Of a stretch of DNA of 64,000 nucleotides, positions 1-64,000 are shown one piece after another. The position numbers and the translations under genes were made by a program. The first letter of the stretch is position 1; each line of letters opens with the position of its first letter. The DNA is taken from contig JAFUNM010000046.1 of NCBI GenBank assembly GCA_017482195.1, positions 1,931-65,930 of the forward strand. Reading direction: 5' to 3'. The notes under the pieces were generated by a model. That model saw nothing but the letters and a program-made list of their open reading frames with translations, searched no databases and had not been told where the DNA came from. The stretch comes from Clostridia bacterium. GTDB taxonomy: Bacteria; Bacillota; Clostridia; Oscillospirales; QAKW01.

Positions 1-1
1 C

Positions 2-607
2 GATATCGATCTGGCTGAAAAGATCGCCGAGAAGCTCGGTAAAGAGTTGGTTATTGAGAATGTGGAATTCGGTTCCATCGTGACCGGTGTTCAGTCCGGC
101 AAGTATGATGTGGGTATCGCCGGCATGACTGTGACCGACGAGCGTAAGGAACAGGTAAACTTCTCTGATTCCTATGCGACCGGCGTACAGGTCGTTATCG
201 TAAAAGAAGGCTCTGCCATCACCGATCTGGATGCTCTGGGCGGCGCTGATGTTATGATCGGCGTTCAGCAGGACACCACCGGCCATATCTACGCCTCCGA
301 TACCGTTGAGAACGGCGGTTACGGCGAAGATCATGTGACCCCCTTCCTGAACGGTGCCGATGCCGTAAACGCTCTGGTTGCCGGCAGCGTAGACGCTGTG
401 ATCATCGACCAGGAGCCTGCAAAATCTTTCGTGGCTGCCAATGAAGGTTTGAAGATCCTGGAGGCCGAGTGGGCGGTTGAGGATTATGCCATCGCCATCA
501 ACAAGGATGACACCCAGCTGCTGGCCGACATCAACAAGGCTCTCTCCGAGCTGAAGGCTGACGGTACCATCGATGCAATCATTGCAGAGTACATCAAGGC
601 TGAGTAA
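2..607 (+). CDS. amino-acid ABC transporter substrate-binding protein (5' end upstream of window)
   Basis: The frame is open from the window edge (DIDLAEKIAEKLGKELVIENVEF...) to TAA 605-607. The sequence is periplasmic-binding-protein family-3 like. Cognate permease and ATPase genes follow. Confidence 0.85.
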   Translation, partial: DIDLAEKIAEKLGKELVIENVEFGSIVTGVQSGKYDVGIAGMTVTDERKEQVNFSDSYATGVQVVIVKEGSAITDLDALGGADVMIGVQQDTTGHIYASDTVENGGYGEDHVTPFLNGADAVNALVAGSVDAVIIDQEPAKSFVAANEGLKILEAEWAVEDYAIAINKDDTQLLADINKALSELKADGTIDAIIAEYIKAE

Positions 608-623
608 TCAAAATTGAATGAAT

Positions 624-654
624 CGGGGTGCCTTCCCGGCACCCCGGTTTTTTC
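624..654 (+). terminator. intrinsic terminator/attenuator inside the ABC operon
   Basis: Hairpin CGGGGTGCC-ttccc-GGCACCCCG (624-646) is followed by a T-run at 648-654. It lies between the binding-protein and permease genes. Confidence 0.7.
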
Positions 655-672
655 GTGAAAGAGGAACATATT

Positions 673-1428
673 TTGGAAAGTATTAAAACCTGGTTTGTGA
701 ATCTCTGGTCGGACTTCTCCGCCGATTTCTATACCAATTTCATCAAAAGCGATCGCTGGTACTCCCTGCTTAAGGGTCTGGGTTCCACGCTGCAGATCAC
801 CTTCTTTGCATTACTGATCGGTTTAATGCTGGGTATTATCGTGGCAGCGGTACGCTCCACCTACGACAAAAACAAAGAAACCATGAAAAAGCGGGGCGGT
901 ACCGGCTGGCATCTGCTGAACTTTTTCAACAGCGTTTGCAACATCTATCTAACGGTCATTCGCGGTACGCCGGTTACCGTGCAGCTGATGATCTTCTTCT
1001 TTATCATCTTCGCCGGTTCCCGTAACGGCATCATGGTCGCCACCATCGCTTTCGGCTTCAACTCCGGCGCCTATGTAGCGGAGATCTTCCGCAGCGGTAT
1101 CCTTTCGGTAGACAACGGTCAGTTTGAGGCCGGCCGCTCTTTAGGCTTTAACTATCTGCAAACCATGATCTATGTGATCATTCCGCAGGCCTTCAAAGCG
1201 GTATTGCCCACCCTTTGCAACGAGTTCATCGTTTTGCTCAAAGAAACCTCCATTGCCGGTTATGTGGGCGTTATCGACCTGACCAAAGCGGGCGATATCA
1301 TCCGCGGCAGAACCTTCTCCGCCTATATGCCCCTCATTGCAGTAGCGCTGGTCTACTTAGTAATGGTTATGATCCTCACCGCCCTGGTGCGGAGATTAGA
1401 GAGGAGGTTGCGTAAGAGTGAGCGATAA
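673..1428 (+). CDS. amino-acid ABC transporter permease
   Basis: The ORF-track ATG at 628 lies inside the terminator hairpin. In-frame TTG 673 is preceded by GAAAGAGGAA (657-666). The protein is polytopic with an EAA-type loop [22 protein letters not shown]. Confidence 0.85.
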
Positions 1429-2158
1429 GATCATCGAAGTCATCGGCTTGAAAAAGCATTATAACGGCGGTGCCATCAAGGCCCTCAACGGTATTGATGT
1501 GACCATCGACCGCGGCGAAGTGGTTGTCGTCATCGGTCCTTCGGGCAGCGGTAAGTCTACGCTTCTGCGTTCTCTGAATCTTCTGGAGGATCCCACCGAG
1601 GGTCAGATCATCGTTGACGGCACCGATATTGCCGATAAAAAAGCCAATATCAATGTCCATCGGCAGAAGATGGGAATGGTATTCCAGCATTTCAATCTCT
1701 TCCCCCATATGACCATTCTGAGAAATATGACCATCGCCCCCATGAAGCTGAAAAAAATGCCCAAAGCCGAGGCGGAAGCTAAGGCGTTGGAGCTTTTGAA
1801 GCGAGTAGGGCTGGAGGATCGGGCCAATGCTTATCCCAGCCAGCTTTCCGGCGGTCAAAAGCAACGGGTAGCCATTGTGCGTGCCCTTTGCATGGATCCC
1901 GATGTGATGCTCTTTGATGAACCCACCTCGGCTTTGGATCCCGAAATGGTCGGCGAGGTTTTAGAGGTCATGAAAGAACTTGCCAAAGAAGGCATGACCA
2001 TGGTCGTAGTGACCCATGAAATGGGCTTTGCCAAGGAGGTCGCTGACCGGGTACTCTTTATTGATGAGGGTGTCATCCAGGAGCAGGGTACTCCCGATCA
2101 GATCTTCAACCATCCTCAAAACCTCAGAACCCAAAGCTTTTTATCAAAAGTACTTTAA
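1418..2158 (+). CDS. amino-acid ABC transporter ATP-binding protein
   Basis: Walker [10 protein letters not shown], signature LSGGQKQR and Walker [12 protein letters not shown] are present. The GTG start follows GAGGAGG and overlaps the permease stop. Confidence 0.95.
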
Positions 2159-2239
2159 TATCAAAAGGCAGGTGTTTCTCACTTGCCTTTTTCTTTATTT
2201 AAAGGTATACTTATAATATCAAAGAAAAAGGAGTACTCC

Positions 2240-3256
2240 ATGAGATTTCTTGCAACTGCTGATCTTCATTTAAGCGATAAAAACGATCTGCCCCTTTTGG
2301 AGCGAATCCTCGGCTGTGCCCAAAAGCAGAACTGCGACGCCCTGCTCATCGGCGGGGATCTTATGAATTCTCCCTTCCCTACTCCGGAAACCGAAAGCGG
2401 AATGATCGCCCTTTTGTCTGCGTGGGGAAAGCCGATCTTTATAGTAGCGGGCAACCATGACCCGTTGGCGGTAACCGCCCTTTACCAAAAGTTCCCTTCT
2501 AATGTTACGGTCTTTCCAGAGGGGATGACCGCCTATACCTTGGACGAAAACTTCCGTCTTTATGGCTATTCAGCGCTCCGGGAGCAAAGCAAGCGCCGTC
2601 CCTTAGAGAACTTTTCGGTTCCGGCCGATGAAATTGCCCTGCTTTTAGGGCACAGTCATTTTGAAGGCACGGACTTTCAACCGGTTCGCCCTGAAGAGCT
2701 GGCAGCCAGCGGGTTGAAATTGGCGATACTGGGACACATTCATAAAGGAGAGCAGCGCCTGATCGGTGCCACCCGTCTTTTGGTGCCCGGCATCCCCGAG
2801 GGCCGGGGTTGGGACGAGACCGGGGAGAAATTTGTATATACCGTTGATATAAGCCCAGACGGCGCGGTGGTGATCGAACCCCATTCGGTAGCAGAGCGCC
2901 TTTACCGGCAAGTACGGGTGGATCTCACCGACTGCGCCGATACCAACGAGATGCTTTCCCGCATGGAGAATTTTCAGCCGGAGGCCAATACCGAGATCCG
3001 TTTAATCCTCACCGGAACTCCTTTGGAAAATCCCGACATTGCTGCACGGCTATACACCGAGAAATACGGCCGTGAGGTCATCAATGAAACCGAACCTGCC
3101 CTTTCCATGGAGATGCTGATGAAGCAAAATACCCTGCAGGGACATTTTGTACGCAAAGCCATGGAGGATATAACAAAAGCCTCTCCCGAAGAAAAGCCTG
3201 CCTTAGAAGACGCTTTGAAGCTGGGGCTTCGGGCGCTGAAGGAGGCAAGATTATGA
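2240..3256 (+). CDS. metallophosphoesterase, SbcD/YhaO-like DNA repair exonuclease
   Basis: Calcineurin-like motifs are present: ADLHL, GGDL, AGNHD, GHIH. ATG 2240 follows AAAAGGAG; the ORF-track start at 2183 is an unsupported extension. An ATGA overlap joins it to the next gene. Confidence 0.8.
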   Translation: MRFLATADLHLSDKNDLPLLERILGCAQKQNCDALLIGGDLMNSPFPTPETESGMIALLSAWGKPIFIVAGNHDPLAVTALYQKFPSNVTVFPEGMTAYTLDENFRLYGYSALREQSKRRPLENFSVPADEIALLLGHSHFEGTDFQPVRPEELAASGLKLAILGHIHKGEQRLIGATRLLVPGIPEGRGWDETGEKFVYTVDISPDGAVVIEPHSVAERLYRQVRVDLTDCADTNEMLSRMENFQPEANTEIRLILTGTPLENPDIAARLYTEKYGREVINETEPALSMEMLMKQNTLQGHFVRKAMEDITKASPEEKPALEDALKLGLRALKEARL

Positions 3257-5307
3257 GATTCCTTCAAATAAATGCCGCCTCTTTTGGTAAATTAAAGGAT
3301 TTTTCCTTAGAACCGAAGAGCGGTCTTAACCGCTACACCCATCCCAATGAATACGGCAAGACCACGCTGATCTATTTCATTTATTTCATGCTTTACGGGT
3401 ATGATGCCAAGCGGTTAAAATGCTACTTTCCCTGGAACGGCGAGCCGATGGCCGGTTCCCTCCTTTTCGAGCAAGGGGACAAGCGCTGGCGGATCGAGCG
3501 CCTCCATCCTCAAAAGGGCACCGAAAAACGTAAGATCTTCTGTCCCGACACCGGAGAGGAGCTGAACCTGCCGGCCAAAGAGCAACCGGGTCCCTATTTC
3601 CTGAACATCGACGGCGAGACCTTCCTGCGCACCTTTTGCATCACCCAGGGAGATTTGCTTTTTACCCGTACCGACGGACTGGATGTTGCCCTCAAAAACA
3701 TGGCCGCCACCGGTGACGAAAATGTTTCCTTCAGTCAGGCAGAGGCCTGGCTGAACAAGCAACACACCCGGTACATGTACCGCGGCAAAACCCAAGGCCC
3801 TCTTCTGGATCTAAAGAAGGAATGGGAGCAGGCCCGTCTGCGGCTGCAGGAGGTGCAGACGCTGGTCAACGACCGCATCCATGCCAAAGAGGAATGGGAT
3901 CGGCTGGAAAAGGAGCAGACCCTCAAAAATCGGGAACTGGCCGCTTGTCAGAACCGATTAAAAAAAGCGGCCGGAAGCGATGCTTTGAAAAAACTGCAGC
4001 AGCTTAAACAATTACGGGAGCAGGCGCCTGCAAAAGCACCGGCAATCGGACAAGAAGAATTAGCAGAGCTGGAGCAGGCTTTTTCCGTAGCAGACGCGGC
4101 CCGCAAAGAATATGAAGCGACGGCTGAAAAGACCAAACGATGCCAAACGCAATGGGAACTGCTGGGAGAAGCCTTAGAACACTTTGGATTCCATTCCATG
4201 ACCGCCGCCCAGATCGAACAATTGCAAAAGGGGTCAAAGGGCGTTAAAATCGTAGCTTTGACCACCGCCGCTGTCGGAATTATTCTTGCAGTAACAGGTG
4301 TAGTTTTACACCGTTTTCTTTTGATCATCGGTGCGCTCCTGATGGCAGCTGCTGTTATTCTGGTCTTTGCCGAAAAAGGAAAAAAAGACCGTATCTGCCG
4401 GATGAACGGTGCCATAAATGTCTCTCAACTATTGGAAAAATGGACGCAATATACCCAAGTGCAGCAGCAGCGGATACAGCAGGATCTTCTGCGCAAGGAG
4501 GCGGCCGAACAGGAAGCGGCGGCCCGTCAAAGAAATACTGCTGCCGCTGCACATTTGGAGCAACTAAAAGCCCGCTGCCGGATCCTCAATACCGAGGAAC
4601 TGAAAACGGCCCAAATTCAATGGGGCGTTTATCAACAAAGCCTGACCCGTAAGGACGGCCTGCAGGAGCAGCTGATCTTAGGGGGAAAGACGGAAGATGA
4701 ATTGCAGCAGCTGGCAGAAGGCGCCGACCTGATCTCCGAGACTGCCGAGCAGGTACAGCAGCTGATCAGCAGCATTGAGGAGCAGCTGCGTAAGCTGCAG
4801 CAGCAAAAGGATGCCCTCAACACCCACGATCTGGCTGCTCTCTGGGCAGAGCAGACCGCCCTTTTAAGCGGCATCTCCAAAAAGAAAAAGCAGATCATGC
4901 AATGGGAGCAGGAGCTTGCCGCAGTACAGCGCGCCCTCCTTTGGCTCAAAACCGCCAACGAAGAAATGAACACTCATTTTGCGCCCACACTTTGCACCCG
5001 GGCAGGCACCTATCTCCGCCTGCTGACCGATGGAAAATACGAAACCTTAACTCTGGACGAAAAATACGAGATCCAGCTGGTGACCAAAAACGGCACCCAT
5101 CCCCTCTCCGCCTTCTCTCAAGGCACAAGGGACGCGGTATACTTTGCCTTCCGGCTGGCGGTAGGAGATCTTTTAAGTGAAGTTCCCCTTCCAATGGTAC
5201 TGGACGACCCCTTTGTTAACTTAGATGAAGAGCGTAAAAATGCTGCCGAGAATCTTTTGGAGAAGGCGGCAAAACAGAACCAGATCCTCTATTTTACCTG
5301 TCGTTAA
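3253..5307 (+). CDS. AAA/SMC-like ATPase, YhaN/SbcC-like partner of the exonuclease
   Basis: There is an N-terminal P-loop NEYGKTT and a C-terminal Walker B PMVLDDPFVNLDEE. Long Q/E/L-rich coiled-coil stretches are interrupted by two hydrophobic helices (IVALTTAAVGIILAVTGVVL / LLIIGALLMAAAVILVFA). Confidence 0.75.
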   Translation: MRFLQINAASFGKLKDFSLEPKSGLNRYTHPNEYGKTTLIYFIYFMLYGYDAKRLKCYFPWNGEPMAGSLLFEQGDKRWRIERLHPQKGTEKRKIFCPDTGEELNLPAKEQPGPYFLNIDGETFLRTFCITQGDLLFTRTDGLDVALKNMAATGDENVSFSQAEAWLNKQHTRYMYRGKTQGPLLDLKKEWEQARLRLQEVQTLVNDRIHAKEEWDRLEKEQTLKNRELAACQNRLKKAAGSDALKKLQQLKQLREQAPAKAPAIGQEELAELEQAFSVADAARKEYEATAEKTKRCQTQWELLGEALEHFGFHSMTAAQIEQLQKGSKGVKIVALTTAAVGIILAVTGVVLHRFLLIIGALLMAAAVILVFAEKGKKDRICRMNGAINVSQLLEKWTQYTQVQQQRIQQDLLRKEAAEQEAAARQRNTAAAAHLEQLKARCRILNTEELKTAQIQWGVYQQSLTRKDGLQEQLILGGKTEDELQQLAEGADLISETAEQVQQLISSIEEQLRKLQQQKDALNTHDLAALWAEQTALLSGISKKKKQIMQWEQELAAVQRALLWLKTANEEMNTHFAPTLCTRAGTYLRLLTDGKYETLTLDEKYEIQLVTKNGTHPLSAFSQGTRDAVYFAFRLAVGDLLSEVPLPMVLDDPFVNLDEERKNAAENLLEKAAKQNQILYFTCR

Positions 5308-5393
5308 GAGTCTCTAATGAAAAAACTATTGTATTTTAAATAAAAATATAGTATACTAATGTTATCTATGGTTTAAAAGGAGGCGTTTTCGCT

Positions 5394-5741
5394 ATGACGA
5401 TCAACAACCATAACGGTACGATTAATATTACGGAAACTGTGTTTGCCAACATTGTGGGTAACGTTGCCAACTCCTGCTACGGCGTAGTGGGTATGGCTGC
5501 TAAATCCGCAAGCGACGGCATTGTTTCTCTTCTGAAAAAAGACCACTATGAAAAGGGTGTGAAGGTCCTGCCCGCAGAGGACGGCATTATTGTAGAGATG
5601 CACATTGTGGTGCTCTACGGTGTCAATCTGCCCGCTGTGACCCGCAGCATTTCCAAAGAAGTAAAATACATGGTAGAGCAGATGACCGGCTTTACCGTAA
5701 AGAAAGTCAATATCTTTATTGACGGTATGAAAGCAAACTAA
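5394..5741 (+). CDS. Asp23/Gls24 family alkaline-shock/envelope stress protein
   Basis: This 115-aa protein has typical family sequence (VFANIVGNVANSCYGVVGM ... VNIFIDG). An AAAGGAGG RBS is present. It lies immediately upstream of the DAK2 gene, as in many Firmicutes. Confidence 0.85.
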   Translation: MTINNHNGTINITETVFANIVGNVANSCYGVVGMAAKSASDGIVSLLKKDHYEKGVKVLPAEDGIIVEMHIVVLYGVNLPAVTRSISKEVKYMVEQMTGFTVKKVNIFIDGMKAN

Positions 5742-5753
5742 GGAGATACGATC

Positions 5754-7391
5754 ATGATAACCGGTAAGCAGTATTGCGATATGATCATCTCCGGATGTAA
5801 TCATATCAGCAATCAAAAAGCAGCCATTAATGCATTGAATGTATTCCCGGTTCCCGACGGGGACACCGGCACCAATATGACGCTGACCATTTCCGCTGCC
5901 GCCCGTGAGCTGAAGGCGTTGGGCGACTGCACCGTTGCCGAGGCTTCCGACCGGGCAGCCGGCGCTATGCTGAAGGGTGCCAGAGGAAACAGCGGCGTTA
6001 TTCTTTCCCTATTGTTCCGCGGCATTTCCAAAGGCTTTAAGGAAAAGGAAAATGCCACCGCCCAGGACTTTGCCGTCGCCATGGCAGAGGGCGTAAAGGC
6101 CGCCTATCGGGCGGTCATGAAGCCCACCGAGGGTACTGTACTTACCGTATCCCGGGTAGCAAGCGAAAACCTGGCTAAATATGTTGAAAAAGGCAATGTC
6201 ACCTTTGAAGAGGCATTGACCTATTTTGTGGAACAGGCCAACGAAGTATTGGCCCAGACCCCTGAGATGCTGCCCCAGTTGAAGCAGGCAGGCGTCGTGG
6301 ACGCCGGCGGCAAAGGCTTCTGTGTGGTCATGGAAGGTGCTCTTTCTGCTTTAAAGGGTCAGCCCATCGAGCCTCAGGAGGAGCAGCAGGCCTTTAATAT
6401 CGACGATCCCATTGTCGATGAGATGGCCATGAGCGAAGAGGACATTAAGTTCACCTACTGTACCGAATATATTGTTACAGTAGACGAGACTGCCAAGAAG
6501 GATAATCCTGCCGAACTGCGTTCTTATCTGGAGTCTATCGGTGACAGCGTAGTTTGCGTACCGGACAATGACATTATCAAGGTTCATGTCCATACCAACC
6601 ATCCCGGCCGGGCCATTGAAGAGGCGCTGCGTTACGGTTCTTTGGTCAATTTGAAGATCGACAATATGAAGGAAGAGTTCCGCGAGCGGCAGAAGAATCA
6701 GCCCGCTGAACCCGCTTTCGCAGCACCCACTAAGAAATACGGTTTTGTATCGGTGGTAGCCGGTGAAGGCTTAGCTGCTCTTTATAAGGATTTAGGCGTG
6801 GATACGGTTGTGGAAGGCGGTCAGACCATGAACCCCTCCACCGAGGATATCCTCTCTGCAGTCAACAAAACCCCCGCCGAGATCGTTTTCGTATTACCCA
6901 ACAATAAGAACATTATCATGGCCGCCGAAGCTGCTAAAGAGCTCTCCAAGGAAAAACAGGTGGTGGTGATCCCCTCCAAGACCGTGCCCCAGGGCGTAAC
7001 TGCCATGCTGGGCTTTGATGAAAGCATGAGCCCCGAGGAGATCGAGGCCGCCATGACCGAGCAGCTTTCCATGGTGCAGACCGCCCAGGTCACCTATGCA
7101 GCAAGGGATTCCGTTTTCGATGATCATGAGATCAAAGAGGGTCAGCTGCTGGGTCTGATGGAGACCAAGGTCACCTTTGTAGAAGACAAAATGGAGGATG
7201 TGGTCCGTAAGCTCTTTGAGCAGATGGCAGAAAAGGGCGGAAGCTATGTTAATGTCTATTACGGCACCGACGTGACCGAAGAGGCCGCCAATGCCATTGC
7301 AGCGCAGATCCAGGAGCAGATGCCGGACGCTGAGGTCATCTGTCTTTATGGCGGGCAACCGGTTTATCACTATATATTTAGTGTAGAGTAA
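5754..7391 (+). CDS. DAK2 domain fusion protein (YloV-like)
   Basis: The N-terminal DhaL/DAK2 motif NVFPVPDGDTGTNM is present. The 545 aa length and the Asp23-YloV gene pair arrangement fit the family. Confidence 0.9.
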   Translation: MITGKQYCDMIISGCNHISNQKAAINALNVFPVPDGDTGTNMTLTISAAARELKALGDCTVAEASDRAAGAMLKGARGNSGVILSLLFRGISKGFKEKENATAQDFAVAMAEGVKAAYRAVMKPTEGTVLTVSRVASENLAKYVEKGNVTFEEALTYFVEQANEVLAQTPEMLPQLKQAGVVDAGGKGFCVVMEGALSALKGQPIEPQEEQQAFNIDDPIVDEMAMSEEDIKFTYCTEYIVTVDETAKKDNPAELRSYLESIGDSVVCVPDNDIIKVHVHTNHPGRAIEEALRYGSLVNLKIDNMKEEFRERQKNQPAEPAFAAPTKKYGFVSVVAGEGLAALYKDLGVDTVVEGGQTMNPSTEDILSAVNKTPAEIVFVLPNNKNIIMAAEAAKELSKEKQVVVIPSKTVPQGVTAMLGFDESMSPEEIEAAMTEQLSMVQTAQVTYAARDSVFDDHEIKEGQLLGLMETKVTFVEDKMEDVVRKLFEQMAEKGGSYVNVYYGTDVTEEAANAIAAQIQEQMPDAEVICLYGGQPVYHYIFSVE

Positions 7392-7428
7392 GCTCGATGA
7401 AAAGGGCGCAGATCCCTGAGAATAAGGA

Positions 7429-7487
7429 AAAGACCACCGAAAGGGCAGTCCTTCGCAAGGACTGCCCAATTCGGTGGTCTTTCTTTT
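7429..7487 (+). terminator. intrinsic terminator (nested hairpins)
   Basis: Outer stem AAAGACCACCGA/TCGGTGGTCTTT encloses inner stem GGGCAGTCCT-tcgc-AAGGACTGCCC. A T-rich tail follows. Confidence 0.75.
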
Positions 7488-7537
7488 ATGGCTTCACTGT
7501 TTCCTTTTTGAGCGATCTAAGCCAGTAAAGTATAATT

Positions 7538-7747
7538 TTATTTTAATTGATCTGTGATTCCTAATATATAATCGGCAGATACATTCCAATGCTCGCATAG
7601 CAATTTGATCCTGCTGGCCGGAATCTCATTTTTTGCGCGTTCATAATCACTGTAAGCCTGCTGGGTCGTACCCAATAACTCGGCGATCATCGCCTGGCTC
7701 TCCCCCTTTTTCTTCCGGATCTCTCGTATTCTTTCATGATATAGCAT
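7538..7747 (-). CDS. small XRE-family HTH regulator (cassette 1)
   Basis: This is a 69-aa single HTH_XRE domain, MLYHERIREIRKKKGESQAMIAELLGTTQQAYSDYERAKNEIP...NVSADYILG. The ATG at 7747 follows GGAGGTG; the ORF-track start at 7795 is unsupported. Confidence 0.85.
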   Translation of the reverse strand: MLYHERIREIRKKKGESQAMIAELLGTTQQAYSDYERAKNEIPASRIKLLCEHWNVSADYILGITDQLK

Positions 7748-7788
7748 GGTATCACCTCCGCCTTTCATTTTAAATAAAATTTTATGTA

Positions 7789-7841
7789 TTGACAAACACG
7801 AAATATCATGTATAATATAATTACACGAATTATCATGTATA
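7789..7841 (+). promoter_or_regulatory. sigma-A type promoter with two 19-nt direct repeats (candidate operators)
   Basis: TTGACA is at 7789-7794 and TATAAT at 7811-7816. ACACGAAATATCATGTATA (7796-7814) is repeated as ACACGAATTATCATGTATA (7823-7841). Confidence 0.6.
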
Positions 7842-7855
7842 GCGAGGAGGTTATT

Positions 7856-8125
7856 ATGATGAACACACTTAAAGAATTATGGCATGGCAATCTTCATCCA
7901 CAGGAGCAACGAAGAGAACAACGCCCGGAAATTCAAGAACTTCTTCAGCTGAGCGAGATCAACCGAAATCGCCTTTATGAAACACTCTCCGATCAGCAAA
8001 AAGAAACATTCGAAAAATATGTTGATTGCCTTGATGAACTTTCCTGCCTCACTGAATCAGAACTCTTTATCCAAGCCTTTCGATTGGGAGGAAAGATCAT
8101 GTTGGAAACATTGAGCAGCAATTAG
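7856..8125 (+). CDS. small alpha-helical partner protein of XRE cassette 1 (unknown function)
   Basis: The 89-aa ORF starts at ATG 7856 after GAGGAGG. Its sequence is MMNTLKELWHGNLHPQE...ELFIQAFRLGGKIMLETL. It is divergent from the XRE gene. It resembles a small Clostridia-restricted family (possibly DUF6809; from memory, unverified). Confidence 0.55.
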   Translation: MMNTLKELWHGNLHPQEQRREQRPEIQELLQLSEINRNRLYETLSDQQKETFEKYVDCLDELSCLTESELFIQAFRLGGKIMLETLSSN

Positions 8126-8133
8126 TTTCACTC

Positions 8134-8167
8134 AAAAAAGATCCCCGATTACTCGGGGATCTTTTTC
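8134..8167. terminator. bidirectional intrinsic terminator
   Basis: Hairpin AAGATCCCCG-attact-CGGGGATCTT is flanked by an A-run and a T-run. It lies between convergent genes. Confidence 0.75.
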
Positions 8168-8193
8168 CTTATTCTTGGCGGTCTGCGCCGTTT

Positions 8194-11100
8194 TCAGCGG
8201 TTTTCAACCTTTCTCTTTTTGAAGAACAGGAAGAGTAATCCGCCGGTGATCACAAACAATGCGATCAAAAGCCCCGGATTGCTGCCACCGCCGGTATAGG
8301 GGCTGGTGGGCTCATCCTCATTGGGAGTCGGCGTCGGAACAGGCTCGGGAACCGGCTCGGGAGTGGGTTCGGGAGTGGGTTCTGGAACGATAGGCGGTGT
8401 ATAGAGGTTATTGAACACCACCGTTGCATCTTTGCTGCCGTCCACAACGACTGCCGCATTCAGCACCCCGTTTGCATCGGTCACCTTAACCACCAGATCA
8501 TAGGTCTTAGTGTCATAGGTGATGGTGCTATCGGTGCCTGCCATTTCTTTCACGCGGTAGTGATACTCGCCCACCTGATCATAGACACGCTCGGAGAACA
8601 CAAAGGTATTGCCCACATTGGTCTTGCTCTCCAGCAAGGTCTCGGTTCCATTCTGATCCACAGAATAGAGTTCAAAGGTGAACTCCCCGTCCACCAGATC
8701 TCTTCCGGTCAGGTTCTTGGTACCGGAGATCGCCAGTTTAGCATCGTCGGGATCATAAGCATTCTTGAAGATGATCTTCGTCTCGGCGCTTCCGTTGACG
8801 GTGACCGAGGGAGTCAACACACCGTTTATATCGGTTACCACGATCTGCACCTGATAAACAGTCTCATCGTAGGTCACCTTTGCTGCGTCGCCCTTCTTCT
8901 CGATGATCTTATACTGATAGTTTTCTGCCTTATCAAAGATCATCTCACTGAAGGTAAAGGCGCTGCCCTTATTGGTAACAGCCTCTTTCAGGGTCTCGGC
9001 TCCGTCTTTCACAGAATAGAGCTCGAAGGTAAATTCCCCGTCTTTCAGGGCTCTGCCGGTCAGCAGTTTATTGCCGGAGAGGGTCACCTTGGCATCATCG
9101 GGATCATAGACATTCTTGAAGCCGACGGTGGTGGTTTCTTCCCCGTTGATGGTGGTTTCGGGGATCAGCACACCGTTTACATCAGTCACTACGATCTCCA
9201 CCTCATAAACGGTCTCATCATAAGCGACCTTTACTGCATCCCCCTTCTTCTCCACGATCTTATACCGATAGGTATCTGCCTGATCAAAGATCAGCTCGCT
9301 GAAAGTGAAAGTGCCGCTTGCATTGGTCTTGAATTCTTTCAGCGTTTCTGCTCCGTCTTTAGCTACGGAATAAAGTTCAAAGGTGAACTCGCCATCGGTC
9401 ATATCTCTTCCGGTGAGGGTCTTGGTACCCGAAAGGGTAACCTTAGCATCGGCGGGATCATAGATATTGGTGACCGTAATAGAGCCGTTCTTCACACCGT
9501 CTGCGGTAACCTCATAAACCAGAACATCTCTGCCGGTATGGTCGGTCACTTCTGTTACTTCCACCGTAACCACATAGGAATTGGTATCATAGGTGATGCC
9601 GTCCTTATGCTTATTGGTCGCGCTCACGCCCTCAGGCAGTTTTTCTTTGATCACAAAGTGGTAGGTGCCTGCCTTGCTGAAGGTCATATAGGTGGTCATG
9701 ACCTGCAGTCCGCTCAGTTCATCGGTGAGCAGCATCTCTTCAAACTTGAAGCTGCCATCGGCGGCGTTGGTTGCCTCCAGAAGAGGCTCACCCACCGCAA
9801 CGATCTCACCGTTTCTCTCCATTGCCTGATACAGTTCAAAGGTGAACTGCCCGTCGGTCAAAGTTTTATTATAAGACTTGGTTCCGCCCAGTTCCACTGC
9901 GACGGGTTCTTCCATCAGTTCATTGATAAAGTTGATCTCATCGCTGCCAACGGTAGAAGAGGCTCCATGCTCATCCACCTTGGTGACCTTCATATCGGTC
10001 TTCAGGCCGCCCTGCAGATCATCGGATACATCCACCTCAATGAAATAGACACTCTCATCATAGTTCATCAGCGGATCGGCATCAGCAGGGATCTGCTCGC
10101 GGATCACAAAGCGGTATGCACCGATGGCGCTGAAGTTCAGCTGTGCGATAGCGGAGGCGTTAAAGGCAAAGGTGCCGGTTCCGTCTTCCCTGGCTTCGGT
10201 GATCTTCGCCCCCTGTTCTACCGTCTTAGTATCAAGATCATACTCGGCGGCATACAGTTCATAAACGAATGCCTTTTCGCCCGTATACTTGGCGATAGCA
10301 TCGCCGATCAGCGTTTTGGTGCCGGTGAGATCCACCGAGGTGGGACTCACATGATAAGAGTTTTCAAAGGCGGGAGTGCCCTCGGGATACTGCACCTGAG
10401 CGTGGAGAGTACCGTCACCCTGATCGGTGACAACAACGGTCACATCATACTCATTCAGATCATAGGTCACACCGAATCTGGTGGGATTGGATGCATCCAC
10501 ACCGTCGGGTCGATGCTCTCTAACCGTATAATAATAAGTACCTACGGTATAGAATGTCAGCGGCTCAAAGGCAAATGCCGCATTGGCATCATCGGTAGGA
10601 ACACCGTTGCCCACGTTCCCGATCACCTGATCGTTTTGCAGCAACTCGAAATAGAAGGCATTTGCCTGCAGCTTACGGATGCCGCCGGTTAGATGCTTTG
10701 TGCCGCCGATCACCACATCGGTCACCGGATCCACCGTATAAAGGTTATCGAATACGATATCGGTCACATAGCCGTCCAGGGCGCTGACCCAGGAGGCGGT
10801 GAGGGTGCCGGTGGTATTATCGCCGGTCACGGTTACGGTCACGGTATATTTTCTGGTATCATAGGTGGTACCCAGATGCTTATTGTTTGCATCAATACCG
10901 GCGGGGAGTTTCTCCCGCACCACATACTGATAGGTTCCCGCCTGTTCAAAGGTCAGCGCGGTAAACTCCACTGCCGCGGTGGGATCATCGGCATTGGCGG
11001 GAGCTTTATTGCCCACCGTCTCTTTCCAGACCTCACCCTGAGGAGTGATCTCATAGAGTTCAAATTCAAAGAGATCCGCGGTCAGCTTCTTGCCGGTCAG

Positions 11101-11949
11101 GTTCTTGGTGGCGGTAATGGCGGGAGCCACTGCCGCTTCGGGGGTAAAGGTATTCTCAAAGGTGATCACACCGTCGGGGATCTCCGCTACCGTTACGGTA
11201 CCGGCGGAGCCGGTATAGGTATTGATGAAAGTAGCGGTTCCGTTTTCCAGCTTATAGACGGTAACGGTAATGGTATAGTTCCCGCTCTCGGTACCTACAT
11301 CTACTTTAATGCCATAGGCTTCCTCGCTGTAATCAATGCGGGAATCGGCAGACGCGGGAACCTTCTCCTCCAGTACATAATACTTGGTGCCCACCTGGGT
11401 TGCATCATTGAAGAGCAACGCAATATCGGTAGTACCGGCAGTGCTGGTGGCGGGAGCGTTTCCTGCCTCCTCACCCTTGGTCCATTGCCCATCGGCATGA
11501 TAGAGGGTAAATTCGAAGCCGGAGGGCGGAATCAAAGCGCCCTTATTTCCGGTCACGGTCTTCTTGATATTGATGACCGCTTCGGCTGCACCGTTTACCT
11601 CATAGCGGTTCTCAAAAGAGGCGTTTACCGTCCACTCGGTAACATCGCCGACGGTGGCGGTTGCCACCGTGGCATCGGTGCCCGCCGCCACATTGCTGAT
11701 ATAAAGCTGACCCTGCTCATTGTCGCTGACGATGACATCAAAGTAAGCGGGGGTGGCATCGTAGACATAACCGTTTGCCACATAGGAGTCATTCACGATC
11801 TCCACCACGCGGTAGGAGTAGGCGCCCGCCTCGGTAAAGATCTCATTCTGCAACGCGCTTACATCAAAAGCGAAGGTCTTCTGCCCCAACTCATTGGTAT
11901 AGGTAACGGCAGCGTTAGCAACGCCAAGATCCACATAGGTATTGGTGGT
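8194..11949 (-). CDS. giant surface adhesin, C-terminal fragment: pilin-isopeptide (Spy0128/FctA-type) domain repeats, Pro-rich stalk and sortase sorting signal
   Basis: About 11 repeats follow the pattern K.L.G....F.F.LY....Y.Y.(I/V).E....YD...Y.V.V.V.D....F.N.Y. The C-terminus is PEPTPEPTPEPVPEPVPTPTP, then SPYTG, a hydrophobic helix and KKRKVENR. The frame is open upstream to 11949. Confidence 0.85.
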   Translation of the reverse strand, partial: TTNTYVDLGVANAAVTYTNELGQKTFAFDVSALQNEIFTEAGAYSYRVVEIVNDSYVANGYVYDATPAYFDVIVSDNEQGQLYISNVAAGTDATVATATVGDVTEWTVNASFENRYEVNGAAEAVINIKKTVTGNKGALIPPSGFEFTLYHADGQWTKGEEAGNAPATSTAGTTDIALLFNDATQVGTKYYVLEEKVPASADSRIDYSEEAYGIKVDVGTESGNYTITVTVYKLENGTATFINTYTGSAGTVTVAEIPDGVITFENTFTPEAAVAPAITATKNLTGKKLTADLFEFELYEITPQGEVWKETVGNKAPANADDPTAAVEFTALTFEQAGTYQYVVREKLPAGIDANNKHLGTTYDTRKYTVTVTVTGDNTTGTLTASWVSALDGYVTDIVFDNLYTVDPVTDVVIGGTKHLTGGIRKLQANAFYFELLQNDQVIGNVGNGVPTDDANAAFAFEPLTFYTVGTYYYTVREHRPDGVDASNPTRFGVTYDLNEYDVTVVVTDQGDGTLHAQVQYPEGTPAFENSYHVSPTSVDLTGTKTLIGDAIAKYTGEKAFVYELYAAEYDLDTKTVEQGAKITEAREDGTGTFAFNASAIAQLNFSAIGAYRFVIREQIPADADPLMNYDESVYFIEVDVSDDLQGGLKTDMKVTKVDEHGASSTVGSDEINFINELMEEPVAVELGGTKSYNKTLTDGQFTFELYQAMERNGEIVAVGEPLLEATNAADGSFKFEEMLLTDELSGLQVMTTYMTFSKAGTYHFVIKEKLPEGVSATNKHKDGITYDTNSYVVTVEVTEVTDHTGRDVLVYEVTADGVKNGSITVTNIYDPADAKVTLSGTKTLTGRDMTDGEFTFELYSVAKDGAETLKEFKTNASGTFTFSELIFDQADTYRYKIVEKKGDAVKVAYDETVYEVEIVVTDVNGVLIPETTINGEETTTVGFKNVYDPDDAKVTLSGNKLLTGRALKDGEFTFELYSVKDGAETLKEAVTNKGSAFTFSEMIFDKAENYQYKIIEKKGDAAKVTYDETVYQVQIVVTDINGVLTPSVTVNGSAETKIIFKNAYDPDDAKLAISGTKNLTGRDLVDGEFTFELYSVDQNGTETLLESKTNVGNTFVFSERVYDQVGEYHYRVKEMAGTDSTITYDTKTYDLVVKVTDANGVLNAAVVVDGSKDATVVFNNLYTPPIVPEPTPEPTPEPVPEPVPTPTPNEDEPTSPYTGGGSNPGLLIALFVITGGLLFLFFKKRKVENR
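8401..9459 (-). repeat. three tandem 117-118-aa coding repeats (8401-8754, 8755-9105, 9106-9459)
   Basis: Each unit starts DP(A/D)DAK(V/L).(L/I)SG.K.LTGR and ends F(K/N)N.Y. These units are much more alike than the upstream domain copies. Confidence 0.9.
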
Positions 11950-14900
11950 TTATCCAGCTTTTGCAGTTTAAATTCGAAAGTACGGGCCGTGCTGTCTGCG
12001 GCGGTGCCCACCAAATTCTTGATGCCTTGGATCTTCACATTGGTAGGAGGTACGGTATCCTTGGCGTCATAGGTATTGGTAAAGCGAATGTAACGGGTCT
12101 CCCCGATTGCCGCGGTGGCATAGCCGGTTTGGGCGTTGGCGGTAAAGCCTACGGCGGTATAGTCCGCTTCGGTTGCCGTTACCGTCACGCCTGCAGGCAA
12201 ATCGGCAATATGCAGCACCTGCCCATGGGTCAGGGTAACGGTATTATTCTGACCTGCCAGCAGGGTATAGATCTGCCCGTCGGAACGGGTGGCGGTGATA
12301 TTCTCGGTGCCGGTATGGGTCACGGTGAATTCAAATTCCTTGGTCAGATGGCTGTTATGATCACTGACCACCGTCTTGCTGATCACGATATCTCCGTCTT
12401 GCGGCTTGGTGTTCACAAAATCGGCGGAATTGATAACGCCTGAGGTCACCGCAACGGTAGCAGTGATGGCGGCGGTATCGCCGTTGACGCTGTACACTTC
12501 ATAATCGGCGTCGGAAGGAATGACCTCGGCAACCGTAAAAGTCTTGCCGATCATGGCATTGCCGGTCACATAAGCAATCTCGCCGCTCTTGAGGGTGAGG
12601 GTCGCTTTGCCGGCGGTAAAGGCAAGGGCACCGACGCTGCGCTGACCTGCCGCATCCTCTTTGATGAGGACCAGGGTCTCTGCAAAAGCGGCATCGCTTG
12701 CAGTGATCTCAAAGGTATAGTCCAGAGTGCGATCCTCAATGGTAGAATCGGCGGTCTTGGTGATCTTGATGCCCTCATAGGGATCTACCAGCAATTTACC
12801 GTTGTTGCCAAGATAGGAGTCCACATGGTAGACGCCCTTGGTAACATTGACACCGGCGCTGGGATCATGAACGAAGGGACGGTCGGAATCGGGCAGGGTA
12901 TTGGTCCTGTTTTCCGTTTTCTCCATCACATAGTCGCCGTAGTAATGATAGATAGTACCGCGGGTAACGATCCAACTGCCGTCTGCCAGCCGCTCCATAT
13001 CGCCCGCATGCTCCATCACATGCTCGGAGACCTGCTCATAATGCCAGGTTGCAGTTACATTGCTGCCGCTTCCGCTATAAACTAAGAAACGGTGATAGAG
13101 GGGGTTATTCTCATCATAGACCGGGGCGGTGGCACCGGTATAAAGAGTGCCTGCCGTATCGGTATAGATCGGGGTGTCTGCGGTGTAATAATACCGTTCA
13201 TTCTCCAAGGAAGGCTCAAAGAAAGAGATGGTATTCTTATCGGTGCTGTACTGATAATCATAGTACGCATTCTCAGCTTGGTTATACTGCCACTGGTTGG
13301 TATAGAAAACATACTTTCCGTTTTCAGTCTGCAACTCATCCGGAGCCGTATTCTCAATATCCAACAGATCGATGGCATCGTCCAGACCCACCTCATAGAT
13401 CAGGCGGCTGGGGGCAGTGGCACCGGTGATGGTCAAGGTAGCGGGATCCATGGGATCCAGCTCTTTCAGATCAATATCATACTCCACCAGGGGGATCAGC
13501 GAAGCAGGCAGGCGCCCGATGACGCGGGTATCCCCCACCTTGCTGGCATCGATCTTGCCGGCGGCGGTCTCCTTCAGGGTGGTACGCACCTGAATGGTGG
13601 CGTACATCATATCCGTCTTACGGTGCGTGTCGTCATCGCCGATGGCATCATAATAGCCATAGGACTTAATGGCATAGACCGCGGTATCAGCCAATGCGGC
13701 GGGAACAGCGGCGGGGGAATCATCTTTACCGTCCCAGAAACCGATATACTTTCCGTTTCCGTCGGCATACCAGCCGATATAGTTGTTATACTCGCCGGTC
13801 TCGGGGTTGTAGTACAACTGACCGTTGGCATAGGCAAGTCCCAGCAGCTCACGGGCTTCCTGAACCGAATCGATCCCCAGACGCGCCTGCACCGACCACA
13901 CCAGGTTATTACCGACATCGGTAGGCTTCTCAACCGTTCCCATGCCGCCTTCATAGATCATTTTGGCAAGGGTACGGCCGGTATAGAGCTTTTCGCCCAG
14001 CTGGATGCCCTTCACATCCTTGACTTCCATATTTTCGCCGATATAGTCTTCAAACTCCAGGAAACCGTCTTCATTGATGCTGTTGCCGGTCTCCACCTGA
14101 GTGGGATAATAGAGCGACTGGATCACGATCTGCTGCACAATATCCTCAAAGGCTTGGATCAGTCCGGCGGCATTGGAGGCGGGGAAATATTCGGTCACAT
14201 AGTTCTCTGCCCAACCGTCGCTCAATACCGCATCGGTATAGGTGATGGTCTTGGTCTCAGGGTCGACCCATTCCGGCTCGTCATCATCGGGTCCGCCGCC
14301 CGGTCCGCCATAGTTGGGACCGCCGCCCTGCGTCCAATATCCATCGCGAATGGTAACGCTCATGGTCTTATCGGTTTCATCGGCAAGGGCAATATATTCG
14401 TTCCACATGGCATCAGTGGCAGTATTGCTTGAGGGATCCAATACGCTCCGGGCGGCATCGCTGTCATCTACCTTCAGACCCAGAGTATAGAAAAGCGGAT
14501 CGGTTCCGTATTTTTCTTCCATCTTATCGCGGACCCAGGATGCGGTCAGCTGGGTCATAAAGGCGATACCGGGGGTGGCATAAGTAGAAGAACCGTTACC
14601 GCTGTTTGCGGTATCCACCTCGGTATAGCTGGTGGTGGCGGTGGTGGGAGCACCGTCGGAAAGCAGGACCATTACAGGAACCCGCTCCACACCTGCCTGT
14701 ATACCCTCGGCAAGGGTGGTCTCGGCAACGGCCTCAAACTGCTCCCAGGCCTGATACAGACCGTTCTGAATATAGGTGCCGCCCTCAGCGCGCTTGCTGT
14801 TACTCTCGCTGAAGGTGCTTTCAATGTCATCGGCAACCGTGCCGGTCACGCCGGAATTCACCTTCACGCCGGTACGCCAATCACTGCCGCTTCTCCAGGA

Positions 14901-15524
14901 GGAGACCAGATAGGTATTGTTCACACCGGGGGTATAGCGACCCAACGGCAGGATCACCTCGGCGGTGCCGACGGTGGAAGCAGTCCCGGTGCTGTTGCTG
15001 CCGCTATAGGCGATGACACCCACCCGGTTATTGGCATTGAGATTTAAAAGCTTATCCAGAGCCGCATTGGCCGCCTGGACCGTTGCACTTACTGCCTGGT
15101 TGGTCTCCATGCTCGCAGAAAGATCCAGGACCAGAACCGTATCGGTGGGCAGGGTGGAATACCCCTCCACGCTCTTGCTGGAGGCGATGGCGGAGAGCGC
15201 CACTAAAAAGCTTTCCTCCTCCAGCTCTGCCAGATCGGCGAGCGCCTGATCGTTTTCATTCTCATCGGTGGCAGCAGTTAGATCGGCGACCGACGAAAAG
15301 ACCGATTTATCCGTCCAGACCATACCGGCGCTGGTGGTATCAATGGTCTCAGCCTCGGATCCGAAAAACAGTTTCCAATCGTTGACTGTTGCGGGATCGG
15401 TGACTGAGGTGTAATTGAGAGGCACTTCCTCAGACAACGCGGCAAAAGGAACGCTCATCACCAAAATGCACGCTGCCAAAAAGGCTGCCAGGATTCTCTT
15501 CGTTACATTCACTTTCTTTTTCAT
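11859..15524 (-). CDS. giant surface adhesin, N-terminal fragment: signal peptide, VWA domain and pilin-type domains
   Basis: The start MKKKVNVTKRILAAFLAACILVMSVPFAALSEE is a signal peptide (ATG 15524). VWA MIDAS DLSASM ... VLLSDGAPT is present. The last domain (RTFEFKLQKLDK) breaks off into an out-of-frame tail. Confidence 0.85.
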   Translation of the reverse strand: MKKKVNVTKRILAAFLAACILVMSVPFAALSEEVPLNYTSVTDPATVNDWKLFFGSEAETIDTTSAGMVWTDKSVFSSVADLTAATDENENDQALADLAELEEESFLVALSAIASSKSVEGYSTLPTDTVLVLDLSASMETNQAVSATVQAANAALDKLLNLNANNRVGVIAYSGSNSTGTASTVGTAEVILPLGRYTPGVNNTYLVSSWRSGSDWRTGVKVNSGVTGTVADDIESTFSESNSKRAEGGTYIQNGLYQAWEQFEAVAETTLAEGIQAGVERVPVMVLLSDGAPTTATTSYTEVDTANSGNGSSTYATPGIAFMTQLTASWVRDKMEEKYGTDPLFYTLGLKVDDSDAARSVLDPSSNTATDAMWNEYIALADETDKTMSVTIRDGYWTQGGGPNYGGPGGGPDDDEPEWVDPETKTITYTDAVLSDGWAENYVTEYFPASNAAGLIQAFEDIVQQIVIQSLYYPTQVETGNSINEDGFLEFEDYIGENMEVKDVKGIQLGEKLYTGRTLAKMIYEGGMGTVEKPTDVGNNLVWSVQARLGIDSVQEARELLGLAYANGQLYYNPETGEYNNYIGWYADGNGKYIGFWDGKDDSPAAVPAALADTAVYAIKSYGYYDAIGDDDTHRKTDMMYATIQVRTTLKETAAGKIDASKVGDTRVIGRLPASLIPLVEYDIDLKELDPMDPATLTITGATAPSRLIYEVGLDDAIDLLDIENTAPDELQTENGKYVFYTNQWQYNQAENAYYDYQYSTDKNTISFFEPSLENERYYYTADTPIYTDTAGTLYTGATAPVYDENNPLYHRFLVYSGSGSNVTATWHYEQVSEHVMEHAGDMERLADGSWIVTRGTIYHYYGDYVMEKTENRTNTLPDSDRPFVHDPSAGVNVTKGVYHVDSYLGNNGKLLVDPYEGIKITKTADSTIEDRTLDYTFEITASDAAFAETLVLIKEDAAGQRSVGALAFTAGKATLTLKSGEIAYVTGNAMIGKTFTVAEVIPSDADYEVYSVNGDTAAITATVAVTSGVINSADFVNTKPQDGDIVISKTVVSDHNSHLTKEFEFTVTHTGTENITATRSDGQIYTLLAGQNNTVTLTHGQVLHIADLPAGVTVTATEADYTAVGFTANAQTGYATAAIGETRYIRFTNTYDAKDTVPPTNVKIQGIKNLVGTAADSTARTFEFKLQKLDKPPIPMWILALLTLPLPIPMSWGRRPSLLM

Positions 15525-15560
15525 ATTCTTTTCCCTTTCATGGACCGTTAACAAAGGTTC

Positions 15561-15606
15561 TTTGGTACTATACAACAGTATAGTACCAAAAGAGGGATAT
15601 CCCTCT
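15561..15606. promoter_or_regulatory. two adjacent perfect palindromes between tetR and the adhesin start
   Basis: TTTGGTACTATAC-aaca-GTATAGTACCAAA spans 15561-15590. AGAGGGATATCCCTCT spans 15591-15606. On the minus strand the second is followed by TTTT, so it may be the tetR terminator. Confidence 0.5.
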
Positions 15607-15629
15607 GGCGTTTGCTCGATTCAAACCGA

Positions 15630-16355
15630 TCATTCGGTCTGTTTTTCATTGGCGTTCTTTGATCGTTTTTCAATCAGATCATCCAGCGCCTGCTCGTTGA
15701 CTTCTTCCACATATTCTTTAAAATCTTCCAAGATCCTTCGCCCGATGGAGCGGTAGTCCATCGCCAGGATCTTATCCACCTTCATGCTGCGGATTTCTTC
15801 GGGCACATTATAGATCATCATAATACTGTTGAGCGCGCCCGCGACCCGAACATCCAGGGGAGCAACATCCGATGTGGTCATCAGGGTGGCATATTCAATG
15901 CCGGAGACCAACACCTCCGCTTCCGCAAAATTTTGATTGGTCCAGCCGGCGCAGTATTCACCGAACACCGCTTTCGCCTTTTCCTCATCGGAACGGCGGA
16001 TGATATCCAGCGTCATCGGATGGGAGTAGGCTGAAATATAAAAATCTTTTGCGATCTCATTTTCCTCGCAGATGGCTGCGATCGTGGGCAGTTCCAAACA
16101 AAGTGCCAGCAAGGAACTGTTGCCCTCATCGGTCAACTGCTCCATCATCTTCCATTGGAACTCACCAAGCATCTCCACCAGCACCGCCAGCATATGCTCC
16201 TTGGTCGGAAAATAAAAGGTAAGATTCCCGGTACTGATATCCAACTCCTCACAAATGGACTTGGCGGTTGTATTGGAAAATCCATTCTCCAGGAACTTTT
16301 TCATCGCCACCTGGATGATCTCGATTTTCGTAGTATTTACCCGTCTTCGTGACAT
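15630..16355 (-). CDS. TetR/AcrR family transcriptional regulator
   Basis: The N-terminal TetR HTH is TKIEIIQVAMKKFLENGFSNTTAKSICEELDISTGNLTFYFPTKEHML. ATG 16355 follows GGAGGG. Confidence 0.85.
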   Translation of the reverse strand: MSRRRVNTTKIEIIQVAMKKFLENGFSNTTAKSICEELDISTGNLTFYFPTKEHMLAVLVEMLGEFQWKMMEQLTDEGNSSLLALCLELPTIAAICEENEIAKDFYISAYSHPMTLDIIRRSDEEKAKAVFGEYCAGWTNQNFAEAEVLVSGIEYATLMTTSDVAPLDVRVAGALNSIMMIYNVPEEIRSMKVDKILAMDYRSIGRRILEDFKEYVEEVNEQALDDLIEKRSKNANEKQTE

Positions 16356-16394
16356 GAATTCCCTCCGATTTTCAATCTTTTTAGGAAACGTCCT

Positions 16395-16440
16395 AATTAG
16401 CATCTATGCTAATTTTAGCACACATCCTAAAATATTGCAA
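16395..16440 (-). promoter_or_regulatory. tetR promoter with overlapping 9-2-9 palindrome (candidate autoregulatory operator)
   Basis: On the minus strand, TTGCAA (16435-16440), a 17-nt spacer and TAAAAT (16412-16417) form the promoter. Palindrome AATTAGCAT-ct-ATGCTAATT is at 16395-16414. Confidence 0.55.
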
Positions 16441-16464
16441 GTGTTTTTTCAAAAAAGGATAAAA

Positions 16465-16490
16465 AAGTTCCCGGATCCTTCCGGGAACTT
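16465..16490. terminator. bidirectional intrinsic terminator downstream of spo0A
   Basis: Hairpin AAGTTCCCGGA-tcct-TCCGGGAACTT has A-rich and T-rich flanks. Confidence 0.75.
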
Positions 16491-16509
16491 TCGTTTTTCT
16501 ACATTCCGC

Positions 16510-17289
16510 TCAGCAAACTAAGCGCCGGTCTAAGCGTACCCGCTCGGTTAACATGGAGATGAATTCTCCGTTGGTCGGCTTGCCTTTGGAGCTTTTGACC
16601 GTAAAGCCGAAGATGGAATTGAGGGTATCGATATCTCCACGGCTCCAAGCGACCTCAATGGCTTGGCGGATGGCGCGCTCTACCCGGGATGCCGTGGTAC
16701 GGTTATTTTTTGCAATGGTGGGATACAGCTCCTTGGTAATGGCTTTGAGCATATTGCGGTTCTCCAGGGAGAGCAGGATGCTGTCCCTTATGTAGTCGTA
16801 GCCACGGATATGGGCGGGAACCCCGACCTCATGCATCAGATCGGCCACATACCGTTCCAACTCAAAGCGGGCGGAATCCGGTTCCTCCTGTCCGGAGCGT
16901 TTTTGATCTAAGATCGCCCGAAAGCGGTCTTTTACAAACTGATAATCCAGCGGTGCCAAAAGGAAAAGATCACCGCCGGCATCCATCACATGCTGTGCCA
17001 GACGGTCATTGGGCACCGAGGATAATACCGCCAAAACGGTGTTTTTCCGATAGCCGATCTCCTTTAAGCACTTGATGATCTCATCGCTGCTTCTGCCGGG
17101 TAGGAAGCTATCCATCAGCACTACATCCGGCTGCAGCTCGGTGATCACCTTTACTGCCTCCGGCCCGCTGCCGCATACACCCAGCACGTCCATTCCCAAC
17201 TCTGTAAACCGATCCCGATTGACGCGGGCTGCCTCTTCATCGGTCTGCAGTAATACCAATGTCATTTTTTCAAAACTCTCTTTCTGCAT
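16510..17289 (-). CDS. spo0A: sporulation master regulator Spo0A (atypical receiver domain)
   Basis: The C-terminal Spo0A signature is present: HEVGVPAHIRGYDYIRDSI ... ITKELYPTIAKNNRTTASRVERAIRQAIEVAWSRGDIDTLNSIFGFTV..SKGKPTNGEFISML. There is an N-terminal receiver-like domain and a GGAGGA RBS. Confidence 0.9.
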   Translation of the reverse strand: MQKESFEKMTLVLLQTDEEAARVNRDRFTELGMDVLGVCGSGPEAVKVITELQPDVVLMDSFLPGRSSDEIIKCLKEIGYRKNTVLAVLSSVPNDRLAQHVMDAGGDLFLLAPLDYQFVKDRFRAILDQKRSGQEEPDSARFELERYVADLMHEVGVPAHIRGYDYIRDSILLSLENRNMLKAITKELYPTIAKNNRTTASRVERAIRQAIEVAWSRGDIDTLNSIFGFTVKSSKGKPTNGEFISMLTERVRLDRRLVC

Positions 17290-17600
17290 TCATTTTATTC
17301 CTCCTCATCGAGGGGATCTGCGGTACCGGTCAGAAGCAATACCGATGCCAATTTCGCCCCTTTAGTGCACGTATTCCTCAACCATAATTCGAGTTGAATC
17401 AACGCGCTTTACCAAATGATACCAAATTAATTACGAAGAAGTTGTCGGTTTCTGTCTGAGAACAAAATTTTTTCGGGGCACACAATTTTGTTTTCTTCGG
17501 GAGCGGAACAACCGATCGGGGCAGACCTTCTATGTCGAGCACCATTTGTGCTCATTATACACGATCCGTGTACAACTGTCAAGACGGATTTGAAAAATCC

Positions 17601-17629
17601 TTGACGAAAGTGCACTATGTGTGTATAAT
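17601..17629 (+). promoter_or_regulatory. sigma-A type promoter of the XRE/S24 repressor gene
   Basis: TTGACG is at 17601-17606, followed by a 17-nt spacer and TATAAT at 17624-17629. Palindrome TACACG-atc-CGTGTA lies upstream at 17548-17562. Confidence 0.6.
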
Positions 17630-17653
17630 CTAAGTAAGAATGGAGGTGTTCTT

Positions 17654-18283
17654 ATGAGTTTGTTTTCCGAACGGCTGCGTACTCTGCGGGCGGAGCGAGG
17701 AATTTCCCAGGCATCTTTAGCTGAGCAGTTGAGAATTTCCAAAAGCAGCGTGAATATGTATGAGCGAGGGGAGCGGGAACCGGGTTTTGAAACGGTTAAC
17801 GCCCTGGCGGATCATTTTGGGGTCGATACGGATTACCTTTTAGGAAAATCGTACCATCGCACCAAGGAGGAGTGGCTGAAGAATGCCGACCGTCCTTCCT
17901 GCACCCTGCCCATCCTGGGCGAGATCGCCTGCGGTCAGCCGATATTTGCCAATGAAGAAGCCGGCGAATATATAGAAGCGGATGCCCGCCTGGAGGCAGA
18001 CTTTTGCCTGCGGGCCAAAGGGGACAGTATGGTAGGTGCCCGTATTCTGGACGGTGATCTGGTATTCATCCGCAAGCAGGACACGGTGGCCAACGGCGAG
18101 ATCGCCGCGGTGCTCATTGAGGATACCGCCACCCTCAAACGGGTCTATTATTACCCCAATGAGGGAACATTATCGCTTCATGCGGAAAATCCTCTTTACC
18201 CGCCTCTTGTTTATAATAAGGAAGAATTAAACCGCATCCGTATTTTAGGCAAGGCGGTTTCTTTCCAGAGTACCGTTAAATAG
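17654..18283 (+). CDS. LexA/CI-like repressor: XRE HTH fused to S24 self-cleaving peptidase
   Basis: The N-terminal HTH_XRE domain is LRTLRAERGISQASLAEQLRISKSSVNMYERGEREP. The S24 part has a candidate cleavage site IACGQP, Ser in KGDSM and Lys in ATLKRV. ATG 17654 follows GGAGG. Confidence 0.85.
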   Translation: MSLFSERLRTLRAERGISQASLAEQLRISKSSVNMYERGEREPGFETVNALADHFGVDTDYLLGKSYHRTKEEWLKNADRPSCTLPILGEIACGQPIFANEEAGEYIEADARLEADFCLRAKGDSMVGARILDGDLVFIRKQDTVANGEIAAVLIEDTATLKRVYYYPNEGTLSLHAENPLYPPLVYNKEELNRIRILGKAVSFQSTVK

Positions 18284-18290
18284 ATTTTAG

Positions 18291-18319
18291 TTGACAAGTT
18301 TCTTATTTAATGATACTAT
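18291..18319 (+). promoter_or_regulatory. sigma-A type promoter (extended -10) for the L-box leader
   Basis: TTGACA is at 18291-18296, followed by a 17-nt spacer and TGATACTAT (18311-18319). Confidence 0.6.
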
Positions 18320-18330
18320 TCTCTTGTTAA

Positions 18331-18535
18331 ACCGATGGAGGCGCGGCATTCATCAGTAACCGAACCGATTTTGGGTTTTAGGTTCGGCGAAAGGGACTGC
18401 TGCCGAAGCGGTTGCTCTTCACCCAAGAAGGGCTTCTGCTGGGCCGCCGCAGAAGATGCGTCGGACTGTCATGCATTGCATGGAGTGCTATCGAACCTTT
18501 GTTTTGATAATCGCACCCATCGGTGCGATTTTTTA
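18331..18535 (+). promoter_or_regulatory. lysine riboswitch (L-box) with terminator expression platform
   Basis: Conserved L-box blocks occur in order: GGAGGCGC, AGTA, GAAAGGG, GCCGAAG, CTGG, GGACTGTCA, TGGAGTGCTATCG. Terminator AATCGCACC-catc-GGTGCGATT plus a T-run follows at 18509-18535. Confidence 0.85.
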
Positions 18536-18550
18536 ATAGGAGGAACTTAT

Positions 18551-20134
18551 ATGAACATGAAAAAAGTTTTACCCAAGCTGCTGATCGTGCTGTTTGTGGT
18601 TGCCTTTGGTTTCCTTTGTGCATTCACCGGTGACATCACAGCGCCCAATGCGACCCTCTGGTCGCTCTATCCCCCGGTGATCGCCATCGGTCTGGCCCTC
18701 ATCACGAAAGAAGTTTATTCCTCATTGTTTGTGGGTATTCTGGCAGGCGGTCTGCTCTACACGCAGTTCACCCCCATCAAAACGGTGGATGCTCTTATCA
18801 ATGAAGGCCTGATTCCCGCTGTATCCGGCACGGCCGGCATCTTCATCTTTCTGGTACTGCTAGGTGTGATCGTAGCACTCCTCAATAAGGCAGGGGGGTC
18901 CAAGGCCTTCGGCGAATGGGCTGCGAAGCATGTAAAATCCAAGGTAGGAGCATCTCTTGCCACCTTCGCCTTCGGTGTGCTGATCTTTATTGATGACTAT
19001 TTTAACTGTCTGACGGTCGGTGCAGTTATGCGGCCGGTGACCGATCAGGCAAAAATATCCCGCTCTAAGTTGGCCTATTTGATCGACGCCACTGCAGCCC
19101 CGGTCAGCATGATCGCACCTATCTCTTCCTGGGCAGCCGCTGTGGCTTCCTATGCCGGCGAAGGTCAGGGAGGCATTGCCCTCTTCTGCCAGGCCATCCC
19201 CTATAACCTGTATTCTCTGATGACCTTTGTATTTATCATCGCCATCACCCTGATGAAATTCGATTACGGCCCCATGAGACTCCATGAGATGAACGCCGAG
19301 AAGGGCGATCTCTTCACCGGCGGTGAGATCGCTGCCAACGATGAGGATGAGCCCAGTACCGGCAAGGCAAAGGTCATTGACCTGATCCTGCCCATCCTGG
19401 CACTGATCGGCATCTGCGTTTACGCGCTCTACTATGTGGGTAAGACCGAAGCCGGCATGAACTTCATCGACGCGTTCTCCAACACCGATGCGACCGTCGG
19501 TCTGCCTTGGGGCGGCTTGATCGCTTTGGTAGCAGTAATGATCTATTTCATCGCCCGCCGACTTCTTACCTTTAAGGAAGCCATGGAATGCGTGCCCAAG
19601 GGCTTTATCGCTATGGTACCCGCCATTTTGATCCTGACCATGGCGACCTCTTTGAAGAACATGACCGGTCTTTTGGGTTCCGATGTATTTGTAGACAATG
19701 CATTATCCAATGCAGGCATGCTCAACCACTTCCTGCCCGCCATCATCTTCCTTTGCGCCTGCGGCATTTCCTTTGCCACCGGCACCTCTTGGGGTACCTT
19801 CGGAATCCTGATTCCCATTGTACTGACTGCCTTCGGTGTTGAAACCGAGATGGGCATTATCTGTATGTCCGCATGTCTGGCCGGCTCTGTCTGCGGAGAC
19901 CATTGCTCCCCCATTTCCGACACCACCATCATGTCCTCTGCCGGCGCACGCTGCGACCATATTAACCATGTATCCACCCAGCTGCCTTACGCCATGACCG
20001 TGGCCGGAATTTCTCTGGCCGGTTATCTCTTGGCCGGCTTTGTGCAGAATGTTTACATTGTATTAGCATTCTCCGCGGTACTGACCGTAGGCACTCTGTT
20101 TGTGATCAAAATGCTGAACAAAAAGAAAGTATAA
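18551..20134 (+). CDS. NhaC-family Na+/H+ antiporter-type transporter (probable lysine transporter, LysW-like)
   Basis: This is a polytopic NhaC-family protein. ATG 18551 follows AGGAGG. The ORF-track 72-codon N-terminal extension is the translated riboswitch. Confidence 0.85.
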   Translation: MNMKKVLPKLLIVLFVVAFGFLCAFTGDITAPNATLWSLYPPVIAIGLALITKEVYSSLFVGILAGGLLYTQFTPIKTVDALINEGLIPAVSGTAGIFIFLVLLGVIVALLNKAGGSKAFGEWAAKHVKSKVGASLATFAFGVLIFIDDYFNCLTVGAVMRPVTDQAKISRSKLAYLIDATAAPVSMIAPISSWAAAVASYAGEGQGGIALFCQAIPYNLYSLMTFVFIIAITLMKFDYGPMRLHEMNAEKGDLFTGGEIAANDEDEPSTGKAKVIDLILPILALIGICVYALYYVGKTEAGMNFIDAFSNTDATVGLPWGGLIALVAVMIYFIARRLLTFKEAMECVPKGFIAMVPAILILTMATSLKNMTGLLGSDVFVDNALSNAGMLNHFLPAIIFLCACGISFATGTSWGTFGILIPIVLTAFGVETEMGIICMSACLAGSVCGDHCSPISDTTIMSSAGARCDHINHVSTQLPYAMTVAGISLAGYLLAGFVQNVYIVLAFSAVLTVGTLFVIKMLNKKKV

Positions 20135-20145
20135 AAGTACATGAG

Positions 20146-20180
20146 AAAACCGCCCCTCAAAAGAGGGGCGGTTTTTATTT
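20146..20180. terminator. bidirectional intrinsic terminator
   Basis: The hairpin is AAAACCGCCCCTC-aaaa-GAGGGGCGGTTTT. It lies between convergent genes. Confidence 0.8.
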
Positions 20181-20183
20181 TGA

Positions 20184-20717
20184 TTAATAGTTCTCTTTTC
20201 TTACCTCGAAGTAGCTCTTGGGATGTGCGCAAACAGGGCAAACCTCGGGAGCCTTCTTGCCCATGACCAAGTGACCGCAGTTGCGGCATTCCCACATGGT
20301 CTCCTCGGCCTTCTCAAAGACCTTCTGCATCTCTACATTGCTGAGCAGAGCACGGTAACGCTCCTCATGAGCCTTCTCGATGGCGGCAACGGCGCGGAAT
20401 TGATAAGCCAACTTGGTAAAACCTTCTTCCTCCGCTTCCTTTGCAAAGGTGTCATACATATCGGTCCACTCATAATTCTCGCCCTCGGCAGCTGCCAGCA
20501 GGTTGGCAGCGGTATCCCCCAGCTCGCCCAGAGCCTTGAACCACATTTTGGCATGCTCCTTCTCATTATCAGCAGTCTTCTGGAAGATCGCAGCGATCTG
20601 CTCATAGCCTTCCTTCTTGGCCACCGATGCGAAATAGGTGTACTTGTTGCGCGCCTGACTTTCGCCGGCAAATGCAGTCATCAGATTTTGTTCAGTTTTG
20701 CTTCCTTTGAGTTCCAT
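20184..20717 (-). CDS. rbr: rubrerythrin
   Basis: The N-terminal ferritin-like diiron domain ([23 protein letters not shown]) is present. The C-terminal rubredoxin-like motifs are CRNCG...CPVC. Confidence 0.92.
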
Positions 20718-20747
20718 AGTTGTTTTCTCCTTTTTATAAGTAATAAA

Positions 20748-21107
20748 TTATTCAGCACAGTTCGAACACAGGTAATGGAGAGTCACTTCATAATCTGAGA
20801 TCGGGAATCCCACTCGCCGCTCCATTTCCTCTTTTAACCCTTCCGAGGGGTGGTCGATGATCTTACCGCAATTCGCGCAAAGCAGATGAACATGGGGATT
20901 CTGGGTCTTATCGTAATGATCCTTATGATCAAAAAAGACGATCTTCTTGATCTCGCCCTGCTCTGCCAGCCAGATCAGGCTGTTATAGACCGTTGCCAGC
21001 ACGATACCGGGCATCTCAGCTTTCGCCTTCCGGTAGATCTGATCTGCCGTAAGATGCTCCTTGGATTCCCGAATGATCTTTAGAACCAAGGCACGTTGTT
21101 TCGTCAT
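20748..21107 (-). CDS. Fur-family regulator, PerR-like
   Basis: This 119-aa Fur-family protein has a winged helix (LKIIRESKEHLTADQIYRK). HHLxC and two CxxC pairs (CANCGK, CSNCAE) are present. It lies upstream of rubrerythrin. Confidence 0.8.
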   Translation of the reverse strand: MTKQRALVLKIIRESKEHLTADQIYRKAKAEMPGIVLATVYNSLIWLAEQGEIKKIVFFDHKDHYDKTQNPHVHLLCANCGKIIDHPSEGLKEEMERRVGFPISDYEVTLHYLCSNCAE

Positions 21108-21121
21108 AGGCCGCCTCCTTT

Positions 21122-21190
21122 TTAGAATTATTCTATCATCATTATAACAAATGCAAAAAATTTGTCAATAGATTTTTAGAAAAATTCTAA
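21122..21190. promoter_or_regulatory. two Fur/Per-box-like palindromes upstream of the PerR-like gene
   Basis: TTAGAAT-t-ATTCTAT spans 21122-21136. TTAGAA-aaa-TTCTAA spans 21176-21190. Confidence 0.5.
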
Positions 21191-21228
21191 AAAATATTTC
21201 AGCCGCCTTTCCCAGGCGGCTGAACGGC

Positions 21229-23079
21229 TTATTTTTCCAGTAGCTTCCAGATGTTGTTGGCATACTCTACGGGATTTTCCAAAGGCAGACCTTCGATCAG
21301 CAAAGCCTGATCCAGCAGAACATTTGCTAAAAGGTTTAAACGTTCTTCATCGGCAGACTCTAATTGAGCAAACAGCACATGGTTGGGATTGATCTCCAGA
21401 ACCTTTTCAGCCTTGGCCATTTCTCCGTCGGGGCCGGCAGAGAGTACCTTCTCCATCTCAATGGAGATAGCACCGCGGGTGGAAAGGCAGGCGGGGTGGC
21501 TGACCAGCCGGGAGGAGGTTTTTACATCGGCCACCTTGCCGACCAGGGCATCCTTCAGTTTGCCCATCAGCTCCGGATATTTTTCCTCGATCTCGGTGTC
21601 GTTTTCGATACCGAGGTCTGCATCGGTAATATTTTTGAATTCCTTTTCGCCGTAAGTGCCCAGCATCTTAACGGCGAACTCATCCACATCCTCGGTGAAA
21701 TACAGCAGCTCATAGCCCTTGGCCAGCACGCCCTCAGCGGCGGGCATCAGGCGGATCTTTTCCTTGGTTTCACCGGTGCCGTAGTAAATATATTTCTGCT
21801 CCTCAGGCATCCGCTCCAGATATTCCTTGAGAGTGGTATAATCCTCCTCTTTAGAGGAGCGGAACATTATAAGATCCTGCAATACATCCTTATGCATGCC
21901 CCAATCGCTGTATAACCCGTATTTCAGGGTACGGCCAAAGGCATCAAAGAATTTGGCATAAGCGGCCCGATCCTTGCTGCATAGAGCGGCGAGCTCCTTC
22001 TGGATGGTCTTGGTAAGGTTTTTGGAGATGGCTTTAAGTTGGTGATCCTGCTGCAGCATTTCCCGGGAAATATTCAAAGAAAGATCAGCGGAATCCACCA
22101 AACCCTGGACAAACCCAAAGTAATCGGGCAAGAGGTCAGCGCATTTTTCCATGATCATAACGCCGTTGGAATAGAGCGCCAGACCTTTTTTGAATTCCTT
22201 GGTATAGAAATCATAGGGTGCCGTGCCGGGCAGAAACAACAACGCGGTATAGGTGAGATTACCCTCTACGCTGGTATGGATGGTCTTGACCGGTTCATCA
22301 AAGCCGTAGCGTTGGGCATGGTAAAAACCTTTATAATCCTCCTCGGTCAGCTCCTTTTTGGATTTCTTCCATAAGGGAATCCGACTGTTGAGGGTCTCGG
22401 TTTCAGTGTACTGCTCGTATTCGTCGCTATCCTCTTTCTTGCGGGACTTGGTCAGTTCCATTACAATGGGGTATTTGATGAAATCGGAATATTTTTTAAC
22501 CAGATCCGTCAGGCGGTACTGCTCTAAGAACTCATCATAATTCTCCGTTTCGGTATTCTCTTTAATATGAAGAACGATTTCCGTACCGGTGGATGCCTTT
22601 TCGGCTTCCGTCACCGTATAACCGTCGCTGCCCTTGGAGACCCAGTTCCAGGCGGTGTCCTCCCCTTCCTTTTTAGAGGTGACAGCCACCTCATCGGCAA
22701 CCATAAAGGCAGAATAGAAACCAACACCGAACTGGCCGATGATATCCACGCCGTCTTTTTCCTCCGATTCGGCTTTGAATCTAAAGGAGCCGCTTTCGGC
22801 GATGGTACCCAAATTCTTTTCCAGATCCTCTTTATTCATACCGATACCGTTGTCGGTAATGGTGAGCGTACGCTTGACCTTATCCACATCCAGACGGATC
22901 TGATACCGTTCCCGATCGGGGGTCTTGCCGGCCAAAAGGGCGTTATAATAGCTCTTATCTGAGGCATCGGAAGCGTTTGAGATCAGTTCTCTTAAAAAGA
23001 TCTCTTTTTGAGTATAGATGGAATTGATCATCAGATCCAAGAGGCGCTTGGATTCTGCTTTGAATTGCTTTTTTGCCAC
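21229..23079 (-). CDS. htpG: molecular chaperone HtpG (Hsp90)
   Basis: The HATPase N-domain ELISNASDA...DNGIGM...GQFGVGFYS is present in a full-length Hsp90 architecture. GTG 23079 (VAKKQFKAE) is the preferred start, because the ORF-track GTG 23109 lies inside the CIRCE element. Confidence 0.9.
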
Positions 23080-23102
23080 AATAAAACCTTCTTTTTTGTT
23101 TT

Positions 23103-23129
23103 TTAGCACTCATCATTCGAGAGTGCTAA
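23103..23129. promoter_or_regulatory. CIRCE element (HrcA operator)
   Basis: TTAGCACTC-atcattcga-GAGTGCTAA is an exact match to consensus TTAGCACTC-N9-GAGTGCTAA. Confidence 0.9.
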
Positions 23130-23132
23130 TTT

Positions 23133-23161
23133 AGTTTAACTCTTTTCCCATGATTTGTCAA
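23133..23161 (-). promoter_or_regulatory. sigma-A type promoter of htpG
   Basis: On the minus strand, TTGACA (23156-23161), a 17-nt spacer and TAAACT (23133-23138) lie immediately upstream of CIRCE. Confidence 0.6.
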
Positions 23162-23260
23162 CCCTAAAAGAATTAACGAATTGTAAATTCACGGCAGTTA
23201 CATTGAAAAAGAGAAAAAAATATGATAAGATGAGTATATCTTCATAATGGAGGCGTTTTC

Positions 23261-24262
23261 ATGTCCTATGAGACCCTAGCGCCCTTCGGCTCTCTGCCGC
23301 CGGAGCGCAATCCCTATTATAAAAATGAACAACGAAACAATCTGGCCCGCATTGGCTTTGCGCTGATCGCCTATCTGATATTGACCTCCTGTGTGCAAGC
23401 AGCGTTGACGGTGGTAAGCGAATGGCTCTTTCCCACCTTTGCCCAAACCGAGGCTTTCAACTGGATCCTGCTGATCGTTCCTTCCTACGGCATCGGCTTC
23501 CCTTTTTTCTTCCTCTTTTTAGCAAGGATGCCCCAAAAAAGACCGGAGAGCAAAAAACTGAGCAAAGAAGGCTGGCTGGCCTTTTTAGGAGTTGCTTTTT
23601 TCTTAATGCTGGCCGGTAACATGATTTCTATTGTACTGATGGAATTCTTTGAAAGCCTGAGAGGTTCCGAGATCTCCAATGCGGTAAAAAATTACATGGA
23701 TCGTTATTCCCCGCTGATATCTTTTGTCACCATGGTATTGATCGCTCCTATCATAGAAGAGCTGATGTTTCGCAAGTTGATGATAGATCGTCTGCTCCCC
23801 TACAGTGAAACGCTGGCAGTGGTGACCGGCAGTCTTTTCTTTGGCCTGATCCACGGCAACTTCTATCAGTTCTTTTATTCCACCATGCTGGGACTGCTTT
23901 TTAGTTATGTATATATAAAAACCGGAAAGCTCCGTTATACCGTCATTATGCATATGATCATCAACTTTACCGGCACCACCATTGCTTCCTTTCTGGCAGA
24001 GGTCACCTCGGAGGAGGCGGCAATGGCCACCTCGATCAATCCATGGGTGGGCGTCGCCGGAATCTATTCCATGGCCACCTATATCCTAGCCGGCTGCGGC
24101 CTTATCTTTCTGATCCGCAAGCGCAAAGCTCTCACCCTTTCCGGCATCGGCGAGCGATACCTGACCATCGGTACTCAGTTTAAATTGGCTTGGATCAACG
24201 CAGGAACGATCGTATTCTGCATCCTTTGCCTTTTGACATTCATTATGAGTTTATTTATATAA
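23261..24262 (+). CDS. CPBP family intramembrane glutamic endopeptidase (CAAX protease-like)
   Basis: Motifs APIIEELMFRKL, FGLIHGN and HMIINF occur in a polytopic membrane protein. Confidence 0.8.
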   Translation: MSYETLAPFGSLPPERNPYYKNEQRNNLARIGFALIAYLILTSCVQAALTVVSEWLFPTFAQTEAFNWILLIVPSYGIGFPFFFLFLARMPQKRPESKKLSKEGWLAFLGVAFFLMLAGNMISIVLMEFFESLRGSEISNAVKNYMDRYSPLISFVTMVLIAPIIEELMFRKLMIDRLLPYSETLAVVTGSLFFGLIHGNFYQFFYSTMLGLLFSYVYIKTGKLRYTVIMHMIINFTGTTIASFLAEVTSEEAAMATSINPWVGVAGIYSMATYILAGCGLIFLIRKRKALTLSGIGERYLTIGTQFKLAWINAGTIVFCILCLLTFIMSLFI

Positions 24263-24274
24263 GGAGATAAAACA

Positions 24275-24745
24275 ATGATCGAGATTAAAATCAAAGACAG
24301 CGGAACCATCAAATTAGAATTGTATCCCGACAAGGCCCCAAAAACGGTAGCCAATTTTGAAAAGCTGGTCAAGGAAGGCTTTTATGACGGGCTGACCTTC
24401 CATCGGGTCATCAGCGGCTTTATGATCCAGGGCGGCGACCCCTTGGGCAACGGAATGGGCGGCAGCGACAAAAACATCCCCGGCGAATTTGCCGCCAACG
24501 GCTTCAACAACCCCATCCGCCACGAACGAGGCGTGATCTCTATGGCGCGGGCTCAGGATCCCAATTCCGCCAGCAGTCAGTTCTTCATTATGCATGCCGA
24601 CGGCTTTTTCTTAGACGGCAACTATGCCGCCTTCGGTAAGGTCGTTGAGGGCATTGAGGAAGTAGACAAGATTGCAGCGGTTCAAACCAATATGATGGAT
24701 ATGCCTGTGGAAAAACAGGTGATCGAATATATTAAAATCGTTTAA
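24275..24745 (+). CDS. ppiB: peptidyl-prolyl cis-trans isomerase, cyclophilin type
   Basis: FHRVISGFMIQGGDP and SMARAQDPNSASSQFFI are present in a 156-aa protein. Confidence 0.92.
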   Translation: MIEIKIKDSGTIKLELYPDKAPKTVANFEKLVKEGFYDGLTFHRVISGFMIQGGDPLGNGMGGSDKNIPGEFAANGFNNPIRHERGVISMARAQDPNSASSQFFIMHADGFFLDGNYAAFGKVVEGIEEVDKIAAVQTNMMDMPVEKQVIEYIKIV

Positions 24746-24750
24746 AAAGC

Positions 24751-24786
24751 AAGGGAAGAAAACCAAATTGGTTTTCTTCCCTTTTT
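24751..24786. terminator. bidirectional intrinsic terminator
   Basis: Hairpin AAGGGAAGAAAACC-aaatt-GGTTTTCTTCCCTT is followed by TTTTC. Confidence 0.8.
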
Positions 24787-24787
24787 C

Positions 24788-24997
24788 TTATTTCAGCGGT
24801 CTGGGATGATCGATCAAACCAAGGATATAGTCTGCCGATACATTATATAATTTACAAAGCGCAATAAGCTTTTCACCGGTGATATCCGATTTTTGGTTTT
24901 CAAGATTGCTGTATTGGGCTTGCGTGATATTCAATAAAGCAGCCAGTTCTTTTTGCTGCCGATCCTGATCTTCTCTTAAATCTCTTATTCTGTACAT
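24788..24997 (-). CDS. small XRE-family HTH regulator (cassette 2)
   Basis: The 69-aa protein is MYRIRDLREDQDRQQKELAALLNITQAQYSNLENQKSDI...NVSADYILG. ATG 24997 follows GAGGTGA. Confidence 0.85.
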   Translation of the reverse strand: MYRIRDLREDQDRQQKELAALLNITQAQYSNLENQKSDITGEKLIALCKLYNVSADYILGLIDHPRPLK

Positions 24998-25023
24998 TCT
25001 TCTCACCTCAAAAATATTTTACT

Positions 25024-25070
25024 ATATAAATTTAATTTATCTTGACAAATATAAATTTAATTTATATAAT
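25024..25070 (+). promoter_or_regulatory. sigma-A type promoter bracketed by a 17-nt direct repeat
   Basis: ATATAAATTTAATTTAT occurs at 25024-25040 and again at 25049-25065. TTGACA is at 25042-25047, followed by a 17-nt spacer and TATAAT at 25065-25070. Confidence 0.6.
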
Positions 25071-25099
25071 AGTGTTATCTATTCCTGAAGGAGATCAAT

Positions 25100-25186
25100 A
25101 TGAAAGCACAAAAAATCAGTGTCAGCCTATCATTTGATCCGGATATTTTACAGCAGGCAAAAGAACACGCCGCGAAAGAAGCATAA
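25100..25186 (+). pseudogene. truncated ribbon-helix-helix partner ORF (28 codons) of cassette 2
   Basis: MKAQKISVSLSFDPDILQQAKEHAAKEA-stop matches the first 27 residues of the 47-aa paralog at 25523-25666, then ends. A GGAG RBS is present. Confidence 0.5.
25124..25181 (+). repeat. 58-nt direct repeat, copy A
   Basis: AGCCTATCATTTGATCCGGATATTTTaCAGCAGGCAAAAGAACACGCCGCgAAAGAAG differs at 2 positions from copy B at 25547-25604. Confidence 0.9.
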
Positions 25187-25199
25187 ACTGGTAGTTTAA

Positions 25200-25412
25200 T
25201 TATTTTAATCGTTTTGGTTCATTCACTAAACCAAGAATATAATCTGCAGACACTTGAAAATGCTTTGCCAAAAGAACGATTTTTTGACCGTCCAGATCTG
25301 CTTTTCCCAACTCGATTTTACTGTAGTGCTGTTGGGTCGTTTTCATGATCTCTGCCATGTCCTTTTGCCGAAGGTCGTGATCCTCACGAATATCTTTGAT
25401 CCGATAATTCAT
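25200..25412 (-). CDS. small XRE-family HTH regulator (cassette 3)
   Basis: The 70-aa protein is MNYRIKDIREDHDLRQKDMAEIMKTTQQHYSKIELGKADL...QVSADYILG. ATG 25412 follows AAAGGAGGAA. Confidence 0.85.
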   Translation of the reverse strand: MNYRIKDIREDHDLRQKDMAEIMKTTQQHYSKIELGKADLDGQKIVLLAKHFQVSADYILGLVNEPKRLK

Positions 25413-25443
25413 ATATATTCCTCCTTTATGTAATGAGTATATC

Positions 25444-25490
25444 ATACATCTAAAAAGTGTATTGACAAATACATCTATCAGGTGTATCAT
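25444..25490 (+). promoter_or_regulatory. sigma-A type promoter flanked by a 9-nt direct repeat
   Basis: ATACATCTA occurs at 25444-25452 and at 25469-25477. TTGACA is at 25462-25467, followed by a 17-nt spacer and TATCAT at 25485-25490. Confidence 0.5.
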
Positions 25491-25522
25491 TAGACTATGT
25501 TAATATGAATAAGGAGGACTTT

Positions 25523-25666
25523 ATGAAAGAGCGAAAGGTCAGCATCAGCCTATCATTTGATCCGGATATTTTGCAGCAGGCAAAAGAACACGCCGCAAAA
25601 GAAGAACGAACCCTTTCCCGCTATGTCAATTGGGTGTTGCGGCAGCATTTTCGCAAAAAAGAATAG
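25523..25666 (+). CDS. small ribbon-helix-helix-like partner protein of cassette 3
   Basis: The 47-aa protein is MKERKVSISLSFDPDILQQAKEHAAKEERTLSRYVNWVLRQHFRKKE, with a beta-strand then two helices. An AAGGAGG RBS is present. The ORF is too short for the ORF track. Confidence 0.65.
   Translation: MKERKVSISLSFDPDILQQAKEHAAKEERTLSRYVNWVLRQHFRKKE
25547..25604 (+). repeat. 58-nt direct repeat, copy B
   Basis: See copy A at 25124-25181. The two copies flank the cassette-3 XRE gene and promoter. Confidence 0.9.
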
Positions 25667-25692
25667 ACCGGTGCGGTAGCACCGGTTTTTTT
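25667..25692 (+). terminator. intrinsic terminator
   Basis: Hairpin ACCGGTGC-ggta-GCACCGGT is followed by a T-run. Confidence 0.8.
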
Positions 25693-25725
25693 ATTTCCGC
25701 ATACCATAAAACAGAGGTGATCACG

Positions 25726-26514
25726 TTGCGATTTCATATATTAGGCGGCGATGTACGTCAACGGCATTTAACACAATACATAGCCGAAAAAGGATTCGAA
25801 GTTACTTCCTCCTATCTGGGGGAAGAGAACATCCCCGATTGGGAGGCGGATGTCCTGATCCTGCCGCTGCCCGTCAGCCGGGATGGAGATTGGCTCAACA
25901 CTCCCCTTTCCAAAAAAAGGATTCCCTTAGAGGAGATCAAAGACCGCTATCCAAGCGGGCAGATCTTCGGCGGGATGCTGCCCCGAGGCTTTCGCGGCAC
26001 CGATTATTTTGCCGCCGAGGAGGTAACGGTGGCCAATGTGGTGCCCACGGTGGAAGGTGCCCTTGCCCTCGCCATTGCCAATACGTCCTTTACCTTAGCA
26101 GGGGAACCGGTTTTGGTGCTGGGAGCAGGAAGGATCGGGCAGCTTTTAACCCTCCGGCTGATCGCTTTGGGTGCCAAGGTAACGGTGGCGGCAAGGCGAG
26201 CGCAATCACTGGCACTTTGCCGGACTTACGGAGCCGAGGGACGATATTATGAGGATCTTCCTCTCTCCCGGTTTCGGCTGATCTTCAACACCGTACCGAA
26301 CACCGTTTTAGATGAAGAGCGGCTGAAAAGACTGCCGGGCGGCGCCTTGCTGATGGAGCTGGCCTCAGCGCCCGGCGGATTTGATCCTACTCTGGCCGTA
26401 AGTCTGGGACTGGGTGTTCTAAACGCTCAGGGACTGCCCGGAAAATATGCCCCTGAAACAGCCGCAAAGATCATCGGTGACTACATTTTAAAGGAGATGG
26501 ATCCCATTGAGTAA
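25726..26514 (+). CDS. dpaA: dipicolinate synthase subunit A
   Basis: TTG 25726 follows AGAGGTGA; the ORF-track start at 25630 would run through the RHH gene and terminator. The Rossmann motif VLVLGAGRIGQ is present and the sequence is SpoVFA-like. It is translationally coupled to dpaB. Confidence 0.85.
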   Translation: MRFHILGGDVRQRHLTQYIAEKGFEVTSSYLGEENIPDWEADVLILPLPVSRDGDWLNTPLSKKRIPLEEIKDRYPSGQIFGGMLPRGFRGTDYFAAEEVTVANVVPTVEGALALAIANTSFTLAGEPVLVLGAGRIGQLLTLRLIALGAKVTVAARRAQSLALCRTYGAEGRYYEDLPLSRFRLIFNTVPNTVLDEERLKRLPGGALLMELASAPGGFDPTLAVSLGLGVLNAQGLPGKYAPETAAKIIGDYILKEMDPIE

Positions 26515-27076
26515 AACCCCCATCGGTATCGCCCTGACCGGATCCTTCTGCACCTTTGATACGGTGCTGAAGGCTCTCGCACCTTTAACGGAAGTCTATG
26601 AGCTTTATCCCATTATGTCACCCACCAGTTATGAGAGTGACACCCGATTCGGCACTGCTGCTGATTTTCGTCGGCGGCTCACGGAATTATGCGGCCGGGA
26701 GATCTGGCACACCATTCCGGAGGTGGAACCCATCGGCCCCAAGAAAATCATTGAGGCTCTTCTGATCGCTCCCTGCACCGCCAACACCTTAGCAAAGTTG
26801 GCTTTAGGAGTAGCGGATACAGCGGTGACCATGGCAGCAAAATCCACGCTGCGGAATGAACGGCCGGTGATCCTTGCCCTTTCCACCAACGATGCCCTTT
26901 CGGGTGCGGCCAAGAACATCGGCGTACTGCAAGCCATGCGGAACTACTATTTTGTGCCTTACGGGCAGGATAATGCCCAGGAAAAGCCCCGCTCCTGCGT
27001 AGCGCATTTCGATCTGCTTTTACCGACAGTGGAAGCCGCCCTCAAAAGCGAGCAATTACAGCCCATACTGCAATAG
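26507..27076 (+). CDS. dpaB: dipicolinate synthase subunit B (flavoprotein)
   Basis: The N-terminus IGIALTGSFCTF is flavoprotein-like. The protein is 189 aa, and its start overlaps the dpaA end. Confidence 0.85.
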   Translation: MSKTPIGIALTGSFCTFDTVLKALAPLTEVYELYPIMSPTSYESDTRFGTAADFRRRLTELCGREIWHTIPEVEPIGPKKIIEALLIAPCTANTLAKLALGVADTAVTMAAKSTLRNERPVILALSTNDALSGAAKNIGVLQAMRNYYFVPYGQDNAQEKPRSCVAHFDLLLPTVEAALKSEQLQPILQ

Positions 27077-27116
27077 AAAAACCACCTGCAAGGGCAACCC
27101 TTGCAGGTGGTTTTTA
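27077..27116. terminator. bidirectional intrinsic terminator
   Basis: Hairpin CCACCTGCAAGGG-caa-CCCTTGCAGGTGG is flanked by an A-run and a T-run. Confidence 0.85.
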
Positions 27117-27674
27117 TCATTCCTCCGTACTTTTTCGGAACAGTTCCTCATCCAATACGATCTCCATGATCTTTTGATAATAGCCGGCGGAATTTTCTTT
27201 GAACCGCTCTGCCACATAATAGGCATCCTTTCGATCCGGAACCAGTAACTGATAGGAGAGCATCGTCTCACCGCCCTCACGGATGGTGCAGGTAACAGAA
27301 AAGCCGCTTTCGGAGGGTTCGATCTCCGTAAAAATCTGGTCATCCTCCTGCTTTTGCCTTAGATTGGCTTTCAACGCAGCCAAAGTAGTGCTCTTCACAT
27401 TATGGGGCAGGCGGCGCTCATATTCCAGTTCCACCTCCAACCCCTTTTTGGTGATACGGTAGCTGCTCATCTCCTCCAGAGAGGCAATATCCATCATGCC
27501 ATCCATCAGCAACTGCTCGGCCGCCTGAGCATAATCGAAATATTCCACCAATCCGTCTGCCATCAAAACATCGGTCAACTGGCTGTCCTTCAGCACGCAG
27601 TTGGCCTCCTTCAACAGGTAGAGGATCAATGCTTTTACATCGGGAATTTCATGTAATCCGCCTAATTCGGGCAT
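27117..27674 (-). CDS. hypothetical protein, possibly DUF4364 (PadR-like winged-helix N-terminus)
   Basis: This 185-aa ORF has a good RBS (GGAGAATAACG-ATG). The family assignment is from memory of the IPDVKALILYLL...L..VL...GLV pattern and is unverified. Confidence 0.45.
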   Translation of the reverse strand: MPELGGLHEIPDVKALILYLLKEANCVLKDSQLTDVLMADGLVEYFDYAQAAEQLLMDGMMDIASLEEMSSYRITKKGLEVELEYERRLPHNVKSTTLAALKANLRQKQEDDQIFTEIEPSESGFSVTCTIREGGETMLSYQLLVPDRKDAYYVAERFKENSAGYYQKIMEIVLDEELFRKSTEE

Positions 27675-27792
27675 CGTTATTCTCCTTTGATTATTTTCAT
27701 ATCAATTATAGCACTACTTCTCAAACAAAGCAAGGGTTGGACTCTTGCAAACTGAACATTTTTCAAGTATAATAAAAAAGAGGTGAAGTAAA

Positions 27793-28392
27793 ATGAAAAC
27801 ATTGACCGTACCTTACGGAGCCTTACCGTGCAAGCCGGTAGGCTATATCGACAACTATGCCTGGGATACCGCCGGCTACTGTCCAAAAGGGGAGCTTTAT
27901 CTCTCCCATGATGAAAAGTACTTATATATAAAACTCTTTGCGCCCATCACAGAAGCGCTAACCATCCTGACCACCGCGGACGGCGGCCCGGTCTGGGAAG
28001 ACAACTGCCTGGAATTCTTCTTCGCCCCCTTCGGCAAAGAGGCAGATTATCTTAATATTGAATGTAACCCCGCAGCAGCCATGGTCATCGGAAAGGGCAA
28101 CGGCCGCCATGACCGCCAGTCGGTGGTAGAGACTTTAAAGCCGCAGATGAATGTTGCGACCCGCATCCTCCCCGGCAAGGGATGGGAAGCCTCCTATGCC
28201 ATTCCCTTTGCGGCCATCAGCGCTCTTTATGGGAAGGACTATACCCCTAAGAAGGGAGACACCTTTGATTTCAATGCCTATCTTTGCGGAGAAAAGACTC
28301 CCGTCATGCATTTCGGCAGCTGGAGTCCTATCGAGACGGAATGTCCCGATTTTCACCGTCCGGAATTCTTTGGAACGGGAGAATTGGGTTGA
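27793..28392 (+). CDS. carbohydrate-binding family 9-like (DOMON-like) protein
   Basis: VWEDNCLEFFFAPFG...YLNIECNPAAA...F.FNAY is typical of CBM9-like domains. No signal peptide is present. Confidence 0.5.
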   Translation: MKTLTVPYGALPCKPVGYIDNYAWDTAGYCPKGELYLSHDEKYLYIKLFAPITEALTILTTADGGPVWEDNCLEFFFAPFGKEADYLNIECNPAAAMVIGKGNGRHDRQSVVETLKPQMNVATRILPGKGWEASYAIPFAAISALYGKDYTPKKGDTFDFNAYLCGEKTPVMHFGSWSPIETECPDFHRPEFFGTGELG

Positions 28393-28709
28393 TGGGATTC
28401 TTTAAAAAGAAAAAAGAGGGCGATGAAAATCTCACCCTTTTAAAAAAGCTGGATAAGCGCACCCTCTCCTCCATCGCCAAGCGGGATCCCGGCACCTATC
28501 AGGAGCGGATCATCGGGCGGAGCGGAGCCTTCAGCATTGCAGACGACACCCTCATCGTCTGCTGCAATAACGAGATCGTTTTCCGCCATCCTTTAAAGGA
28601 TATTAAAGCAGCGGAGCTGATGAACCTTTCGGGGATCCTCCTAAGCGTTGGAAACGAGCGTTACATTGCCTATTATACCGATGGGAACATCAGAAAAGGA
28701 AGTAAATAA
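28392..28709 (+). CDS. hypothetical protein (105 aa)
   Basis: The ATG at 28392 overlaps the previous stop (ATGA). No recognisable motif was found. Confidence 0.4.
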   Translation: MGFFKKKKEGDENLTLLKKLDKRTLSSIAKRDPGTYQERIIGRSGAFSIADDTLIVCCNNEIVFRHPLKDIKAAELMNLSGILLSVGNERYIAYYTDGNIRKGSK

Positions 28710-28710
28710 T

Positions 28711-29145
28711 ATGAAGAAGTTCATCTCTGTACTTTTAGTACTTACTCTTTGTCTCTGCTTAGGCGGATGCAAGGAAGAAACCCCGGCAGAGCCCTTTGCC
28801 ATTGAAAGCTATGAATGGGAATTCTCCATGATCCAGGATGAGACCGGTACGGTGGTCTACTGCTCCAAAAAAAATGCCGCCCTTTATCCCGATGCCCAGA
28901 TACTGGAACTCGGCTGTGACATTAAAAACAACGCGATTTTACTGGAAGCACCTGCCACTGATCAAAACTGGTCCTTTGCTTATGAAGTATATATGGACGG
29001 CCCTTCCGGAACCATCTACAATGTAACCGTTCCCGACACGGTGGCGCTGGCCTCGGTCAATTTGACCGAATATGACGACGGCACCTCCGCATACACCCTG
29101 ACCCTGGCCGCCGATCGCTACGCCCTTTATTTTTACGAAAAATAA
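28711..29145 (+). CDS. lipoprotein, unknown function
   Basis: The start is MKKFISVLLVLTLCLCLGGC, with a lipobox LGGC. ATG 28711 is one nt after the previous stop. Confidence 0.6.
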   Translation: MKKFISVLLVLTLCLCLGGCKEETPAEPFAIESYEWEFSMIQDETGTVVYCSKKNAALYPDAQILELGCDIKNNAILLEAPATDQNWSFAYEVYMDGPSGTIYNVTVPDTVALASVNLTEYDDGTSAYTLTLAADRYALYFYEK

Positions 29146-29146
29146 A

Positions 29147-29180
29147 GAAAATCCCGAACCATACGGTTCGGGATTTTTAA
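29147..29180. terminator. bidirectional intrinsic terminator
   Basis: The hairpin is AAAATCCCGAACC-atac-GGTTCGGGATTTT. Confidence 0.85.
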
Positions 29181-29181
29181 A

Positions 29182-29859
29182 TTATAAAATCGCTTGGATC
29201 TCGGAAAGAGTATTGACCATATAGTCAGCCATCGCTGCTTTTTCGGCAGAAGCCTTTCCGTAATTAAACCAGCAGGTCTTAATACCGTAGGCAGCGGCAC
29301 CGGCGATATCCGCGGTCAGAGAATCGCCAATCATGATGATCTCCTCTTTTTCCACACCGGGCAATTCTTCCATGCAGGCATCAAAAAATTCCTTTTGCGG
29401 CTTGGAAAAGCCGATGGTCTCTGAGATAAAAAGTTTTTCAAAATAATCAAGAAGCCCGGCATTGAACAAACGGCTGGTCTGCTGAGAATAGGGAGCGTTG
29501 CTGGCAACACACAAGGTATATTTCGATGCCAGATACTCCAACAGTTCCTTGGCGCCCTCCACGGTGGCGCTTCCTTGCGCCAGATTCTTTAAAAAACCTT
29601 GCTCAAATTCCACACCGTCTCGTTCGATTCCGACGGCGGCAAAGATCTTACCCCAGCGGATCTGATGTAACTCATCCACCGTCAAAATACCTTTTTCAAT
29701 ATCCAACCAGAGGCCGTTATTGATCTCGGTAAACACTTCGAAAATATCGGCAGGAAACGAAATGCCCAGTTCCTCAGCAGTGAGATACATTGCCTGACGG
29801 GCGCACTCATGGAAGTCCATCAAGGTATTATCCACATCCAATAAAACGACCTTGATCAT
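29182..29859 (-). CDS. HAD-superfamily hydrolase (YjjG-like nucleotidase subfamily)
   Basis: HAD motif I is LLDVDNTL, motif II is VASNA and motif IV is MIGDS. An ATGA overlap joins it to the upstream TRAP gene. Confidence 0.75.
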   Translation of the reverse strand: MIKVVLLDVDNTLMDFHECARQAMYLTAEELGISFPADIFEVFTEINNGLWLDIEKGILTVDELHQIRWGKIFAAVGIERDGVEFEQGFLKNLAQGSATVEGAKELLEYLASKYTLCVASNAPYSQQTSRLFNAGLLDYFEKLFISETIGFSKPQKEFFDACMEELPGVEKEEIIMIGDSLTADIAGAAAYGIKTCWFNYGKASAEKAAMADYMVNTLSEIQAIL

Positions 29860-31814
29860 GCTTTTACGGTACTTCTCTTACGGGTGATCAGTTGGATCCC
29901 CACTACAACAGCGACCAGCCCCAGACCAATCAGATCGGTCACGATACCGGGATAGATCAGCAGCAGACCGCCGGCCACGCTGATGATGCGTTCATACCAG
30001 GTCATATGCCGCAGGAAATACCCCTCCAACGCCGCAGAAACAGCGAAGATACCAACAAAGGAAGTGATACAGATGGTCACAACCTCCCAAGCAGTGGTAT
30101 CGATAAACAGCATGGCGGGGTTCAACGCAAAGACATAGGGAACGATAAAGGCGCCGATCGCCAGTTTAGTGGCTGTAAACGCCGTTTTCATGGGGTTGGA
30201 CTGTGCGATGGCAGCGCCTGCATAAGCAGCCAATGCCACCGGCGGGGTGAGATCGGCAACAATGCCGAAATAGAACACAAAGAAATGGGCAGCCAGATCA
30301 GGTACACCCATCCGCACCAGGATCGGGGCGCAGGTAGCGGCCATGATGCAATAATTTGCAGTGGTAGGCACACCCATACCCAAAACAATGCAGCAGAGCA
30401 TGGTAAGGAACAGGGCAATGATCAGATGATTGCCTGCCAGAGCCACAATGCCAGTGAGGATCTGGTTGGCAAGACCGGTCATCGTGATGGTACCGGCAAC
30501 GATACCGGCTACACCGCAAGCTACCGCAACGGTGATCATACCCTGAGCGCCGGCGGCAAGGGATTCAAAGATCCGCTTCGGTGTGATGCGGTTCTCCTTA
30601 TTGAACAAGCTGACCAGGATCACTGCCACAATAGAGATGGCGGCAGAATACTGGATGGTAAAGGTATTACTGCTGACCAGGTAGATCAGGAGCAACAGGG
30701 GAATCAGCAAATAGACCTTTTTCAAGAGTGGCTTCACCTTGGGAAGCTCCTCTTTGGTAAGACCGCGCAGCCCCTCTTTCTTTGCCTCTAAGTGAACGGA
30801 GATAAAGATACCTGCAAAATAGAGCACTGCAGGCAGGATGGCGCTGACGATGACCGCACTATAGGGCAATCCTAAGTTGGCTGCCATCAAAAAGGCGGCG
30901 GCACCCATGATGGGGGGCATGATCTGACCGCCGGTAGAGGCAGAAGCCTCGGCAGCTGCGGCAAATTCAGGCTTATAGCCGGTGCGTTTCATCAGAGGGA
31001 TGGTAACGGAGCCGGAACCGACGGTATTACCCACCGAAGAACCGGAAACCATACCCTCCAGGGCACTTGCCACAACAGCGACCTTAGCAGGACCGCCGGA
31101 GAAACCACCCACAAAAGCGTTAGCGATCTGGATAAAGAAATCAGCAATACCGCTGCGCTCCAGAAAGGCGCCGAAGATGATAAAGACAACAATAAACTTC
31201 GAGCAGACATTAACGGGGGTGGAGAAAATACCCTCCACAGAATAGAACAGCTGAGAAACCAGCAGATTCAGTCTGCCGAAAAACTGAGGATTGGTGAGAC
31301 CCACCGTTAGAGCATAAACCACTAAGACACCGGCAACGATCAAAATCGGCAAACCCACACAGCGGCGGCAAAGCTCCACTAAGGTGAGGATTCCGATGAT
31401 ACCGATGACGATCTGGTAGACCTCTAAACGCGCACCCTGCTGGATGATATTCATAGCATTGAACGTGAAATACAGGAAAGAAGCCGTTCCAACCACCATG
31501 ATCAAAATATCATACCAGGGCATATGATTGGTCTTCTGGACTCCCTTTTTTGCAGGGAACACCAAAAAACCGATGAAAACGATGAACGCCATAAAGGATG
31601 TCAGACGGATCTGATCCAGCCAGTTAGCGACCAAGGTTACATATAAACAAAACAGAGAGAACACAGCCAACACGCAGTTTACAAAGATCTTGGGCTTGCC
31701 CTCCCAGACACGGGTATTGGACTCCCGGTCAAATTTTTTCATAACAGAATCCAGGTCCATGGGCTCTTGTTCGGCAGGATTCTTCTTTTTCTTGAACAAA
31801 TTGAATAAAGCCAA
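29856..31814 (-). CDS. TRAP transporter fused permease (TAXI type, DctQ/DctM-like fusion)
   Basis: This 652-aa polytopic protein lies downstream of a TAXI solute receptor. The TTG start follows GGAGG. Confidence 0.85.
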   Translation of the reverse strand: MALFNLFKKKKNPAEQEPMDLDSVMKKFDRESNTRVWEGKPKIFVNCVLAVFSLFCLYVTLVANWLDQIRLTSFMAFIVFIGFLVFPAKKGVQKTNHMPWYDILIMVVGTASFLYFTFNAMNIIQQGARLEVYQIVIGIIGILTLVELCRRCVGLPILIVAGVLVVYALTVGLTNPQFFGRLNLLVSQLFYSVEGIFSTPVNVCSKFIVVFIIFGAFLERSGIADFFIQIANAFVGGFSGGPAKVAVVASALEGMVSGSSVGNTVGSGSVTIPLMKRTGYKPEFAAAAEASASTGGQIMPPIMGAAAFLMAANLGLPYSAVIVSAILPAVLYFAGIFISVHLEAKKEGLRGLTKEELPKVKPLLKKVYLLIPLLLLIYLVSSNTFTIQYSAAISIVAVILVSLFNKENRITPKRIFESLAAGAQGMITVAVACGVAGIVAGTITMTGLANQILTGIVALAGNHLIIALFLTMLCCIVLGMGVPTTANYCIMAATCAPILVRMGVPDLAAHFFVFYFGIVADLTPPVALAAYAGAAIAQSNPMKTAFTATKLAIGAFIVPYVFALNPAMLFIDTTAWEVVTICITSFVGIFAVSAALEGYFLRHMTWYERIISVAGGLLLIYPGIVTDLIGLGLVAVVVGIQLITRKRSTVKA

Positions 31815-31903
31815 ATGAGTACCTCCTTAGAATTGATGATTTATAAATGGAATGGCTGCAGTGAAACCTCACCGCAGCCAAAAGAGTATTCCTCAATGGC
31901 GAA

Positions 31904-32860
31904 TTACTCGACGGGAACCTCTACACCCTTCTCAGCAAAGTACTTGGCAGCACCTGCATGGAAAGGAGCGGCCATACCGCCGGTGGCGTTCTCAACGGAG
32001 AGTTCTGCGCCCTTGGCATGCTCCTTAGTGATGGCAGCCGCATTATCGAAGATGGCAGCGGTCAGCGCATAAACATCATCCTCGGCAGCATTGACATCCA
32101 CAATCAGGGTAGCCTTTACGGTGATGGTGGTAATATCCTCGGTCTGCCCGTTATAGGTGCCGGCGGGGATGGTATAAGCCGTATAATAAGAGCCTTCTTT
32201 ATTGATCAAGCCGTCTGCCAGAGCACCGTCGATGGGCAGCAGATGGGCATCGGGATTGGTGGTGCACAGCTCGGTGATGGCGGGAGTGGGAGCGCCGGCT
32301 ACGATGAAAGCAGCGTCGATCTTACCATCCTTCAAAGCGTCTGCGCTATCGGCAAAGGACTGATACTGAGCGTTGATATCCTGCTCAGTGAGACCGGCAG
32401 CACCCAATACGTCGATAGCGTTGAAATAGACGCCGGAGTTGGGAGCGCCGATGGAAACGTTCTTACCCTTCAGATCGGCAACGGTCTTGATATCGGCATC
32501 CATGGTCAGCAGCTGAACCGCCTCGGCATACAGACCGGCAACAACGCGGAAAGAATCCACCTTACCGTCTTCAGCAAAGGTGCCGGTGCCTTCCCAGGCA
32601 TACGCCAGAACATCAGACTGAACAGTAGCCAGCTGATAGTTCCCTACATCGATACCCTGGATATTGGCCTTGGAGCCCTCGGTAGCAACAGCGGTCACAT
32701 CAATGCCAGCGTTGTTCTTAATATACTGGCCCAGCACACTGCCGTAGCCATAATAAGTACCGGAAGTACCGCCGGTACCCATGGTCATTGCATTGCCGCC
32801 GCAGGAAACCAAAGACAGAGCAAGAATCAATACCATTACTATTGCAAGAAATCTTTTCAT
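31904..32860 (-). CDS. TAXI-family TRAP transporter solute-binding lipoprotein
   Basis: The lipoprotein signal is MKRFLAIVMVLILALSLVSCGG. TAXI-type sequence is present (TGGTSGTYYGYG...ATVQSD...PFHAGAAKYFAE). Confidence 0.85.
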   Translation of the reverse strand: MKRFLAIVMVLILALSLVSCGGNAMTMGTGGTSGTYYGYGSVLGQYIKNNAGIDVTAVATEGSKANIQGIDVGNYQLATVQSDVLAYAWEGTGTFAEDGKVDSFRVVAGLYAEAVQLLTMDADIKTVADLKGKNVSIGAPNSGVYFNAIDVLGAAGLTEQDINAQYQSFADSADALKDGKIDAAFIVAGAPTPAITELCTTNPDAHLLPIDGALADGLINKEGSYYTAYTIPAGTYNGQTEDITTITVKATLIVDVNAAEDDVYALTAAIFDNAAAITKEHAKGAELSVENATGGMAAPFHAGAAKYFAEKGVEVPVE

Positions 32861-32971
32861 GTTTCTTTCCTCCTAAAAATACTAATAGAAATATTATATA
32901 ATAAAAAATAGGTTTTGGCAAGAAAAAATTGTCAACAAAAAAGACTGCCCATGGGCAGTCTTTTCAATTGC

Positions 32972-33196
32972 TTATTCAGCAGCAGGCGCCAGATCCGCAT
33001 CGCTCAGACAGAGCATCAAAATGCCGCCGATCAGGTTACAGAACAGCAAGGTAACGATGGCGATGCCGGTCAGCTCGGACTTTTTAGTCGCCTTCTTCAG
33101 CTTATTGAGTGCAATAAAGCCAACGATCGGGGGAATAATTCCGATAAAACCCACGACAATACCGATGATAATAAATACTTTTGCTGCAGTTTTCAT
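32972..33196 (-). CDS. small membrane protein (74 aa)
   Basis: ATG 33196 follows GGAGGAAAAA. There are two hydrophobic helices. Terminator AAGACTGCCC-at-GGGCAGTCTT (32941-32962) lies downstream. Confidence 0.55.
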   Translation of the reverse strand: MKTAAKVFIIIGIVVGFIGIIPPIVGFIALNKLKKATKKSELTGIAIVTLLFCNLIGGILMLCLSDADLAPAAE

Positions 33197-33292
33197 AATT
33201 TTTCCTCCAAAATGCAAATTCTTTTAGTGTATTTACACCATCGACATCATAACACATCTTTTGACAGTTGTCAATTAGAATCATTTAAAATA

Positions 33293-33321
33293 TTGACATT
33301 GATTTTCTGTTCTTCTATAAT
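33293..33321 (+). promoter_or_regulatory. sigma-A type promoter
   Basis: TTGACA is at 33293-33298, followed by a 17-nt spacer and TATAAT at 33316-33321. Palindrome TTGACAgttgTCAA lies upstream at 33261-33274. Confidence 0.6.
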
Positions 33322-33352
33322 ATAGGTAGGTCTACAAAAGGAGTTTTCGGCC

Positions 33353-34210
33353 ATGAAAATCTACGATATGCACATACATATCAATCATACTCAACCCAAT
33401 CAGGATGAGCTGCTCAAACACATGGAAGAAGCCGGAGTATATGGCGGCGGACTGATCTCTCCCTGCCCCGAAGAGGCAACGGCCTCTTTGTTAAAACAAC
33501 CCTATAAAGAACGGCTGAACACCGTATTGAATTGGACGAAAAATCAAGAGGAACGGCTGATCCCCATTCTTTGGGTACACCCTTATGAAAAGGATGCCTG
33601 CGAGATCGTAAAGGACGCAGCAGAGTCCGGCATCAAGGCCTTTAAGATCATCTGCGATACCTTTCCGGTCTATGATGAAGCCAATATGAAATTGTTGGCA
33701 GCCATTGAAGAAACCAACCTGCCTGTGCTTTTTCACACGGGCATTCTCTGGAGCGGAACCGACACCTCCCGCTACTGCCGTCCCGCCGATTGGGAGGCAC
33801 TTTTAAACCTCGATCACATCAAGTTTTCCATGGGGCATTGTTCCTGGCCCTGGCACGATGAATGTATCGCGGTTTACGGTAAGTTTCTGAATTACTATCT
33901 GACCCGTCCGTCGGCAGAAATGTTTTTTGATATCACGCCCGGCACCCCGCCCATTTACCGAAAGGATCTTCTGACCAAGCTGTTTACTATTGGGTACGAT
34001 GTAGAAAATAATATTATGTTCGGCACCGATTCCATCGCCGACGACTACAATCCCCATTGGGTTCGCAGTTGGATCGAGCGGGATAATGCTATTTATGACG
34101 AGCTGGACGTAAGTGAAGCCGTCCGCGAAAAAATTTACGAGAAAACCCTCATGCGGTTTCTACACAACGGTGCAGTAGAGCATGAACTGCTGCACATCAA
34201 CAAACGATGA
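33353..34210 (+). CDS. amidohydrolase-family (TIM-barrel metal-dependent hydrolase) protein
   Basis: The N-terminal DMHIHI metal-binding motif is present, with later His and Asp residues (GHCSWPWHDE, FGTDS). Confidence 0.6.
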   Translation: MKIYDMHIHINHTQPNQDELLKHMEEAGVYGGGLISPCPEEATASLLKQPYKERLNTVLNWTKNQEERLIPILWVHPYEKDACEIVKDAAESGIKAFKIICDTFPVYDEANMKLLAAIEETNLPVLFHTGILWSGTDTSRYCRPADWEALLNLDHIKFSMGHCSWPWHDECIAVYGKFLNYYLTRPSAEMFFDITPGTPPIYRKDLLTKLFTIGYDVENNIMFGTDSIADDYNPHWVRSWIERDNAIYDELDVSEAVREKIYEKTLMRFLHNGAVEHELLHINKR

Positions 34211-34995
34211 TGGATTTTTATATTCACGAGATTATTGAAGACCAACGGATCAAAGCCCTCCTTTTAAAGGACACCGAAGCGGCAAAAGAAGCCAAAAAGA
34301 TCGCCGACAAGTGCATCGCCACCGGCGAGGAGCCGAAATTGGAGGCAGGACTTCTTCCCATCTTTGTATTGGGCTATCTGGCAGACCATGCCCTCTCGGT
34401 CAATAACGCCCGGGGCATCGAAAAGGAAATTACCGTTGCCACCCTCAAGGACGTGAACCTCTGGATCAAAAATTATGAGATCCAGCACGGTACTTTGGGT
34501 CTGGCGGAATTTCATTGGCTGATGAAGCATTATACCGGGCGGCTCTTCCGCTTAGGGCGGCTGCAGTTTGTCTTTGAACCGACCCTTTTTGGCGCACCCG
34601 AAGGAGAGGTGGTCTTGGATACCCATATCCCCCAGGATGAGCCCCTGACCGAAGAGGCTTGTCTTGCATCCTTTGCCCGGGCGAAGGAATTTTTTTCCAA
34701 GCACTTCCCCGAAAAGGACCCGAAATATTTTACCTGCGGTTCCTGGCTGCTCAATCCCCAATTAGCGGAGCTTTTAGGAGAGGATGCCAACATTGTAAAG
34801 TTCATGCGCCTTTGGAGCAACCATCATACCGTTGCCACCAGCAGCAATCAAGCCATTCAGCGGGTCTTCGGTCTGGGCTTCAAAGCGGAAAACATGGCAA
34901 ACGCCCCTGAAAACACCAGCCTCCAACGCAAGCTCAAAGCCCATTTTTTAAATGGCGGTGACCTGAAAGGCACCGGCGGATATCGGAAAATATAA
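34207..34995 (+). CDS. hypothetical protein, tentatively acyltransferase-like (GNAT-like C-terminal domain)
   Basis: An ATGA overlap joins it to the amidohydrolase gene. The pattern HIP...L......S...A..FF...FP......CGSWLLNP.L is recalled from the NAT_N/GNAT_C family and is unverified. Confidence 0.4.
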   Translation: MMDFYIHEIIEDQRIKALLLKDTEAAKEAKKIADKCIATGEEPKLEAGLLPIFVLGYLADHALSVNNARGIEKEITVATLKDVNLWIKNYEIQHGTLGLAEFHWLMKHYTGRLFRLGRLQFVFEPTLFGAPEGEVVLDTHIPQDEPLTEEACLASFARAKEFFSKHFPEKDPKYFTCGSWLLNPQLAELLGEDANIVKFMRLWSNHHTVATSSNQAIQRVFGLGFKAENMANAPENTSLQRKLKAHFLNGGDLKGTGGYRKI

Positions 34996-35001
34996 TAAAA
35001 A

Positions 35002-35040
35002 AATCGCACTCAAGGGCAACCCAAGCGTGCGATTTTTATT
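35002..35040. terminator. bidirectional intrinsic terminator
   Basis: Hairpin AATCGCAC...GTGCGATT is followed by TTTTATTTTT. Confidence 0.7.
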
Positions 35041-35041
35041 T

Positions 35042-35764
35042 TTAGAATTCAACCGGTTCGGTCCCGGAGATCTCTCGGTAAAAGGCGGCGGTAGCAGTTT
35101 GCATATAAGGGGTCAGCCAAAGATTGCCGATACCAAACGTAAGAGAACTGAGGATCTGCCAGCCGATAAAACTGAACTGCAGGCAAAACAGCCGCCAGCG
35201 GTTGCCCCGCATCATCTCATTGGAGCGGGTGAGGGCTTCATCCGCGCTCATCTCCGGGTGCTCCGCCAAAATATAATCGGTCATGGCAAAGCTATAGGTA
35301 ACGATGATCCCTGGAACGATCAGCAGCAAAAAGCCAAGCAGGATATAAGCAGTCTCCAACAGTCGTGCTGCCGCCAGGCTCTTCCAATGGGAAAAATAAG
35401 AAAACAGCGTATTGATGCCGGACTCCTGCCCATCCACCAGATCCAGATTAAACTTGCCGTAACCCACCCTGATGATACCGCCCAGCAGGAATAAAGCGAT
35501 CCCCGCCGTCAGTGCGCAGATCAACGCTACCGCGCTCAAACCGAGGGCGGTTTGGGAAAGGATCAATGTCCGCCCGCCGGTAAGTGCTGTGACCAATTCC
35601 CTGAAGCTCGAAACATCGGAGTTTTCAATATGAACATTAAAGCCCAGACCTTCAATGTCGATCCCGCCCAATAAGGAAGCGATCAACCCCGCGATCACCG
35701 CGGTGGTCCATTTCCCTACCAATGCATCCCTTGCGATCCGCCGGAAATCTGCCGCAAATTTCAT
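35042..35764 (-). CDS. DUF975-family membrane protein
   Basis: The protein starts MKFAADFRRIARDALVGKWTTAVIAGLIASLL. ATG 35764 follows AAAAGGAGAA. Promoter TTGCAA (35818-35823), a 17-nt spacer and TATACT (35795-35800) lie upstream. The ORF-track extension to 35959 is not supported. Confidence 0.7.
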   Translation of the reverse strand: MKFAADFRRIARDALVGKWTTAVIAGLIASLLGGIDIEGLGFNVHIENSDVSSFRELVTALTGGRTLILSQTALGLSAVALICALTAGIALFLLGGIIRVGYGKFNLDLVDGQESGINTLFSYFSHWKSLAAARLLETAYILLGFLLLIVPGIIVTYSFAMTDYILAEHPEMSADEALTRSNEMMRGNRWRLFCLQFSFIGWQILSSLTFGIGNLWLTPYMQTATAAFYREISGTEPVEF

Positions 35765-35837
35765 GGTTGTTCTCCTTTTGATTTGGTTGGTTTCAGTATA
35801 GCATAGATTGATAAAGTTTGCAATAGAGGAAATGAAG

Positions 35838-35995
35838 AGCGGGATACTCTGCGCTACGGGATTTTTCGAGCCGCTGCGGGCGGCGGCGAAAAATCCTCGC
35901 TGCTCGAGACACGGCAGTTCGAAAAGGCTGACGCGCCTTTCGGCGGCCTCAACGAACATTTTGCTTCACCAAAAGTTCGCATCCCCCGAACGACG
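35838..35995. other. GC-rich multi-hairpin intergenic element (unassigned; possible small RNA or repeat element)
   Basis: Hairpins are GGATTTTTCGaGCCGC-tgcgg-GCGGCggCGAAAAATCC (35859-35896), CGAAAAGGC-tgacgc-GCCTTTCG (35920-35942) and CGAACaTTTTG-cttcac-CAAAAGTTCG (35953-35979). An alternative GTTCG-catccc-CGAAC spans 35975-35991. Confidence 0.35.
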
Positions 35996-36036
35996 AAAAT
36001 AAAATAAACCACCCCAAATGGAGTGGTTTATTTTAT

Positions 36037-36128
36037 TGGCGGAGAGAGGGGGATTCGAACCCCCGAACGGGTTTAAGCCGTTACACGATTTCCAATCGTG
36101 CGCCTTCGACCAGCTCAGCCATCTCTCC
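36037..36128 (-). tRNA. tRNA-Ser (anticodon GGA)
   Basis: This 92-nt cloverleaf has acceptor GGAGAGA/TCTCTCC and anticodon arm CACGA-TTGGAAA-TCGTG. It has a long variable arm, a T-arm GGGGGTTCGAATCCCCC and an encoded CCA. Promoter TTGACT-17-TATACT lies upstream and terminator 36003-36034 downstream. Confidence 0.92.
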
Positions 36129-36178
36129 AAACTGCTAAAACAGTATATAACAGAACCAATCAAAAGTCAAGGATTTTT

Positions 36179-36835
36179 TCAAAGAATTTCAGAGCCGTCG
36201 GCTTTCAAGAATTTCAAGCGGCGGACTTTGCGAATCTTACAGAACAGGCCCACATTACAAAGACCCTCAGCCAGATAATTGGGACTTAAGGAGCGCTGAT
36301 TACCGGAAGCCAGTTCAGCGAAAAGACAAACAAGGCCGTCTTCCCCCGTTTTGGTTTCTATTTTATTGATAAATTCCCGGATATCCACTTCCTGCTCACT
36401 GCGCTTCGTTTTTTTAAGCACGGTCAGCGGCTGTTTAAAAGCGGCAGCAATCGTTTCGGCAGACTCTGCCGTTTCCAGCTCCACCTCATAGGCAGCAAAA
36501 GCGATCTCCTTAAACGGATCGCAAGGCTCATAGATCTCTAATACTTTCAGGGAATCGGGAAAGGCGTTTTTCAGATCCTCAGGCTCCCACTCTACCCCCG
36601 GCAGCAAACGAAAATCAAACAGCTCGCCGGTACTCTCAAACCCCAACGAAAGAGGCATGGCAAATACACAGTAAGGATGAGGACTGAAGCCGCCCTTGCT
36701 CCAATACGGAATACCGCTGCGGCGCAGAGCCCGCAACACCGCCCGATTAAGATCCAGATGAGAAAAATAGATGGCATCGTCGGTCTTGCAAAACCGCACT
36801 CGCATCTCCTTAAACATAGTCTTTGGATCAGACAT
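36179..36835 (-). CDS. TIGR03936-family radical-SAM-associated protein (DUF2344)
   Basis: Family-typical sequence RFCKTDDAIYFSHLDLNRAVLRALRRSGIPYWSKGGFSPHP is present. It overlaps and follows the TIGR03960-type radical SAM gene. Confidence 0.8.
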   Translation of the reverse strand: MSDPKTMFKEMRVRFCKTDDAIYFSHLDLNRAVLRALRRSGIPYWSKGGFSPHPYCVFAMPLSLGFESTGELFDFRLLPGVEWEPEDLKNAFPDSLKVLEIYEPCDPFKEIAFAAYEVELETAESAETIAAAFKQPLTVLKKTKRSEQEVDIREFINKIETKTGEDGLVCLFAELASGNQRSLSPNYLAEGLCNVGLFCKIRKVRRLKFLKADGSEIL

Positions 36836-38675
36836 CGCATTTCCTCCCCATCATCTGATTGGCACCGCAGCCGGTGCATTGCTCCTTGCAATTGGGCGTA
36901 GTCTCGGCGCGGTAGCTGCGCTCGGCTTCCTTCTTCAAATACGCCTTAGTAACTCCGATATCAATGAAATCCCAGGGCAAAAGTTCTTCAAAATCCCGCT
37001 TGCGGGCAGAATAAAAATCGGGATCGATACCGGCGGCGCGGAAAGCCTCCTGCCAGCGTTCATAACTGAAATATTCCGTCCAGGCATCCAGCCTACCGCC
37101 GTTTTGGGCAACATAAGCAATGGCGGGAGCCAGACGGCGGTCGCCTCTTGCCAACACCGCCTCGATCAGCGAGGTGCGGCAATCGTGGCAGCTTAAGGTC
37201 ACCTGCTTAGAGCCCACCGTCTTTTTAAGATACTCCTGCTTTTGGCGGATCTCACTTTCGGTATTCTGTGCCTCCCATTGAAAGGCCGTAAAGGGTTTCG
37301 GAATAAAGGTCGCCACACTCATGGCGATTTTGATAAACCGGTTGCGCTTGGATTTATCGGTATCATAGAAATAGCCGATGATCTTATCGGCCATTGAACG
37401 GATGGCAGCCAGATCCTCCTCCGTTTCGGTGGGCAGACCCATCATAAAATACAGCTTGACCGAGGAATTGCCGTTTTCAAAGGCGATCCGGCAGCTCTTC
37501 TCGATATCTGTCTCGGTGACATTTTTATTAATAACATCCCGTAGCCGCTGGCTGCCCGCCTCTGCGGCAAAGGTGAAGGTGGATTTTTTCACGCCGGTAA
37601 TTTTTGCGGCCAATTCCTTGGAAAAGTTATCTGCCCTTAAAGAGGGCAGCGAAAGATTGATTCCGCGAGGCTCGGTATAGTTGATGAGCCCGTCCACCAG
37701 CGGCTCGATCTCGGGATAATCGCTGGAGGAAAGGGAACAAAGAGACAGCTGTTCATAGCCGGTATTTTCCAATAGGGTGCAGGCATCATGAATCAAAGTG
37801 TCGGCAGACTTACAGCGAATGGGGCGAAACAGCATCCCCGCCTGACAGAACCGGCAGCCGCGGATACAGCCGCGGAACAACTCGATGGTCACCCGATCGT
37901 GTACCGCCTCGGTAAAAGGGATGATCTGAGTCTTAGGATAATAGACCTTGTCCAGCTCTTTAATGATCCGCTTATGCACCACCGCGGGAACCCCTTCCTT
38001 CAGCGGTGTAAAAGCAGCGAGTGTACCGTCTTCTTTATAAGCCGCCTCATAGAGAGAGGGAACATAAAAACTCTCCATTTTGGAAACTTCATAGAGAAAT
38101 TTCTCCCGGCTCCAGCCTTTAGCCTTCGCTTCGCGGAGCTTGTCCGCAAGTTCCGGAAGAGCCTCTTCCCCCTCGCCAATGCTGAATACATCAAAAAAGT
38201 CGGCCAACGGCTCAGGATTATAAGCACAGGGGCCGCCGCCTACCACGATATGTTTAAGACCCTTACGATCTTTTGCATAAATAGGAACACCGCCCAACTC
38301 CAACATATTGAGAACGGTGGGGTAGCACATCTCATATTGCAGGGTAAAGCCGATTAGATCGTATTCATCCAATGAGGTATGGCTCTCCATGGAATAGAGA
38401 CGGATACCCTCGGCCCGCATCCTCTCTTCCATATCGGGCCAGGGCTGAAAAAACCGCTCGCACCAGGTGCCCTTTTGTTCATTCAGCGAGCCATAAAGGA
38501 TGCGCAGTCCCAAATGGGACATTCCGATATCATAAATATCAGGAAAGCAAAAGCCGAAGCGGATATCCACTTCCCTGAGATCTTTGACGGTTTGTCCCAT
38601 CTCGCCGCCCACATATCGGGCAGGCTTTTGAACTTCCAGCAAAAGCTCTCTCATATCCTCCGTTTTATACGTCAT
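36828..38675 (-). CDS. B12-binding-domain radical SAM protein (TIGR03960 family)
   Basis: The radical SAM cluster motif CIRGCRFCQAG is present in a 615-aa protein. It shows the conserved pairing with the DUF2344 gene. Confidence 0.85.
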   Translation of the reverse strand: MTYKTEDMRELLLEVQKPARYVGGEMGQTVKDLREVDIRFGFCFPDIYDIGMSHLGLRILYGSLNEQKGTWCERFFQPWPDMEERMRAEGIRLYSMESHTSLDEYDLIGFTLQYEMCYPTVLNMLELGGVPIYAKDRKGLKHIVVGGGPCAYNPEPLADFFDVFSIGEGEEALPELADKLREAKAKGWSREKFLYEVSKMESFYVPSLYEAAYKEDGTLAAFTPLKEGVPAVVHKRIIKELDKVYYPKTQIIPFTEAVHDRVTIELFRGCIRGCRFCQAGMLFRPIRCKSADTLIHDACTLLENTGYEQLSLCSLSSSDYPEIEPLVDGLINYTEPRGINLSLPSLRADNFSKELAAKITGVKKSTFTFAAEAGSQRLRDVINKNVTETDIEKSCRIAFENGNSSVKLYFMMGLPTETEEDLAAIRSMADKIIGYFYDTDKSKRNRFIKIAMSVATFIPKPFTAFQWEAQNTESEIRQKQEYLKKTVGSKQVTLSCHDCRTSLIEAVLARGDRRLAPAIAYVAQNGGRLDAWTEYFSYERWQEAFRAAGIDPDFYSARKRDFEELLPWDFIDIGVTKAYLKKEAERSYRAETTPNCKEQCTGCGANQMMGRKCDV

Positions 38676-39246
38676 ATTCGTTCTCCTTGATTAATCCGAT
38701 CAAATATATGCAAACAAACAATAATGAAACGTTATACCCGCTGCTCAAAAACTGCCAGAAGGCAACTGCCAACAGAGGCAGCAGACAGCAAAGAGCCGCC
38801 GCGGTACCGATCATACGCCCACGGTCCGGCGTGCAATGCAGAGCCAACACCGAACGTAGGATGCGTCCGCCGTCCAGCGGCATAATAGGTAACAGATTCA
38901 TCCCGGCCAACGCGGCATTGGAGAAGGCACAGAACCATAGATCCTTACTCTCCCGCCACAAGGCAAAAATCGCAAAAAAGACAGCCAAGACAAGGCTCAT
39001 CAGCGGCCCTGCCGCGGCAGCCAGCAATTCCCCCTGATAGGAAAGTCCTTCCACAGTCAGACCAAAGCCCTGGCCCTGACCGGTCATGCTGTTCAGCTTA
39101 CCTCCAAGGCGGCGAATGGCAAGAACATGCCCCAATTCATGGAGCAGGGAAAAAAACAAGATCAGCAAGGGATCAAAGGTGCCCTCGATCAGCATATAAG
39201 AAATGAGCAACAGCACCATCAACGGGGAGATGCTAATTTTCCTCAT
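38665..39246 (-). CDS. M50 site-2 metalloprotease, short SpoIVFB-like form
   Basis: HELGH (HExxH) and NLLPIMPLDGGRI (NxxPxxxLDG) occur in a 193-aa polytopic protein. No CBS domain is appended. Confidence 0.75.
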   Translation of the reverse strand: MRKISISPLMVLLLISYMLIEGTFDPLLILFFSLLHELGHVLAIRRLGGKLNSMTGQGQGFGLTVEGLSYQGELLAAAAGPLMSLVLAVFFAIFALWRESKDLWFCAFSNAALAGMNLLPIMPLDGGRILRSVLALHCTPDRGRMIGTAAALCCLLPLLAVAFWQFLSSGYNVSLLFVCIYLIGLIKENEYDV

Positions 39247-39535
39247 TCTGCTCTGCCAGCACGCTGTCTACCGTTGCCTGAACATCGGCAGCTTCTTCCC
39301 CTTTGACCACCGCCACCAGATCATCCCGCCAGCGGATCACCGTTTGCTTGACCGTAGAAAAGTCCGGCAGACGGTCGGTGGTCTTTAAGTAAAAGCCCCC
39401 GGCACCCAAAAACAGCAAGATGATCAACAGGGTCACAAAAACCGACCCCTTCTCCCGCTTGACGGACTGCTCTTGAAGTTCCATCCGCCGCAGTTCTCTT
39501 AACGAATCACGATGATATTCTTCCATATTCTTCAT
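39233..39535 (-). CDS. hypothetical single-pass membrane protein
   Basis: This 100-aa protein has one TM helix, VFVTLLIILLFLGAGGFYL. It overlaps the M50 protease start, the position expected of a SpoIVFA-like partner. Confidence 0.45.
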   Translation of the reverse strand: MKNMEEYHRDSLRELRRMELQEQSVKREKGSVFVTLLIILLFLGAGGFYLKTTDRLPDFSTVKQTVIRWRDDLVAVVKGEEAADVQATVDSVLAEQNEEN

Positions 39536-39617
39536 CTCCTTTTATATAAGGATATGAAGAAAAGTCAAGCCATAGAATATTGACTTTTCAATGGAATTAG
39601 ATTATTATAAAAGACAC

Positions 39618-39692
39618 GCCTCCATAGTTAAACGGATATAACAGCCCCCTCCTAAGGGGCAGTTACAGGTTCGATTCCTGTTGGGGGTGCCA
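39618..39692 (+). tRNA. tRNA-Arg (anticodon CCT)
   Basis: This 75-nt cloverleaf has acceptor GCCTCCA/TGGGGGT and anticodon arm GCCCC-CTCCTAA-GGGGC. It has a T-arm ACAGGTTCGATTCCTGT and an encoded CCA. Promoter TTGACT (39580-85), a 17-nt spacer and TATTAT (39603-08) lie upstream. Confidence 0.9.
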
Positions 39693-39693
39693 G

Positions 39694-39726
39694 AAAAAAG
39701 CGTATTGCAATGCAATACGCTTTTTA
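39694..39726 (+). terminator. intrinsic terminator after tRNA-Arg
   Basis: AAAAAGCGTATTGCA/TGCAATACGCTTTTT is a perfect inverted repeat with a T-run. Confidence 0.8.
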
Positions 39727-39759
39727 TTATACTATAAATTCACAAAAACTGCAACCGAA

Positions 39760-40023
39760 TCAGAAAATTTGGGTCTTTTTAAAACTGCGGATCAAGGTCC
39801 CCTGCTGATCCTCGGTTTCGGCAAGACTCTGAATATGCAGATAAGAAAGACCCAGGGGCGCTTCGCTGCTGAGAGCAGTTTCATACTTCTGCCCGCCGAC
39901 GGTAACATGGGCGATTTTCCCAAGGGTATCATACTCTGCCGCCACGGTGATCCATCCATCGGAGCTTTCCACCTTAATACAAAGGGGTGCCTCCGCCAAG
40001 ACGGTCTCATCGGCAGGGTTATA
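39760..40023 (-). pseudogene. C-terminal 87 codons of the BNR/sialidase-like gene, cut off by an in-frame TGA
   Basis: This stretch is in the same reading frame as 40024-41517. The sequence reads ...GVALCLTDH-TGA-YNPADETVLAEAPLCIKVESSDGWITV.... There is no RBS before the ORF-track TTG at 39999. Confidence 0.55.
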
Positions 40024-41517
40024 TCAATGATCAGTCAGGCAAAGGGCAACCCCGCTTTTTACCACCCGGAGTTCCACTTCCACTCTGCCCTTCTTGGAGG
40101 CAGGAAAATTCCAGACTGCGCCCTGTTTTTTATAAACAAGCCGCTCATCCTCGATGCGGCAGATCTGCAAAACCTCCTTGGCATTGCCCGAAGGATCGGG
40201 AACCAAAAGAGCGCCTTGGGTACGGTTATAGGCGCAATGGCCCGACCAACCCCGATAGTTGCCCATATTGCTTTTCACATACATTTGGGTAGAAACGTTC
40301 TGAAGACCTAAGCGAAAATCTTCCTTCCGCTCCTGCTCGTAAAGCCAATTCACATCCAAGAGTACCACCTTGCGTGCACTGGTATTTTGTCCGAAATGGA
40401 TCAGCAGTTTATGATAAGGCAGTTCTACCATCTGCGCCTGATGGACGCTTTTATCCTTAGAATTAGCGCCGCCGATGGAGCGGAAATCGCCGTTATTGCG
40501 AATGGGGTTTAAGAACAGTTCCCGCAGACCGATCCAGCTTTGCATATCATCCTCGGTAACGGCAAGATGATTGGCATCCCGATTGGTAAATACATCCTCG
40601 GAGTACCCCGTTAATTCCCTTGGGGTCAGCGGCGGAAAGGCCTGAGTATGGTCCAATTCGGGCATCGGCTGGGTATTGCACCAAAAAAAGACGATCCGAC
40701 CATCACTCAATTTTTGCAATACCGGCATAGTGATGGTGCCATGGAAGGGCGAGGGCTCGGGGCCGGTCCAATGATCGCCATGGTCGGCGGAGCGATAGGT
40801 ATAATAATAGTCCTGGGAGGTGCGCACAAACATCACCAACTCCCCATCTACCAGCTCGGCAATGGTAGGCTCGGCGGAATATTGCTGCCAGCGGGGTCCT
40901 TTATGGGGCGGCTTCACCACAAAGGGCGGCGCCGAGGGCAGAAGTTCCCGCTCGGTCCAACTCTCTCCGTCATCATCGGAATAAAAGACCACTATCGTCT
41001 TATTAACGCGCTCGGGATAGTTATATTCCCCTATGATCAGCCAGCGTTTGCAACTTTTCAGATACATGGGAGGGCGCATGATAAATACCTCCCGCTCCGA
41101 CATTTTCACCAGGCGGTAATCGGCGCTGTCGTGTCCCTTTTCGCTAAGGATCGCCCAGGTGCCCTCTTTTCCGATGAGGGCGTTACGATCGGGGCGGTGT
41201 TCCTGGGGATGAAATGCAATATATCTTCCTGTTTCAGGATTATAAGTTGCAGCGCCCAATACGCCATGCTCCATATAATGAGTCTTCCAGCTAAGACCGC
41301 AATCCTTAGAGGAAAGATAAACCGTAGTGCCCATATCGGTGGGTTCCTTTTTGCCCATTGTACCATAAATGCGGATCTCTCCCTCGGAGGTCACGCACAT
41401 ATTACAGCAGGCATCACTGGGCGGAATCGTTACCACCTGCGGCTCATATACGCTTTGCAGCATCCGCCGATCCTCTTGGGAAAGAGCCTGCTCCATTCGT
41501 TTGAGTTGTTCGTTCAT
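40024..41517 (-). CDS. BNR/Asp-box repeat glycosidase-like protein (sialidase superfamily)
   Basis: Three Asp-box motifs are present: SKDCGLSW, SDDDGESW, SADHGDHW. There is no signal peptide. The gene ends at an in-frame TGA (40024-40026). Confidence 0.65.
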   Translation of the reverse strand: MNEQLKRMEQALSQEDRRMLQSVYEPQVVTIPPSDACCNMCVTSEGEIRIYGTMGKKEPTDMGTTVYLSSKDCGLSWKTHYMEHGVLGAATYNPETGRYIAFHPQEHRPDRNALIGKEGTWAILSEKGHDSADYRLVKMSEREVFIMRPPMYLKSCKRWLIIGEYNYPERVNKTIVVFYSDDDGESWTERELLPSAPPFVVKPPHKGPRWQQYSAEPTIAELVDGELVMFVRTSQDYYYTYRSADHGDHWTGPEPSPFHGTITMPVLQKLSDGRIVFFWCNTQPMPELDHTQAFPPLTPRELTGYSEDVFTNRDANHLAVTEDDMQSWIGLRELFLNPIRNNGDFRSIGGANSKDKSVHQAQMVELPYHKLLIHFGQNTSARKVVLLDVNWLYEQERKEDFRLGLQNVSTQMYVKSNMGNYRGWSGHCAYNRTQGALLVPDPSGNAKEVLQICRIEDERLVYKKQGAVWNFPASKKGRVEVELRVVKSGVALCLTDH

Positions 41518-41628
41518 TCTGCACCGCCTTCTTTTTCCCCCATTATACCCCCTGCCCTTTGAAAAAGCAACCTTGAAATTCTATTAAATTGAGGATATAA
41601 TGATAAAAAACTTTTAAGGAGATCCTCT

Positions 41629-42819
41629 ATGAAAGCCTGCATTATTCAACCGCCCTATTCTATGGATCCCGCCATGGCCGATGAATGCTTTGCATTCAAG
41701 ATGGCGCAATTAGAATTATGCGACAAGACGATGGACATCATCGTGCTCCCCGAATACAGCGACGATCCCTGCTGCACCAACACTCGGGAGGACACGCTGA
41801 CAGCTTATGAAAAATACAGCGTGCCCCTTTTGGAGGCTTGCGCCGCCACCGCCAAGCGGTGTCGCTCCATGCTGTTTGTGAACGGTCTGTATGAGACCTC
41901 CACCGGCTACCGCAATACCACCTATTGTTTCAACCGAGAGGGCGAGGTCGTCGGCAAATACTTCAAAAAGCATCTGCCGCCGCTGGAATTCGGACCCCTT
42001 GCACTGGACAGCGACTATACCTTTGAATTTTCCGAGCCCTACATTTTAGAGATGGAAGGCTTGCGGTTCGGCTTTCTGACCTGCTACGATTTTTATTTCT
42101 ACGAGGCATTCCCCAATATCGCCCGCCAGAATGTGGACATCATCATCGGCTGTTCCCTGCAACGCAGCGACAGCCATCAGGCACTGGAAATTATGTGCCG
42201 CTTTTTGGCATACAACACCAACGCTTATGTGTTGCGTTCCTCGGTCAGCATGGATGAGCAGGCAACCGTCTGCGGCGCCAGCATGATCGTGGATCCCTTT
42301 GGCAATGTGCTTGCTAATATGAGAAGTATGCGAGGGTTGGCTACCGCGGAATTTGATCCCAAAAACAAATACTACAAGCCCGCCGGCTTCGGCGGCGCGC
42401 CGGCACCGCACTATGAATACATGGAGTGGGGACGCCATCCTCAGCAATACCGCCCCGCAGGCAGCTTTATCGTCCGCACCGATGAGATGACTCCCTACCC
42501 CCGCACCCGCCTGGAGGCGCCCGCCGCTAAAACCTTGGAAGCCATCGGCGCCGCGATCGCAACCGACATTCAGGAGATCGCCCTGCCTCTCACAAATTCC
42601 GACGAAGGAATTTTAGTTCATTCCACCCCGCTGGAGCAGATCTTCAAGAAATTCTCCTGCCATACCATTTTCGAGCTACAGACCGACGCAGCAGAAGTTT
42701 TGAAAAAACTTCCCTCCCTGCTTCACCGCTACGACTGCGAAAAGCACGTTTTCTTGAATATCCAAGAAGACCTGAAGCCCTTGGCAGAGGACCTTTTGCC
42801 CAAGGTTCGTATTCAATAA
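41629..42819 (+). CDS. carbon-nitrogen hydrolase (nitrilase superfamily) protein with an extra C-terminal domain
   Basis: Candidates for the Glu-Lys-Cys triad are VLPEYS, YFKKHL and FLTCYDFYF. An unassigned region of about 100 aa lies at the C-terminus. Confidence 0.65.
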   Translation: MKACIIQPPYSMDPAMADECFAFKMAQLELCDKTMDIIVLPEYSDDPCCTNTREDTLTAYEKYSVPLLEACAATAKRCRSMLFVNGLYETSTGYRNTTYCFNREGEVVGKYFKKHLPPLEFGPLALDSDYTFEFSEPYILEMEGLRFGFLTCYDFYFYEAFPNIARQNVDIIIGCSLQRSDSHQALEIMCRFLAYNTNAYVLRSSVSMDEQATVCGASMIVDPFGNVLANMRSMRGLATAEFDPKNKYYKPAGFGGAPAPHYEYMEWGRHPQQYRPAGSFIVRTDEMTPYPRTRLEAPAAKTLEAIGAAIATDIQEIALPLTNSDEGILVHSTPLEQIFKKFSCHTIFELQTDAAEVLKKLPSLLHRYDCEKHVFLNIQEDLKPLAEDLLPKVRIQ

Positions 42820-42824
42820 GTATA

Positions 42825-42856
42825 AAAAAATGCCACCCTTGCGGGTGGCATTTTTT
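42825..42856. terminator. bidirectional intrinsic terminator
   Basis: The hairpin is AAAAAATGCCACCC-ttgc-GGGTGGCATTTTTT. Confidence 0.85.
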
Positions 42857-42859
42857 ATT

Positions 42860-45103
42860 TTACTTCTTGGGTTTCTTAATCTTATTCAGCTTCTTGTTCA
42901 GGTCCAGCAGTTCCTCTTTAGAGAAATGCACATCTGCGGCGCCCATGAGGCTGGTCAGACGGATGACGGTAAAGCTGCCCATCATCTGCATCATACTCTC
43001 GCCGATATCAAAGCCGGCCATTCCGCCGCCCTTATTCATGGACTTCATCACCTTGGCAGCAAGGCCTGCGAAGAGCATCTTGCCCTGGAGAGTGGCAGTA
43101 ATGTCGGAGAGGGTATCGTTCAGGGAGAAGTAGCCCTCGGGTGCATCGATATCAAACCAATTGAGGACCGTCCCCTTTTCCACCAGGCGGTAAGCCTCGT
43201 TGAACTGTTCCACCTTGCGGATCACACCTTCATCCTTGAACTCACCGGCAACCGCGGTCAGCTTGGTCTCGCCCACATTCGGCACATCAAAATAGAAGAA
43301 ATGATCCTCAGCAGTCTTTTTGCCGAGGGATACACCGTTGGCAAACAGCTCTACCTCAGGCAGGTTGGAATAGACGGTGACCTTGGTGGTCTCCTCTACC
43401 CGGTCGATATACCGCTTGCCGCACAGATGAACAAAGGGATCGTCGGAGAGCCAGGCCTTATAAGCATAGAAGGCATCCTTCTTATACTTGCGGTCAAAGG
43501 TGATCAGACCCTTATGATTCTGACCGTTTTCGCCGCCCTCGGCGCGGGCATCGGCACCGAAATCAAACATATTCCAAACATGAGTTGCCCAGAGATACTT
43601 GCGGCTGAACAGCTGCTTGATCAGCTCCTCATGGTAGTAAGCCTGGTACTCCTCGGTATAGTCGCCCTGCATAGGCTTGGAGGTATGCCAGTTGAGCGCC
43701 TCACATCCGTATTCGGAGCAGCCGATGGGAAGGTTGGGGAACTTCTCATGGAACTTATCGAACCAGGGGCCGTTCATAGCGGTATTGCCGCCGTACCAGC
43801 CGAAATAGTGGTTATAGGACACCACATCGGGAACCTGAACATAATCGGAATCCATATCGGCCATGGTCAGGCATGCCATGGTGGTCAAACGGGTCTTATC
43901 CATCTCATGGCAGAGATCATTGAGGATATGATGGTTTTCCATCAGATCGGGATCGGCTTCGCCGTTCATAGTGATCTCATTGGAGAGACCCCAAACCACG
44001 ATGGAAGGATGGTTATAGTTCTGAATGATCAGTTCTTTCATCTGGGAAACGGTATTCTCCCGGCCGTTCGGCATATGCTTGGAGATATAGGGAATCTCCG
44101 CCCAGACCACCATACCGCGCTCATCGCAGAGGTCATAGAAATACTGATCATGCTGATAATGAGCCAAACGAATGGTGGTAGCGCCCACCTCACAGATCAG
44201 ATCCATATCCTCTTCATGATGCTCAGGCAGCAGCGCATTACCGAGGCCCCAGCGATCCTGGTGGCGGGAAACACCGCGCAAAGGATACTCTTCGCCGTTT
44301 AAGATGAAGCCGTTTTCGGGATCGATCTTAAAAGTGCGGCAACCGAAACGGGTGCATACATGATCCAGCACCTCCCCGTTTTCCATCAGTTCTGCCTCGC
44401 AGCAGTAGAGGTATGGATCCTTTCTGCCATGCCAGAGATGCACATTCTCAACGGTGAAGGAAGCGGTGGTATCTGCAGTCTCAGTCTCGGCGATCACATT
44501 CTCCTCGGCATCGTAAACCGTATAGCGGATGGTCTGACCCATCTTACTGTCGGTCACGAAAACCTCGACCTCCACCTTGGCATCCTTGCCCTCCACGGTG
44601 GGCGTGACCTTGATGCCTGGGCCGCCATAGTACTCCAGATCGAAATGGGACGCGCTGACGCAGATGATATTCACATCACGATAGAGACCGCCGTAGAAGG
44701 TAAAGTCGGCCATCTGAGGATAAACCCGATCGTTGGGTGCATTATCCACAGCAATAGCGAAAAGGTTCTTCAGCTCCAGGTGATCGGTAATATCCACACG
44801 CCAGGTGGAATAACCGCCGTCATGAGAAGCCAGCTTCTTGCCGTTAAGATAAACCTCTGCAGAAGAGTTCGCGCCACGGATCTCTAAAAAATAACGGTCT
44901 GCCTTGGGCAGATCCATCTTTTCCAGTTCTTTTACATAATAGCAGGTGCCACGGAAATAATCACCGCCGCCGTCCTGACCGTCGATCCCGTTCCAGGAGT
45001 GGGGCAGATTAACAAAATACCAATCGGTCGGTACTGCGGTAGGCAGTTCGGCTACATTCTTAGCGAATGCCCATTTGGCATTGAGATTGAATACAGTTCT
45101 CAT
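42860..45103 (-). CDS. GH2 beta-glucuronidase (GUS) with C-terminal extension
   Basis: The GH2 acid/base is NHPSIVVWGLSNE, the nucleophile is CSEYG and the Tyr motif is NHYFGWYGG. The glucuronide-specific N-x-K motif GQNHKGLITFDRKYKK parallels E. coli GUS GNKKGIFTRDRKPK. ATG 45103 follows AAGGAGG. Confidence 0.8.
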   Translation of the reverse strand: MRTVFNLNAKWAFAKNVAELPTAVPTDWYFVNLPHSWNGIDGQDGGGDYFRGTCYYVKELEKMDLPKADRYFLEIRGANSSAEVYLNGKKLASHDGGYSTWRVDITDHLELKNLFAIAVDNAPNDRVYPQMADFTFYGGLYRDVNIICVSASHFDLEYYGGPGIKVTPTVEGKDAKVEVEVFVTDSKMGQTIRYTVYDAEENVIAETETADTTASFTVENVHLWHGRKDPYLYCCEAELMENGEVLDHVCTRFGCRTFKIDPENGFILNGEEYPLRGVSRHQDRWGLGNALLPEHHEEDMDLICEVGATTIRLAHYQHDQYFYDLCDERGMVVWAEIPYISKHMPNGRENTVSQMKELIIQNYNHPSIVVWGLSNEITMNGEADPDLMENHHILNDLCHEMDKTRLTTMACLTMADMDSDYVQVPDVVSYNHYFGWYGGNTAMNGPWFDKFHEKFPNLPIGCSEYGCEALNWHTSKPMQGDYTEEYQAYYHEELIKQLFSRKYLWATHVWNMFDFGADARAEGGENGQNHKGLITFDRKYKKDAFYAYKAWLSDDPFVHLCGKRYIDRVEETTKVTVYSNLPEVELFANGVSLGKKTAEDHFFYFDVPNVGETKLTAVAGEFKDEGVIRKVEQFNEAYRLVEKGTVLNWFDIDAPEGYFSLNDTLSDITATLQGKMLFAGLAAKVMKSMNKGGGMAGFDIGESMMQMMGSFTVIRLTSLMGAADVHFSKEELLDLNKKLNKIKKPKK

Positions 45104-45338
45104 GGGACTGTACCTCCTTCGTTTCAAAATTTCAGTCATAAAACGGCGGGGATGCCGTCTTTAGTTCAATTGTACCTATTTTTATATGAAAACGCAAGGA
45201 TAATTTTCGGTTGTTCTTGTATTTTTTTCATCTAAATCTCCTAAGAGCGGTTGAAATCAGCAAAAAACTGTATTATAATAAGAAAAAAGTTGATTATTTT
45301 TTGTCATTTATGACTGTTCAGAAAGGAGAGGGAATGGT

Positions 45339-46559
45339 ATGTATCATGAGCCGAGTCTTCGGATGCTGCGGGAGACCTTCCGCAAGTGCCGGATTCAGAC
45401 CCTGCTTTTAGATCCTGCCGCACCTTTGGACCCAAGAATCGATATGGGTCTCAGCAAACTGTTAGGGGTAAACACACCTCGTCAATCCGTCCTGGAATGG
45501 GTATCCCCCGTTCAACAAAACACCGTGTACCGACTGACTGATTCATTCCGCCGCCGCTATCTCTTTTTCCTCCTGCCGGAGGAAGCGGGGAATCAGGCAG
45601 TGCTGCTCATCGGGCCCTATCTACCCAGAGAACTGCCGGAGCAAAAGCTTTTGGAGCTGGCCGAGCAACTGAATCTGCCCGCTCAATACAGCAAGGAGTT
45701 GGAGGAATACTACGGAAACCTGCCTGTTCTCTCAGAGGACAGCCATCTCTTTGCGCTGTTGGATTCCTACGAAGAGCAGCTTTGGGGCAATAAGCGTCCC
45801 TCCGAGGTGCTCGATCTGGAATGGGATGCCAAGGAACACACCATACAATCCGAAGCAGAGGCCCTTGAACCGGAGCGTACTGCCTGGAATATGCAGATGA
45901 TCGAAGAACGGTATAATTTCGAGAATGATCTGATGACCGCAGTAGAGCACGGTCAGCTGCACAAGGCAGAGATCCTCTTTTCCAGTCTGACCACCGAACG
46001 GTTTGAGCAGCGAACCACCGACCCCATCCGCAATTTAAAAAACTACTGTGTCATTATGAACACCCTGCTCCGAAAATCCGCGGAGCGGGGCGGCGTGCAC
46101 CCCACGTATCTGGACAGCATGTCCTCATCCTACGCCCGCAAGATCGAGGGAGCCTCCTCCATGGATCAGCTGGAGACGCTGATGCCGGAGATGTTTCGCT
46201 CCTACTGCCGCTTAGTGCGCAAGCATTCCATGCGCACCTATTCCTCTACGATCCAAAAAACCATTTTAATGATCGATTCGGATCTTTCGGTTCCTCTGTC
46301 CCTTTCCTCTTTAGCAAAGGCGCTGAACATCAGCGCCGGTTATCTTTCCGATCTTTTCCGCCGGGAGGTAGGACAGACTCTTACCGAGTTTATCAACCGC
46401 AAGCGGGTGGAGCGGGCCAAGCAGCTTCTCTCCACCACCCAACTGCAGATCCAAACGGTGGCACAGCATTGCGGCTTTCTGGATGTACAGTATTTTTCCA
46501 AAACCTTTAAAAAATATGCTCTCATGACTCCCAGAGAGTTCCGGCAGAGCAGCCGATAA
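45339..46559 (+). CDS. AraC-family transcriptional regulator
   Basis: The C-terminal double HTH is LSSLAKALNISAGYLSDLFRREVGQTLTEFINRKRVERAKQLL...VAQHCGFLDVQYFSKTFKKY. It is divergent from GUS and upstream of the uronate operon. Confidence 0.85.
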   Translation: MYHEPSLRMLRETFRKCRIQTLLLDPAAPLDPRIDMGLSKLLGVNTPRQSVLEWVSPVQQNTVYRLTDSFRRRYLFFLLPEEAGNQAVLLIGPYLPRELPEQKLLELAEQLNLPAQYSKELEEYYGNLPVLSEDSHLFALLDSYEEQLWGNKRPSEVLDLEWDAKEHTIQSEAEALEPERTAWNMQMIEERYNFENDLMTAVEHGQLHKAEILFSSLTTERFEQRTTDPIRNLKNYCVIMNTLLRKSAERGGVHPTYLDSMSSSYARKIEGASSMDQLETLMPEMFRSYCRLVRKHSMRTYSSTIQKTILMIDSDLSVPLSLSSLAKALNISAGYLSDLFRREVGQTLTEFINRKRVERAKQLLSTTQLQIQTVAQHCGFLDVQYFSKTFKKYALMTPREFRQSSR

Positions 46560-46586
46560 TTGAGTGATAAGAAAGGATAAAAGTAT

Positions 46587-47993
46587 ATGGCGACTTTTAT
46601 GGATCGGGATTTTCTTCTTTCCAATCCCACCGCAAAGACTCTTTACCATGAATATGCCGCTGATCGTCCCATTCTGGACTATCATTGCCATGTAAGTCCC
46701 CAAGAGATCTTTGAGGACAAACATTTCAGTAATATCACTGAAGTCTGGTTGGGCGGCGATCACTATAAATGGCGGATCATGCGCTCCAACGGTGTGGAGG
46801 AACGGTACATTACCGGCGACGCCTCTCCCCGTGAGAAGTTCCAAAAATTTGCCGAGGCGCTGCCCAAGGCCATCGGCAATCCCATGTATCATTGGTGCCA
46901 TTTAGAACTGAAAAATTACTTTGGCTATACCGGCATTTTGAACGGAGATACCGCCGAGGAGGTCTGGAACCTGACCGCCGAAAAACTGATGAGGCCGGAT
47001 ATGGGCGTAAGGGGCCTGATCGCCAAGAGCAATGTGTCGATGATCGGAACCACCGATGATCCCATTGATTCTTTAGAGTGGCACAAAAAGCTGGCCGAGG
47101 ATCCCACCATGAAAACGCTGGTGGCTCCCTCCTTCCGGCCCGACAAAGCCCTTAATATCGATAAAGCCGGCTGGAAGGATTATATCGCACAGCTGGCCGC
47201 AGTCTCAAAGACCGAGATCAGGGATCTGGCCTCTTTAGAGGCGGCGCTGCAAAAGAGAATGGCTCATTTTGATGCCCATGGCTGCCGGGCCAGCGATCAC
47301 GGATTGGATCGGATGGTTTATCGGGAGGGCACCCGCCGAGAGGCCGATGCCATCATTGCCAAAGGCCTTGCCGATAAGGCAGTTACCGCCGAGGAGGCCG
47401 AGCTCTTAAAGACTCTGTTACTGCAATTCTGTGCCGCTCAATATACCCAAATGGGTTGGGTGATGCAGCTGCACTATAACTGCCTGAGAAATCCCAACTC
47501 TGCCATGTTCAAAGTCTTAGGTCCCGACACCGGCTTTGACTGCATCGGACCGCATAACGGCGCATCGGCACTGGCCGCTCTTCTGGACAGCCTCAACGCC
47601 GAGGGCAATCTGCCCCGTACTATTCTTTACAGTCTGGATGGCGGTGACAACGGTTTTCTCGACACCCTGATCGGTGCCTTCCAGAGCAGTGAGATTCCCG
47701 GCAAGCTGCAGCACGGAAGCGCCTGGTGGTTCAACGACAATCAGCAGGGTATGTGCGAACAGTTGATCTCTTTGGCCAATTTGAGCCTTTTGGGCAACTT
47801 TATCGGCATGCTGACCGATTCCCGCAGCTTTTTAAGCTATACCCGCCACGAATATTTCCGCCGTATTCTCTGCAACCTGTTGGGTGAATGGGTGGAAAAG
47901 GGCGAGTACCCTGCCGATATCCCGACGCTGGGTGCCCTGGTACAGGACATTTGCTGCAACAATGCCAAACGATATTTTAATTTGGAGGACTGA
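46587..47993 (+). CDS. uxaC: glucuronate isomerase
   Basis: The protein is 468 aa with N-terminus FMDRDFLLSNPTAKTLYHEYAADRPILDYHCH. WWFND is present near the C-terminus. Confidence 0.92.
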   Translation: MATFMDRDFLLSNPTAKTLYHEYAADRPILDYHCHVSPQEIFEDKHFSNITEVWLGGDHYKWRIMRSNGVEERYITGDASPREKFQKFAEALPKAIGNPMYHWCHLELKNYFGYTGILNGDTAEEVWNLTAEKLMRPDMGVRGLIAKSNVSMIGTTDDPIDSLEWHKKLAEDPTMKTLVAPSFRPDKALNIDKAGWKDYIAQLAAVSKTEIRDLASLEAALQKRMAHFDAHGCRASDHGLDRMVYREGTRREADAIIAKGLADKAVTAEEAELLKTLLLQFCAAQYTQMGWVMQLHYNCLRNPNSAMFKVLGPDTGFDCIGPHNGASALAALLDSLNAEGNLPRTILYSLDGGDNGFLDTLIGAFQSSEIPGKLQHGSAWWFNDNQQGMCEQLISLANLSLLGNFIGMLTDSRSFLSYTRHEYFRRILCNLLGEWVEKGEYPADIPTLGALVQDICCNNAKRYFNLED

Positions 47994-47996
47994 TCA

Positions 47997-49052
47997 ATGA
48001 AGATGAAACTTTCTTTCCGCTGGTATGGCGAGAGCGATCCTATCTCTCTGGAATATATCTCCCAGATCCCGGGCATGCGCTCTATCGTGTCGGCTGTCTA
48101 TGATGTAAAACCCGGCGAAGTCTGGCCGGAGGAAAGCATCGCCAAGATGAAGGCTGAATGTGAAGAACACGGACTGGTGTTTGATGTGGTGGAATCCATT
48201 CCCGTCCATGAGGACATTAAACTGGGCCGCGGAGATGTGGATCATCTTTTAGAGGTCTACTGCGAGAATATCCGCCGCTGTGCCAAGTACGGTGTAAAAT
48301 GCGTCACTTATAACTTCATGCCGGTCTTTGACTGGACCCGTACTCAGCTGGACAAAAAAGCTCCCGACGGCTCCACCTCTCTGGTAATGTATTGGGAACA
48401 GATGAAGGGTCTGGATCCCTTAAAGGATGACATTCATCTTCCCGGTTGGGATTCCAGCTACACCCAGGAGCAGGTACGCGAGCTGATCGCTGCCTACGGC
48501 GAGCTGGGTGAAGAAGGTCTCTGGGGTAATCTGGAGCGTTTTCTTAAAAAAGTCATTCCCGTTGCCGAGGAATACGGCGTACGGATGGCCATCCATCCCG
48601 ACGATCCCCCGTACCCCATCTTCGGCCTGCCCCGCATTATCACCTGCGAAGCAAACCTGGATCGGTTCTTAAAGCTTTATGACAGCCCTTCCAACAGCCT
48701 CTGCCTCTGCACCGGTTCCTTAGGCTGCGCCGAGAGCAACGATATCCCTGCCATGATCCGCAAATATGCCAAAGCCGACCGCATTGCCTTTATGCACATT
48801 CGCAATGTAAAGATCTTAGAGGACGGCTCTTTTGAAGAGCGCGCTCACCTTTCTTCCTGCGGCACTCTGGATATCTACGAGATCGTGAAAGCGCTGACCG
48901 AAAACGGTTATGACGGCTATGTCCGTCCCGATCACGGTCGGATGATCTGGGGCGAGACCGGCAAGCCCGGCTACGGTCTCTTTGACCGCGCTCTGGGTGC
49001 CACCTATATCAACGGACTTTTTGAGGCCTGTGAAAAGGCCATTGAAAAATAA
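47997..49052 (+). CDS. uxuA: mannonate dehydratase
   Basis: The start MKMKLSFRWYGESDPISLEYISQIPGM is typical of UxuA. The protein is 351 aa. Confidence 0.9.
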   Translation: MKMKLSFRWYGESDPISLEYISQIPGMRSIVSAVYDVKPGEVWPEESIAKMKAECEEHGLVFDVVESIPVHEDIKLGRGDVDHLLEVYCENIRRCAKYGVKCVTYNFMPVFDWTRTQLDKKAPDGSTSLVMYWEQMKGLDPLKDDIHLPGWDSSYTQEQVRELIAAYGELGEEGLWGNLERFLKKVIPVAEEYGVRMAIHPDDPPYPIFGLPRIITCEANLDRFLKLYDSPSNSLCLCTGSLGCAESNDIPAMIRKYAKADRIAFMHIRNVKILEDGSFEERAHLSSCGTLDIYEIVKALTENGYDGYVRPDHGRMIWGETGKPGYGLFDRALGATYINGLFEACEKAIEK

Positions 49053-49069
49053 ACGGGAGGATCAAACCT

Positions 49070-49921
49070 ATGAATAAGAATGTTCTGAACACCGATTTGA
49101 CCGGCAAGGTTGCCGTTGTGACCGGCGCAGGCGGTATCCTGTGCAGCAATTTTGCCAAGGTTCTCGCAAGAGCCGGTGCCAAGGTCGCTCTTCTGGATCT
49201 CAACCAAGTGGCTGCCGAGCAGTATGCCAAGGAGATCGTGGAAGAGGGCGGTATCGCCAAAGCTTATGGCTGCAATGTTTTGGATAAAACGGTCTGCTCT
49301 GCAGTGGCCGATCAGGTCATGGCAGACTTCGGCCCCTGCGATATTCTCATCAACGGTGCCGGCGGTAACAATCCCCGTGCCACTACCGACAAAGAATACT
49401 TTGAGCTGGGCGATATCGATGCCGATACCAAGAGTTTCTTTGATCTGGAGACCGACAGTGTGGGCTTCGTATTCAACCTGAACTTCTTAGGCACCCTGAT
49501 CCCCACCCAGGCTTTTGCCAAGCAGATGGTTGGCCGAGAAGGCTGCAATATTCTGAATATTTCCTCTATGAACGCCTATACACCCCTAACCAAGATCCCC
49601 GCTTACTCCGGTGCCAAGGCCGCCATTTCGAACTTTACCCAATGGCTGGCGGTACACTTCTCCAAGGTGGACATCCGGGTCAACGCTATCGCACCCGGCT
49701 TTTTCTCCACCAAGCAGAATGCCAAGCTCCTCTTCAATGAGGACGGCACTCCCACTCCCCGTACCGGCAAGATCTTAGCCGCAACCCCCATGGGACGCTT
49801 TGGGGAAAGCGAGGAGCTGGAGGGCGGTCTGCTCTTCCTGTTGAACAATGAGGCCGCCGGCTTTATTACCGGCGTAGTATTGCCCATCGATGGCGGATTT
49901 TCCGCATATTCCGGTGTATAA
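49070..49921 (+). CDS. uxuB: SDR-family D-mannonate/fructuronate oxidoreductase
   Basis: SDR motifs TGAGGILC and YSGAKAA are present. Its position between uxuA and eda matches the Firmicute SDR-type UxuB. Confidence 0.75.
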   Translation: MNKNVLNTDLTGKVAVVTGAGGILCSNFAKVLARAGAKVALLDLNQVAAEQYAKEIVEEGGIAKAYGCNVLDKTVCSAVADQVMADFGPCDILINGAGGNNPRATTDKEYFELGDIDADTKSFFDLETDSVGFVFNLNFLGTLIPTQAFAKQMVGREGCNILNISSMNAYTPLTKIPAYSGAKAAISNFTQWLAVHFSKVDIRVNAIAPGFFSTKQNAKLLFNEDGTPTPRTGKILAATPMGRFGESEELEGGLLFLLNNEAAGFITGVVLPIDGGFSAYSGV

Positions 49922-49934
49922 AGGAGAAAGAATC

Positions 49935-50582
49935 ATGAGAGAGATCGATCTGAAAATTTCCGAGATCGGCGTGGTGCCGGTCATTAAGCTGAACAACCCC
50001 GAGCGGGATGCTGCCGATCTGGCCAGAGCCCTTTGCAAGGGTGGTGTGCCCGTGGCAGAGGTAACCTTCCGCGCAGCAGGTGCCGATATTGCCATTCGCC
50101 TGATGCGGGAGGCCTGCCCTGAAATGCTGGTGGGCGCCGGCACGGTGCTGACCGCCGAGCAGGTGGACGCTGCCAAGGCAGCCGGTGCACAGTTTGTTGT
50201 CAGCCCCGGTTTTGACGCAGAACTGGTGGCTTATTGCTGCGAGATCGGCATGCCCATCTATCCCGGCTGTACCACCCCCACCGATTACCACGCTGCCAAC
50301 AAATTCAATCTGCCGGTAGTGAAGTTCTTCCCTGCCGAACAATCCGGCGGTCTGGCTAAGATCAAAGCCATGAGCGCACCCTTTCCTATGTTCAAAGTAA
50401 TGCCAACCGGCGGCATTTCTCTGAAAAACCTAAAAGAGTATCTCTCCTGTCCCGTGATCTGCGCCTGCGGAGGTTCCTATATGGTAACCGCAGACCTGAT
50501 CGACAATGGCAAGTGGGATGAGATCACCGCTCTTTGTGAAGAGTCGGTGAAGATCGTAAAGGAGGCAAGAAACAATGGCTAA
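49935..50582 (+). CDS. eda: 2-dehydro-3-deoxyphosphogluconate (KDPG) / 4-hydroxy-2-oxoglutarate aldolase
   Basis: VVPVIKL...VAEVTFR...GAGTVL...KFFPAE is typical of Eda. ATG 49935 follows AAAGGAGAAAG. Confidence 0.88.
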   Translation: MREIDLKISEIGVVPVIKLNNPERDAADLARALCKGGVPVAEVTFRAAGADIAIRLMREACPEMLVGAGTVLTAEQVDAAKAAGAQFVVSPGFDAELVAYCCEIGMPIYPGCTTPTDYHAANKFNLPVVKFFPAEQSGGLAKIKAMSAPFPMFKVMPTGGISLKNLKEYLSCPVICACGGSYMVTADLIDNGKWDEITALCEESVKIVKEARNNG

Positions 50583-51603
50583 GATCGTAACCTTCGGCGA
50601 ACTGATGCTGCGTCTGCAGCCCTATAACTATGAGCGGTTTGTTCAGTGCGACCATGCGGAATTTACCTTTGGCGGCGGCGAAGCCAATGTAGCCGTCTCT
50701 TTGGCAAACTACGGCATGGATGCTGCCTTCGTTTCCAAACTGCCCGCCCACGCTATCGGCCAGGCGGCCGTTAACTCCCTGCGCCGCTATGGAGTAGACA
50801 CCTCCATGATCGTGCGCGGCGGCGAGCGGGTTGGCATCTATTTTAATGAGAAGGGTGCTTCCCAGCGTGGCTCTGTTTGTATCTATGACCGTGCTCATTC
50901 CGCCATCCAGACCGCGGATCCTTCCGATTTCGATTGGGAGAAAATCTTGGAGGGTGCCGATTGGTTCCACTTTACCGGTATTACGCCGGCTCTTGGCCCC
51001 AATTTAGTTGAAATGTGTCTGGCGGCCTGCAAAACGGCTAAGGCAAAAGGCGTAAAGATCTCCTGTGATCTCAACTATCGCGGCAAGCTTTGGACCCGCG
51101 AGCAGGCAAGAGCGGCCATGACCGAGCTTTGTCAATACGTAGATGTTTGCATCTCCAATGAGGAGGATGCCAAGGATGTATTTGGCATTGAGGCGGAGAA
51201 CACCGATATTTACGGCGGTTCCCTGAACCACGATGGATACAAGTCGGTTGCCAAACAGCTGGCGGATAGATTCAGTTTTGAGAAGGTGGCGATCACCCTC
51301 AGAGAATCTCACTCCGCTTTTGACAACGGCTGGTCTGCCATGCTCTACAATGCAGAGACCGACGAATACTGCTTCTCCAAAAAATATGATCTGCATATCA
51401 TCGACCGCGTTGGTGGCGGTGACTCCTTCGGCGGCGGCCTGATCTATTCCCTGCTTTCCGGCAAGAACACCCAGGAGGCTGTTGAATTTGCAGTAGCGGC
51501 TTCCGCTCTGAAACATTCCATCGAGGGCGACTACAATATGGTCACCGTTCCCGAAGTGGAAAAGCTGGCCGGCGGCGACGGTTCCGGCCGAATCCAGCGA
51601 TAA
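50575..51603 (+). CDS. kdgK: 2-dehydro-3-deoxygluconokinase
   Basis: This PfkB-family sugar kinase has GGGEANVAV and DRVGGGDSFGGG. Its start overlaps the eda end. Confidence 0.88.
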   Translation: MAKIVTFGELMLRLQPYNYERFVQCDHAEFTFGGGEANVAVSLANYGMDAAFVSKLPAHAIGQAAVNSLRRYGVDTSMIVRGGERVGIYFNEKGASQRGSVCIYDRAHSAIQTADPSDFDWEKILEGADWFHFTGITPALGPNLVEMCLAACKTAKAKGVKISCDLNYRGKLWTREQARAAMTELCQYVDVCISNEEDAKDVFGIEAENTDIYGGSLNHDGYKSVAKQLADRFSFEKVAITLRESHSAFDNGWSAMLYNAETDEYCFSKKYDLHIIDRVGGGDSFGGGLIYSLLSGKNTQEAVEFAVAASALKHSIEGDYNMVTVPEVEKLAGGDGSGRIQR

Positions 51604-51613
51604 GGAATTCCAT

Positions 51614-51665
51614 AAAAATAAGCCTGTGCAAAGGGGCAGTCCTCCGCACAGGCTTATTTTTTTAT
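51614..51665. terminator. bidirectional intrinsic terminator
   Basis: AAGCCTGTGC...GCACAGGCTT is flanked by an A-run and a T-run. It lies between convergent kdgK and cca. Confidence 0.75.
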
Positions 51666-52808
51666 ATAGGAAAGAAGCAGCTCCTTTTGATTCGGAAGTT
51701 CTTCGGTAATGACCTTTTCAAAAAGAATATTCAAGGCTTGGCCGACGGCAGTGCCGGAATAGCCCAAGGCTTGAATATCTTTGCCGTCTACCGCCAATTC
51801 TTTTAAGGAAAGGCAGGCCTTTTCCTTTTTCAATTCCGCCACCGTTTGGGCATAGAATTCATCCTTGCCCCAAAAGACGGCAAGTTTTAAAAAAGCCTCG
51901 GCACCGATCCTTGCACAGCGAGCATGAACGGCTTTTTTGGTCTTTTCGCAAGGCTTCGGGGATTCCCGAATGAACAGTAAGACCTCCTTGCGAAAGGCAG
52001 TGGGAACCTTCAGGCGGGAAAGAACGACACCTGCCGTCTCCTCCCCCGAATCCATCAGCAGAGCGGCAAAGCGAAGGGTCTCTTTGGCCGGAGTACCTTT
52101 TAGCCGTTCCAATGCCCCATCCAATGAAAGCTCCGGCAACACCGTTTGCACCACCCTTCGATGGCGGTGCAAAACAGCGGCACAGTCCTTGCCCAACACC
52201 AAGCCGCAGAGCTCCGAAAAAATGCGTTCCTGCGCGATGAAATGTAGCAAAGGGGCCTTTTCTTCCATGGCAGCGGCGGTCTCTTCTGCGATGGCAAAAC
52301 CAAGTCTGGAAGAAAACCGCAAGCCTCTTAAGATCCGCAGAGCATCCTCCTCAACACGACGGCGAGGATCCCCTACGCAGCGGATGATTCCGTCAGCAAG
52401 ATCCGCCTGCCCGCCGAAGGGGTCTGCAATAACACCCCGGCGATCCATGGCCATGGCATTGACGGTGAAATCCCGGCGGGCAAGATCCTCCTTCAGGGCA
52501 CGGGTAAATTGCACCTGATCAGGGTGGCGGTGATCGGAATAAGAGCCCTCCTGCCGGAAGGTCGTGATCTCCACGCCGCCGATGGCGGTGAGTACCGTCA
52601 AAGTCCCGTGCTTCAAGCCGGTCTCAATAACCCGCTCTGTGATAAAAACACGCTTCATTTCATTGGGGAAAGCGGAGGTGGTAACATCATAATCGTGGGG
52701 CTCCTTGCCCATGCACCGATCCCGCACACAGCCGCCCACCAAATAGGCCTCATACCCGGCCGATTCCAAACGTCGGAGAATTTCATCAATTTCCTTCGGA
52801 ATTTGCAT
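51654..52808 (-). CDS. cca: CCA-adding tRNA nucleotidyltransferase
   Basis: YLVGGCVRDRCMGKEPHDYDVTT and RDFTVNAMA are present. ATG 52808 follows AAAGGAGGGG. Confidence 0.88.
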   Translation of the reverse strand: MQIPKEIDEILRRLESAGYEAYLVGGCVRDRCMGKEPHDYDVTTSAFPNEMKRVFITERVIETGLKHGTLTVLTAIGGVEITTFRQEGSYSDHRHPDQVQFTRALKEDLARRDFTVNAMAMDRRGVIADPFGGQADLADGIIRCVGDPRRRVEEDALRILRGLRFSSRLGFAIAEETAAAMEEKAPLLHFIAQERIFSELCGLVLGKDCAAVLHRHRRVVQTVLPELSLDGALERLKGTPAKETLRFAALLMDSGEETAGVVLSRLKVPTAFRKEVLLFIRESPKPCEKTKKAVHARCARIGAEAFLKLAVFWGKDEFYAQTVAELKKEKACLSLKELAVDGKDIQALGYSGTAVGQALNILFEKVITEELPNQKELLLSYIKK

Positions 52809-52926
52809 ATTACCCCTCCTTTTCACTTAAAATCATGCTCTAATGATACCATTTCATGCAATTTCTGTCAATTTTTCTTGATTTTTCTTTTTTCTCTATT
52901 TATAATGAAAGAAAGAGGTGAATTTG

Positions 52927-53427
52927 ATGCCCCCTTATGAAATTGAACGGAAATTTTTAATTCGACGTCCGGATCTTTTGAACCTCGGCAGTCTTTGCAA
53001 AGTAAAGGAAATATCCCAGACCTATTTGAGTGCATCGGAGGGGTCTGCCCGTATACGCCGCAGCCAGGAGGGCAGCACCGTCACCTTCACCGAAACGGTC
53101 AAGCGCAGCCTTTCCGCGATGCGGCGGGTGGAGATCGAGCGCAACATCAGTGAAGCAGAATACAATCGGCGCCTGGCCTCCCGGGATCCCCGCCGTCAGA
53201 CCATCCATAAGACCCGCTATTATCTGCCTTATAACGGACATACCTTTGAGATCGACATTTATCCCTTCTGGAGCAAGCAGGCGGTGATGGAGGTGGAGCT
53301 CAAGCACGAAACAGAAGAGTTCGAGCTGCCGCCCATGATCAAGGTGATCCGCGAAGTGACGGAGGATAATAAATACTCCAACCACTCTCTTGCCAGAGAG
53401 GTTCCGCCGGAGGATGAAATTACATAA
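52927..53427 (+). CDS. CYTH-domain protein (triphosphate tunnel metalloenzyme)
   Basis: The N-terminal EIERKFL (ExExK) signature is present. ATG 52927 follows AAGAGG. Promoter TTGATT (52878-83), a 17-nt spacer and TATAAT (52901-06) lie upstream. Confidence 0.8.
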   Translation: MPPYEIERKFLIRRPDLLNLGSLCKVKEISQTYLSASEGSARIRRSQEGSTVTFTETVKRSLSAMRRVEIERNISEAEYNRRLASRDPRRQTIHKTRYYLPYNGHTFEIDIYPFWSKQAVMEVELKHETEEFELPPMIKVIREVTEDNKYSNHSLAREVPPEDEIT

Positions 53428-53428
53428 T

Positions 53429-53460
53429 AAAAAGGTCGTACATTGTACGACCTTTTTATT
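53429..53460 (+). terminator. intrinsic terminator
   Basis: Hairpin AGGTCGTACA-t-TGTACGACCT is followed by TTTTT. Confidence 0.8.
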
Positions 53461-53494
53461 TGCTCCATAAAGACCGCATCATTGCAATTCCATC

Positions 53495-53725
53495 CTACAA
53501 ACCCTTTTGATAAACAATCTCCAACTCCCTGCCGGAAAGGGCATTCAACGCCTCTTCATAGTCACAAAAGCATTTCCGTTTATCCTTTGAAATTGCTTTT
53601 TCCAAAGCATTGAATTGCGCCTTATATACCTGATGTAATTCCGCGTACTCTTTGTCTGCAAGAACGATCGGATATAAGCACTCCATCATTTCTTCCGATA
53701 ACAGTTGCATCATATGATCGAACAT
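53495..53725 (-). CDS. small alpha-helical partner protein of XRE cassette 4 (unknown function)
   Basis: The 76-aa ORF has a GGGAGGAG RBS. Its C-terminal part, CFCDYEEALNALSGRELEIVYQKGL, parallels FEKYVDCLDELSCLTESELFIQAFRLG of the cassette-1 partner. Confidence 0.5.
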   Translation of the reverse strand: MFDHMMQLLSEEMMECLYPIVLADKEYAELHQVYKAQFNALEKAISKDKRKCFCDYEEALNALSGRELEIVYQKGL

Positions 53726-53765
53726 TTTTCTCCTCCCTTAAAAAAGAATCATTGACCAAATCATA

Positions 53766-53813
53766 AACCAATTTGTTTTAAACGCAAATATAACAATTTG
53801 TTTTAATTATAAT
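53766..53813 (+). promoter_or_regulatory. direct repeats and -10 box in the cassette-4 intergenic region
   Basis: CAATTTGTTTTAA occurs at 53769-53781 and again at 53794-53806. TATAAT is at 53808-53813. Confidence 0.45.
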
Positions 53814-53850
53814 ATTTATTACTCAATGTTCTAAAAGGAGCTATAAAAAT

Positions 53851-54072
53851 ATGTACAAACGAATACGAGATTTAAGAGAAGATCTGGATCTTTCGCAAAC
53901 CGTTCTTGCTAAATACTTACAGTGCTCGCAGGTTTGCTATTCCCATTATGAAATCGGGAAGCGGGACATTCCGACACAGATCCTTATAAAACTTGCCGCA
54001 TTTCATCATACCAGTGTGGACTATCTGTTAGGTATTACCGACCAAAAGGATCCTTATCCAAAAGCAAAATAA
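53851..54072 (+). CDS. small XRE-family HTH regulator (cassette 4)
   Basis: The 73-aa protein is MYKRIRDLREDLDLSQTVLAKYLQCSQVCYSHYEIGKRDIP...SVDYLLGI. An AAAGGAG RBS is present. Confidence 0.85.
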   Translation: MYKRIRDLREDLDLSQTVLAKYLQCSQVCYSHYEIGKRDIPTQILIKLAAFHHTSVDYLLGITDQKDPYPKAK

Positions 54073-54124
54073 AAAACAGAAAACCGCCCAGCGGATACTG
54101 AGCGGTTTTTGATTTTTAAGATTC

Positions 54125-54364
54125 TCAGACGGCGATCACGTTCATTGCGACAACGCAAACAACGATCAAAACTGCCAGTACGATGGTAATCTTAGAGAGA
54201 ACCGCATCACGGGTGCGGTTTTTATTTTTGCTGAAATAGCTATCGGCATCGGAGCCGCCTGCCATTGCACCCAGACCCTGGGATTTACCCTGCTGGAAGG
54301 AAACGCAGACGATGATCGCCACTGCCATCACCAAAATTGCAGAACCAAATACATATAAAGCCAT
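54125..54364 (-). CDS. secG: preprotein translocase subunit SecG
   Basis: There are two TM helices flanking QQGKSQGLGAMAGG. The start is either ATG 54364 or GTG 54373. Promoter TTGCAA-17-TGATATAAT lies upstream. Confidence 0.8.
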   Translation of the reverse strand: MALYVFGSAILVMAVAIIVCVSFQQGKSQGLGAMAGGSDADSYFSKNKNRTRDAVLSKITIVLAVLIVVCVVAMNVIAV

Positions 54365-54567
54365 TGATTTCACGACCTTTCCACACTATTTTAACACTTA
54401 AAGAATTATATCATAGAGAAATTAAAATTGCAATAGTTTTTTCAGCAGACTCCGGTTGCGTCAAATTATTTCTTTTTTCGACAAGAAAAAGGGCATCGGA
54501 ATGAGGACTTGAACGGAGTTTTTAACATTTTGCACAGGTTTTTGAACAGACCATTATGTAAACAACA

Positions 54568-55359
54568 TTATTTTTTCTTTCGGTAAAGAACGCAAAATGT
54601 GCCAAAAAACAGGACCTGGATCCCCACCACGCTGAGCAATAAGATCAACCGTACGGTATAGGAAAAAGAGAAGAGGACATGGACCAAAAGAAACAGTTCC
54701 CACAGTCCGGTAGGAACCAGAATCAACAGCGGTTTCAGTTTAAACCGCTCCACCTTGCCCAACCAAAAGGCGCCCAGCGCTACAAATGCAATAAGAACTC
54801 CGGTGATCAGCGCGCTGACGGGTGCGGAGAGATAGCCGAACTCCGGTGCATTGAGGATTCCGGTGGCGGGAGAAAGCTGCCGCTCATAGAAGTAGACCCC
54901 CAGAGCACTCTGCAGGGCGATCAGCCAGGCCAGCAAGCCCATAACGGGCTTAATGAGATAATAAGCCAAATAAGCAATAAAATGGCCGATCAGCAGATAA
55001 AAGGCCGCTTCGGTGGCCAGCTTAAAAAGCTGAAGACCTACGCCGAAATAGGAGAGCAGCGGCAGAAAGAGCCCCATAATGGGCGCCACCAGCAGATACG
55101 CGCCGAAGGCGGGGGAAAAGAGCCTTTCCATCGCATCCTTCTTCCGACCGGCCAGCAGCACAAGGTACACAAAGCCGCCGATACACAGCACCAGAAGAAT
55201 GGGCATGACCCAGGGCAGCATCAGCCGGAACACATAGTCATAACGGTAGCGGGCCGTCCGCTCAGCCCAGAGAAACAGACACATCAGCAGGCTATAGAAA
55301 AACAGAATGCTGAACCGTCCGTTGAGGACATCCTTTTTGTTCATTTGTTTTTTTGCCAT
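54568..55359 (-). CDS. polytopic membrane protein, unknown function
   Basis: This 263-aa protein has multiple hydrophobic helices. A GAGG RBS is present. Confidence 0.5.
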   Translation of the reverse strand: MAKKQMNKKDVLNGRFSILFFYSLLMCLFLWAERTARYRYDYVFRLMLPWVMPILLVLCIGGFVYLVLLAGRKKDAMERLFSPAFGAYLLVAPIMGLFLPLLSYFGVGLQLFKLATEAAFYLLIGHFIAYLAYYLIKPVMGLLAWLIALQSALGVYFYERQLSPATGILNAPEFGYLSAPVSALITGVLIAFVALGAFWLGKVERFKLKPLLILVPTGLWELFLLVHVLFSFSYTVRLILLLSVVGIQVLFFGTFCVLYRKKK

Positions 55360-55374
55360 AAATAAAACCTCGAT

Positions 55375-56067
55375 TTATAGATTCCCGGTGCGGTCCAATA
55401 AGATGGGCAATAAAACGGCCGCCGCATCTTCCGTTCGCAGGATCCGCCGTCCCAAGGTACAGGTGGTCAGGCTTTCGGCCTCCCGAGGAGTAAGCCCGCC
55501 TTCGGGGCCGATCAAAAAGGCAAGACTGCCGCTCTTGGGCAGCTCCGGCAGAGGCGCATCGGAATTTTCATAGCAGATAAAGGCCGCGTCAGCCTCCTTC
55601 ATCTCAGCGATCGCCTCTTGAAAATTCATTGCCGGAGCAATTTCCGGCAGAATGCTTCTGCCGCTCTGAGTAGCCGCAGAGGCCACGATCTTCTCCCAAC
55701 GCTTGCGCTTATTCTCATTGGGCGCGCCGCCGATGGTGCGGGCGCTGATGACCGGCACAAAGCGGGTGACCCCTAAAGGGGTACACCGATGGAGCACCTC
55801 CTCCATCTTATCGCCTTTGGGCAGGCATTGATAAACGGTGATGGAAAGGTCGCTCTCCCCCACGGCAGGCACCTGCTCCAGCACCTTGAAGGCGGCAGTT
55901 TCCCGATCGCAGGCGATCATTTCCGATAAGTAATCCATTCCCTTCCCGTCACAGAATACGGCAGTATCACCCACCGCCATTCGGCGGGAGCGGGTCAGAT
56001 GCCGATAGGTCTCCCCTTCCACAGTGAAGGTATCCGACGGGGTAAAAGGCACAAAAAAGTGTTCCAT
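55375..56067 (-). CDS. rsmE: 16S rRNA (uracil1498-N3)-methyltransferase
   Basis: The RsmE pattern is present: HL..S.R...GD ... LIGPEGGLTPREAE ... LGRRILRTEDAA. Confidence 0.88.
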   Translation of the reverse strand: MEHFFVPFTPSDTFTVEGETYRHLTRSRRMAVGDTAVFCDGKGMDYLSEMIACDRETAAFKVLEQVPAVGESDLSITVYQCLPKGDKMEEVLHRCTPLGVTRFVPVISARTIGGAPNENKRKRWEKIVASAATQSGRSILPEIAPAMNFQEAIAEMKEADAAFICYENSDAPLPELPKSGSLAFLIGPEGGLTPREAESLTTCTLGRRILRTEDAAAVLLPILLDRTGNL

Positions 56068-56068
56068 A

Positions 56069-57010
56069 TTATCTCCTTGAAGTGATGGCCACCCAACCGC
56101 GCTCTTCCTCTACAGAAAGGACAGTCAGTCCGGCCGCCTTGATGCCCTCCAACAGCTCGTCCTTACGGGTATCAATGATGCCGGAGGCGATAAAAAGTCC
56201 GTCGGGCAGCAGCACCCGATGAAGATCCTTCAAGAGGGTCAGGATCACATCGGCCACGATATTGGCCACCACGATGGGGTACTGCCCGTCCACTACCGTC
56301 AGTAGGTCGCCGGCGGCATAAACCGTCTTATTTTCCAAACCGTTGAGGGCGGCATTGCGCTTGGCCACCTCAACAGCCAGTTGATCGATATCACAGCCGA
56401 AGGCGCTTTCTGCACCCAGCAGCACCCCTCCGATGGAAAGAATACCACTGCCGCATCCCACATCTAAAAGGGTTTTTCCGGCAAGATCCACCTGGGTCAG
56501 TGCCTTTAAGCAAAGGCGAGTCGTCTCATGAGCACCGGTACCGAAGGCCATGCCGGGGTCGATCCTCATGATCGTCTCTCCTGCCTCCGCTTTGTAGTCC
56601 TCCCACATGGGAACTACCACCAAGCGATCCACATGGATGGGTTTATAATACTGTTTCCAACCGCTCTGCCAATCCTCCTCAGGCAGATCACTGACGGTGA
56701 TCTCCAAAGTACCGTAAAGCGCTGCCTCGGGAGTCTTACGCAATTCCTCGATCCGTTCCTCAATATCCTTGAGCATGGCAAGGCCTTGCTCATTATCGGC
56801 GGCATAGACCTTAAAGAGGGTCCGATCGCTCTGACGCTTTAAAAGTTCTTCATCCACATAGTCCCAATGGGGGGTGACGGTATCTAAGAATTCCTGAAAA
56901 TCCTTGGGGTCGATTACCTCAAAGCCGCCGACACCTGCGGCGATCAGCAGATTGCTGACCGCCTCCTGAGCGGCAGAGAGGGTCTCGATATTCATCTGTT
57001 TATAGTTCAT
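56069..57010 (-). CDS. prmA: ribosomal protein L11 methyltransferase
   Basis: The SAM motif LDVGCGSGILSI and FGTGAHETT are present. ATG 57010 follows the hemW stop; the ORF-track extension to 57130 overlaps hemW. Confidence 0.88.
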   Translation of the reverse strand: MNYKQMNIETLSAAQEAVSNLLIAAGVGGFEVIDPKDFQEFLDTVTPHWDYVDEELLKRQSDRTLFKVYAADNEQGLAMLKDIEERIEELRKTPEAALYGTLEITVSDLPEEDWQSGWKQYYKPIHVDRLVVVPMWEDYKAEAGETIMRIDPGMAFGTGAHETTRLCLKALTQVDLAGKTLLDVGCGSGILSIGGVLLGAESAFGCDIDQLAVEVAKRNAALNGLENKTVYAAGDLLTVVDGQYPIVVANIVADVILTLLKDLHRVLLPDGLFIASGIIDTRKDELLEGIKAAGLTVLSVEEERGWVAITSRR

Positions 57011-57014
57011 CGAT

Positions 57015-58085
57015 TTACTCCCGGTATAAAATATCTGAAATAATACTGTTGGAAAGGGTGAAGCCCCGCTCATTAAGAGCAAAGCGTCCGTTTTCCACCC
57101 GCCCAAAGGCTTCATAGCGGGTATAATCAAAGCCGCCGGGCATCCATTCTAACGGAATGCCTTCCTTTAACCTTAGACCCAGCATAATGGCCTCCTCCAC
57201 TGCCTCCCTTTGGGAAACCGACTGAGGGGTGCAAAGAGGCCAGGGCTTTTCACAAAAGGCCGCAAGATCCTCCGGATAGGAATACCGGACACCCTTCCAA
57301 AAGGAGTGGGCGGCAGGTCCTAATCCGATATAATCGGTACGCTTCCAATAGGCGGTATTATGGCGGGAAGCATAACCGGGTTTGGCAAAATTGGAGATCT
57401 CATAATGCTCAAAGCCCTGCTCTCTGGCCTTCCGGCATAGAAGCCACCAAAGCTCCTCTTCCCGCTCCTCGTCCATAGGCTCGGCGTTTTCGGCCAAAGG
57501 CGTGCCCTCCTCCAATTGGAGAGAATAGGCGGAAAGATGGGTCACCGGGTAGGCAAGCAGTTCGTCAAGAGTCGCGCCGAAAGTCTCGGCGGTCTGGCCC
57601 GGCAGACCGAACATCACATCCACGCTCACATTGGTAAAGCCGGCCTCAAAGATCATTTGAAGGGCATCCAGAGCGACCTCACGGTCGTGGAGGCGCCCTA
57701 ATATTTTGAGTTCCTCTTCATTTAAGGATTGCACCCCTAAGGAAATACGGTTGATGCCACAGTCCTTTAAGGTCTGCAATAAGGCGGGGGTGGTGCTCTC
57801 AGGGTTCAGCTCCACCGTACGCTCCGCTTGCGGTTCAAATACGAAATGTTCGCGGACTGCCTGCAGCATCTCCGCCAGACGCTCCTCTCCCAGAAGGGCG
57901 GGAGTCCCGCCGCCTAAATAGAGGGTGGATAAGGGGCGCTTTTCTTCCTCTGCTGCACCGGCGATTGCCTTTTTCATGGCAGCAAGAAAGCGATCTTTGG
58001 TCTCCTCTCCTGCCGGTGCTGAATAAAAGGCGCAATAGGCGCATTTGCGACGACAGAAAGGAGTATGCAAATAAAGAGACAGCAT
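57015..58085 (-). CDS. hemW: radical SAM heme chaperone HemW (HemN-like)
   Basis: The radical SAM motif CRRKCAYCAF and the block LYLGGGTP are present. The gene lies downstream of lepA, a conserved arrangement. Confidence 0.88.
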   Translation of the reverse strand: MLSLYLHTPFCRRKCAYCAFYSAPAGEETKDRFLAAMKKAIAGAAEEEKRPLSTLYLGGGTPALLGEERLAEMLQAVREHFVFEPQAERTVELNPESTTPALLQTLKDCGINRISLGVQSLNEEELKILGRLHDREVALDALQMIFEAGFTNVSVDVMFGLPGQTAETFGATLDELLAYPVTHLSAYSLQLEEGTPLAENAEPMDEEREEELWWLLCRKAREQGFEHYEISNFAKPGYASRHNTAYWKRTDYIGLGPAAHSFWKGVRYSYPEDLAAFCEKPWPLCTPQSVSQREAVEEAIMLGLRLKEGIPLEWMPGGFDYTRYEAFGRVENGRFALNERGFTLSNSIISDILYRE

Positions 58086-58086
58086 C

Positions 58087-59889
58087 TTAAGAATCCAGCT
58101 TCAGCACCGCCATAAAGGCTTCCTGGGGCACCTCTACGCTGCCCAACTGGCGCATCCGCTTTTTTCCTTCCTTCTGCTTCTCCAGCAATTTTTTCTTACG
58201 GGTGATATCACCGCCGTAGCACTTGGCGAGCACGTCCTTCCGCAAAGCCTTAACCGTCTCTCGGGCGATGATCTTCCCGCCGATACAGGCCTGCACCGGA
58301 ATTTCAAACAGCTGCCGGGGAATGTGCTCCTTGAGCTTTTCCGCCATCCGGCGGGCGCGGGGATAGGCTTTATCGGTATGAACGATAAAGGAAAGGGCGT
58401 CCACTACCTCGCCGTTAAGCATAATATCCAGCTTGACCAGCTTGGATTCCCGATAGTCAGCCAGCTCATAGTCCAACGAAGCATAACCGCGGGTACGGGA
58501 TTTTAAGGTGTCGAAAAAGTCGTAAATGATCTCACCCAGAGGCAGTTCATAATGGACATTAACACGGTTATCGTCAATATAGCTCATATTCTTATAGATC
58601 CCCCGCCGATCCTGGCAGAGATCCATAATATTCCCCACAAACTCCTTGGGGGTAATGATATCTGCCTTAACAAAAGGCTCTTCGGTCATAGCGATCTCCG
58701 CGGGATCAGGGTAATTGGTCGGATTATCGATGCGGAGCACCGAACCGTCGGTCTTGGTGACCCGATAGCTTACCGAGGGAGCGGTGGTAATGATATCCAG
58801 CTGAAATTCCCGTTCGATCCGCTCCTGAATGATCTCCATATGCAAAAGGCCTAAAAAGCCGCAGCGGAAGCCAAAGCCCAGCGCCACCGAGGTCTCCGGC
58901 TCGAAAAGGAAGGAAGCATCATTGAGCTTTAATTTCGCCAGGGCTTCTTTTAAATCATCGTAGCGGGCACCGTCGGCCGGGTAAATACCGGAAAACACCA
59001 TGGGGGTACAGGGCTTATAGCCGGGCAGGGGCTCAGCACAGGGGCGGCTGCTTAAGGTAACGGTATCACCCACCCGCGTGTCCTCCACGCTCTTGATGGA
59101 AGCGGTAAAATAGCCAACCTGACCGGCCTGCAGAATGCCGGAAGCCTCAAAGCCCAACGGACGCAGGTAGCCGCATTCCACCACATCGAATTCCGCACCG
59201 GTGGCCATCATACGAATGCGGTCGCCGTTCTTTAAGGTGCCCTCCATCATCCGGATATAGACGATAACACCCTTATAACTGTCATAATAGCTATCAAAGA
59301 TCAAGGCAGAAAGGGGTGCTTTAGGATCGCCCTCGGGGGCGGGAATCTGCTCCACAACAGCCTCCAGCACCGACTGCATATTGATATTATTCTTAGCCGA
59401 GACCTTGGGGGCATCCAGCGCAGGGATGCCGATGACATCCTCGATCTCATGGGCCACCCGCTCAGGGTCGGCGGCAGGCAGATCGATCTTATTGATGACC
59501 GGGATCAGCTCCAGATCGTTATCCAAAGCAATATATGTATTGGCAAGGGTCTGGGCCTCAATGCCCTGAGAGGCATCCACCACCAGCACAGCACCTTCGC
59601 AGGCGGCCAGGGCACGGGAGACCTCATAATTGAAATCCACATGGCCCGGCGTATCGATGAGGTTGATCTCATAATCCTCGCCGTTTTGGGCATGATAATC
59701 CAGCCGGACGGCGCGTGCCTTAATGGTAATGCCGCGCTCTCGCTCCAGCTCCATATTATCCAACAGCTGATCCTCCATTTCCCGCTGCTCTACGGTGTTG
59801 CAAAGCTCCAAGAGGCGGTCGGCGATGGTGGACTTGCCGTGATCGATATGGGCAATAATGGAAAAATTCCGAATGTTTTTCTGATTCAC
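58087..59889 (-). CDS. lepA: translation elongation factor 4
   Basis: G-domain motifs [17 protein letters not shown] and NKIDL are present in a 600-aa LepA architecture. The GTG start follows GGAGG. Confidence 0.95.
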
Positions 59890-60023
59890 AAAAGACCTCC
59901 GATAAAAGGTTGATGCCCGATGTTGCCCAAGATCTCATGGGTACCGGACGCCGCCGTCTCGATTCCCCAAAGGGTGAGGGCGGAAAATAAAATTAATAAT
60001 AAAATAATGGCAATCGTTCTCAT
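59886..60023 (-). CDS. possible 45-aa membrane micro-ORF overlapping the lepA start
   Basis: The sequence is [45 protein letters not shown]. Its TGA overlaps the lepA GTG (GTGA). The RBS is weak, and the ORF is too short for the ORF track. Confidence 0.25.
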
Positions 60024-60052
60024 AGGATTTATGCTACCCTATGAAAGGAATT

Positions 60053-60877
60053 TTATTCTTCTTCCACCTCAGGGATGGCATCCATATACTCATTGAGCAT
60101 GGAAAGATCCGGCATTTCCATGGGTGCTGCTTCTTTAGGTTTTCGAGACAGGCAGTTGAGGGTATAGCCTGCCAGCACAGAAAGGATCAGGCCTTCAGCG
60201 GCAGTAAAGACCGCCGGAACGTTAAGGCCGCCGAACAAAGGAACTACGAAGGCCATCGGAAGAAGTACCAGCACAATGCCGCCGGCGGCACCCAGACGCT
60301 CCTTGGAGCAGGCGGCACCCACCAGGGTTTTGCTCAAAGAGAAGGTAAAGAACAGGGCAGCGCACCAGCCCAGCATCCCTAAAATATAGGCGCTGATATG
60401 GATATACTTATAGGTGGTCCAGAAATAATAAACGATCTGCCCTGCAAGCTGCAGCATGGGCAGCAGCGTCCAGAGGGCGGCTCGCTTGGGAGAACGGCCC
60501 ATCCAGAGCCAGCCGAAGGCACCGGTCAAAAAGAGCACAGCGGTTACCGCATCTAAAGAAGAGGCGGCATCCATCAGGCGGAAAATACCGTCCACCCCGC
60601 TGGCAACGCCCATCAAACCGAAAAGGATGCGAGGCATCCAATCCCGACTGTAGAGCACCGAGAGCTCTGTTTGCTCCTTTTGGCCTGCATAGCAGATGAG
60701 GCTAAGCAGAAGACCAACGATCAACACAGCGATCCGCACCGTACTCCATACAGAGGCAGCAGATACCGCAAGGTAATAGCCCTCCTGATCTAAAGTTATA
60801 AAATATTCTACAATTCGGATGACCAAAGCAAGGATCCCCAGCCCGACCGTACCGAACAGACCGATTTTATTCTTCAT
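60053..60877 (-). CDS. polytopic membrane protein, unknown function
   Basis: This 274-aa protein is strongly hydrophobic throughout and has an acidic C-terminal tail. Confidence 0.5.
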   Translation of the reverse strand: MKNKIGLFGTVGLGILALVIRIVEYFITLDQEGYYLAVSAASVWSTVRIAVLIVGLLLSLICYAGQKEQTELSVLYSRDWMPRILFGLMGVASGVDGIFRLMDAASSLDAVTAVLFLTGAFGWLWMGRSPKRAALWTLLPMLQLAGQIVYYFWTTYKYIHISAYILGMLGWCAALFFTFSLSKTLVGAACSKERLGAAGGIVLVLLPMAFVVPLFGGLNVPAVFTAAEGLILSVLAGYTLNCLSRKPKEAAPMEMPDLSMLNEYMDAIPEVEEE

Positions 60878-61028
60878 AAAGGCTCGTTCCTTTCAATATA
60901 GTTACACAGAATATATTATATATTTTTATATAAAAAAAGTAAATAGATTTCCGCCGAAAACTTTTCCTTGCGGAATAACAGAAAATGTGGTAAGATTTAG
61001 GTTGATAAATTTTGAGCGAGGATACTTT

Positions 61029-62135
61029 ATGATCATTATTGAAGATTATAAGCAGAAATTCAATGAATTTAAGAAGGACTTGGATACCCTGGAGAAGGCG
61101 CTGAAGATCGCAGACCTGCGGGTCAAGATCCAAGAGGATGAGGCCCTTACTGCCGCTCCCGGCTTTTGGGACGACATTGCCAATTCTCAAAAGGTATTGC
61201 AGGTTATTAAGAACAATAAAAAAACCGTAGAAAACTTTGAAAAGATGGTCTCTGCCCATGAGGATCTGGGTGCTCTTCTGGAAATGGCCGAAATGGACCC
61301 CGAAGAAATGGAAGAGGATGTTATCAAAGAATTCACTGACTACGAGAAAAAGCTGGAGGCCGCCAACCTCCAAACCCTATTAAGCGGTGAATTCGATCAG
61401 AACAACGCCATCCTCACCTTCCACGCCGGTGCCGGCGGTACCGAGGCCCAGGATTGGGTGGAGATGCTTTACAGAATGTATCTGCGGTTTGCCCAACGGC
61501 ATGATTATAAGGTGACGGTACTGGATTACCTGGACGGCGACGAGGCCGGCATCAAGAGTGCCTCTATTTTGGTAGAAGGTCAGTATGCTTACGGCTATCT
61601 CAAAAGCGAGATGGGGGTTCACCGCTTGGTGCGGGTCTCCCCCTTCGATGCCTCCGGCCGTCGGCAGACCTCCTTTGCATCAGTGGAGGTCATGCCCGAG
61701 ATCGACGACAGCGTTGAAGTCGAAATCCGTCCCGAGGATATCAAAATGGAAGTGTTCCGCTCCAGCGGCGCAGGCGGCCAGAAGGTCAATAAAACCTCTT
61801 CGGCCGTGCGGCTCATCCACCTGCCTACCGGCATCGTAGTCTCCTGCCAGAATGAACGCAGCCAGTTCCAGAACCGGGATATGTGTATGAAGATGCTCAA
61901 ATCCAAGCTGATCGAGATCAAAGAGCGTGAGAATCTGGAGCGTATTGAGGATATCAAGGGCGACCAGATGAGCAACGGCTGGGGCAGCCAGATCCGTTCC
62001 TATGTATTTATGCCTTATACCTTGGCCAAAGACCATCGCACCAATTTTGAGATGGGTAATATCAATGCGGTAATGGATGGAGACATCGATGGTTTCGTCA
62101 ATGCCTATCTCATTCACCTCTCCCATCAAGAATAA
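61029..62135 (+). CDS. prfB: peptide chain release factor 2 (no programmed frameshift)
   Basis: The SPF motif (VRVSPFD) and GGQ motif (SSGAGGQKVNK) are present. ATG 61029 follows GAGGAT. The N-terminal segment is in frame, so no internal UGA frameshift site is needed. Confidence 0.92.
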   Translation: MIIIEDYKQKFNEFKKDLDTLEKALKIADLRVKIQEDEALTAAPGFWDDIANSQKVLQVIKNNKKTVENFEKMVSAHEDLGALLEMAEMDPEEMEEDVIKEFTDYEKKLEAANLQTLLSGEFDQNNAILTFHAGAGGTEAQDWVEMLYRMYLRFAQRHDYKVTVLDYLDGDEAGIKSASILVEGQYAYGYLKSEMGVHRLVRVSPFDASGRRQTSFASVEVMPEIDDSVEVEIRPEDIKMEVFRSSGAGGQKVNKTSSAVRLIHLPTGIVVSCQNERSQFQNRDMCMKMLKSKLIEIKERENLERIEDIKGDQMSNGWGSQIRSYVFMPYTLAKDHRTNFEMGNINAVMDGDIDGFVNAYLIHLSHQE

Positions 62136-62148
62136 GACTGCCTAAAGG

Positions 62149-62185
62149 AAAAGAACCCGAACCAAAAGGTTCGGGTTCTTATTTT
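62149..62185. terminator. bidirectional intrinsic terminator
   Basis: Hairpin AAGAACCCGAACC-aaaa-GGTTCGGGTTCTT is followed by ATTTT. Confidence 0.85.
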
Positions 62186-62239
62186 ATCCTCATATTAGAC
62201 AGTCTGAACAAAGTATCAAAAACAACACCGCTCAAAGTC

Positions 62240-62461
62240 TCACTTCTTGATCGGTTCCGGGTTTTCGCTCAGTCCCAATACATAATCTGCCGAAACATTA
62301 TAGTGGCGGCAAATCGCTATAATTCTGCGAACCGGCATTTCATTGACACCCTTTTCGTATTTCATGTAAGCCTGCTGAGTTGTTCCCAAAAACTCCGCTA
62401 ATTGCCGTTGGGTTTCATGATTTGCCTGACGGAGCGCCCGTATTCTTTCATAGTATTCCAT
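62240..62461 (-). CDS. small XRE-family HTH regulator (cassette 5)
   Basis: The 73-aa protein is MEYYERIRALRQANHETQRQLAEFLGTTQQAYMKYEKGVNEMP...NVSADYVLG. An AGGAGGA RBS is present. Confidence 0.85.
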   Translation of the reverse strand: MEYYERIRALRQANHETQRQLAEFLGTTQQAYMKYEKGVNEMPVRRIIAICRHYNVSADYVLGLSENPEPIKK

Positions 62462-62482
62462 ATCATTTATCCTCCTATTTTA

Positions 62483-62556
62483 GTTTAAATCAAAAATGAT
62501 GTATCGACAAACGCCAAAAGTGATGTTAAACTAATAACATCAAATTTGATTTAAAC
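62483..62556 (+). promoter_or_regulatory. promoter enclosed by 20-nt inverted repeats (cassette 5)
   Basis: GTTTAAATCAAAAATGATGT (62483-62502) pairs with ACATCAAATTTGATTTAAAC (62537-62556), matching at 18 of 20 positions. TCGACA (62504-09), a 17-nt spacer and TAAACT (62527-32) lie between the arms. Confidence 0.55.
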
Positions 62557-62568
62557 AAGGAGCATACC

Positions 62569-62802
62569 ATGAAAAAGCAAATCAGTATCTGCGTAGACCC
62601 CGAAGTTTTAGAAAGATTAAAGCAATTAGCCAAACAGGAAGAACGATCTCTTTCCCGCTATATCAATCGGATTTTGAAGCAACACACCGAAAAACACCAA
62701 ACCAAAGCCAACTCCATCTTACCCGCAAACCAAAGACCATCCAAAACAAATGAAGATCACCGTTTTCGGCGGTCTTATTCCAATTCGAAAGCGCCGGTAT
62801 AG
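62569..62802 (+). CDS. small ribbon-helix-helix-like partner protein of cassette 5 (with long tail)
   Basis: MKKQISICVDPEVLERLKQLAKQEERSLSRYINRILKQH parallels the 47-aa paralog at 25523. An AAGGAG RBS is present. The tail runs 28 nt into the convergent ABC gene. Confidence 0.6.
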   Translation: MKKQISICVDPEVLERLKQLAKQEERSLSRYINRILKQHTEKHQTKANSILPANQRPSKTNEDHRFRRSYSNSKAPV

Positions 62803-64000
62803 AGCTGATAGTATTTTCCTTTTTCGGCGATCAGCTTTTCATGATTGCCGCGTTCAATGATCCGACCTTGCTCTAAGACCATGATCACATCGGAGTTACG
62901 AACGGTGGACAGGCGGTGGGCAATGATAAAGACCGTTCTGCCCTTCATCAGCCGATCCATACCCTGCTGTACCAAGGCCTCGGTGCGGGTATCGATAGAG
63001 GAGGTAGCCTCGTCCATGATCATCACCGGAGGATCAGCAACAGCAGCTCTCGCGATGGACAGCAGCTGACGCTGGCCCTGGGAAAGGTTGGCACCGTTGG
63101 CGGTGAGCATGGTATTATAACCGTCGGGCAGGCGGCGGATGAAATTATCCGCATTGGCCAGTTTAGCGGCGGCGATACACTCCTCATCGGTGGCATCCAG
63201 TTTTCCGTAGCGGATATTCTCCATAACCGTTCCGGTAAAGAGGTTGGTATCCTGCAGCACCATGCCGAGGGAACGGCGGAGATCAGCCTTTTTGATCTTA
63301 TTGATATTGATTACATCGTAAAGGATCTTCCCGTCTGCAATATCATAGAAGCGATTGATCAGATTGGTGATGGTGGTCTTACCGGCACCGGTTGCGCCAA
63401 CAAACGCCACTTTCTGTCCGGGTTCGGCATAAAGAGTCACATCATGAAGAACGATCTTCTCCGGCACATAGCCGAAATCCACATGATCCAGCACCACATC
63501 ACCGGCCAGTTTCGTATAGGTGACAGAGCCATCGGCCTGATGGGGATGCTTCCATGCCCACATGCCGGTGCGTTCCTTGCATTCGATGATCTTACCGTCC
63601 TCTTCCCTGCAGTTGACCAAAGCCACATAGCCTTCATCGGTCTCCGGCTGCTCATCCATCAGGGCAAAGAGACGGGCAGCACCGGCCTGAGCCATGACCA
63701 CCGCATTGACCTGCTGAGAGATCTGGGAAATGTTTCCGGTGAATTGCTTCGTCATATTCAAAAAAGGAACCACAGCCGCCAAGGTCAGCGGCAGACCGGA
63801 AAAGGACAGATTAGGAACGCCCAGAATCATCAGTGCGCCGCCCAGGATGGCCACAGCTACATACAGAACATTACCGATATTGGACAAAATGGGCATCAGC
63901 ATATTGGCAAAGCGGTTCGCACTTTCGGCATCCTTGAAGAGCTGCTCATTGAGGCGGTCGAAATCCTTTTTGCTCTCCTCCTCATGGCAAAAGACCTGAA
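62775..64000 (-). CDS. ABC exporter, fused permease/ATPase (N-terminus beyond window end)
   Basis: Walker A GATGAGKTT, signature LSQGQRQLL and Walker B VMIMDEATSSID are present. The frame stays open upstream of the ORF-track Met to the window edge (...KDFDRLNEQLFKDAESANRFANMLMPIL...). Confidence 0.9.
   Translation of the reverse strand, partial: QVFCHEEESKKDFDRLNEQLFKDAESANRFANMLMPILSNIGNVLYVAVAILGGALMILGVPNLSFSGLPLTLAAVVPFLNMTKQFTGNISQISQQVNAVVMAQAGAARLFALMDEQPETDEGYVALVNCREEDGKIIECKERTGMWAWKHPHQADGSVTYTKLAGDVVLDHVDFGYVPEKIVLHDVTLYAEPGQKVAFVGATGAGKTTITNLINRFYDIADGKILYDVININKIKKADLRRSLGMVLQDTNLFTGTVMENIRYGKLDATDEECIAAAKLANADNFIRRLPDGYNTMLTANGANLSQGQRQLLSIARAAVADPPVMIMDEATSSIDTRTEALVQQGMDRLMKGRTVFIIAHRLSTVRNSDVIMVLEQGRIIERGNHEKLIAEKGKYYQLYTGAFELE

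Follow-up and report, generated by a model that had tools for sequence, protein, structure and literature searches.

Five small XRE–partner cassettes in a gut Clostridia genome as candidate autonomous repressor–operator switches

In a 64-kb stretch of DNA from an uncultured gut Clostridia bacterium (the window, by which we mean the whole stretch analysed), five low-GC gene pairs are interspersed among housekeeping genes, each consisting of a tiny single-domain XRE gene and a small open reading frame that is transcribed divergently. We consider it probable, though by no means certain, that these cassettes are horizontally acquired, autonomous repressor–operator switches of two designs, type A with a DUF6809 partner (cassettes 1 and 4) and type B with a ribbon-helix-helix (RHH) partner (cassettes 2, with its truncated RHH', 3 and 5). 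The cassettes belong to a widespread, experimentally unstudied module, and new here are the documented linkage of DUF6809 to a divergent XRE gene and its placement inside core operons.

Gene content and composition of the cassettes

All five XRE genes and divergent partners listed in the initial annotation were located (Table 1), in cassettes of about 560–590 bp (~0.6 kb), with cassettes 2 and 3 forming an 879-bp tandem. The gaps between XRE and partner, given there as about 100–125 bp, measure 108, 102, 110, 125 and 107 bp in cassettes 1 to 5, and the strong ribosome-binding site (RBS) ascribed to each partner can be read off the sequence as a GGAGG-type motif at every partner start. The neighbours YloV, PpiB, DpaA, SecG and PrfB were also confirmed, LepA and an ABC exporter can be added, and most cassette ends are isolated by terminators. 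Integrase, phage or toxin genes adjoin none of the cassettes in the window, nor is there any other mobile-element gene or scar near the five. The earlier statement that there is no mobile element thus holds locally, but a mobile origin is suggested by homologue contexts in other genomes, by ImmR of ICEBs1 as nearest solved XRE and by the foreign-looking GC3 of the nine cassette genes (0.37–0.50 vs 0.54–0.66 for the twelve flanking genes examined, without overlap).

Table 1. Coordinates of cassette genes, control elements and associated features in the window.
Feature	Position	Strand	Details
34-nt imperfect inverted repeat	7398-7431 + 8163-8196 (7398..8196)	.	Flanks cassette 1 and its two terminators; 2 matches, 0 expected
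XRE1	7538..7747	-	69 aa, single-domain HTH_3 (E 2.4e-12)
Cassette 1 control region	7767..7841	.	Divergent promoters, repeat pair
Cassette 1 P(XRE), back-to-back	TTGTCA 7795-7790, TAAAAT 7772-7767	-	
Cassette 1 P(partner)	TTGACA 7789-7794, 16-nt spacer, TATAAT 7811-7816	+	12/12
Cassette 1 operator-like 19-mers	7796-7814, 7823-7841		Within spacer; near transcription start; 2 pattern matches, 0.02 expected
Partner 1	7856..8125	+	89-aa acidic all-helical DUF6809; PF20648, 81.7 bits (cut-off 27), E 7e-23
Intrinsic terminator	8135-8166		After partner 1
LexA-like XRE-S24 protein	17621-18283		220 aa, unrelated
XRE2	24788..24997	-	69 aa, HTH_3
Cassette 2 control region	25021..25070	.	Divergent promoters, repeat pair
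Cassette 2 opposite promoter	TTGTCA 25048 to TATAGT 25021	-	10/12
Cassette 2 palindromic 17-mers ATATAAATTTAATTTAT	25024-25040, 25049-25065		One per promoter spacer
Cassette 2 partner promoter	TTGACA 25042, 17-nt spacer, TATAAT to 25070	+	12/12
RHH' fragment	25100..25186	+	28 aa, truncated RHH, cassette 2
XRE3	25200..25412	-	70 aa, HTH_3
Cassette 3 control region	25441..25490	.	Divergent promoters, repeat pair
Cassette 3 opposite promoter	TTGTCA 25468 to TATGAT 25441	-	10/12
Cassette 3 19-mers ATACATCTAnnnnGTGTAT	25444-25462, 25469-25487		One per spacer
Cassette 3 partner promoter	TTGACA 25462, 17-nt spacer, TATCAT to 25490	+	11/12
RHH3	25523..25666	+	47-aa basic Arc-like RHH; DUF6364 23.1 bits (below threshold)
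Terminator	25665-25688		Between RHH3 and dpaA
Partner 4	53456..53725	-	Divergent DUF6809-like gene; window allele 53495-53725, 76 aa
Cassette 4 control region	53763..53835	.	Promoter, repeat pair
Cassette 4 19-mers, AACAATTTGTT core	53763-53781, 53788-53806		
Cassette 4 partner-directed promoter	TTTAGA 53835, 18-nt spacer, TATAAT to 53806		10/12
XRE4	53851..54072	+	73 aa, HTH_3; followed by terminator 54080-54109
XRE5	62240..62461	-	73 aa, HTH_3
Cassette 5 control region	62483..62556	.	Promoter, three sites
Cassette 5 20-nt inverted repeat	62483-62502 + 62537-62556		
Cassette 5 13-nt sites TCAAAnnTGATGT	62490-62502, 62514-62526, 62537-62549 (inverted)		Three sites
Cassette 5 promoter	TCGACA 62504, 17-nt spacer, TGnTAAACT to 62532		9/12, TG extension
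RHH5	62569..62802	+	77-aa Arc-like RHH; DUF6364 30.1 bits vs 27.3

All five XRE proteins pass the Pfam HTH_3 threshold (40.5–57.6 bits; cut-off 23) and share Y3, R6, I7, R11, Q18, A22, Q29, Y32, E36, S57, D59, Y60, L62 and G63 as invariant positions of their alignment (n = 5). An HMM built from them recovered in the window these five and one unrelated protein, the LexA-like one of Table 1. The nearest solved structures are the HTH of ICEBs1 ImmR, PezA and P22 C2, and weak matches were obtained to the HTH regions of MqsA, PezA, CapH and restriction–modification (R-M) control proteins. The five had been taken for an expanding family, but with mutual identities of 40–52% in their alignment (55% at most), and closer relatives (60–71% identity) in other genomes for four of them, a recent local expansion is not supported.

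Of the two partner classes initially annotated, DUF6809 and RHH can be told apart as such, but BLAST finds no similarity between the two helical ones. The AF2 model of partner 1 has a pLDDT of 78.8. The window allele of partner 4 ends at a premature TAG (53495–53497), a polymorphic CAG-to-TAG nonsense mutation; the frame beyond it runs on to 53456 (DGIAMMRSLWSK, then stop), and strain L280 carries CAG at this codon and encodes an 89-aa protein, while the nonsense allele is common. The C-terminal ending that both helical partners were thought to have in common is an artefact of this premature TAG. Three homologues of partner 4, of 87–102 aa, were found among 1.8 billion representative proteins; they match DUF6809 over their own full length, below threshold, and their C-terminal motif is conserved. 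At E<=1e-3, the homologues of DUF6809 fall into 183 clusters, each with the annotation hypothetical; Pfam assigns the family (PF20648) no function, and full-text literature searches for DUF6809 and DUF6364 gave no papers, in line with the earlier description of the module as functionally unexplored. The family is acidic (51 members, net charge -1 to -12, mean pI 4.7), unlike the RHH partners and XREs of the window, which are basic or neutral. Neither a DNA-binding fold nor a solved relative was found for DUF6809, nor any sequence or fold similarity to a solved or viral structure, and the searches for the partners in PADLOC and for DUF6809 in PHROGs gave no match. Since DUF6809 is acidic and has no DNA-binding fold or solved relative, it is unlikely to be a second repressor, and an anti-repressor or a regulated cargo is more likely.

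RHH3 and RHH5 are 48% identical and match RHH or Arc-like families (DUF6364, RHH_1 and the Arc-like phrog_3180); for RHH5, RHH_1 scores 21.5 vs 20.5 and phrog_3180 has an E of 1.9e-8, and with its ~30-aa tail RHH5 runs 28 nt into the 3' end of the ABC exporter gene, which is convergent with it. The RHH' fragment is 97% identical over 60 bp (25122–25181) to 25545–25604 of RHH3 and ends 13 bp before the XRE3 stop, marking a recombination junction. The tandem arrangement is identical in all contigs covering that stretch, and the pair arose by recombination rather than by simple duplication.

Control regions and the proposed switch

The cassette-specific repeats that had been noted were found in all five intergenic regions, with a start-to-start spacing of 24–27 bp and lengths of 19 nt (cassettes 1, 3 and 4), 17 nt (cassette 2) or, as three sites, 13 nt (cassette 5); they overlap promoter cores, and several are partly palindromic. 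Throughout the 64 kb, matches to the patterns of cassettes 1, 2, 3 and 5 are confined to the respective intergenic region (0.02–1.3 expected), and the degenerate pattern of cassette 4 recovered one of its own two copies. A near-consensus sigma-A promoter, claimed for every cassette, is present in cassettes 1–3 (11–12/12), but the promoters are weaker in cassettes 4 (10/12) and 5 (9/12), where XRE-directed promoters are also weak or unrecognised; in cassette 2, both -35 hexamers overlap. This geometry of promoters and operators is that of a divergent genetic switch. The inverted repeat around cassette 1 may represent either insertion ends or an intergenic palindromic terminator split in two.

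Documented here are the gene families, their geometry and composition, the uniqueness of the operators, the distribution and the polymorphism between strains; XRE binding to the repeats, repression, any XRE–partner contact and bistability are inferred, as follows. The core of each cassette would be the single-domain XRE (Cro/C1-type) repressor, which, probably as a dimer, would bind a pair of cassette-specific operators of about 13–19 bp (three sites in cassette 5) within or just downstream of the strong sigma-A promoter of the divergent partner gene, and because of this operator position the bound XRE would keep the partner silent. A second operator in cassettes 2 and 3 occupies the spacer of the back-to-back promoter of the XRE gene itself, so autorepression is to be expected as well. 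In type B, the basic Arc-like RHH partner would be a second DNA binder, with a logic of mutual repression that would be CI/Cro-like or Arc/Mnt-like, and in type A the acidic helical DUF6809, an unlikely DNA binder, would most plausibly be a protein-level antagonist of the XRE (CI/MOR-like, SinR/SinI-like) or a tightly repressed cargo. The initially proposed CI/Cro two-repressor switch fits the XRE/RHH pairs but not the DUF6809 pairs. Classical CI-type switches owe their cooperativity to an oligomerisation domain, and the fact that the XREs have none counts against reading the cassettes as switches, as do the weak or unrecognised XRE-directed promoters of cassettes 4 and 5. Given the partner 4 nonsense allele and the truncation of the RHH of cassette 2, some cassettes may be decaying.

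Distribution in other genomes and alternative explanations

XRE relatives are common in Oscillospirales and Lachnospiraceae, and about 60% of 78 relatives lie opposite a divergent partner gene that has an RBS, these partners being of diverse kinds. As close relatives pair divergently with S-layer, LRR, Sel1, zinc-ribbon and radical-SAM proteins, a tiny partner cannot be called a defining feature; the XRE and its operators would be a portable unit that guards unrelated divergent genes elsewhere. Unrelated partners are found even for XREs at 60–70% identity, which argues that the partner is cargo and not a co-evolved switch component. XRE–DUF6809 pairs occur within core operons (mutS/mutL, miaA-hfq, maf-mreCD), and most of 16 pairs from other genomes show the order TTGACA, ~17-nt spacer holding operator 1, TATAAT, operator 2 and RBS, with a different operator sequence in each. 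Of nine DUF6809 genes that were identified independently of XRE, six stand next to a divergent XRE gene. Other DUF6809 genes lack an adjacent XRE, namely one next to a serine recombinase gene (L004), one within an ICE-like array (L188) and, for the closest homologue of the window protein (P0002), in a mobile-like context with D5 primase, methylase and HTH_26 genes; its function therefore need not involve XRE. Upstream of miaA, the cassette is present or replaced in contigs with closely aligning flanks, and upstream of maf, different assemblies have XRE–DUF6809 at the same site, with proteins that fall into three separate clusters at 90% identity (two of the sequences being ~60% identical by eye), which implies long-term retention.

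This retention bears on the possibility, on balance an unlikely one, that the cassettes are mobile-element relics, i.e. what degraded ICEs or prophages have left of their immunity or regulatory regions, which would still regulate themselves and control nothing else. Such an origin would fit the low GC3, the mobile contexts of P0002, L004 and L188, ICEBs1 ImmR as nearest solved match to the XRE, the partner 4 nonsense allele, the truncated RHH' and the inverted repeat that brackets cassette 1. However, the surroundings of the five cassettes hold no further mobile-element gene or scar, the metagenome contigs found through exact-protein look-ups share identical, intact versions of the promoters, operators, RBSs and most ORFs, the maf site has been kept, and among 2.9 million viral contigs DUF6809 has one match and the RHH partner none. 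It is improbable that the XREs are dedicated local regulators of adjoining housekeeping genes (e.g. dpaA-dpaB) with the partners as co-regulators: in Oscillospiraceae contigs, core operons begin with the XRE gene, the stop of which overlaps the maf or miaA start by 4 nt or lies 8 nt before mutL, and RHH3 has the same direction as dpaA, but each window XRE is convergent with its neighbour or separated from it by a terminator, a terminator also parts RHH3 from dpaA, and no operator copies were found outside the cassettes in the 64 kb, in a scan that recovered one of the two own copies for the cassette 4 pattern.

Still less probable are toxin–antitoxin-like or anti-phage defence or counter-defence modules, in which the XRE would be the antitoxin or controller and DUF6809 a toxic or DNA-mimic effector. 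The arrangement would be comparable to an Aca-type HTH protein controlling a small acidic anti-defence protein, the weak XRE matches to MqsA, PezA, CapH and R-M control proteins agree with it, and DUF6809 is small and acidic, occurs in ICE-like arrays and stands behind a strong promoter with predicted tight dual-operator control; against this, Pfam, PADLOC and PHROGs gave no toxin, defence or anti-defence family match for the partners, the genes are divergent and not co-transcribed, neither R-M nor CBASS nor any other defence genes adjoin them, and the partner 4 nonsense allele alongside an intact XRE4 shows no sign of addiction. That the XRE genes alone are real and the partners spurious, as their shortness (47–89 aa) and the rarity of partner 4 homologues could suggest, is effectively refuted by conservation: partner 1 matches Pfam DUF6809, its homologues make up 183 clusters, the RHH partners match Arc-like and RHH families, the C-terminal motif of the partner 4 homologues is conserved, and no partner lacks an RBS or a consensus-like promoter, so the partners are genuine genes.

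Comparison with known systems

Read as acquired repressor–operator switches, the cassettes can be set beside the CI–MOR switch of TP901-1 and phi13, a <1-kb fragment with two back-to-back promoters and operators overlapping them (PMC7250872, PMC11149083). There, too, the gene of an XRE-type HTH repressor lies opposite a divergently transcribed one whose small (~70-aa) helical product, MOR, acts on the repressor protein; however, CI has ~180 aa and an oligomerisation domain, unlike the single-domain XREs of 69–73 aa, and the cassettes of the window are free-standing chromosomal units with no lytic genes downstream. MOR is itself an HTH protein, whereas DUF6809 resembles no solved or viral structure. 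The CI–Cro pairs of lambda and P22 and the Arc–Mnt pair of P22 immI likewise consist of two small divergent repressors with a common operator region, and the RHH partners match Arc-like families and the XREs the P22 C2 HTH, but the window holds no prophage, the pairing is of mixed fold (XRE and RHH), and the comparison is inapplicable to the DUF6809 cassettes.

On pLS20, the XRE-type repressor Rco is likewise divergent from a strong promoter that it represses, with overlapping promoters (PMC4207663). Rco controls a conjugation operon of ~40 genes through DNA looping between distant operator clusters, and the large TPR protein Rap, which counteracts Rco as an anti-repressor, has its gene elsewhere (PMC4207663). 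The cassettes differ in all three respects: the size of the target, the looping and the remote large anti-repressor. Among solved structures, ICEBs1 ImmR (PDB 7t8i) and PezA come closest in sequence to the XRE HTH (E 8e-13 and 9e-9). The partner of ImmR is the protease ImmA and that of PezA the toxin PezT, with both pairs encoded within an operon, and the window cassettes differ in having no ImmA- or PezT-type partner. The genes of R-M controller (C) proteins precede their targets in the same orientation, unlike the cassettes, which have no adjacent R-M genes; yet C proteins are XRE proteins of ~70–80 aa with paired palindromic boxes overlapping a promoter, as in the cassettes, and the XREs show weak PADLOC 'Control_protein' matches.

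The five cassettes and their control regions

In each of the five divergent cassettes, strong circumstantial evidence suggests that the XRE protein represses the promoter of its partner gene through private operators, to which it presumably binds, as cassette-specific repeats lie over these promoters and the same plan recurs in other genomes. The initial annotation had described five pairs of a mini-XRE gene and a small partner gene, and these were confirmed by the ORFs, by HTH_3 matches, by gaps of 102–125 bp between the divergently oriented genes, and by a GGAGG-type ribosome-binding site (RBS) before each partner ORF.

Genes of the five cassettes and their domain assignments
Cassette	Gene	Coordinates	Strand	Assignment
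1	XRE1	7538-7747	-	HTH_3
1	partner 1	7856-8125		DUF6809
2	XRE2	24788-24997	-	HTH_3
2	RHH' fragment	25100-25186		RHH fragment
3	XRE3	25200-25412	-	HTH_3
3	RHH3	25523-25666		RHH
4	XRE4	53851-54072	+	HTH_3
4	partner 4	53495-53725		
5	XRE5	62240-62461	-	HTH_3
5	RHH5	62569-62802		RHH

All five XREs belong to the XRE/Cro-C1 family, with HTH_3 (PF01381) scores of 40.5–57.6 bits (Pfam gathering cut-off 23 bits) and coverage of profile positions 1–54 or 1–55 of 55. The proteins comprise 69–73 aa, their pairwise identity in the alignment is 40–52% with 14 invariant residues, and they end only 5–13 residues beyond the HTH domain, being single-domain proteins without any extra Pfam domain. Their nearest solved relative is ICEBs1 ImmR. 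An HMM built from the five sequences detected no sixth copy in the 64-kb window, which is part of a 140-kb metagenome scaffold, and its sole other match in the window was an unrelated LexA-like XRE-S24 protein (17621–18283). The gene of the latter closes the region 15630–18283, in which spo0A (16510–17289) lies between it and a TetR-family gene. A lysine riboswitch (Rfam RF00168, 99 bits; 18328–18498, plus strand) is found upstream of a Na+/H+ antiporter-family gene, and the mechanical ORF 18335–20134 therefore starts too early. The Rfam search of the cassettes detected no RNA family inside them.

The claimed lack of integrase, phage and toxin genes next to the cassettes was also borne out for all five of them in the window. 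The flanks consist of core genes, and among their products are YloV, PpiB, DpaA, the CCA-adding enzyme, a CYTH protein, SecG, LepA, PrfB, an ABC exporter, Spo0A, Fur, rubrerythrin, HtpG, and two isopeptide pilin-repeat proteins. Two giant surface proteins (~1240 aa; 8194–15575, minus strand) adjoin cassette 1, one with streptococcal-pilin isopeptide repeats and the other with DUF7601 and VWA domains. The prfB ORF (60819–62135, plus strand) has an N-terminal extension of ~80 aa outside the prfB model, and the product has 368 aa according to gene callers; possible explanations are a programmed frameshift or another start.

As to the promoters, the initial annotation had assumed a near-consensus sequence in every intergenic region. 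This holds for the partner-directed promoters of cassettes 1 and 2 (12/12 each) and 3 (11/12), but not for the weaker ones of cassettes 4 (10/12) and 5 (9/12, with a TG extension). In addition, cassettes 1–3 have an XRE-directed promoter (10/12) in back-to-back orientation, and its −35 hexamer overlaps that of the partner promoter. The cassette-specific repeats that had been noted around the promoters were found in all five control regions, spaced 24–27 bp: the spacers of both promoters contain one repeat each in cassettes 2 and 3; the partner promoter of cassettes 1 and 4 has one repeat in its core, with the other located over the start site or leader; and in cassette 5, three half-palindromic sites surround the promoter. 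When the 64 kb were searched with these patterns, the matches of cassettes 1, 2, 3, and 5 were confined to their own intergenic region, and the pattern of cassette 4 recovered just one of its two known copies. Most of 16 XRE–DUF6809 pairs elsewhere have the same order of elements, namely TTGACA, a spacer of ~17 nt that contains operator 1, TATAAT, operator 2, and an RBS, and the operator sequence differs from pair to pair.

The partner families

Partner 1 is a DUF6809 (PF20648) protein that scores 81.7 bits (E 7e-23) over profile positions 1–85 of 85, a full-length profile match above 27 bits being taken as membership. A profile search recovered 183 DUF6809 clusters, all of them annotated as 'hypothetical'; an alignment query was required for this, since a single-sequence query returned only two proteins. 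The AF2 model of partner 1 is all-helical (pLDDT 78.8; helices at residues 2–9, 15–22, 24–43, and 46–88). It matched nothing in the PDB or among viral predicted structures, and there was no significant sequence or Foldseek match in the PDB. The family is uniformly acidic; in 51 members, the net charge ranges from −1 to −12 and the pI averages 4.7.

Partner 4 had been put into one helical class with partner 1. The assignment of partner 1 is clear, but BLAST detects no similarity between the two, and the 76-aa window protein has no DUF6809 match. Only three homologues of partner 4, with 87–102 aa, were found among 1.8 billion representative proteins, and these contain a conserved YQKGLxDGIxLMKEL motif that lies beyond the end of the window protein. 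Two of these homologues (P0132 and P0134) match DUF6809 over their full length with 19.9 and 21.7 bits (threshold 27), and the partner 4 family shares with DUF6809 the length, the acidity, and a C-terminal 'aromatic-x-x-G-x-x-x-G-x-x-L-M' motif; the hhalign comparison of the two families gave a weak match (E 0.014, probability 3%). In the window, the protein is ended by a TAG at 53495–53497, and the same frame continues beyond it as DGIAMMRSLWSK*. One contig (L280, around position 785) has CAG in place of this TAG and thus encodes an 89-aa protein, and the TAG allele is present in the window and at least five other contigs. Based on the full-length sub-threshold matches of the homologues, the CAG and TAG contigs, and the weak profile–profile support, partner 4 is probably a remote relative of DUF6809 with a nonsense mutation that is polymorphic.

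RHH3 and RHH5 are predicted to be basic ribbon-helix-helix proteins of the Arc/CopG kind (PF01402, PF19891), a fold characterised by two helices that follow an N-terminal β-strand. RHH5 scores 30.1 bits with DUF6364 (cut-off 27.3) and 21.5 bits with RHH_1 (cut-off 20.5), and it matches the 'Arc-like repressor' family phrog_3180 (E 1.9e-8). RHH3 alone is sub-threshold (23.1 bits) and is 48% identical to RHH5. The tail of RHH5 (62775–62802) and the 3′ end of the convergent ABC exporter gene have 28 nt in common, without a terminator, and the two transcripts could therefore be mutually antisense. The RHH ORF of cassette 2 encodes a fragment of only 28 aa, of which bases 25122–25181 are 97% identical to bases 25545–25604, whereas XRE2 and XRE3 are only 50% identical. 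This discrepancy led us to reject a simple tandem duplication and points to an origin of cassettes 2 and 3 by recombination via the RHH 5′ region; for example, a unit of XRE3, promoter, and RHH 5′ part could have integrated at cassette 2. The tandem arrangement is identical in every contig that spans this stretch.

Distribution and origin

A pattern scan of one genome per species confirmed more than 544 XRE relatives, of which the best 80 come nearly all from Oscillospirales and Lachnospiraceae, and about 60% of these best 80 have a divergent, RBS-bearing partner at a distance of 50–230 bp. The partner is DUF6809 at ~13 loci and an RHH protein at two (L013 and L057); others are secreted or membrane proteins (S-layer/WG repeat, BspA-type LRR, Sel1, List-Bact repeat, zinc-ribbon), a radical-SAM/SPASM enzyme, and a SLOG protein. 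Of the five window XREs, four are closer to relatives in other genomes (60–71% identity) than to each other (≤55%), which speaks against a recent local expansion of the family that the initial annotation had suspected to be expanding, and the closest outside relatives are often paired with unrelated partners. Judged from these sequence comparisons, the varied partners and the closer relatives elsewhere indicate that the XRE and its operators form a portable unit.

The 80 genome loci with XRE relatives all lack synteny with the window. When metagenome contigs were anchored on LepA, the best relatives were 62–76% identical and the lepA gene order was not conserved; the exact-protein look-up returned only the source contig for PpiB, and no match for SecG, probably due to a different start call. 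Near lepA in two distant metagenome contigs (L087, 1254–2536; L157, 1754–2702), XRE relatives are accompanied by divergent lipoprotein genes, not by small partners.

When DUF6809 genes were picked regardless of XREs, XRE–DUF6809 pairs were found within core operons of Lawsonibacter-like and ASF500-like Oscillospiraceae, namely between mutS and mutL, between mutL and miaA-hfq (upstream of miaA-hfq), and upstream of maf-mreC-mreD-PBP2-minD, the latter in different assemblies and with three distinct protein clusters (90% identity). One cultured carrier is strain ASF500 (CP097573), whose cassette is located upstream of maf. In these operon-embedded cassettes, the XRE stop overlaps the start of the next gene or precedes it by 8 nt, and the 3′ end of the DUF6809 gene overlaps the convergent upstream gene. 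In three of them (L163, L167, and L272), DUF6809 has a 12/12 consensus promoter and a terminator towards the upstream host gene is lacking, a layout that implies convergent transcription with mutS, mutL, or NADAR. A scan of three operon-embedded cassettes for a usable sigma-A promoter of the XRE gene gave only one weak and misplaced 9/12 match. The miaA site is occupied by the cassette in some contigs and by an unrelated insert of ~740 bp in others, with closely aligning flanks. This insert (L170, 2080–2822; L272, 4438–4533) contains repeated 31-aa hydrophobic ORFs that may encode small membrane or toxin-like peptides. One XRE–RHH pair has dnaB/dnaI-like genes on one side and a parB-like gene on the other.

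The cassettes resemble acquired islets of ~0.6 kb that some lineages have retained for a long time. All nine cassette genes have a GC3 of 0.37–0.50, compared to 0.54–0.66 for twelve flanking genes, and the overall GC content of the cassettes is 36–41%, compared to 51% for the window. The islets are probably derived from ICEs rather than from phages. P0002, the closest homologue of the window DUF6809 protein (51% identity), is encoded among D5-type primase, DNA methylase, and HTH_26 genes, and in the contig L004 (10531–11420) a DUF6809 gene and a serine recombinase gene overlap at the start of the latter (ATGA), with a divergent HTH_26-type regulator upstream. The only DUF6809 match in the viral collection is located beside a putative DNA methylase and conjugative-element-type cargo genes, as judged by eye from translated ORFs. 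DUF6809 has no match in the PHROGs phage families, and 80 phage loci with XRE relatives contain neither DUF6809 nor the RHH partner. A phage origin of the partners was rejected, as their families are essentially absent from viral contigs. A common MITE-like element was likewise rejected, since the five cassettes share no terminal repeats. Cassette 1 alone has a flanking inverted repeat (34 nt, imperfect; 7398–7431 and 8163–8196), which is unique in the window, brackets the cassette together with its two terminators, and may represent either the scar of an insertion or a palindromic terminator that was split.

Regulatory readings and comparison with known switches

The step that we hold to be most likely is a local repression, in which the XRE would bind its private operators and thereby switch off the partner promoter; it would probably also repress its own promoter in cassettes 2 and 3. 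In the RHH cassettes, the partner would be a second DNA-binding protein, and a mutual repression of the CI/Cro or Arc/Mnt kind is plausible. The initially proposed CI/Cro-type two-repressor switch fits the XRE/RHH cassettes 3 and 5 at the domain level, but not cassettes 1 and 4 with their acidic DUF6809 partners. Acidity and the lack of a DNA-binding fold argue against DUF6809 as a Cro analogue, and an anti-repressor of the XRE is the better guess, with a logic comparable to that of TP901-1 CI/MOR (PMC7250872, PMC11149083). A real alternative is that DUF6809 is a cargo under XRE control, in line with its occurrence without an XRE and with the exchange of partners by the XREs.

We consider it improbable that the XRE–DUF6809 pair is an operon-embedded toggle that couples the expression of the mutL, miaA-hfq, or mreCD operon to a heritable two-state element. 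In such a toggle, the XRE would be the first cistron of the downstream core genes, the dual-operator consensus promoter would drive DUF6809 expression head-on into the upstream host gene, and the window would contain five free copies of this portable device in the form of its stand-alone cassettes. The state would be flipped by DUF6809 antagonising the XRE or by transcriptional interference, the latter being conceivable because an XRE promoter and a terminator are absent and the DUF6809 promoter points head-on. If true, mismatch repair, tRNA modification and Hfq, or cell-shape genes would be coupled to a two-state element, and transient mutator or morphological subpopulations would be one possible outcome.

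As far as is known, few transcription factors of gut Clostridia are as numerous and as little understood as the small XRE regulators. Our analysis defines a recurrent, compact unit of ~0.6 kb that consists of a mini-XRE, a private operator pair, a consensus promoter, and a divergent partner, and it gives DUF6809 a first functional context, with tight XRE control, frequent placement in core operons, and a probable protein-binding role. If bistable, these units would be natural minimal toggle switches that could yield phenotypic heterogeneity in mismatch-repair or cell-shape operons of abundant gut anaerobes, and they would offer ready-made orthogonal repressor–operator parts for the engineering of Clostridia. 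If they are merely decaying immunity regions, they exemplify how regulatory debris of mobile elements settles between housekeeping genes.

The cassettes belong to none of the known switches with which we compared them, as they lack a phage or restriction–modification (R-M) context, an oligomerisation domain, homology to MOR or SinI, and a toxin. In a CI/Cro switch, the two proteins bind a common operator set with opposite preferences, which yields two heritable states, and the lytic and lysogenic genes of a temperate element are under its control, whereas the cassettes are flanked by yloV, a pilin gene, ppiB, dpaA, the CYTH gene, secG, prfB, and the ABC exporter gene. Type II toxin–antitoxin systems are co-transcribed operons with a toxin domain, but the cassettes are divergent, and no toxin family was found for the partners in Pfam, PADLOC, or PHROGs. 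SinR/SinI is a second example of anti-repressor logic. SinR has a C-terminal multimerisation helix pair to which its antagonist is homologous, whereas the XREs are single-domain proteins and DUF6809 is unrelated; similarly, the repressor of TP901-1 CI/MOR has a C-terminal oligomerisation domain, which the XREs do not have, and DUF6809 is not homologous to MOR. The controller C proteins of R-M systems are encoded upstream of and adjoining an endonuclease or methyltransferase gene, but the window flanks are devoid of R-M genes, and the XREs gave only weak, HTH-level matches to the R-M control proteins of PADLOC. The literature that we searched (DUF6809, DUF6364, divergent XRE/RHH modules) contains no description of the module, and the XRE–DUF6809 linkage, its operon-embedded form, and the dual-operator plan are undescribed therein. 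What the cassettes do resemble are repressor switches with divergent promoters, such as CI/Cro, CI/MOR, Rco of pLS20 (PMC4207663), and the C proteins.

Follow-up and report, generated by a model that had tools for sequence, protein, structure and literature searches.

The 64,000-nucleotide stretch analyzed here (the window), which derives from an NCBI metagenome-assembled genome (MAG) of an uncultured ruminant-gut Clostridia bacterium, carries two minus-strand open reading frames, at positions 11859-15575 and 8194-11934, and poses the question of whether these encode two proteins or are the interrupted halves of one and, if the latter, what the interruption represents. The two ORFs overlap in different frames, as a preliminary description of the locus had reported and as we confirmed, and both are annotated in the source MAG as hypothetical proteins (IJ407_03905 and IJ407_03900). 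The upstream frame reads ...RTFEFKLQKLDK and then runs into a 29-residue out-of-frame tail (PPIPMW...SLLM) that ends at a stop codon at 11859-11861. In the downstream frame, which is open starting from the TAA within gaTAAa, the sequence is TTNTYVDLGVANAAVTYTNELGQKTFAFDV.... The start of the upstream ORF had been placed at TTG 15575; ATG 15524 (MKKKVNV...), preceded by the Shine-Dalgarno-like stretch GGGAAAAG, is the more probable start. Counted from this ATG, the upstream half (11859..15524, minus strand; IJ407_03905, MBQ8600507.1) comprises 1221 residues, 1192 native residues followed by the 29-residue tail. The downstream half (8194..11934, minus strand; IJ407_03900, MBQ8600506.1) is annotated with 1246 residues from GTG 11934; its first 180 codons contain no ATG, and it lacks both a convincing ribosome binding site and a signal peptide.

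The addition in silico of one A after the AAA at 11949-11951 (minus strand) furnished a single uninterrupted ORF of 2443 codons. The repaired junction lies between residues 1192 and 1193, 27 residues into the first FctA domain as delimited (residues 1166-1293) by an HMM built from the protein's own repeats, and a Pfam FctA match spans it end to end (profile positions 2-120 of 120), which bears out the expectation that the corrected sequence would be continuous. The same correction occurs naturally. Two conspecific assemblies carry GATAAAACC, with AAAA at the position of the lesion where the window has AAA (GCTGGATAAAACCACC as compared to GCTGGATAAACCACC). The first, scaffold_290 from a conspecific metagenome (ENA ERZ28654221), aligns to all 64,000 bases of the window with 7 SNPs and one indel, the extra A, and its 2443-residue adhesin product has 0 differences from the repaired protein. 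The second, Logan contig SRR12529333_62910, is identical over 6238 bp save for the same extra A. The whole disrupted gene (8194..15524, minus strand) measures 7331 nt, as compared to 7332 nt (2443 codons and a stop) in the intact conspecific allele (L001:11766-19097), and the repaired protein is 100% identical to the product of the latter. At the sequence level, the two ORFs are thus the halves of one 7.3-kb gene encoding a giant, predicted wall-anchored adhesin, and the split is not a chance pattern: the conspecific scaffold has the gene with AAAA and otherwise without a coding difference. IJ407_03905 and IJ407_03900 should accordingly be read as one frameshifted gene, the intact 2443-residue sequence of which can be obtained from the conspecific scaffold.

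A sequence search with an inclusion threshold of E ≤ 1e-20 returned at least 824 homologues; the identical 2443-residue protein was absent from that result and was reached via its neighboring genes. The best homologues are single ORFs of 2100-4100 residues that align without a gap across the junction, and none among the homologues is split there. Syntenic orthologues in two related genomes (L009 and L010) are likewise single ORFs, and in related species one ORF occupies the same Spo0A-TetR-adhesin-FakA neighborhood. Separate conservation of the two ORFs with independent starts, which the preliminary description had named as the observation that would speak against a split gene, was thus not encountered, as orthologues at 62–65% identity and hundreds of distant homologues are all single ORFs. 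The named homologues come from Clostridia and Oscillospiraceae MAGs and are annotated at most as "VWA domain-containing protein". In the window, the adhesin gene is neighbored by genes for TetR, Spo0A, LexA-like, DUF6809, HTH, and FakA proteins; the TetR-family regulator gene (15630..16355, minus strand), immediately upstream, is syntenic with the adhesin in related species.

What would the intact protein look like? It had been proposed to carry a signal peptide, a VWA MIDAS domain, 12 or more isopeptide-type domains, and a sorting signal; this set stands, except that we count 11 isopeptide-type domains, nine FctA and two DUF7601. The putative Sec-type signal peptide (MKKKVNVTKRILAAFLAACILVMSVPFAALS; 15432..15524, minus strand), as read from the sequence, consists of MKKKVNVTKR, a 20-residue hydrophobic core, and AALS|EE, with a helix at residues 4-23 in the structural model. 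The putative adhesive head that follows (12768..15431, minus strand; residues about 32-919) is a predicted VWA domain with large insertions, the MIDAS motif of which, DLSAS, is encoded at 15111-15125. Among 40 aligned homologues, two of the MIDAS residues, T250 and D290, never vary, and the other three, D134, S136, and S138, are retained in at least 90%. The Pfam VWA_2 profile scores 27.7 bits against a cut-off of 27, covering profile positions 1-48 only. An AF2 model of the head (pLDDT 83) retrieved PitA (E-value 1e-10), SpaC, RrgA, and GBS104 in a Foldseek search, and also integrin beta-I domains, VWF A3, and CMG2. Metal-site residues, profile, and the modeled Rossmann-like α/β fold together point to a VWA/MIDAS domain, the predicted fold of which resembles those of the pilus tip adhesins PitA, SpaC, RrgA, and GBS104.

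Downstream of the head, a tandem array of stalk domains begins with two CnaB-like DUF7601 domains (PF24547; 12069..12767, minus strand; residues about 920-1152), a family listed as a predicted isopeptide domain (PMC12617251). Nine FctA domains follow, delimited by the own-repeat HMM and matched by the FctA profile (PF12892) with 412.5 bits over nine stretches (E = 3e-125 overall, above the gathering score). FctA domain 1 (11602..12029, minus strand; residues 1166-1308) contains the frameshift, with the putative isopeptide lysine, K1169, upstream of the break and E1242 and N1306 downstream of it; domains 2-9 (8398..11571, minus strand; residues 1319-2376) end in three repeats that are ~73–75% identical at the DNA level. 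The FctA domains contain G(T/I)K-x-L, Y-x-(V/I)-x-E, and F-x-N-x-Y motifs, and these K...E...N motifs stand at the same positions as the FctA isopeptide triad listed in PMC12617251; the isopeptide bonds themselves are putative.

The C-terminus (8194..8304, minus strand) reads SPYTGG, then GLLIALFVITGGLLFLFF as the hydrophobic segment, then the basic tail KKRKVENR and the stop codon. A sorting signal, as previously proposed, is hence present, with the motif SPYTG rather than LPXTG and a Pfam Gram_pos_anchor score of 19.2 bits, formally just below the 20-bit cut-off. The consensus of the family is xPxTG(D): among 120 members, SPxTG occurs in 31, NPxTG in 18, VPxTG in 17, TPxTG in 15, PPxTG in nine, and LPxTG in one. 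Within the 64-kb window, no ORF with a TLxTC-type motif was found in a plausible sortase; it is from the sorting signal that we infer wall anchoring. Substrates of the Clostridioides difficile sortase SrtB, such as CD2831, have (S/P)PXTG signals; they share the departure from LPXTG with the present adhesin and differ from it in domain content.

In the Foldseek search, the structures closest to the predicted head were those of the VWA pilus tip adhesins PitA (Streptococcus oralis, 7w6b), SpaC (Lacticaseibacillus rhamnosus GG, 6m48), RrgA (Streptococcus pneumoniae, 2ww8), and GBS104 (Streptococcus agalactiae, 3txa), with E-values of 1e-10 to 1e-6. In common with the present adhesin, they possess a VWA fold with MIDAS, inserted arms, flanking Ig-like isopeptide domains, a signal peptide, and a C-terminal sortase signal. 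Sequence identity to them is only 9–13%, a phmmer search with the head against the PDB returned no match, and the low global TM-scores (0.15–0.29) indicate that only the domain folds, and not their arrangement, are in common. Tip pilins are ~800–900 residues long and sit on a polymerized pilus shaft, the product of a class C sortase whose gene is adjacent, whereas the present adhesin carries its stalk of 11 tandem domains in the same polypeptide, and no sortase or backbone pilin gene is found within the 64-kb window. The islet of backbone pilin and class C sortase genes that defines the tip pilin of a sortase-assembled pilus is absent here, and we do not class the adhesin as a pilin because its neighbors are non-pilus genes and the 64 kb hold no sortase. 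By analogy, the protein would work like a tip adhesin on a built-in stalk.

The nine FctA domains relate the stalk to the Spy0128/T-antigen (FctA) major pilins of Streptococcus pyogenes, and the adhesin also has a weak direct sequence match in the PDB to T3.2 (6bbw) and FctB3. While the S. pyogenes pilins have two FctA-type domains per subunit and are polymerized between molecules, the present protein has nine in one chain, as a putative covalent stalk. Its architecture, an N-terminal adhesive domain, repeated stalk domains, and a wall anchor, is that of fibrillar adhesins and periscope-type stalk proteins, in which a rigid, covalently cross-linked stalk projects the binding head from the wall (PMC12617251, PMC9704523); such mechanics are presumed for the adhesin here. 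In comparison to fibrillar adhesins, the combination of a ~890-residue VWA head with two DUF7601 and nine FctA domains is uncharacterized and is found in MAG proteins of uncultured Clostridia and Oscillospiraceae. Taken together, an uncharacterized adhesin family emerges that joins a tip-pilin-type VWA head to an in-cis stalk of 11 isopeptide-type domains and a non-LPXTG, xPxTG sorting signal, and that could bear on how gut Clostridia attach to host or feed surfaces.

The remaining question is what the missing A represents. A recent mutation, a sequencing error, and an on/off variant had been put forward; these options are now narrowed, with a real allele and an artefact both remaining. We favor, as moderately probable, that the change from A4 to A3 is real and arose very recently, as a null or truncation allele carried in the ruminant-gut population that was sampled. 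All of the 354 homopolymers of at least five bases in the window (100 of at least six, 18 of at least seven) are of the same length in scaffold_290, which rules out a systematic homopolymer sequencing error. Nothing else in the window resembles the 200 nt around the junction; the sole DNA-level repeats (73–75% identical) lie at 8616-9468, and the uniqueness of the junction excludes a repeat-collapse misassembly. The study from which the MAG probably originates worked with PCR-free Illumina NovaSeq data and de Bruijn assemblers, and binned both single-sample assemblies and co-assemblies. In a de Bruijn assembly of PCR-free Illumina reads, a consensus one-nucleotide deletion needs several concordant reads.

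If the deletion is real, the intact protein, a Sec-exported, sortase-anchored fibrillar adhesin with a covalently stabilized stalk and an SPYTG signal, would be replaced by a secreted product of 1221 residues translated from ATG 15524, comprising the head, two DUF7601 domains, a stump of FctA domain 1, and 29 nonsense residues. Devoid of nine stalk domains and the wall anchor, such a product would be released rather than displayed, as the preliminary description had envisaged for the head, while the downstream 1246 codons would be transcribed and not productively translated or exported. The locus would then be one more case of a natural population losing an adhesin through a point mutation. 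Apart from the lesion, the two halves match the intact allele at 100% protein identity, with no sign of decay, as would equally be expected from an artefact. The downstream half differs from another sample by three SNPs, all synonymous, consistent with purifying selection on the gene in the population. An enrichment of differences at the adhesin locus, considered as a sign of selection, was not significant (two of eight differences in or beside 11.5% of the window; rough Poisson P ~0.2).

The alternative with the most weight, to which we assign about one chance in three, is that the A was lost as an artefact of consensus building, assembly, or binning of the MAG and that the organism has the intact 2443-residue gene; the error could have come from a k-mer path that was minor or erroneous, from a chimeric co-assembly, or from pre-correction by IDBA-UD. 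The A3 allele was seen once only, in a single MAG consensus, and the only two other assemblies that cross the site both have AAAA. Logan contigs of SRR12529333 carry the haplotype of the window, being identical over 9516 bp including the sole discriminating SNP covered (15537), and yet read AAAA; if SRR12529333 fed the MAG, two assemblers would disagree on the same data. The coding sequence holds no further differences over 7.3 kb, metagenome assemblies typically show about one indel per 100 kb relative to references, and co-assemblies were among those probably binned. Against an artefact, the missing A is the only indel in 64 kb and falls in a run of three or four nucleotides, whereas the 354 longer homopolymers are all concordant; the locus is non-repetitive at the DNA level, and Illumina chemistry rarely makes indels in such short runs. 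Further sampling of the site yielded no match in JGI metagenome contigs scanned for the exact junction pattern with A3 or A4 allowed, no conspecific among the GTDB representative genomes scanned (only two relatives at 62–63% identity), and no match in an exact look-up in a contig index for the 1221-residue upstream product or the Na+/H+ antiporter allele of the window. As it stands, the case is indistinguishable from the ordinary split ORFs and frameshift pseudogenes of large surface-protein genes in draft genomes and MAGs, where a single-base indel likewise yields two "hypothetical proteins"; the frameshift is an ordinary null allele or an assembly slip, and no new mechanism is involved.

It is improbable, at roughly one chance in ten, that A3 is a real variant that abolishes anchoring, segregates in ruminant-gut populations alongside the intact allele with the rest of the genome identical, and is favored under some conditions, for instance in escape from phage or antibodies that target the displayed adhesin, or with the soluble VWA head serving as a decoy. 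The conserved core-genome adhesin would then show a functional on/off polymorphism that involves no classical repeat tract. A regulated switch, in which slippage between A3 and A4 toggles display of the adhesin in the population, is less probable still and in our estimate very unlikely. Surface adhesins are classic targets of phase variation, and the A3 and A4 alleles both exist on nearly identical backgrounds; however, contingency tracts are usually at least 7 nt long and this one has three to four bases, the homopolymer is not conserved at the site in homologues (the aligned positions of P0001 read ...QRYDAATQGY...), and the A3, or off, allele was seen only once. The earlier judgment on the three-nucleotide run, that it does not qualify as a contingency tract or as a slippery heptamer, holds; the intact allele has A4.

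A programmed -1 ribosomal frameshift or transcriptional slippage that yields the full-length protein from the A3 sequence has barely any probability. In its favor, the downstream frame is -1 relative to the upstream one, and a shift within the 87-nt overlap would leave few aberrant residues. However, as read from the sequence, neither G GAT AAA C nor the rest of the overlap contains an X XXY YYZ heptamer, slippage of RNA polymerase would call for a longer A run, and no frameshift signal is conserved because the conspecific gene and the orthologues need no shift to be in frame. The in-frame orthologues effectively refute this reading. Two true genes, one for a secreted VWA protein and one for a separate FctA-repeat protein, are just as improbable, although the source record annotates two hypothetical proteins, and are refuted by the intact conspecific allele. 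The break sits within a domain and parts the isopeptide Lys from the Glu and Asn; the upstream product finishes in the 29-residue out-of-frame tail; the downstream ORF has neither a signal peptide nor an ATG start nor a good ribosome binding site; and no homologue is split in the same way.

Two elements flank the gene, and no terminator-like site was found between its halves. A perfect palindrome with 14-bp arms, TTTTGGTACTATAC-TGTT-GTATAGTACCAAAG (15560..15591, minus strand), lies between the TetR-family gene and the adhesin gene, 36 nt ahead of the ATG of the latter, and is a candidate TetR operator or terminator; the operator idea stays a guess because L009 and L010 lack the palindrome in this form. 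At the other end, between the convergent adhesin and DUF6809 genes, a hairpin flanked by an A-run and a T-run (8135..8166) likely serves as a bidirectional terminator.

The two open reading frames that divide the adhesin gene, 11859..15575 and 8194..11934, lie on the minus strand in different frames and overlap by 76 nt in an ORF scan of the window. In translation, the upstream frame reads ...STARTFEFKLQKLDK, then a 29-residue low-complexity nonsense tail (PPIPMWILALLTLPLPIPMSWGRRPSLLM) and a stop; the downstream frame is closed at the TAA within gaTAAa, then runs on as TTNTYVDLGVANAAVTYTNELGQKTFAFDVSALQNEIFTEAGAYSYRVVEI... into the sorting signal and ends in a stop at 8194. Adding in silico one A after the AAA at 11949–11951 yields a single 2443-codon ORF from ATG 15524, the likely start in place of the TTG at 15575. 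The junction, at residues 1192|1193 of the repaired protein, lies 27 residues inside the first FctA domain and separates the putative isopeptide residue K1169 from its partners E1242 and N1306. Exact-sequence cluster look-up retrieved both halves as annotated in the source MAG: the NCBI proteins MBQ8600507.1 (IJ407_03905, 1221 aa, upstream) and MBQ8600506.1 (IJ407_03900, 1246 aa from GTG 11934, downstream), both on one contig of 124,013 bp. The assemblies that match the window bear sample labels (XIEF21-1, SAMN158299xx) indicating Xie et al. 2021, a study of MAGs from the ruminant gastrointestinal tract, from which we infer that the IJ407 MAG derives. Its reads were PCR-free Illumina NovaSeq 2x150, its assemblers MEGAHIT and IDBA-UD, and samples were assembled singly as well as together (PMC8199421).

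An intact conspecific allele was reached via exact-sequence look-up of the neighboring Spo0A protein. On scaffold_290 (ENA ERZ28654221, XIEF21-1_SAMN15829984_METAG-scaffold_290, 140,669 bp), Spo0A adjoins a gene call whose product is exactly 2443 aa long and shows no differences from the in silico repair. When this scaffold was compared as a sequence stitched from four fetched pieces, the 64,000 bases of the window aligned with 64,001 bases at seven mismatches and one gap, the gap being the extra A (scaffold_290 GCTGGATAAAACCACC, window GCTGGATAAACCACC). The same extra A is the sole difference between window positions 6818–13054 and Logan contig SRR12529333_62910 (6238 bp), an independent assembly. 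The earlier proposal that an extra A in this AAA fuses the halves is thus borne out by the 2443-codon ORF and the identical conspecific protein; the reconstruction was right, and the MAG carries an ordinary single-base frameshift that the intact conspecific allele places to the base.

A homologue search returned at least 824 proteins, the best of which are single polypeptides of 2100–4100 aa from Clostridia and Oscillospiraceae MAGs; the closest are 64–65% identical to the repaired adhesin. The homologues are colinear and gapless over the junction, as when the homologue P0001 (FEFQLQRYDAATQGYVDV) is set beside the repaired protein (FEFKLQKLDKTTNTYVDL). Two Eubacteriales bacterium MAGs of related species, JAZQFD01 and JAZQET01, are 62–63% identical in the head and junction regions and keep the window's gene order (LexA-like, Spo0A, TetR, adhesin, FakA); one MAG has the adhesin as a single 2195-codon ORF, the other as a 2308-codon open stretch. 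The comparison with orthologues that had been proposed thus found none split among these sequences, and among them no pair of separately conserved ORFs. Judged from these intact conspecific and related-species sequences, the split is private to the window's assembly, and one gene is the ancestral, selected state. The downstream half carries three SNPs in another sample, all of them synonymous, which weakly suggests purifying selection on the full-length gene in the population.

We lean towards the three-A form being a real deletion allele. The junction deletion is the sole indel in 64 kb relative to scaffold_290, and it sits in a run of only 3/4 nt; all 354 homopolymers of at least 5 bases (100 of at least 6, 18 of at least 7) have the same length in both sequences, which excludes systematic homopolymer error. 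The DNA around the junction is unique within the window, which excludes repeat collapse. A de Bruijn assembler requires several concordant reads before it emits a deletion path, which we also counted towards a real allele. That the deletion is instead an artefact is possible, though less likely. An artefact, or a minor variant, would fit the state of the two halves, which apart from the indel are protein-identical to the intact allele and show no decay, and the SRR12529333 contigs, which equal the window at 9516 of 9516 bases yet read AAAA. These contigs also share the window base at 15537, the only SNP relative to scaffold_290 within their span; if SRR12529333 fed the MAG, either that sample contained both alleles or one of the assemblers made an error.

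Other mechanisms fare worse. Expression of the downstream half on its own is implausible: its first 180 codons hold no ATG, a convincing Shine-Dalgarno sequence is missing, and so is a signal peptide. There is no terminator-like site between the halves, the sole good hairpin lying at 8135–8166, past the stop codon. Classical phase variation requires a far longer tract than 3/4 nt and is not supported; homologues do not keep a homopolymer at this site. Programmed −1 frameshifting requires a slippery heptamer and is not supported either, because the junction reads G GAT AAA C with no X XXY YYZ motif across the 87-nt overlap, and in-frame conspecific and orthologous genes mean that no frameshift signal is conserved. 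The short tract and absent heptamer agree with the preliminary description, which had set both mechanisms aside.

On the repaired protein, Pfam matched VWA_2 (residues 129–176, 27.7 bits against a cut-off of 27), two DUF7601 domains, nine stretches of FctA (Spy0128-like isopeptide; 412 bits) and, below threshold, a C-terminal Gram_pos_anchor. In a 180-residue segment around the junction, the FctA profile was covered from position 2 to 120 of 120. Iteration of an HMM on the repeats of this protein placed the borders of FctA domains 1–9 at 1166–1293, 1319–1461, 1471–1597, 1607–1725, 1734–1859, 1880–2023, 2032–2141, 2150–2258 and 2267–2376. The recognizable stalk domains number 11, rather than the 12 or more isopeptide-type domains first claimed. 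Isopeptide triad positions for FctA and DUF7601 were applied as listed in PMC12617251. The 920-residue N-terminal head, which has no PDB match by sequence, is strongly conserved in a 40-sequence alignment (T250 and D290 invariant; D134, S136 and S138 in at least 90%). A confident AlphaFold2 model of the head from this alignment (mean pLDDT 83, pTM 0.73) retrieved as best Foldseek matches in the PDB the VWA-bearing pilus tip adhesins PitA (E = 1e-10), SpaC (9e-8), RrgA (4e-7) and GBS104 (1e-6), followed by integrin beta-I, VWF-A and CMG2 domains; global TM-scores were low (0.15–0.29), so the resemblance is one of domain folds and not of overall arrangement.

With its VWA/MIDAS head, the repaired protein would act like a pilus tip adhesin. 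Unlike in a pilus subunit, the head sits on a built-in stalk of predicted covalently cross-linked CnaB-like domains, so the protein is a fibrillar adhesin; it was not filed as a pilin, since the 64-kb window encodes neither a class C sortase nor a backbone pilin. If the deletion allele is real, the secreted 1221-residue product would consist of the head and two DUF7601 domains followed by an FctA-1 stump unable to fold, and for want of the remaining stalk and wall anchor the adhesin would not be displayed. The repaired C-terminus (SPYTGG, a hydrophobic span, KKRKVENR) does carry the sorting signal described earlier, with the motif SPYTG (window 8290–8304) and not LPXTG. The C-termini of 120 homologues (P0001–P0120) define a family motif xPxTG(D) in which the first position is very seldom L and far more often S, N, V, T or P (SPxTG 31, NPxTG 18, VPxTG 17, TPxTG 15, PPxTG 9, APxTG 6, IPxTG 2, LPxTG 1) and usually D after the motif. 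These motifs suggest that uncultured Clostridia with this family use a sortase of relaxed or different first-position specificity; (S/P)PXTG substrates are known for clostridial sortases, of which the window's signal is reminiscent. The adhesin family is uncharacterized, though of a known kind, and the practical value of the analysis lies in a corrected annotation and in bringing to notice a large, conserved, unstudied gut-Clostridia family.

Between the adhesin start and a TetR-family gene (15630–16355), 36 nt upstream of ATG 15524, the minus strand reads TTTTGGTACTATAC TGTT GTATAGTACCAAAG (15560–15591), a perfect palindrome whose arms are 14 bp long; it may be an operator for TetR-family control of the adhesin. 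Ahead of it stands another palindrome, AGAGGGATATCCCTCT with TTTT behind it, resembling a terminator of the TetR gene. Two related-species loci (L009 and L010) keep the TetR–adhesin synteny, without the 15560–15591 palindrome in the same form. One of the seven SNPs relative to scaffold_290, at 15537, falls next to a Shine-Dalgarno-like GGGAAAAG, 13 nt ahead of the adhesin ATG; the window shares GAAAGGG with three further loci (L003, L004 and L005), against GACAGGG in scaffold_290. The adhesin locus is touched by two of the eight differences from scaffold_290, which is not statistically significant. Plus-strand ORFs opposite the adhesin (8560–10692, 710 aa; 10693–12072, 459 aa; 13092–14432, 446 aa) are probably by-products of biased Thr/Val/Gly/Asp/Glu-rich repetitive coding and not genes; the corresponding stretches hold no called gene on the conspecific scaffold.

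Directly downstream of the adhesin lie two genes, one for a DUF6809 protein (7856–8125, plus strand, 89 aa), the other for a divergent Xre/MqsA-like HTH protein (~7538–7760, minus strand, 69 aa), with a perfect sigma-70-like promoter between them (7789–7816; TTGACA, 16 nt spacer, TATAAT); the pair may form a small toxin-antitoxin-like or regulatory module. Two 83-bp copies (25099–25181 and 25522–25604; ~89% identical, ~420 bp apart) occur around two small HTH_3/HTH_19 genes, whose products on the scaffold are 70 and 69 aa long; small Xre-type regulators may have been duplicated locally here. A further HTH gene similar to these (69 aa, near 7550–7760) adjoins the DUF6809 gene. A nonsynonymous SNP at 19106 in a Na+/H+ antiporter gene (18551–20134, plus strand) gives Ser186 in the window and Cys186 in scaffold_290; the window's allele has no record in the protein collection. 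At L004 (ENA ERZ28019339 k141_1142618), the TetR protein is identical and the DNA just 93.9% identical to window 15512–17067, a level of sequence divergence that shows a second, more divergent lineage of the species group in another sample.
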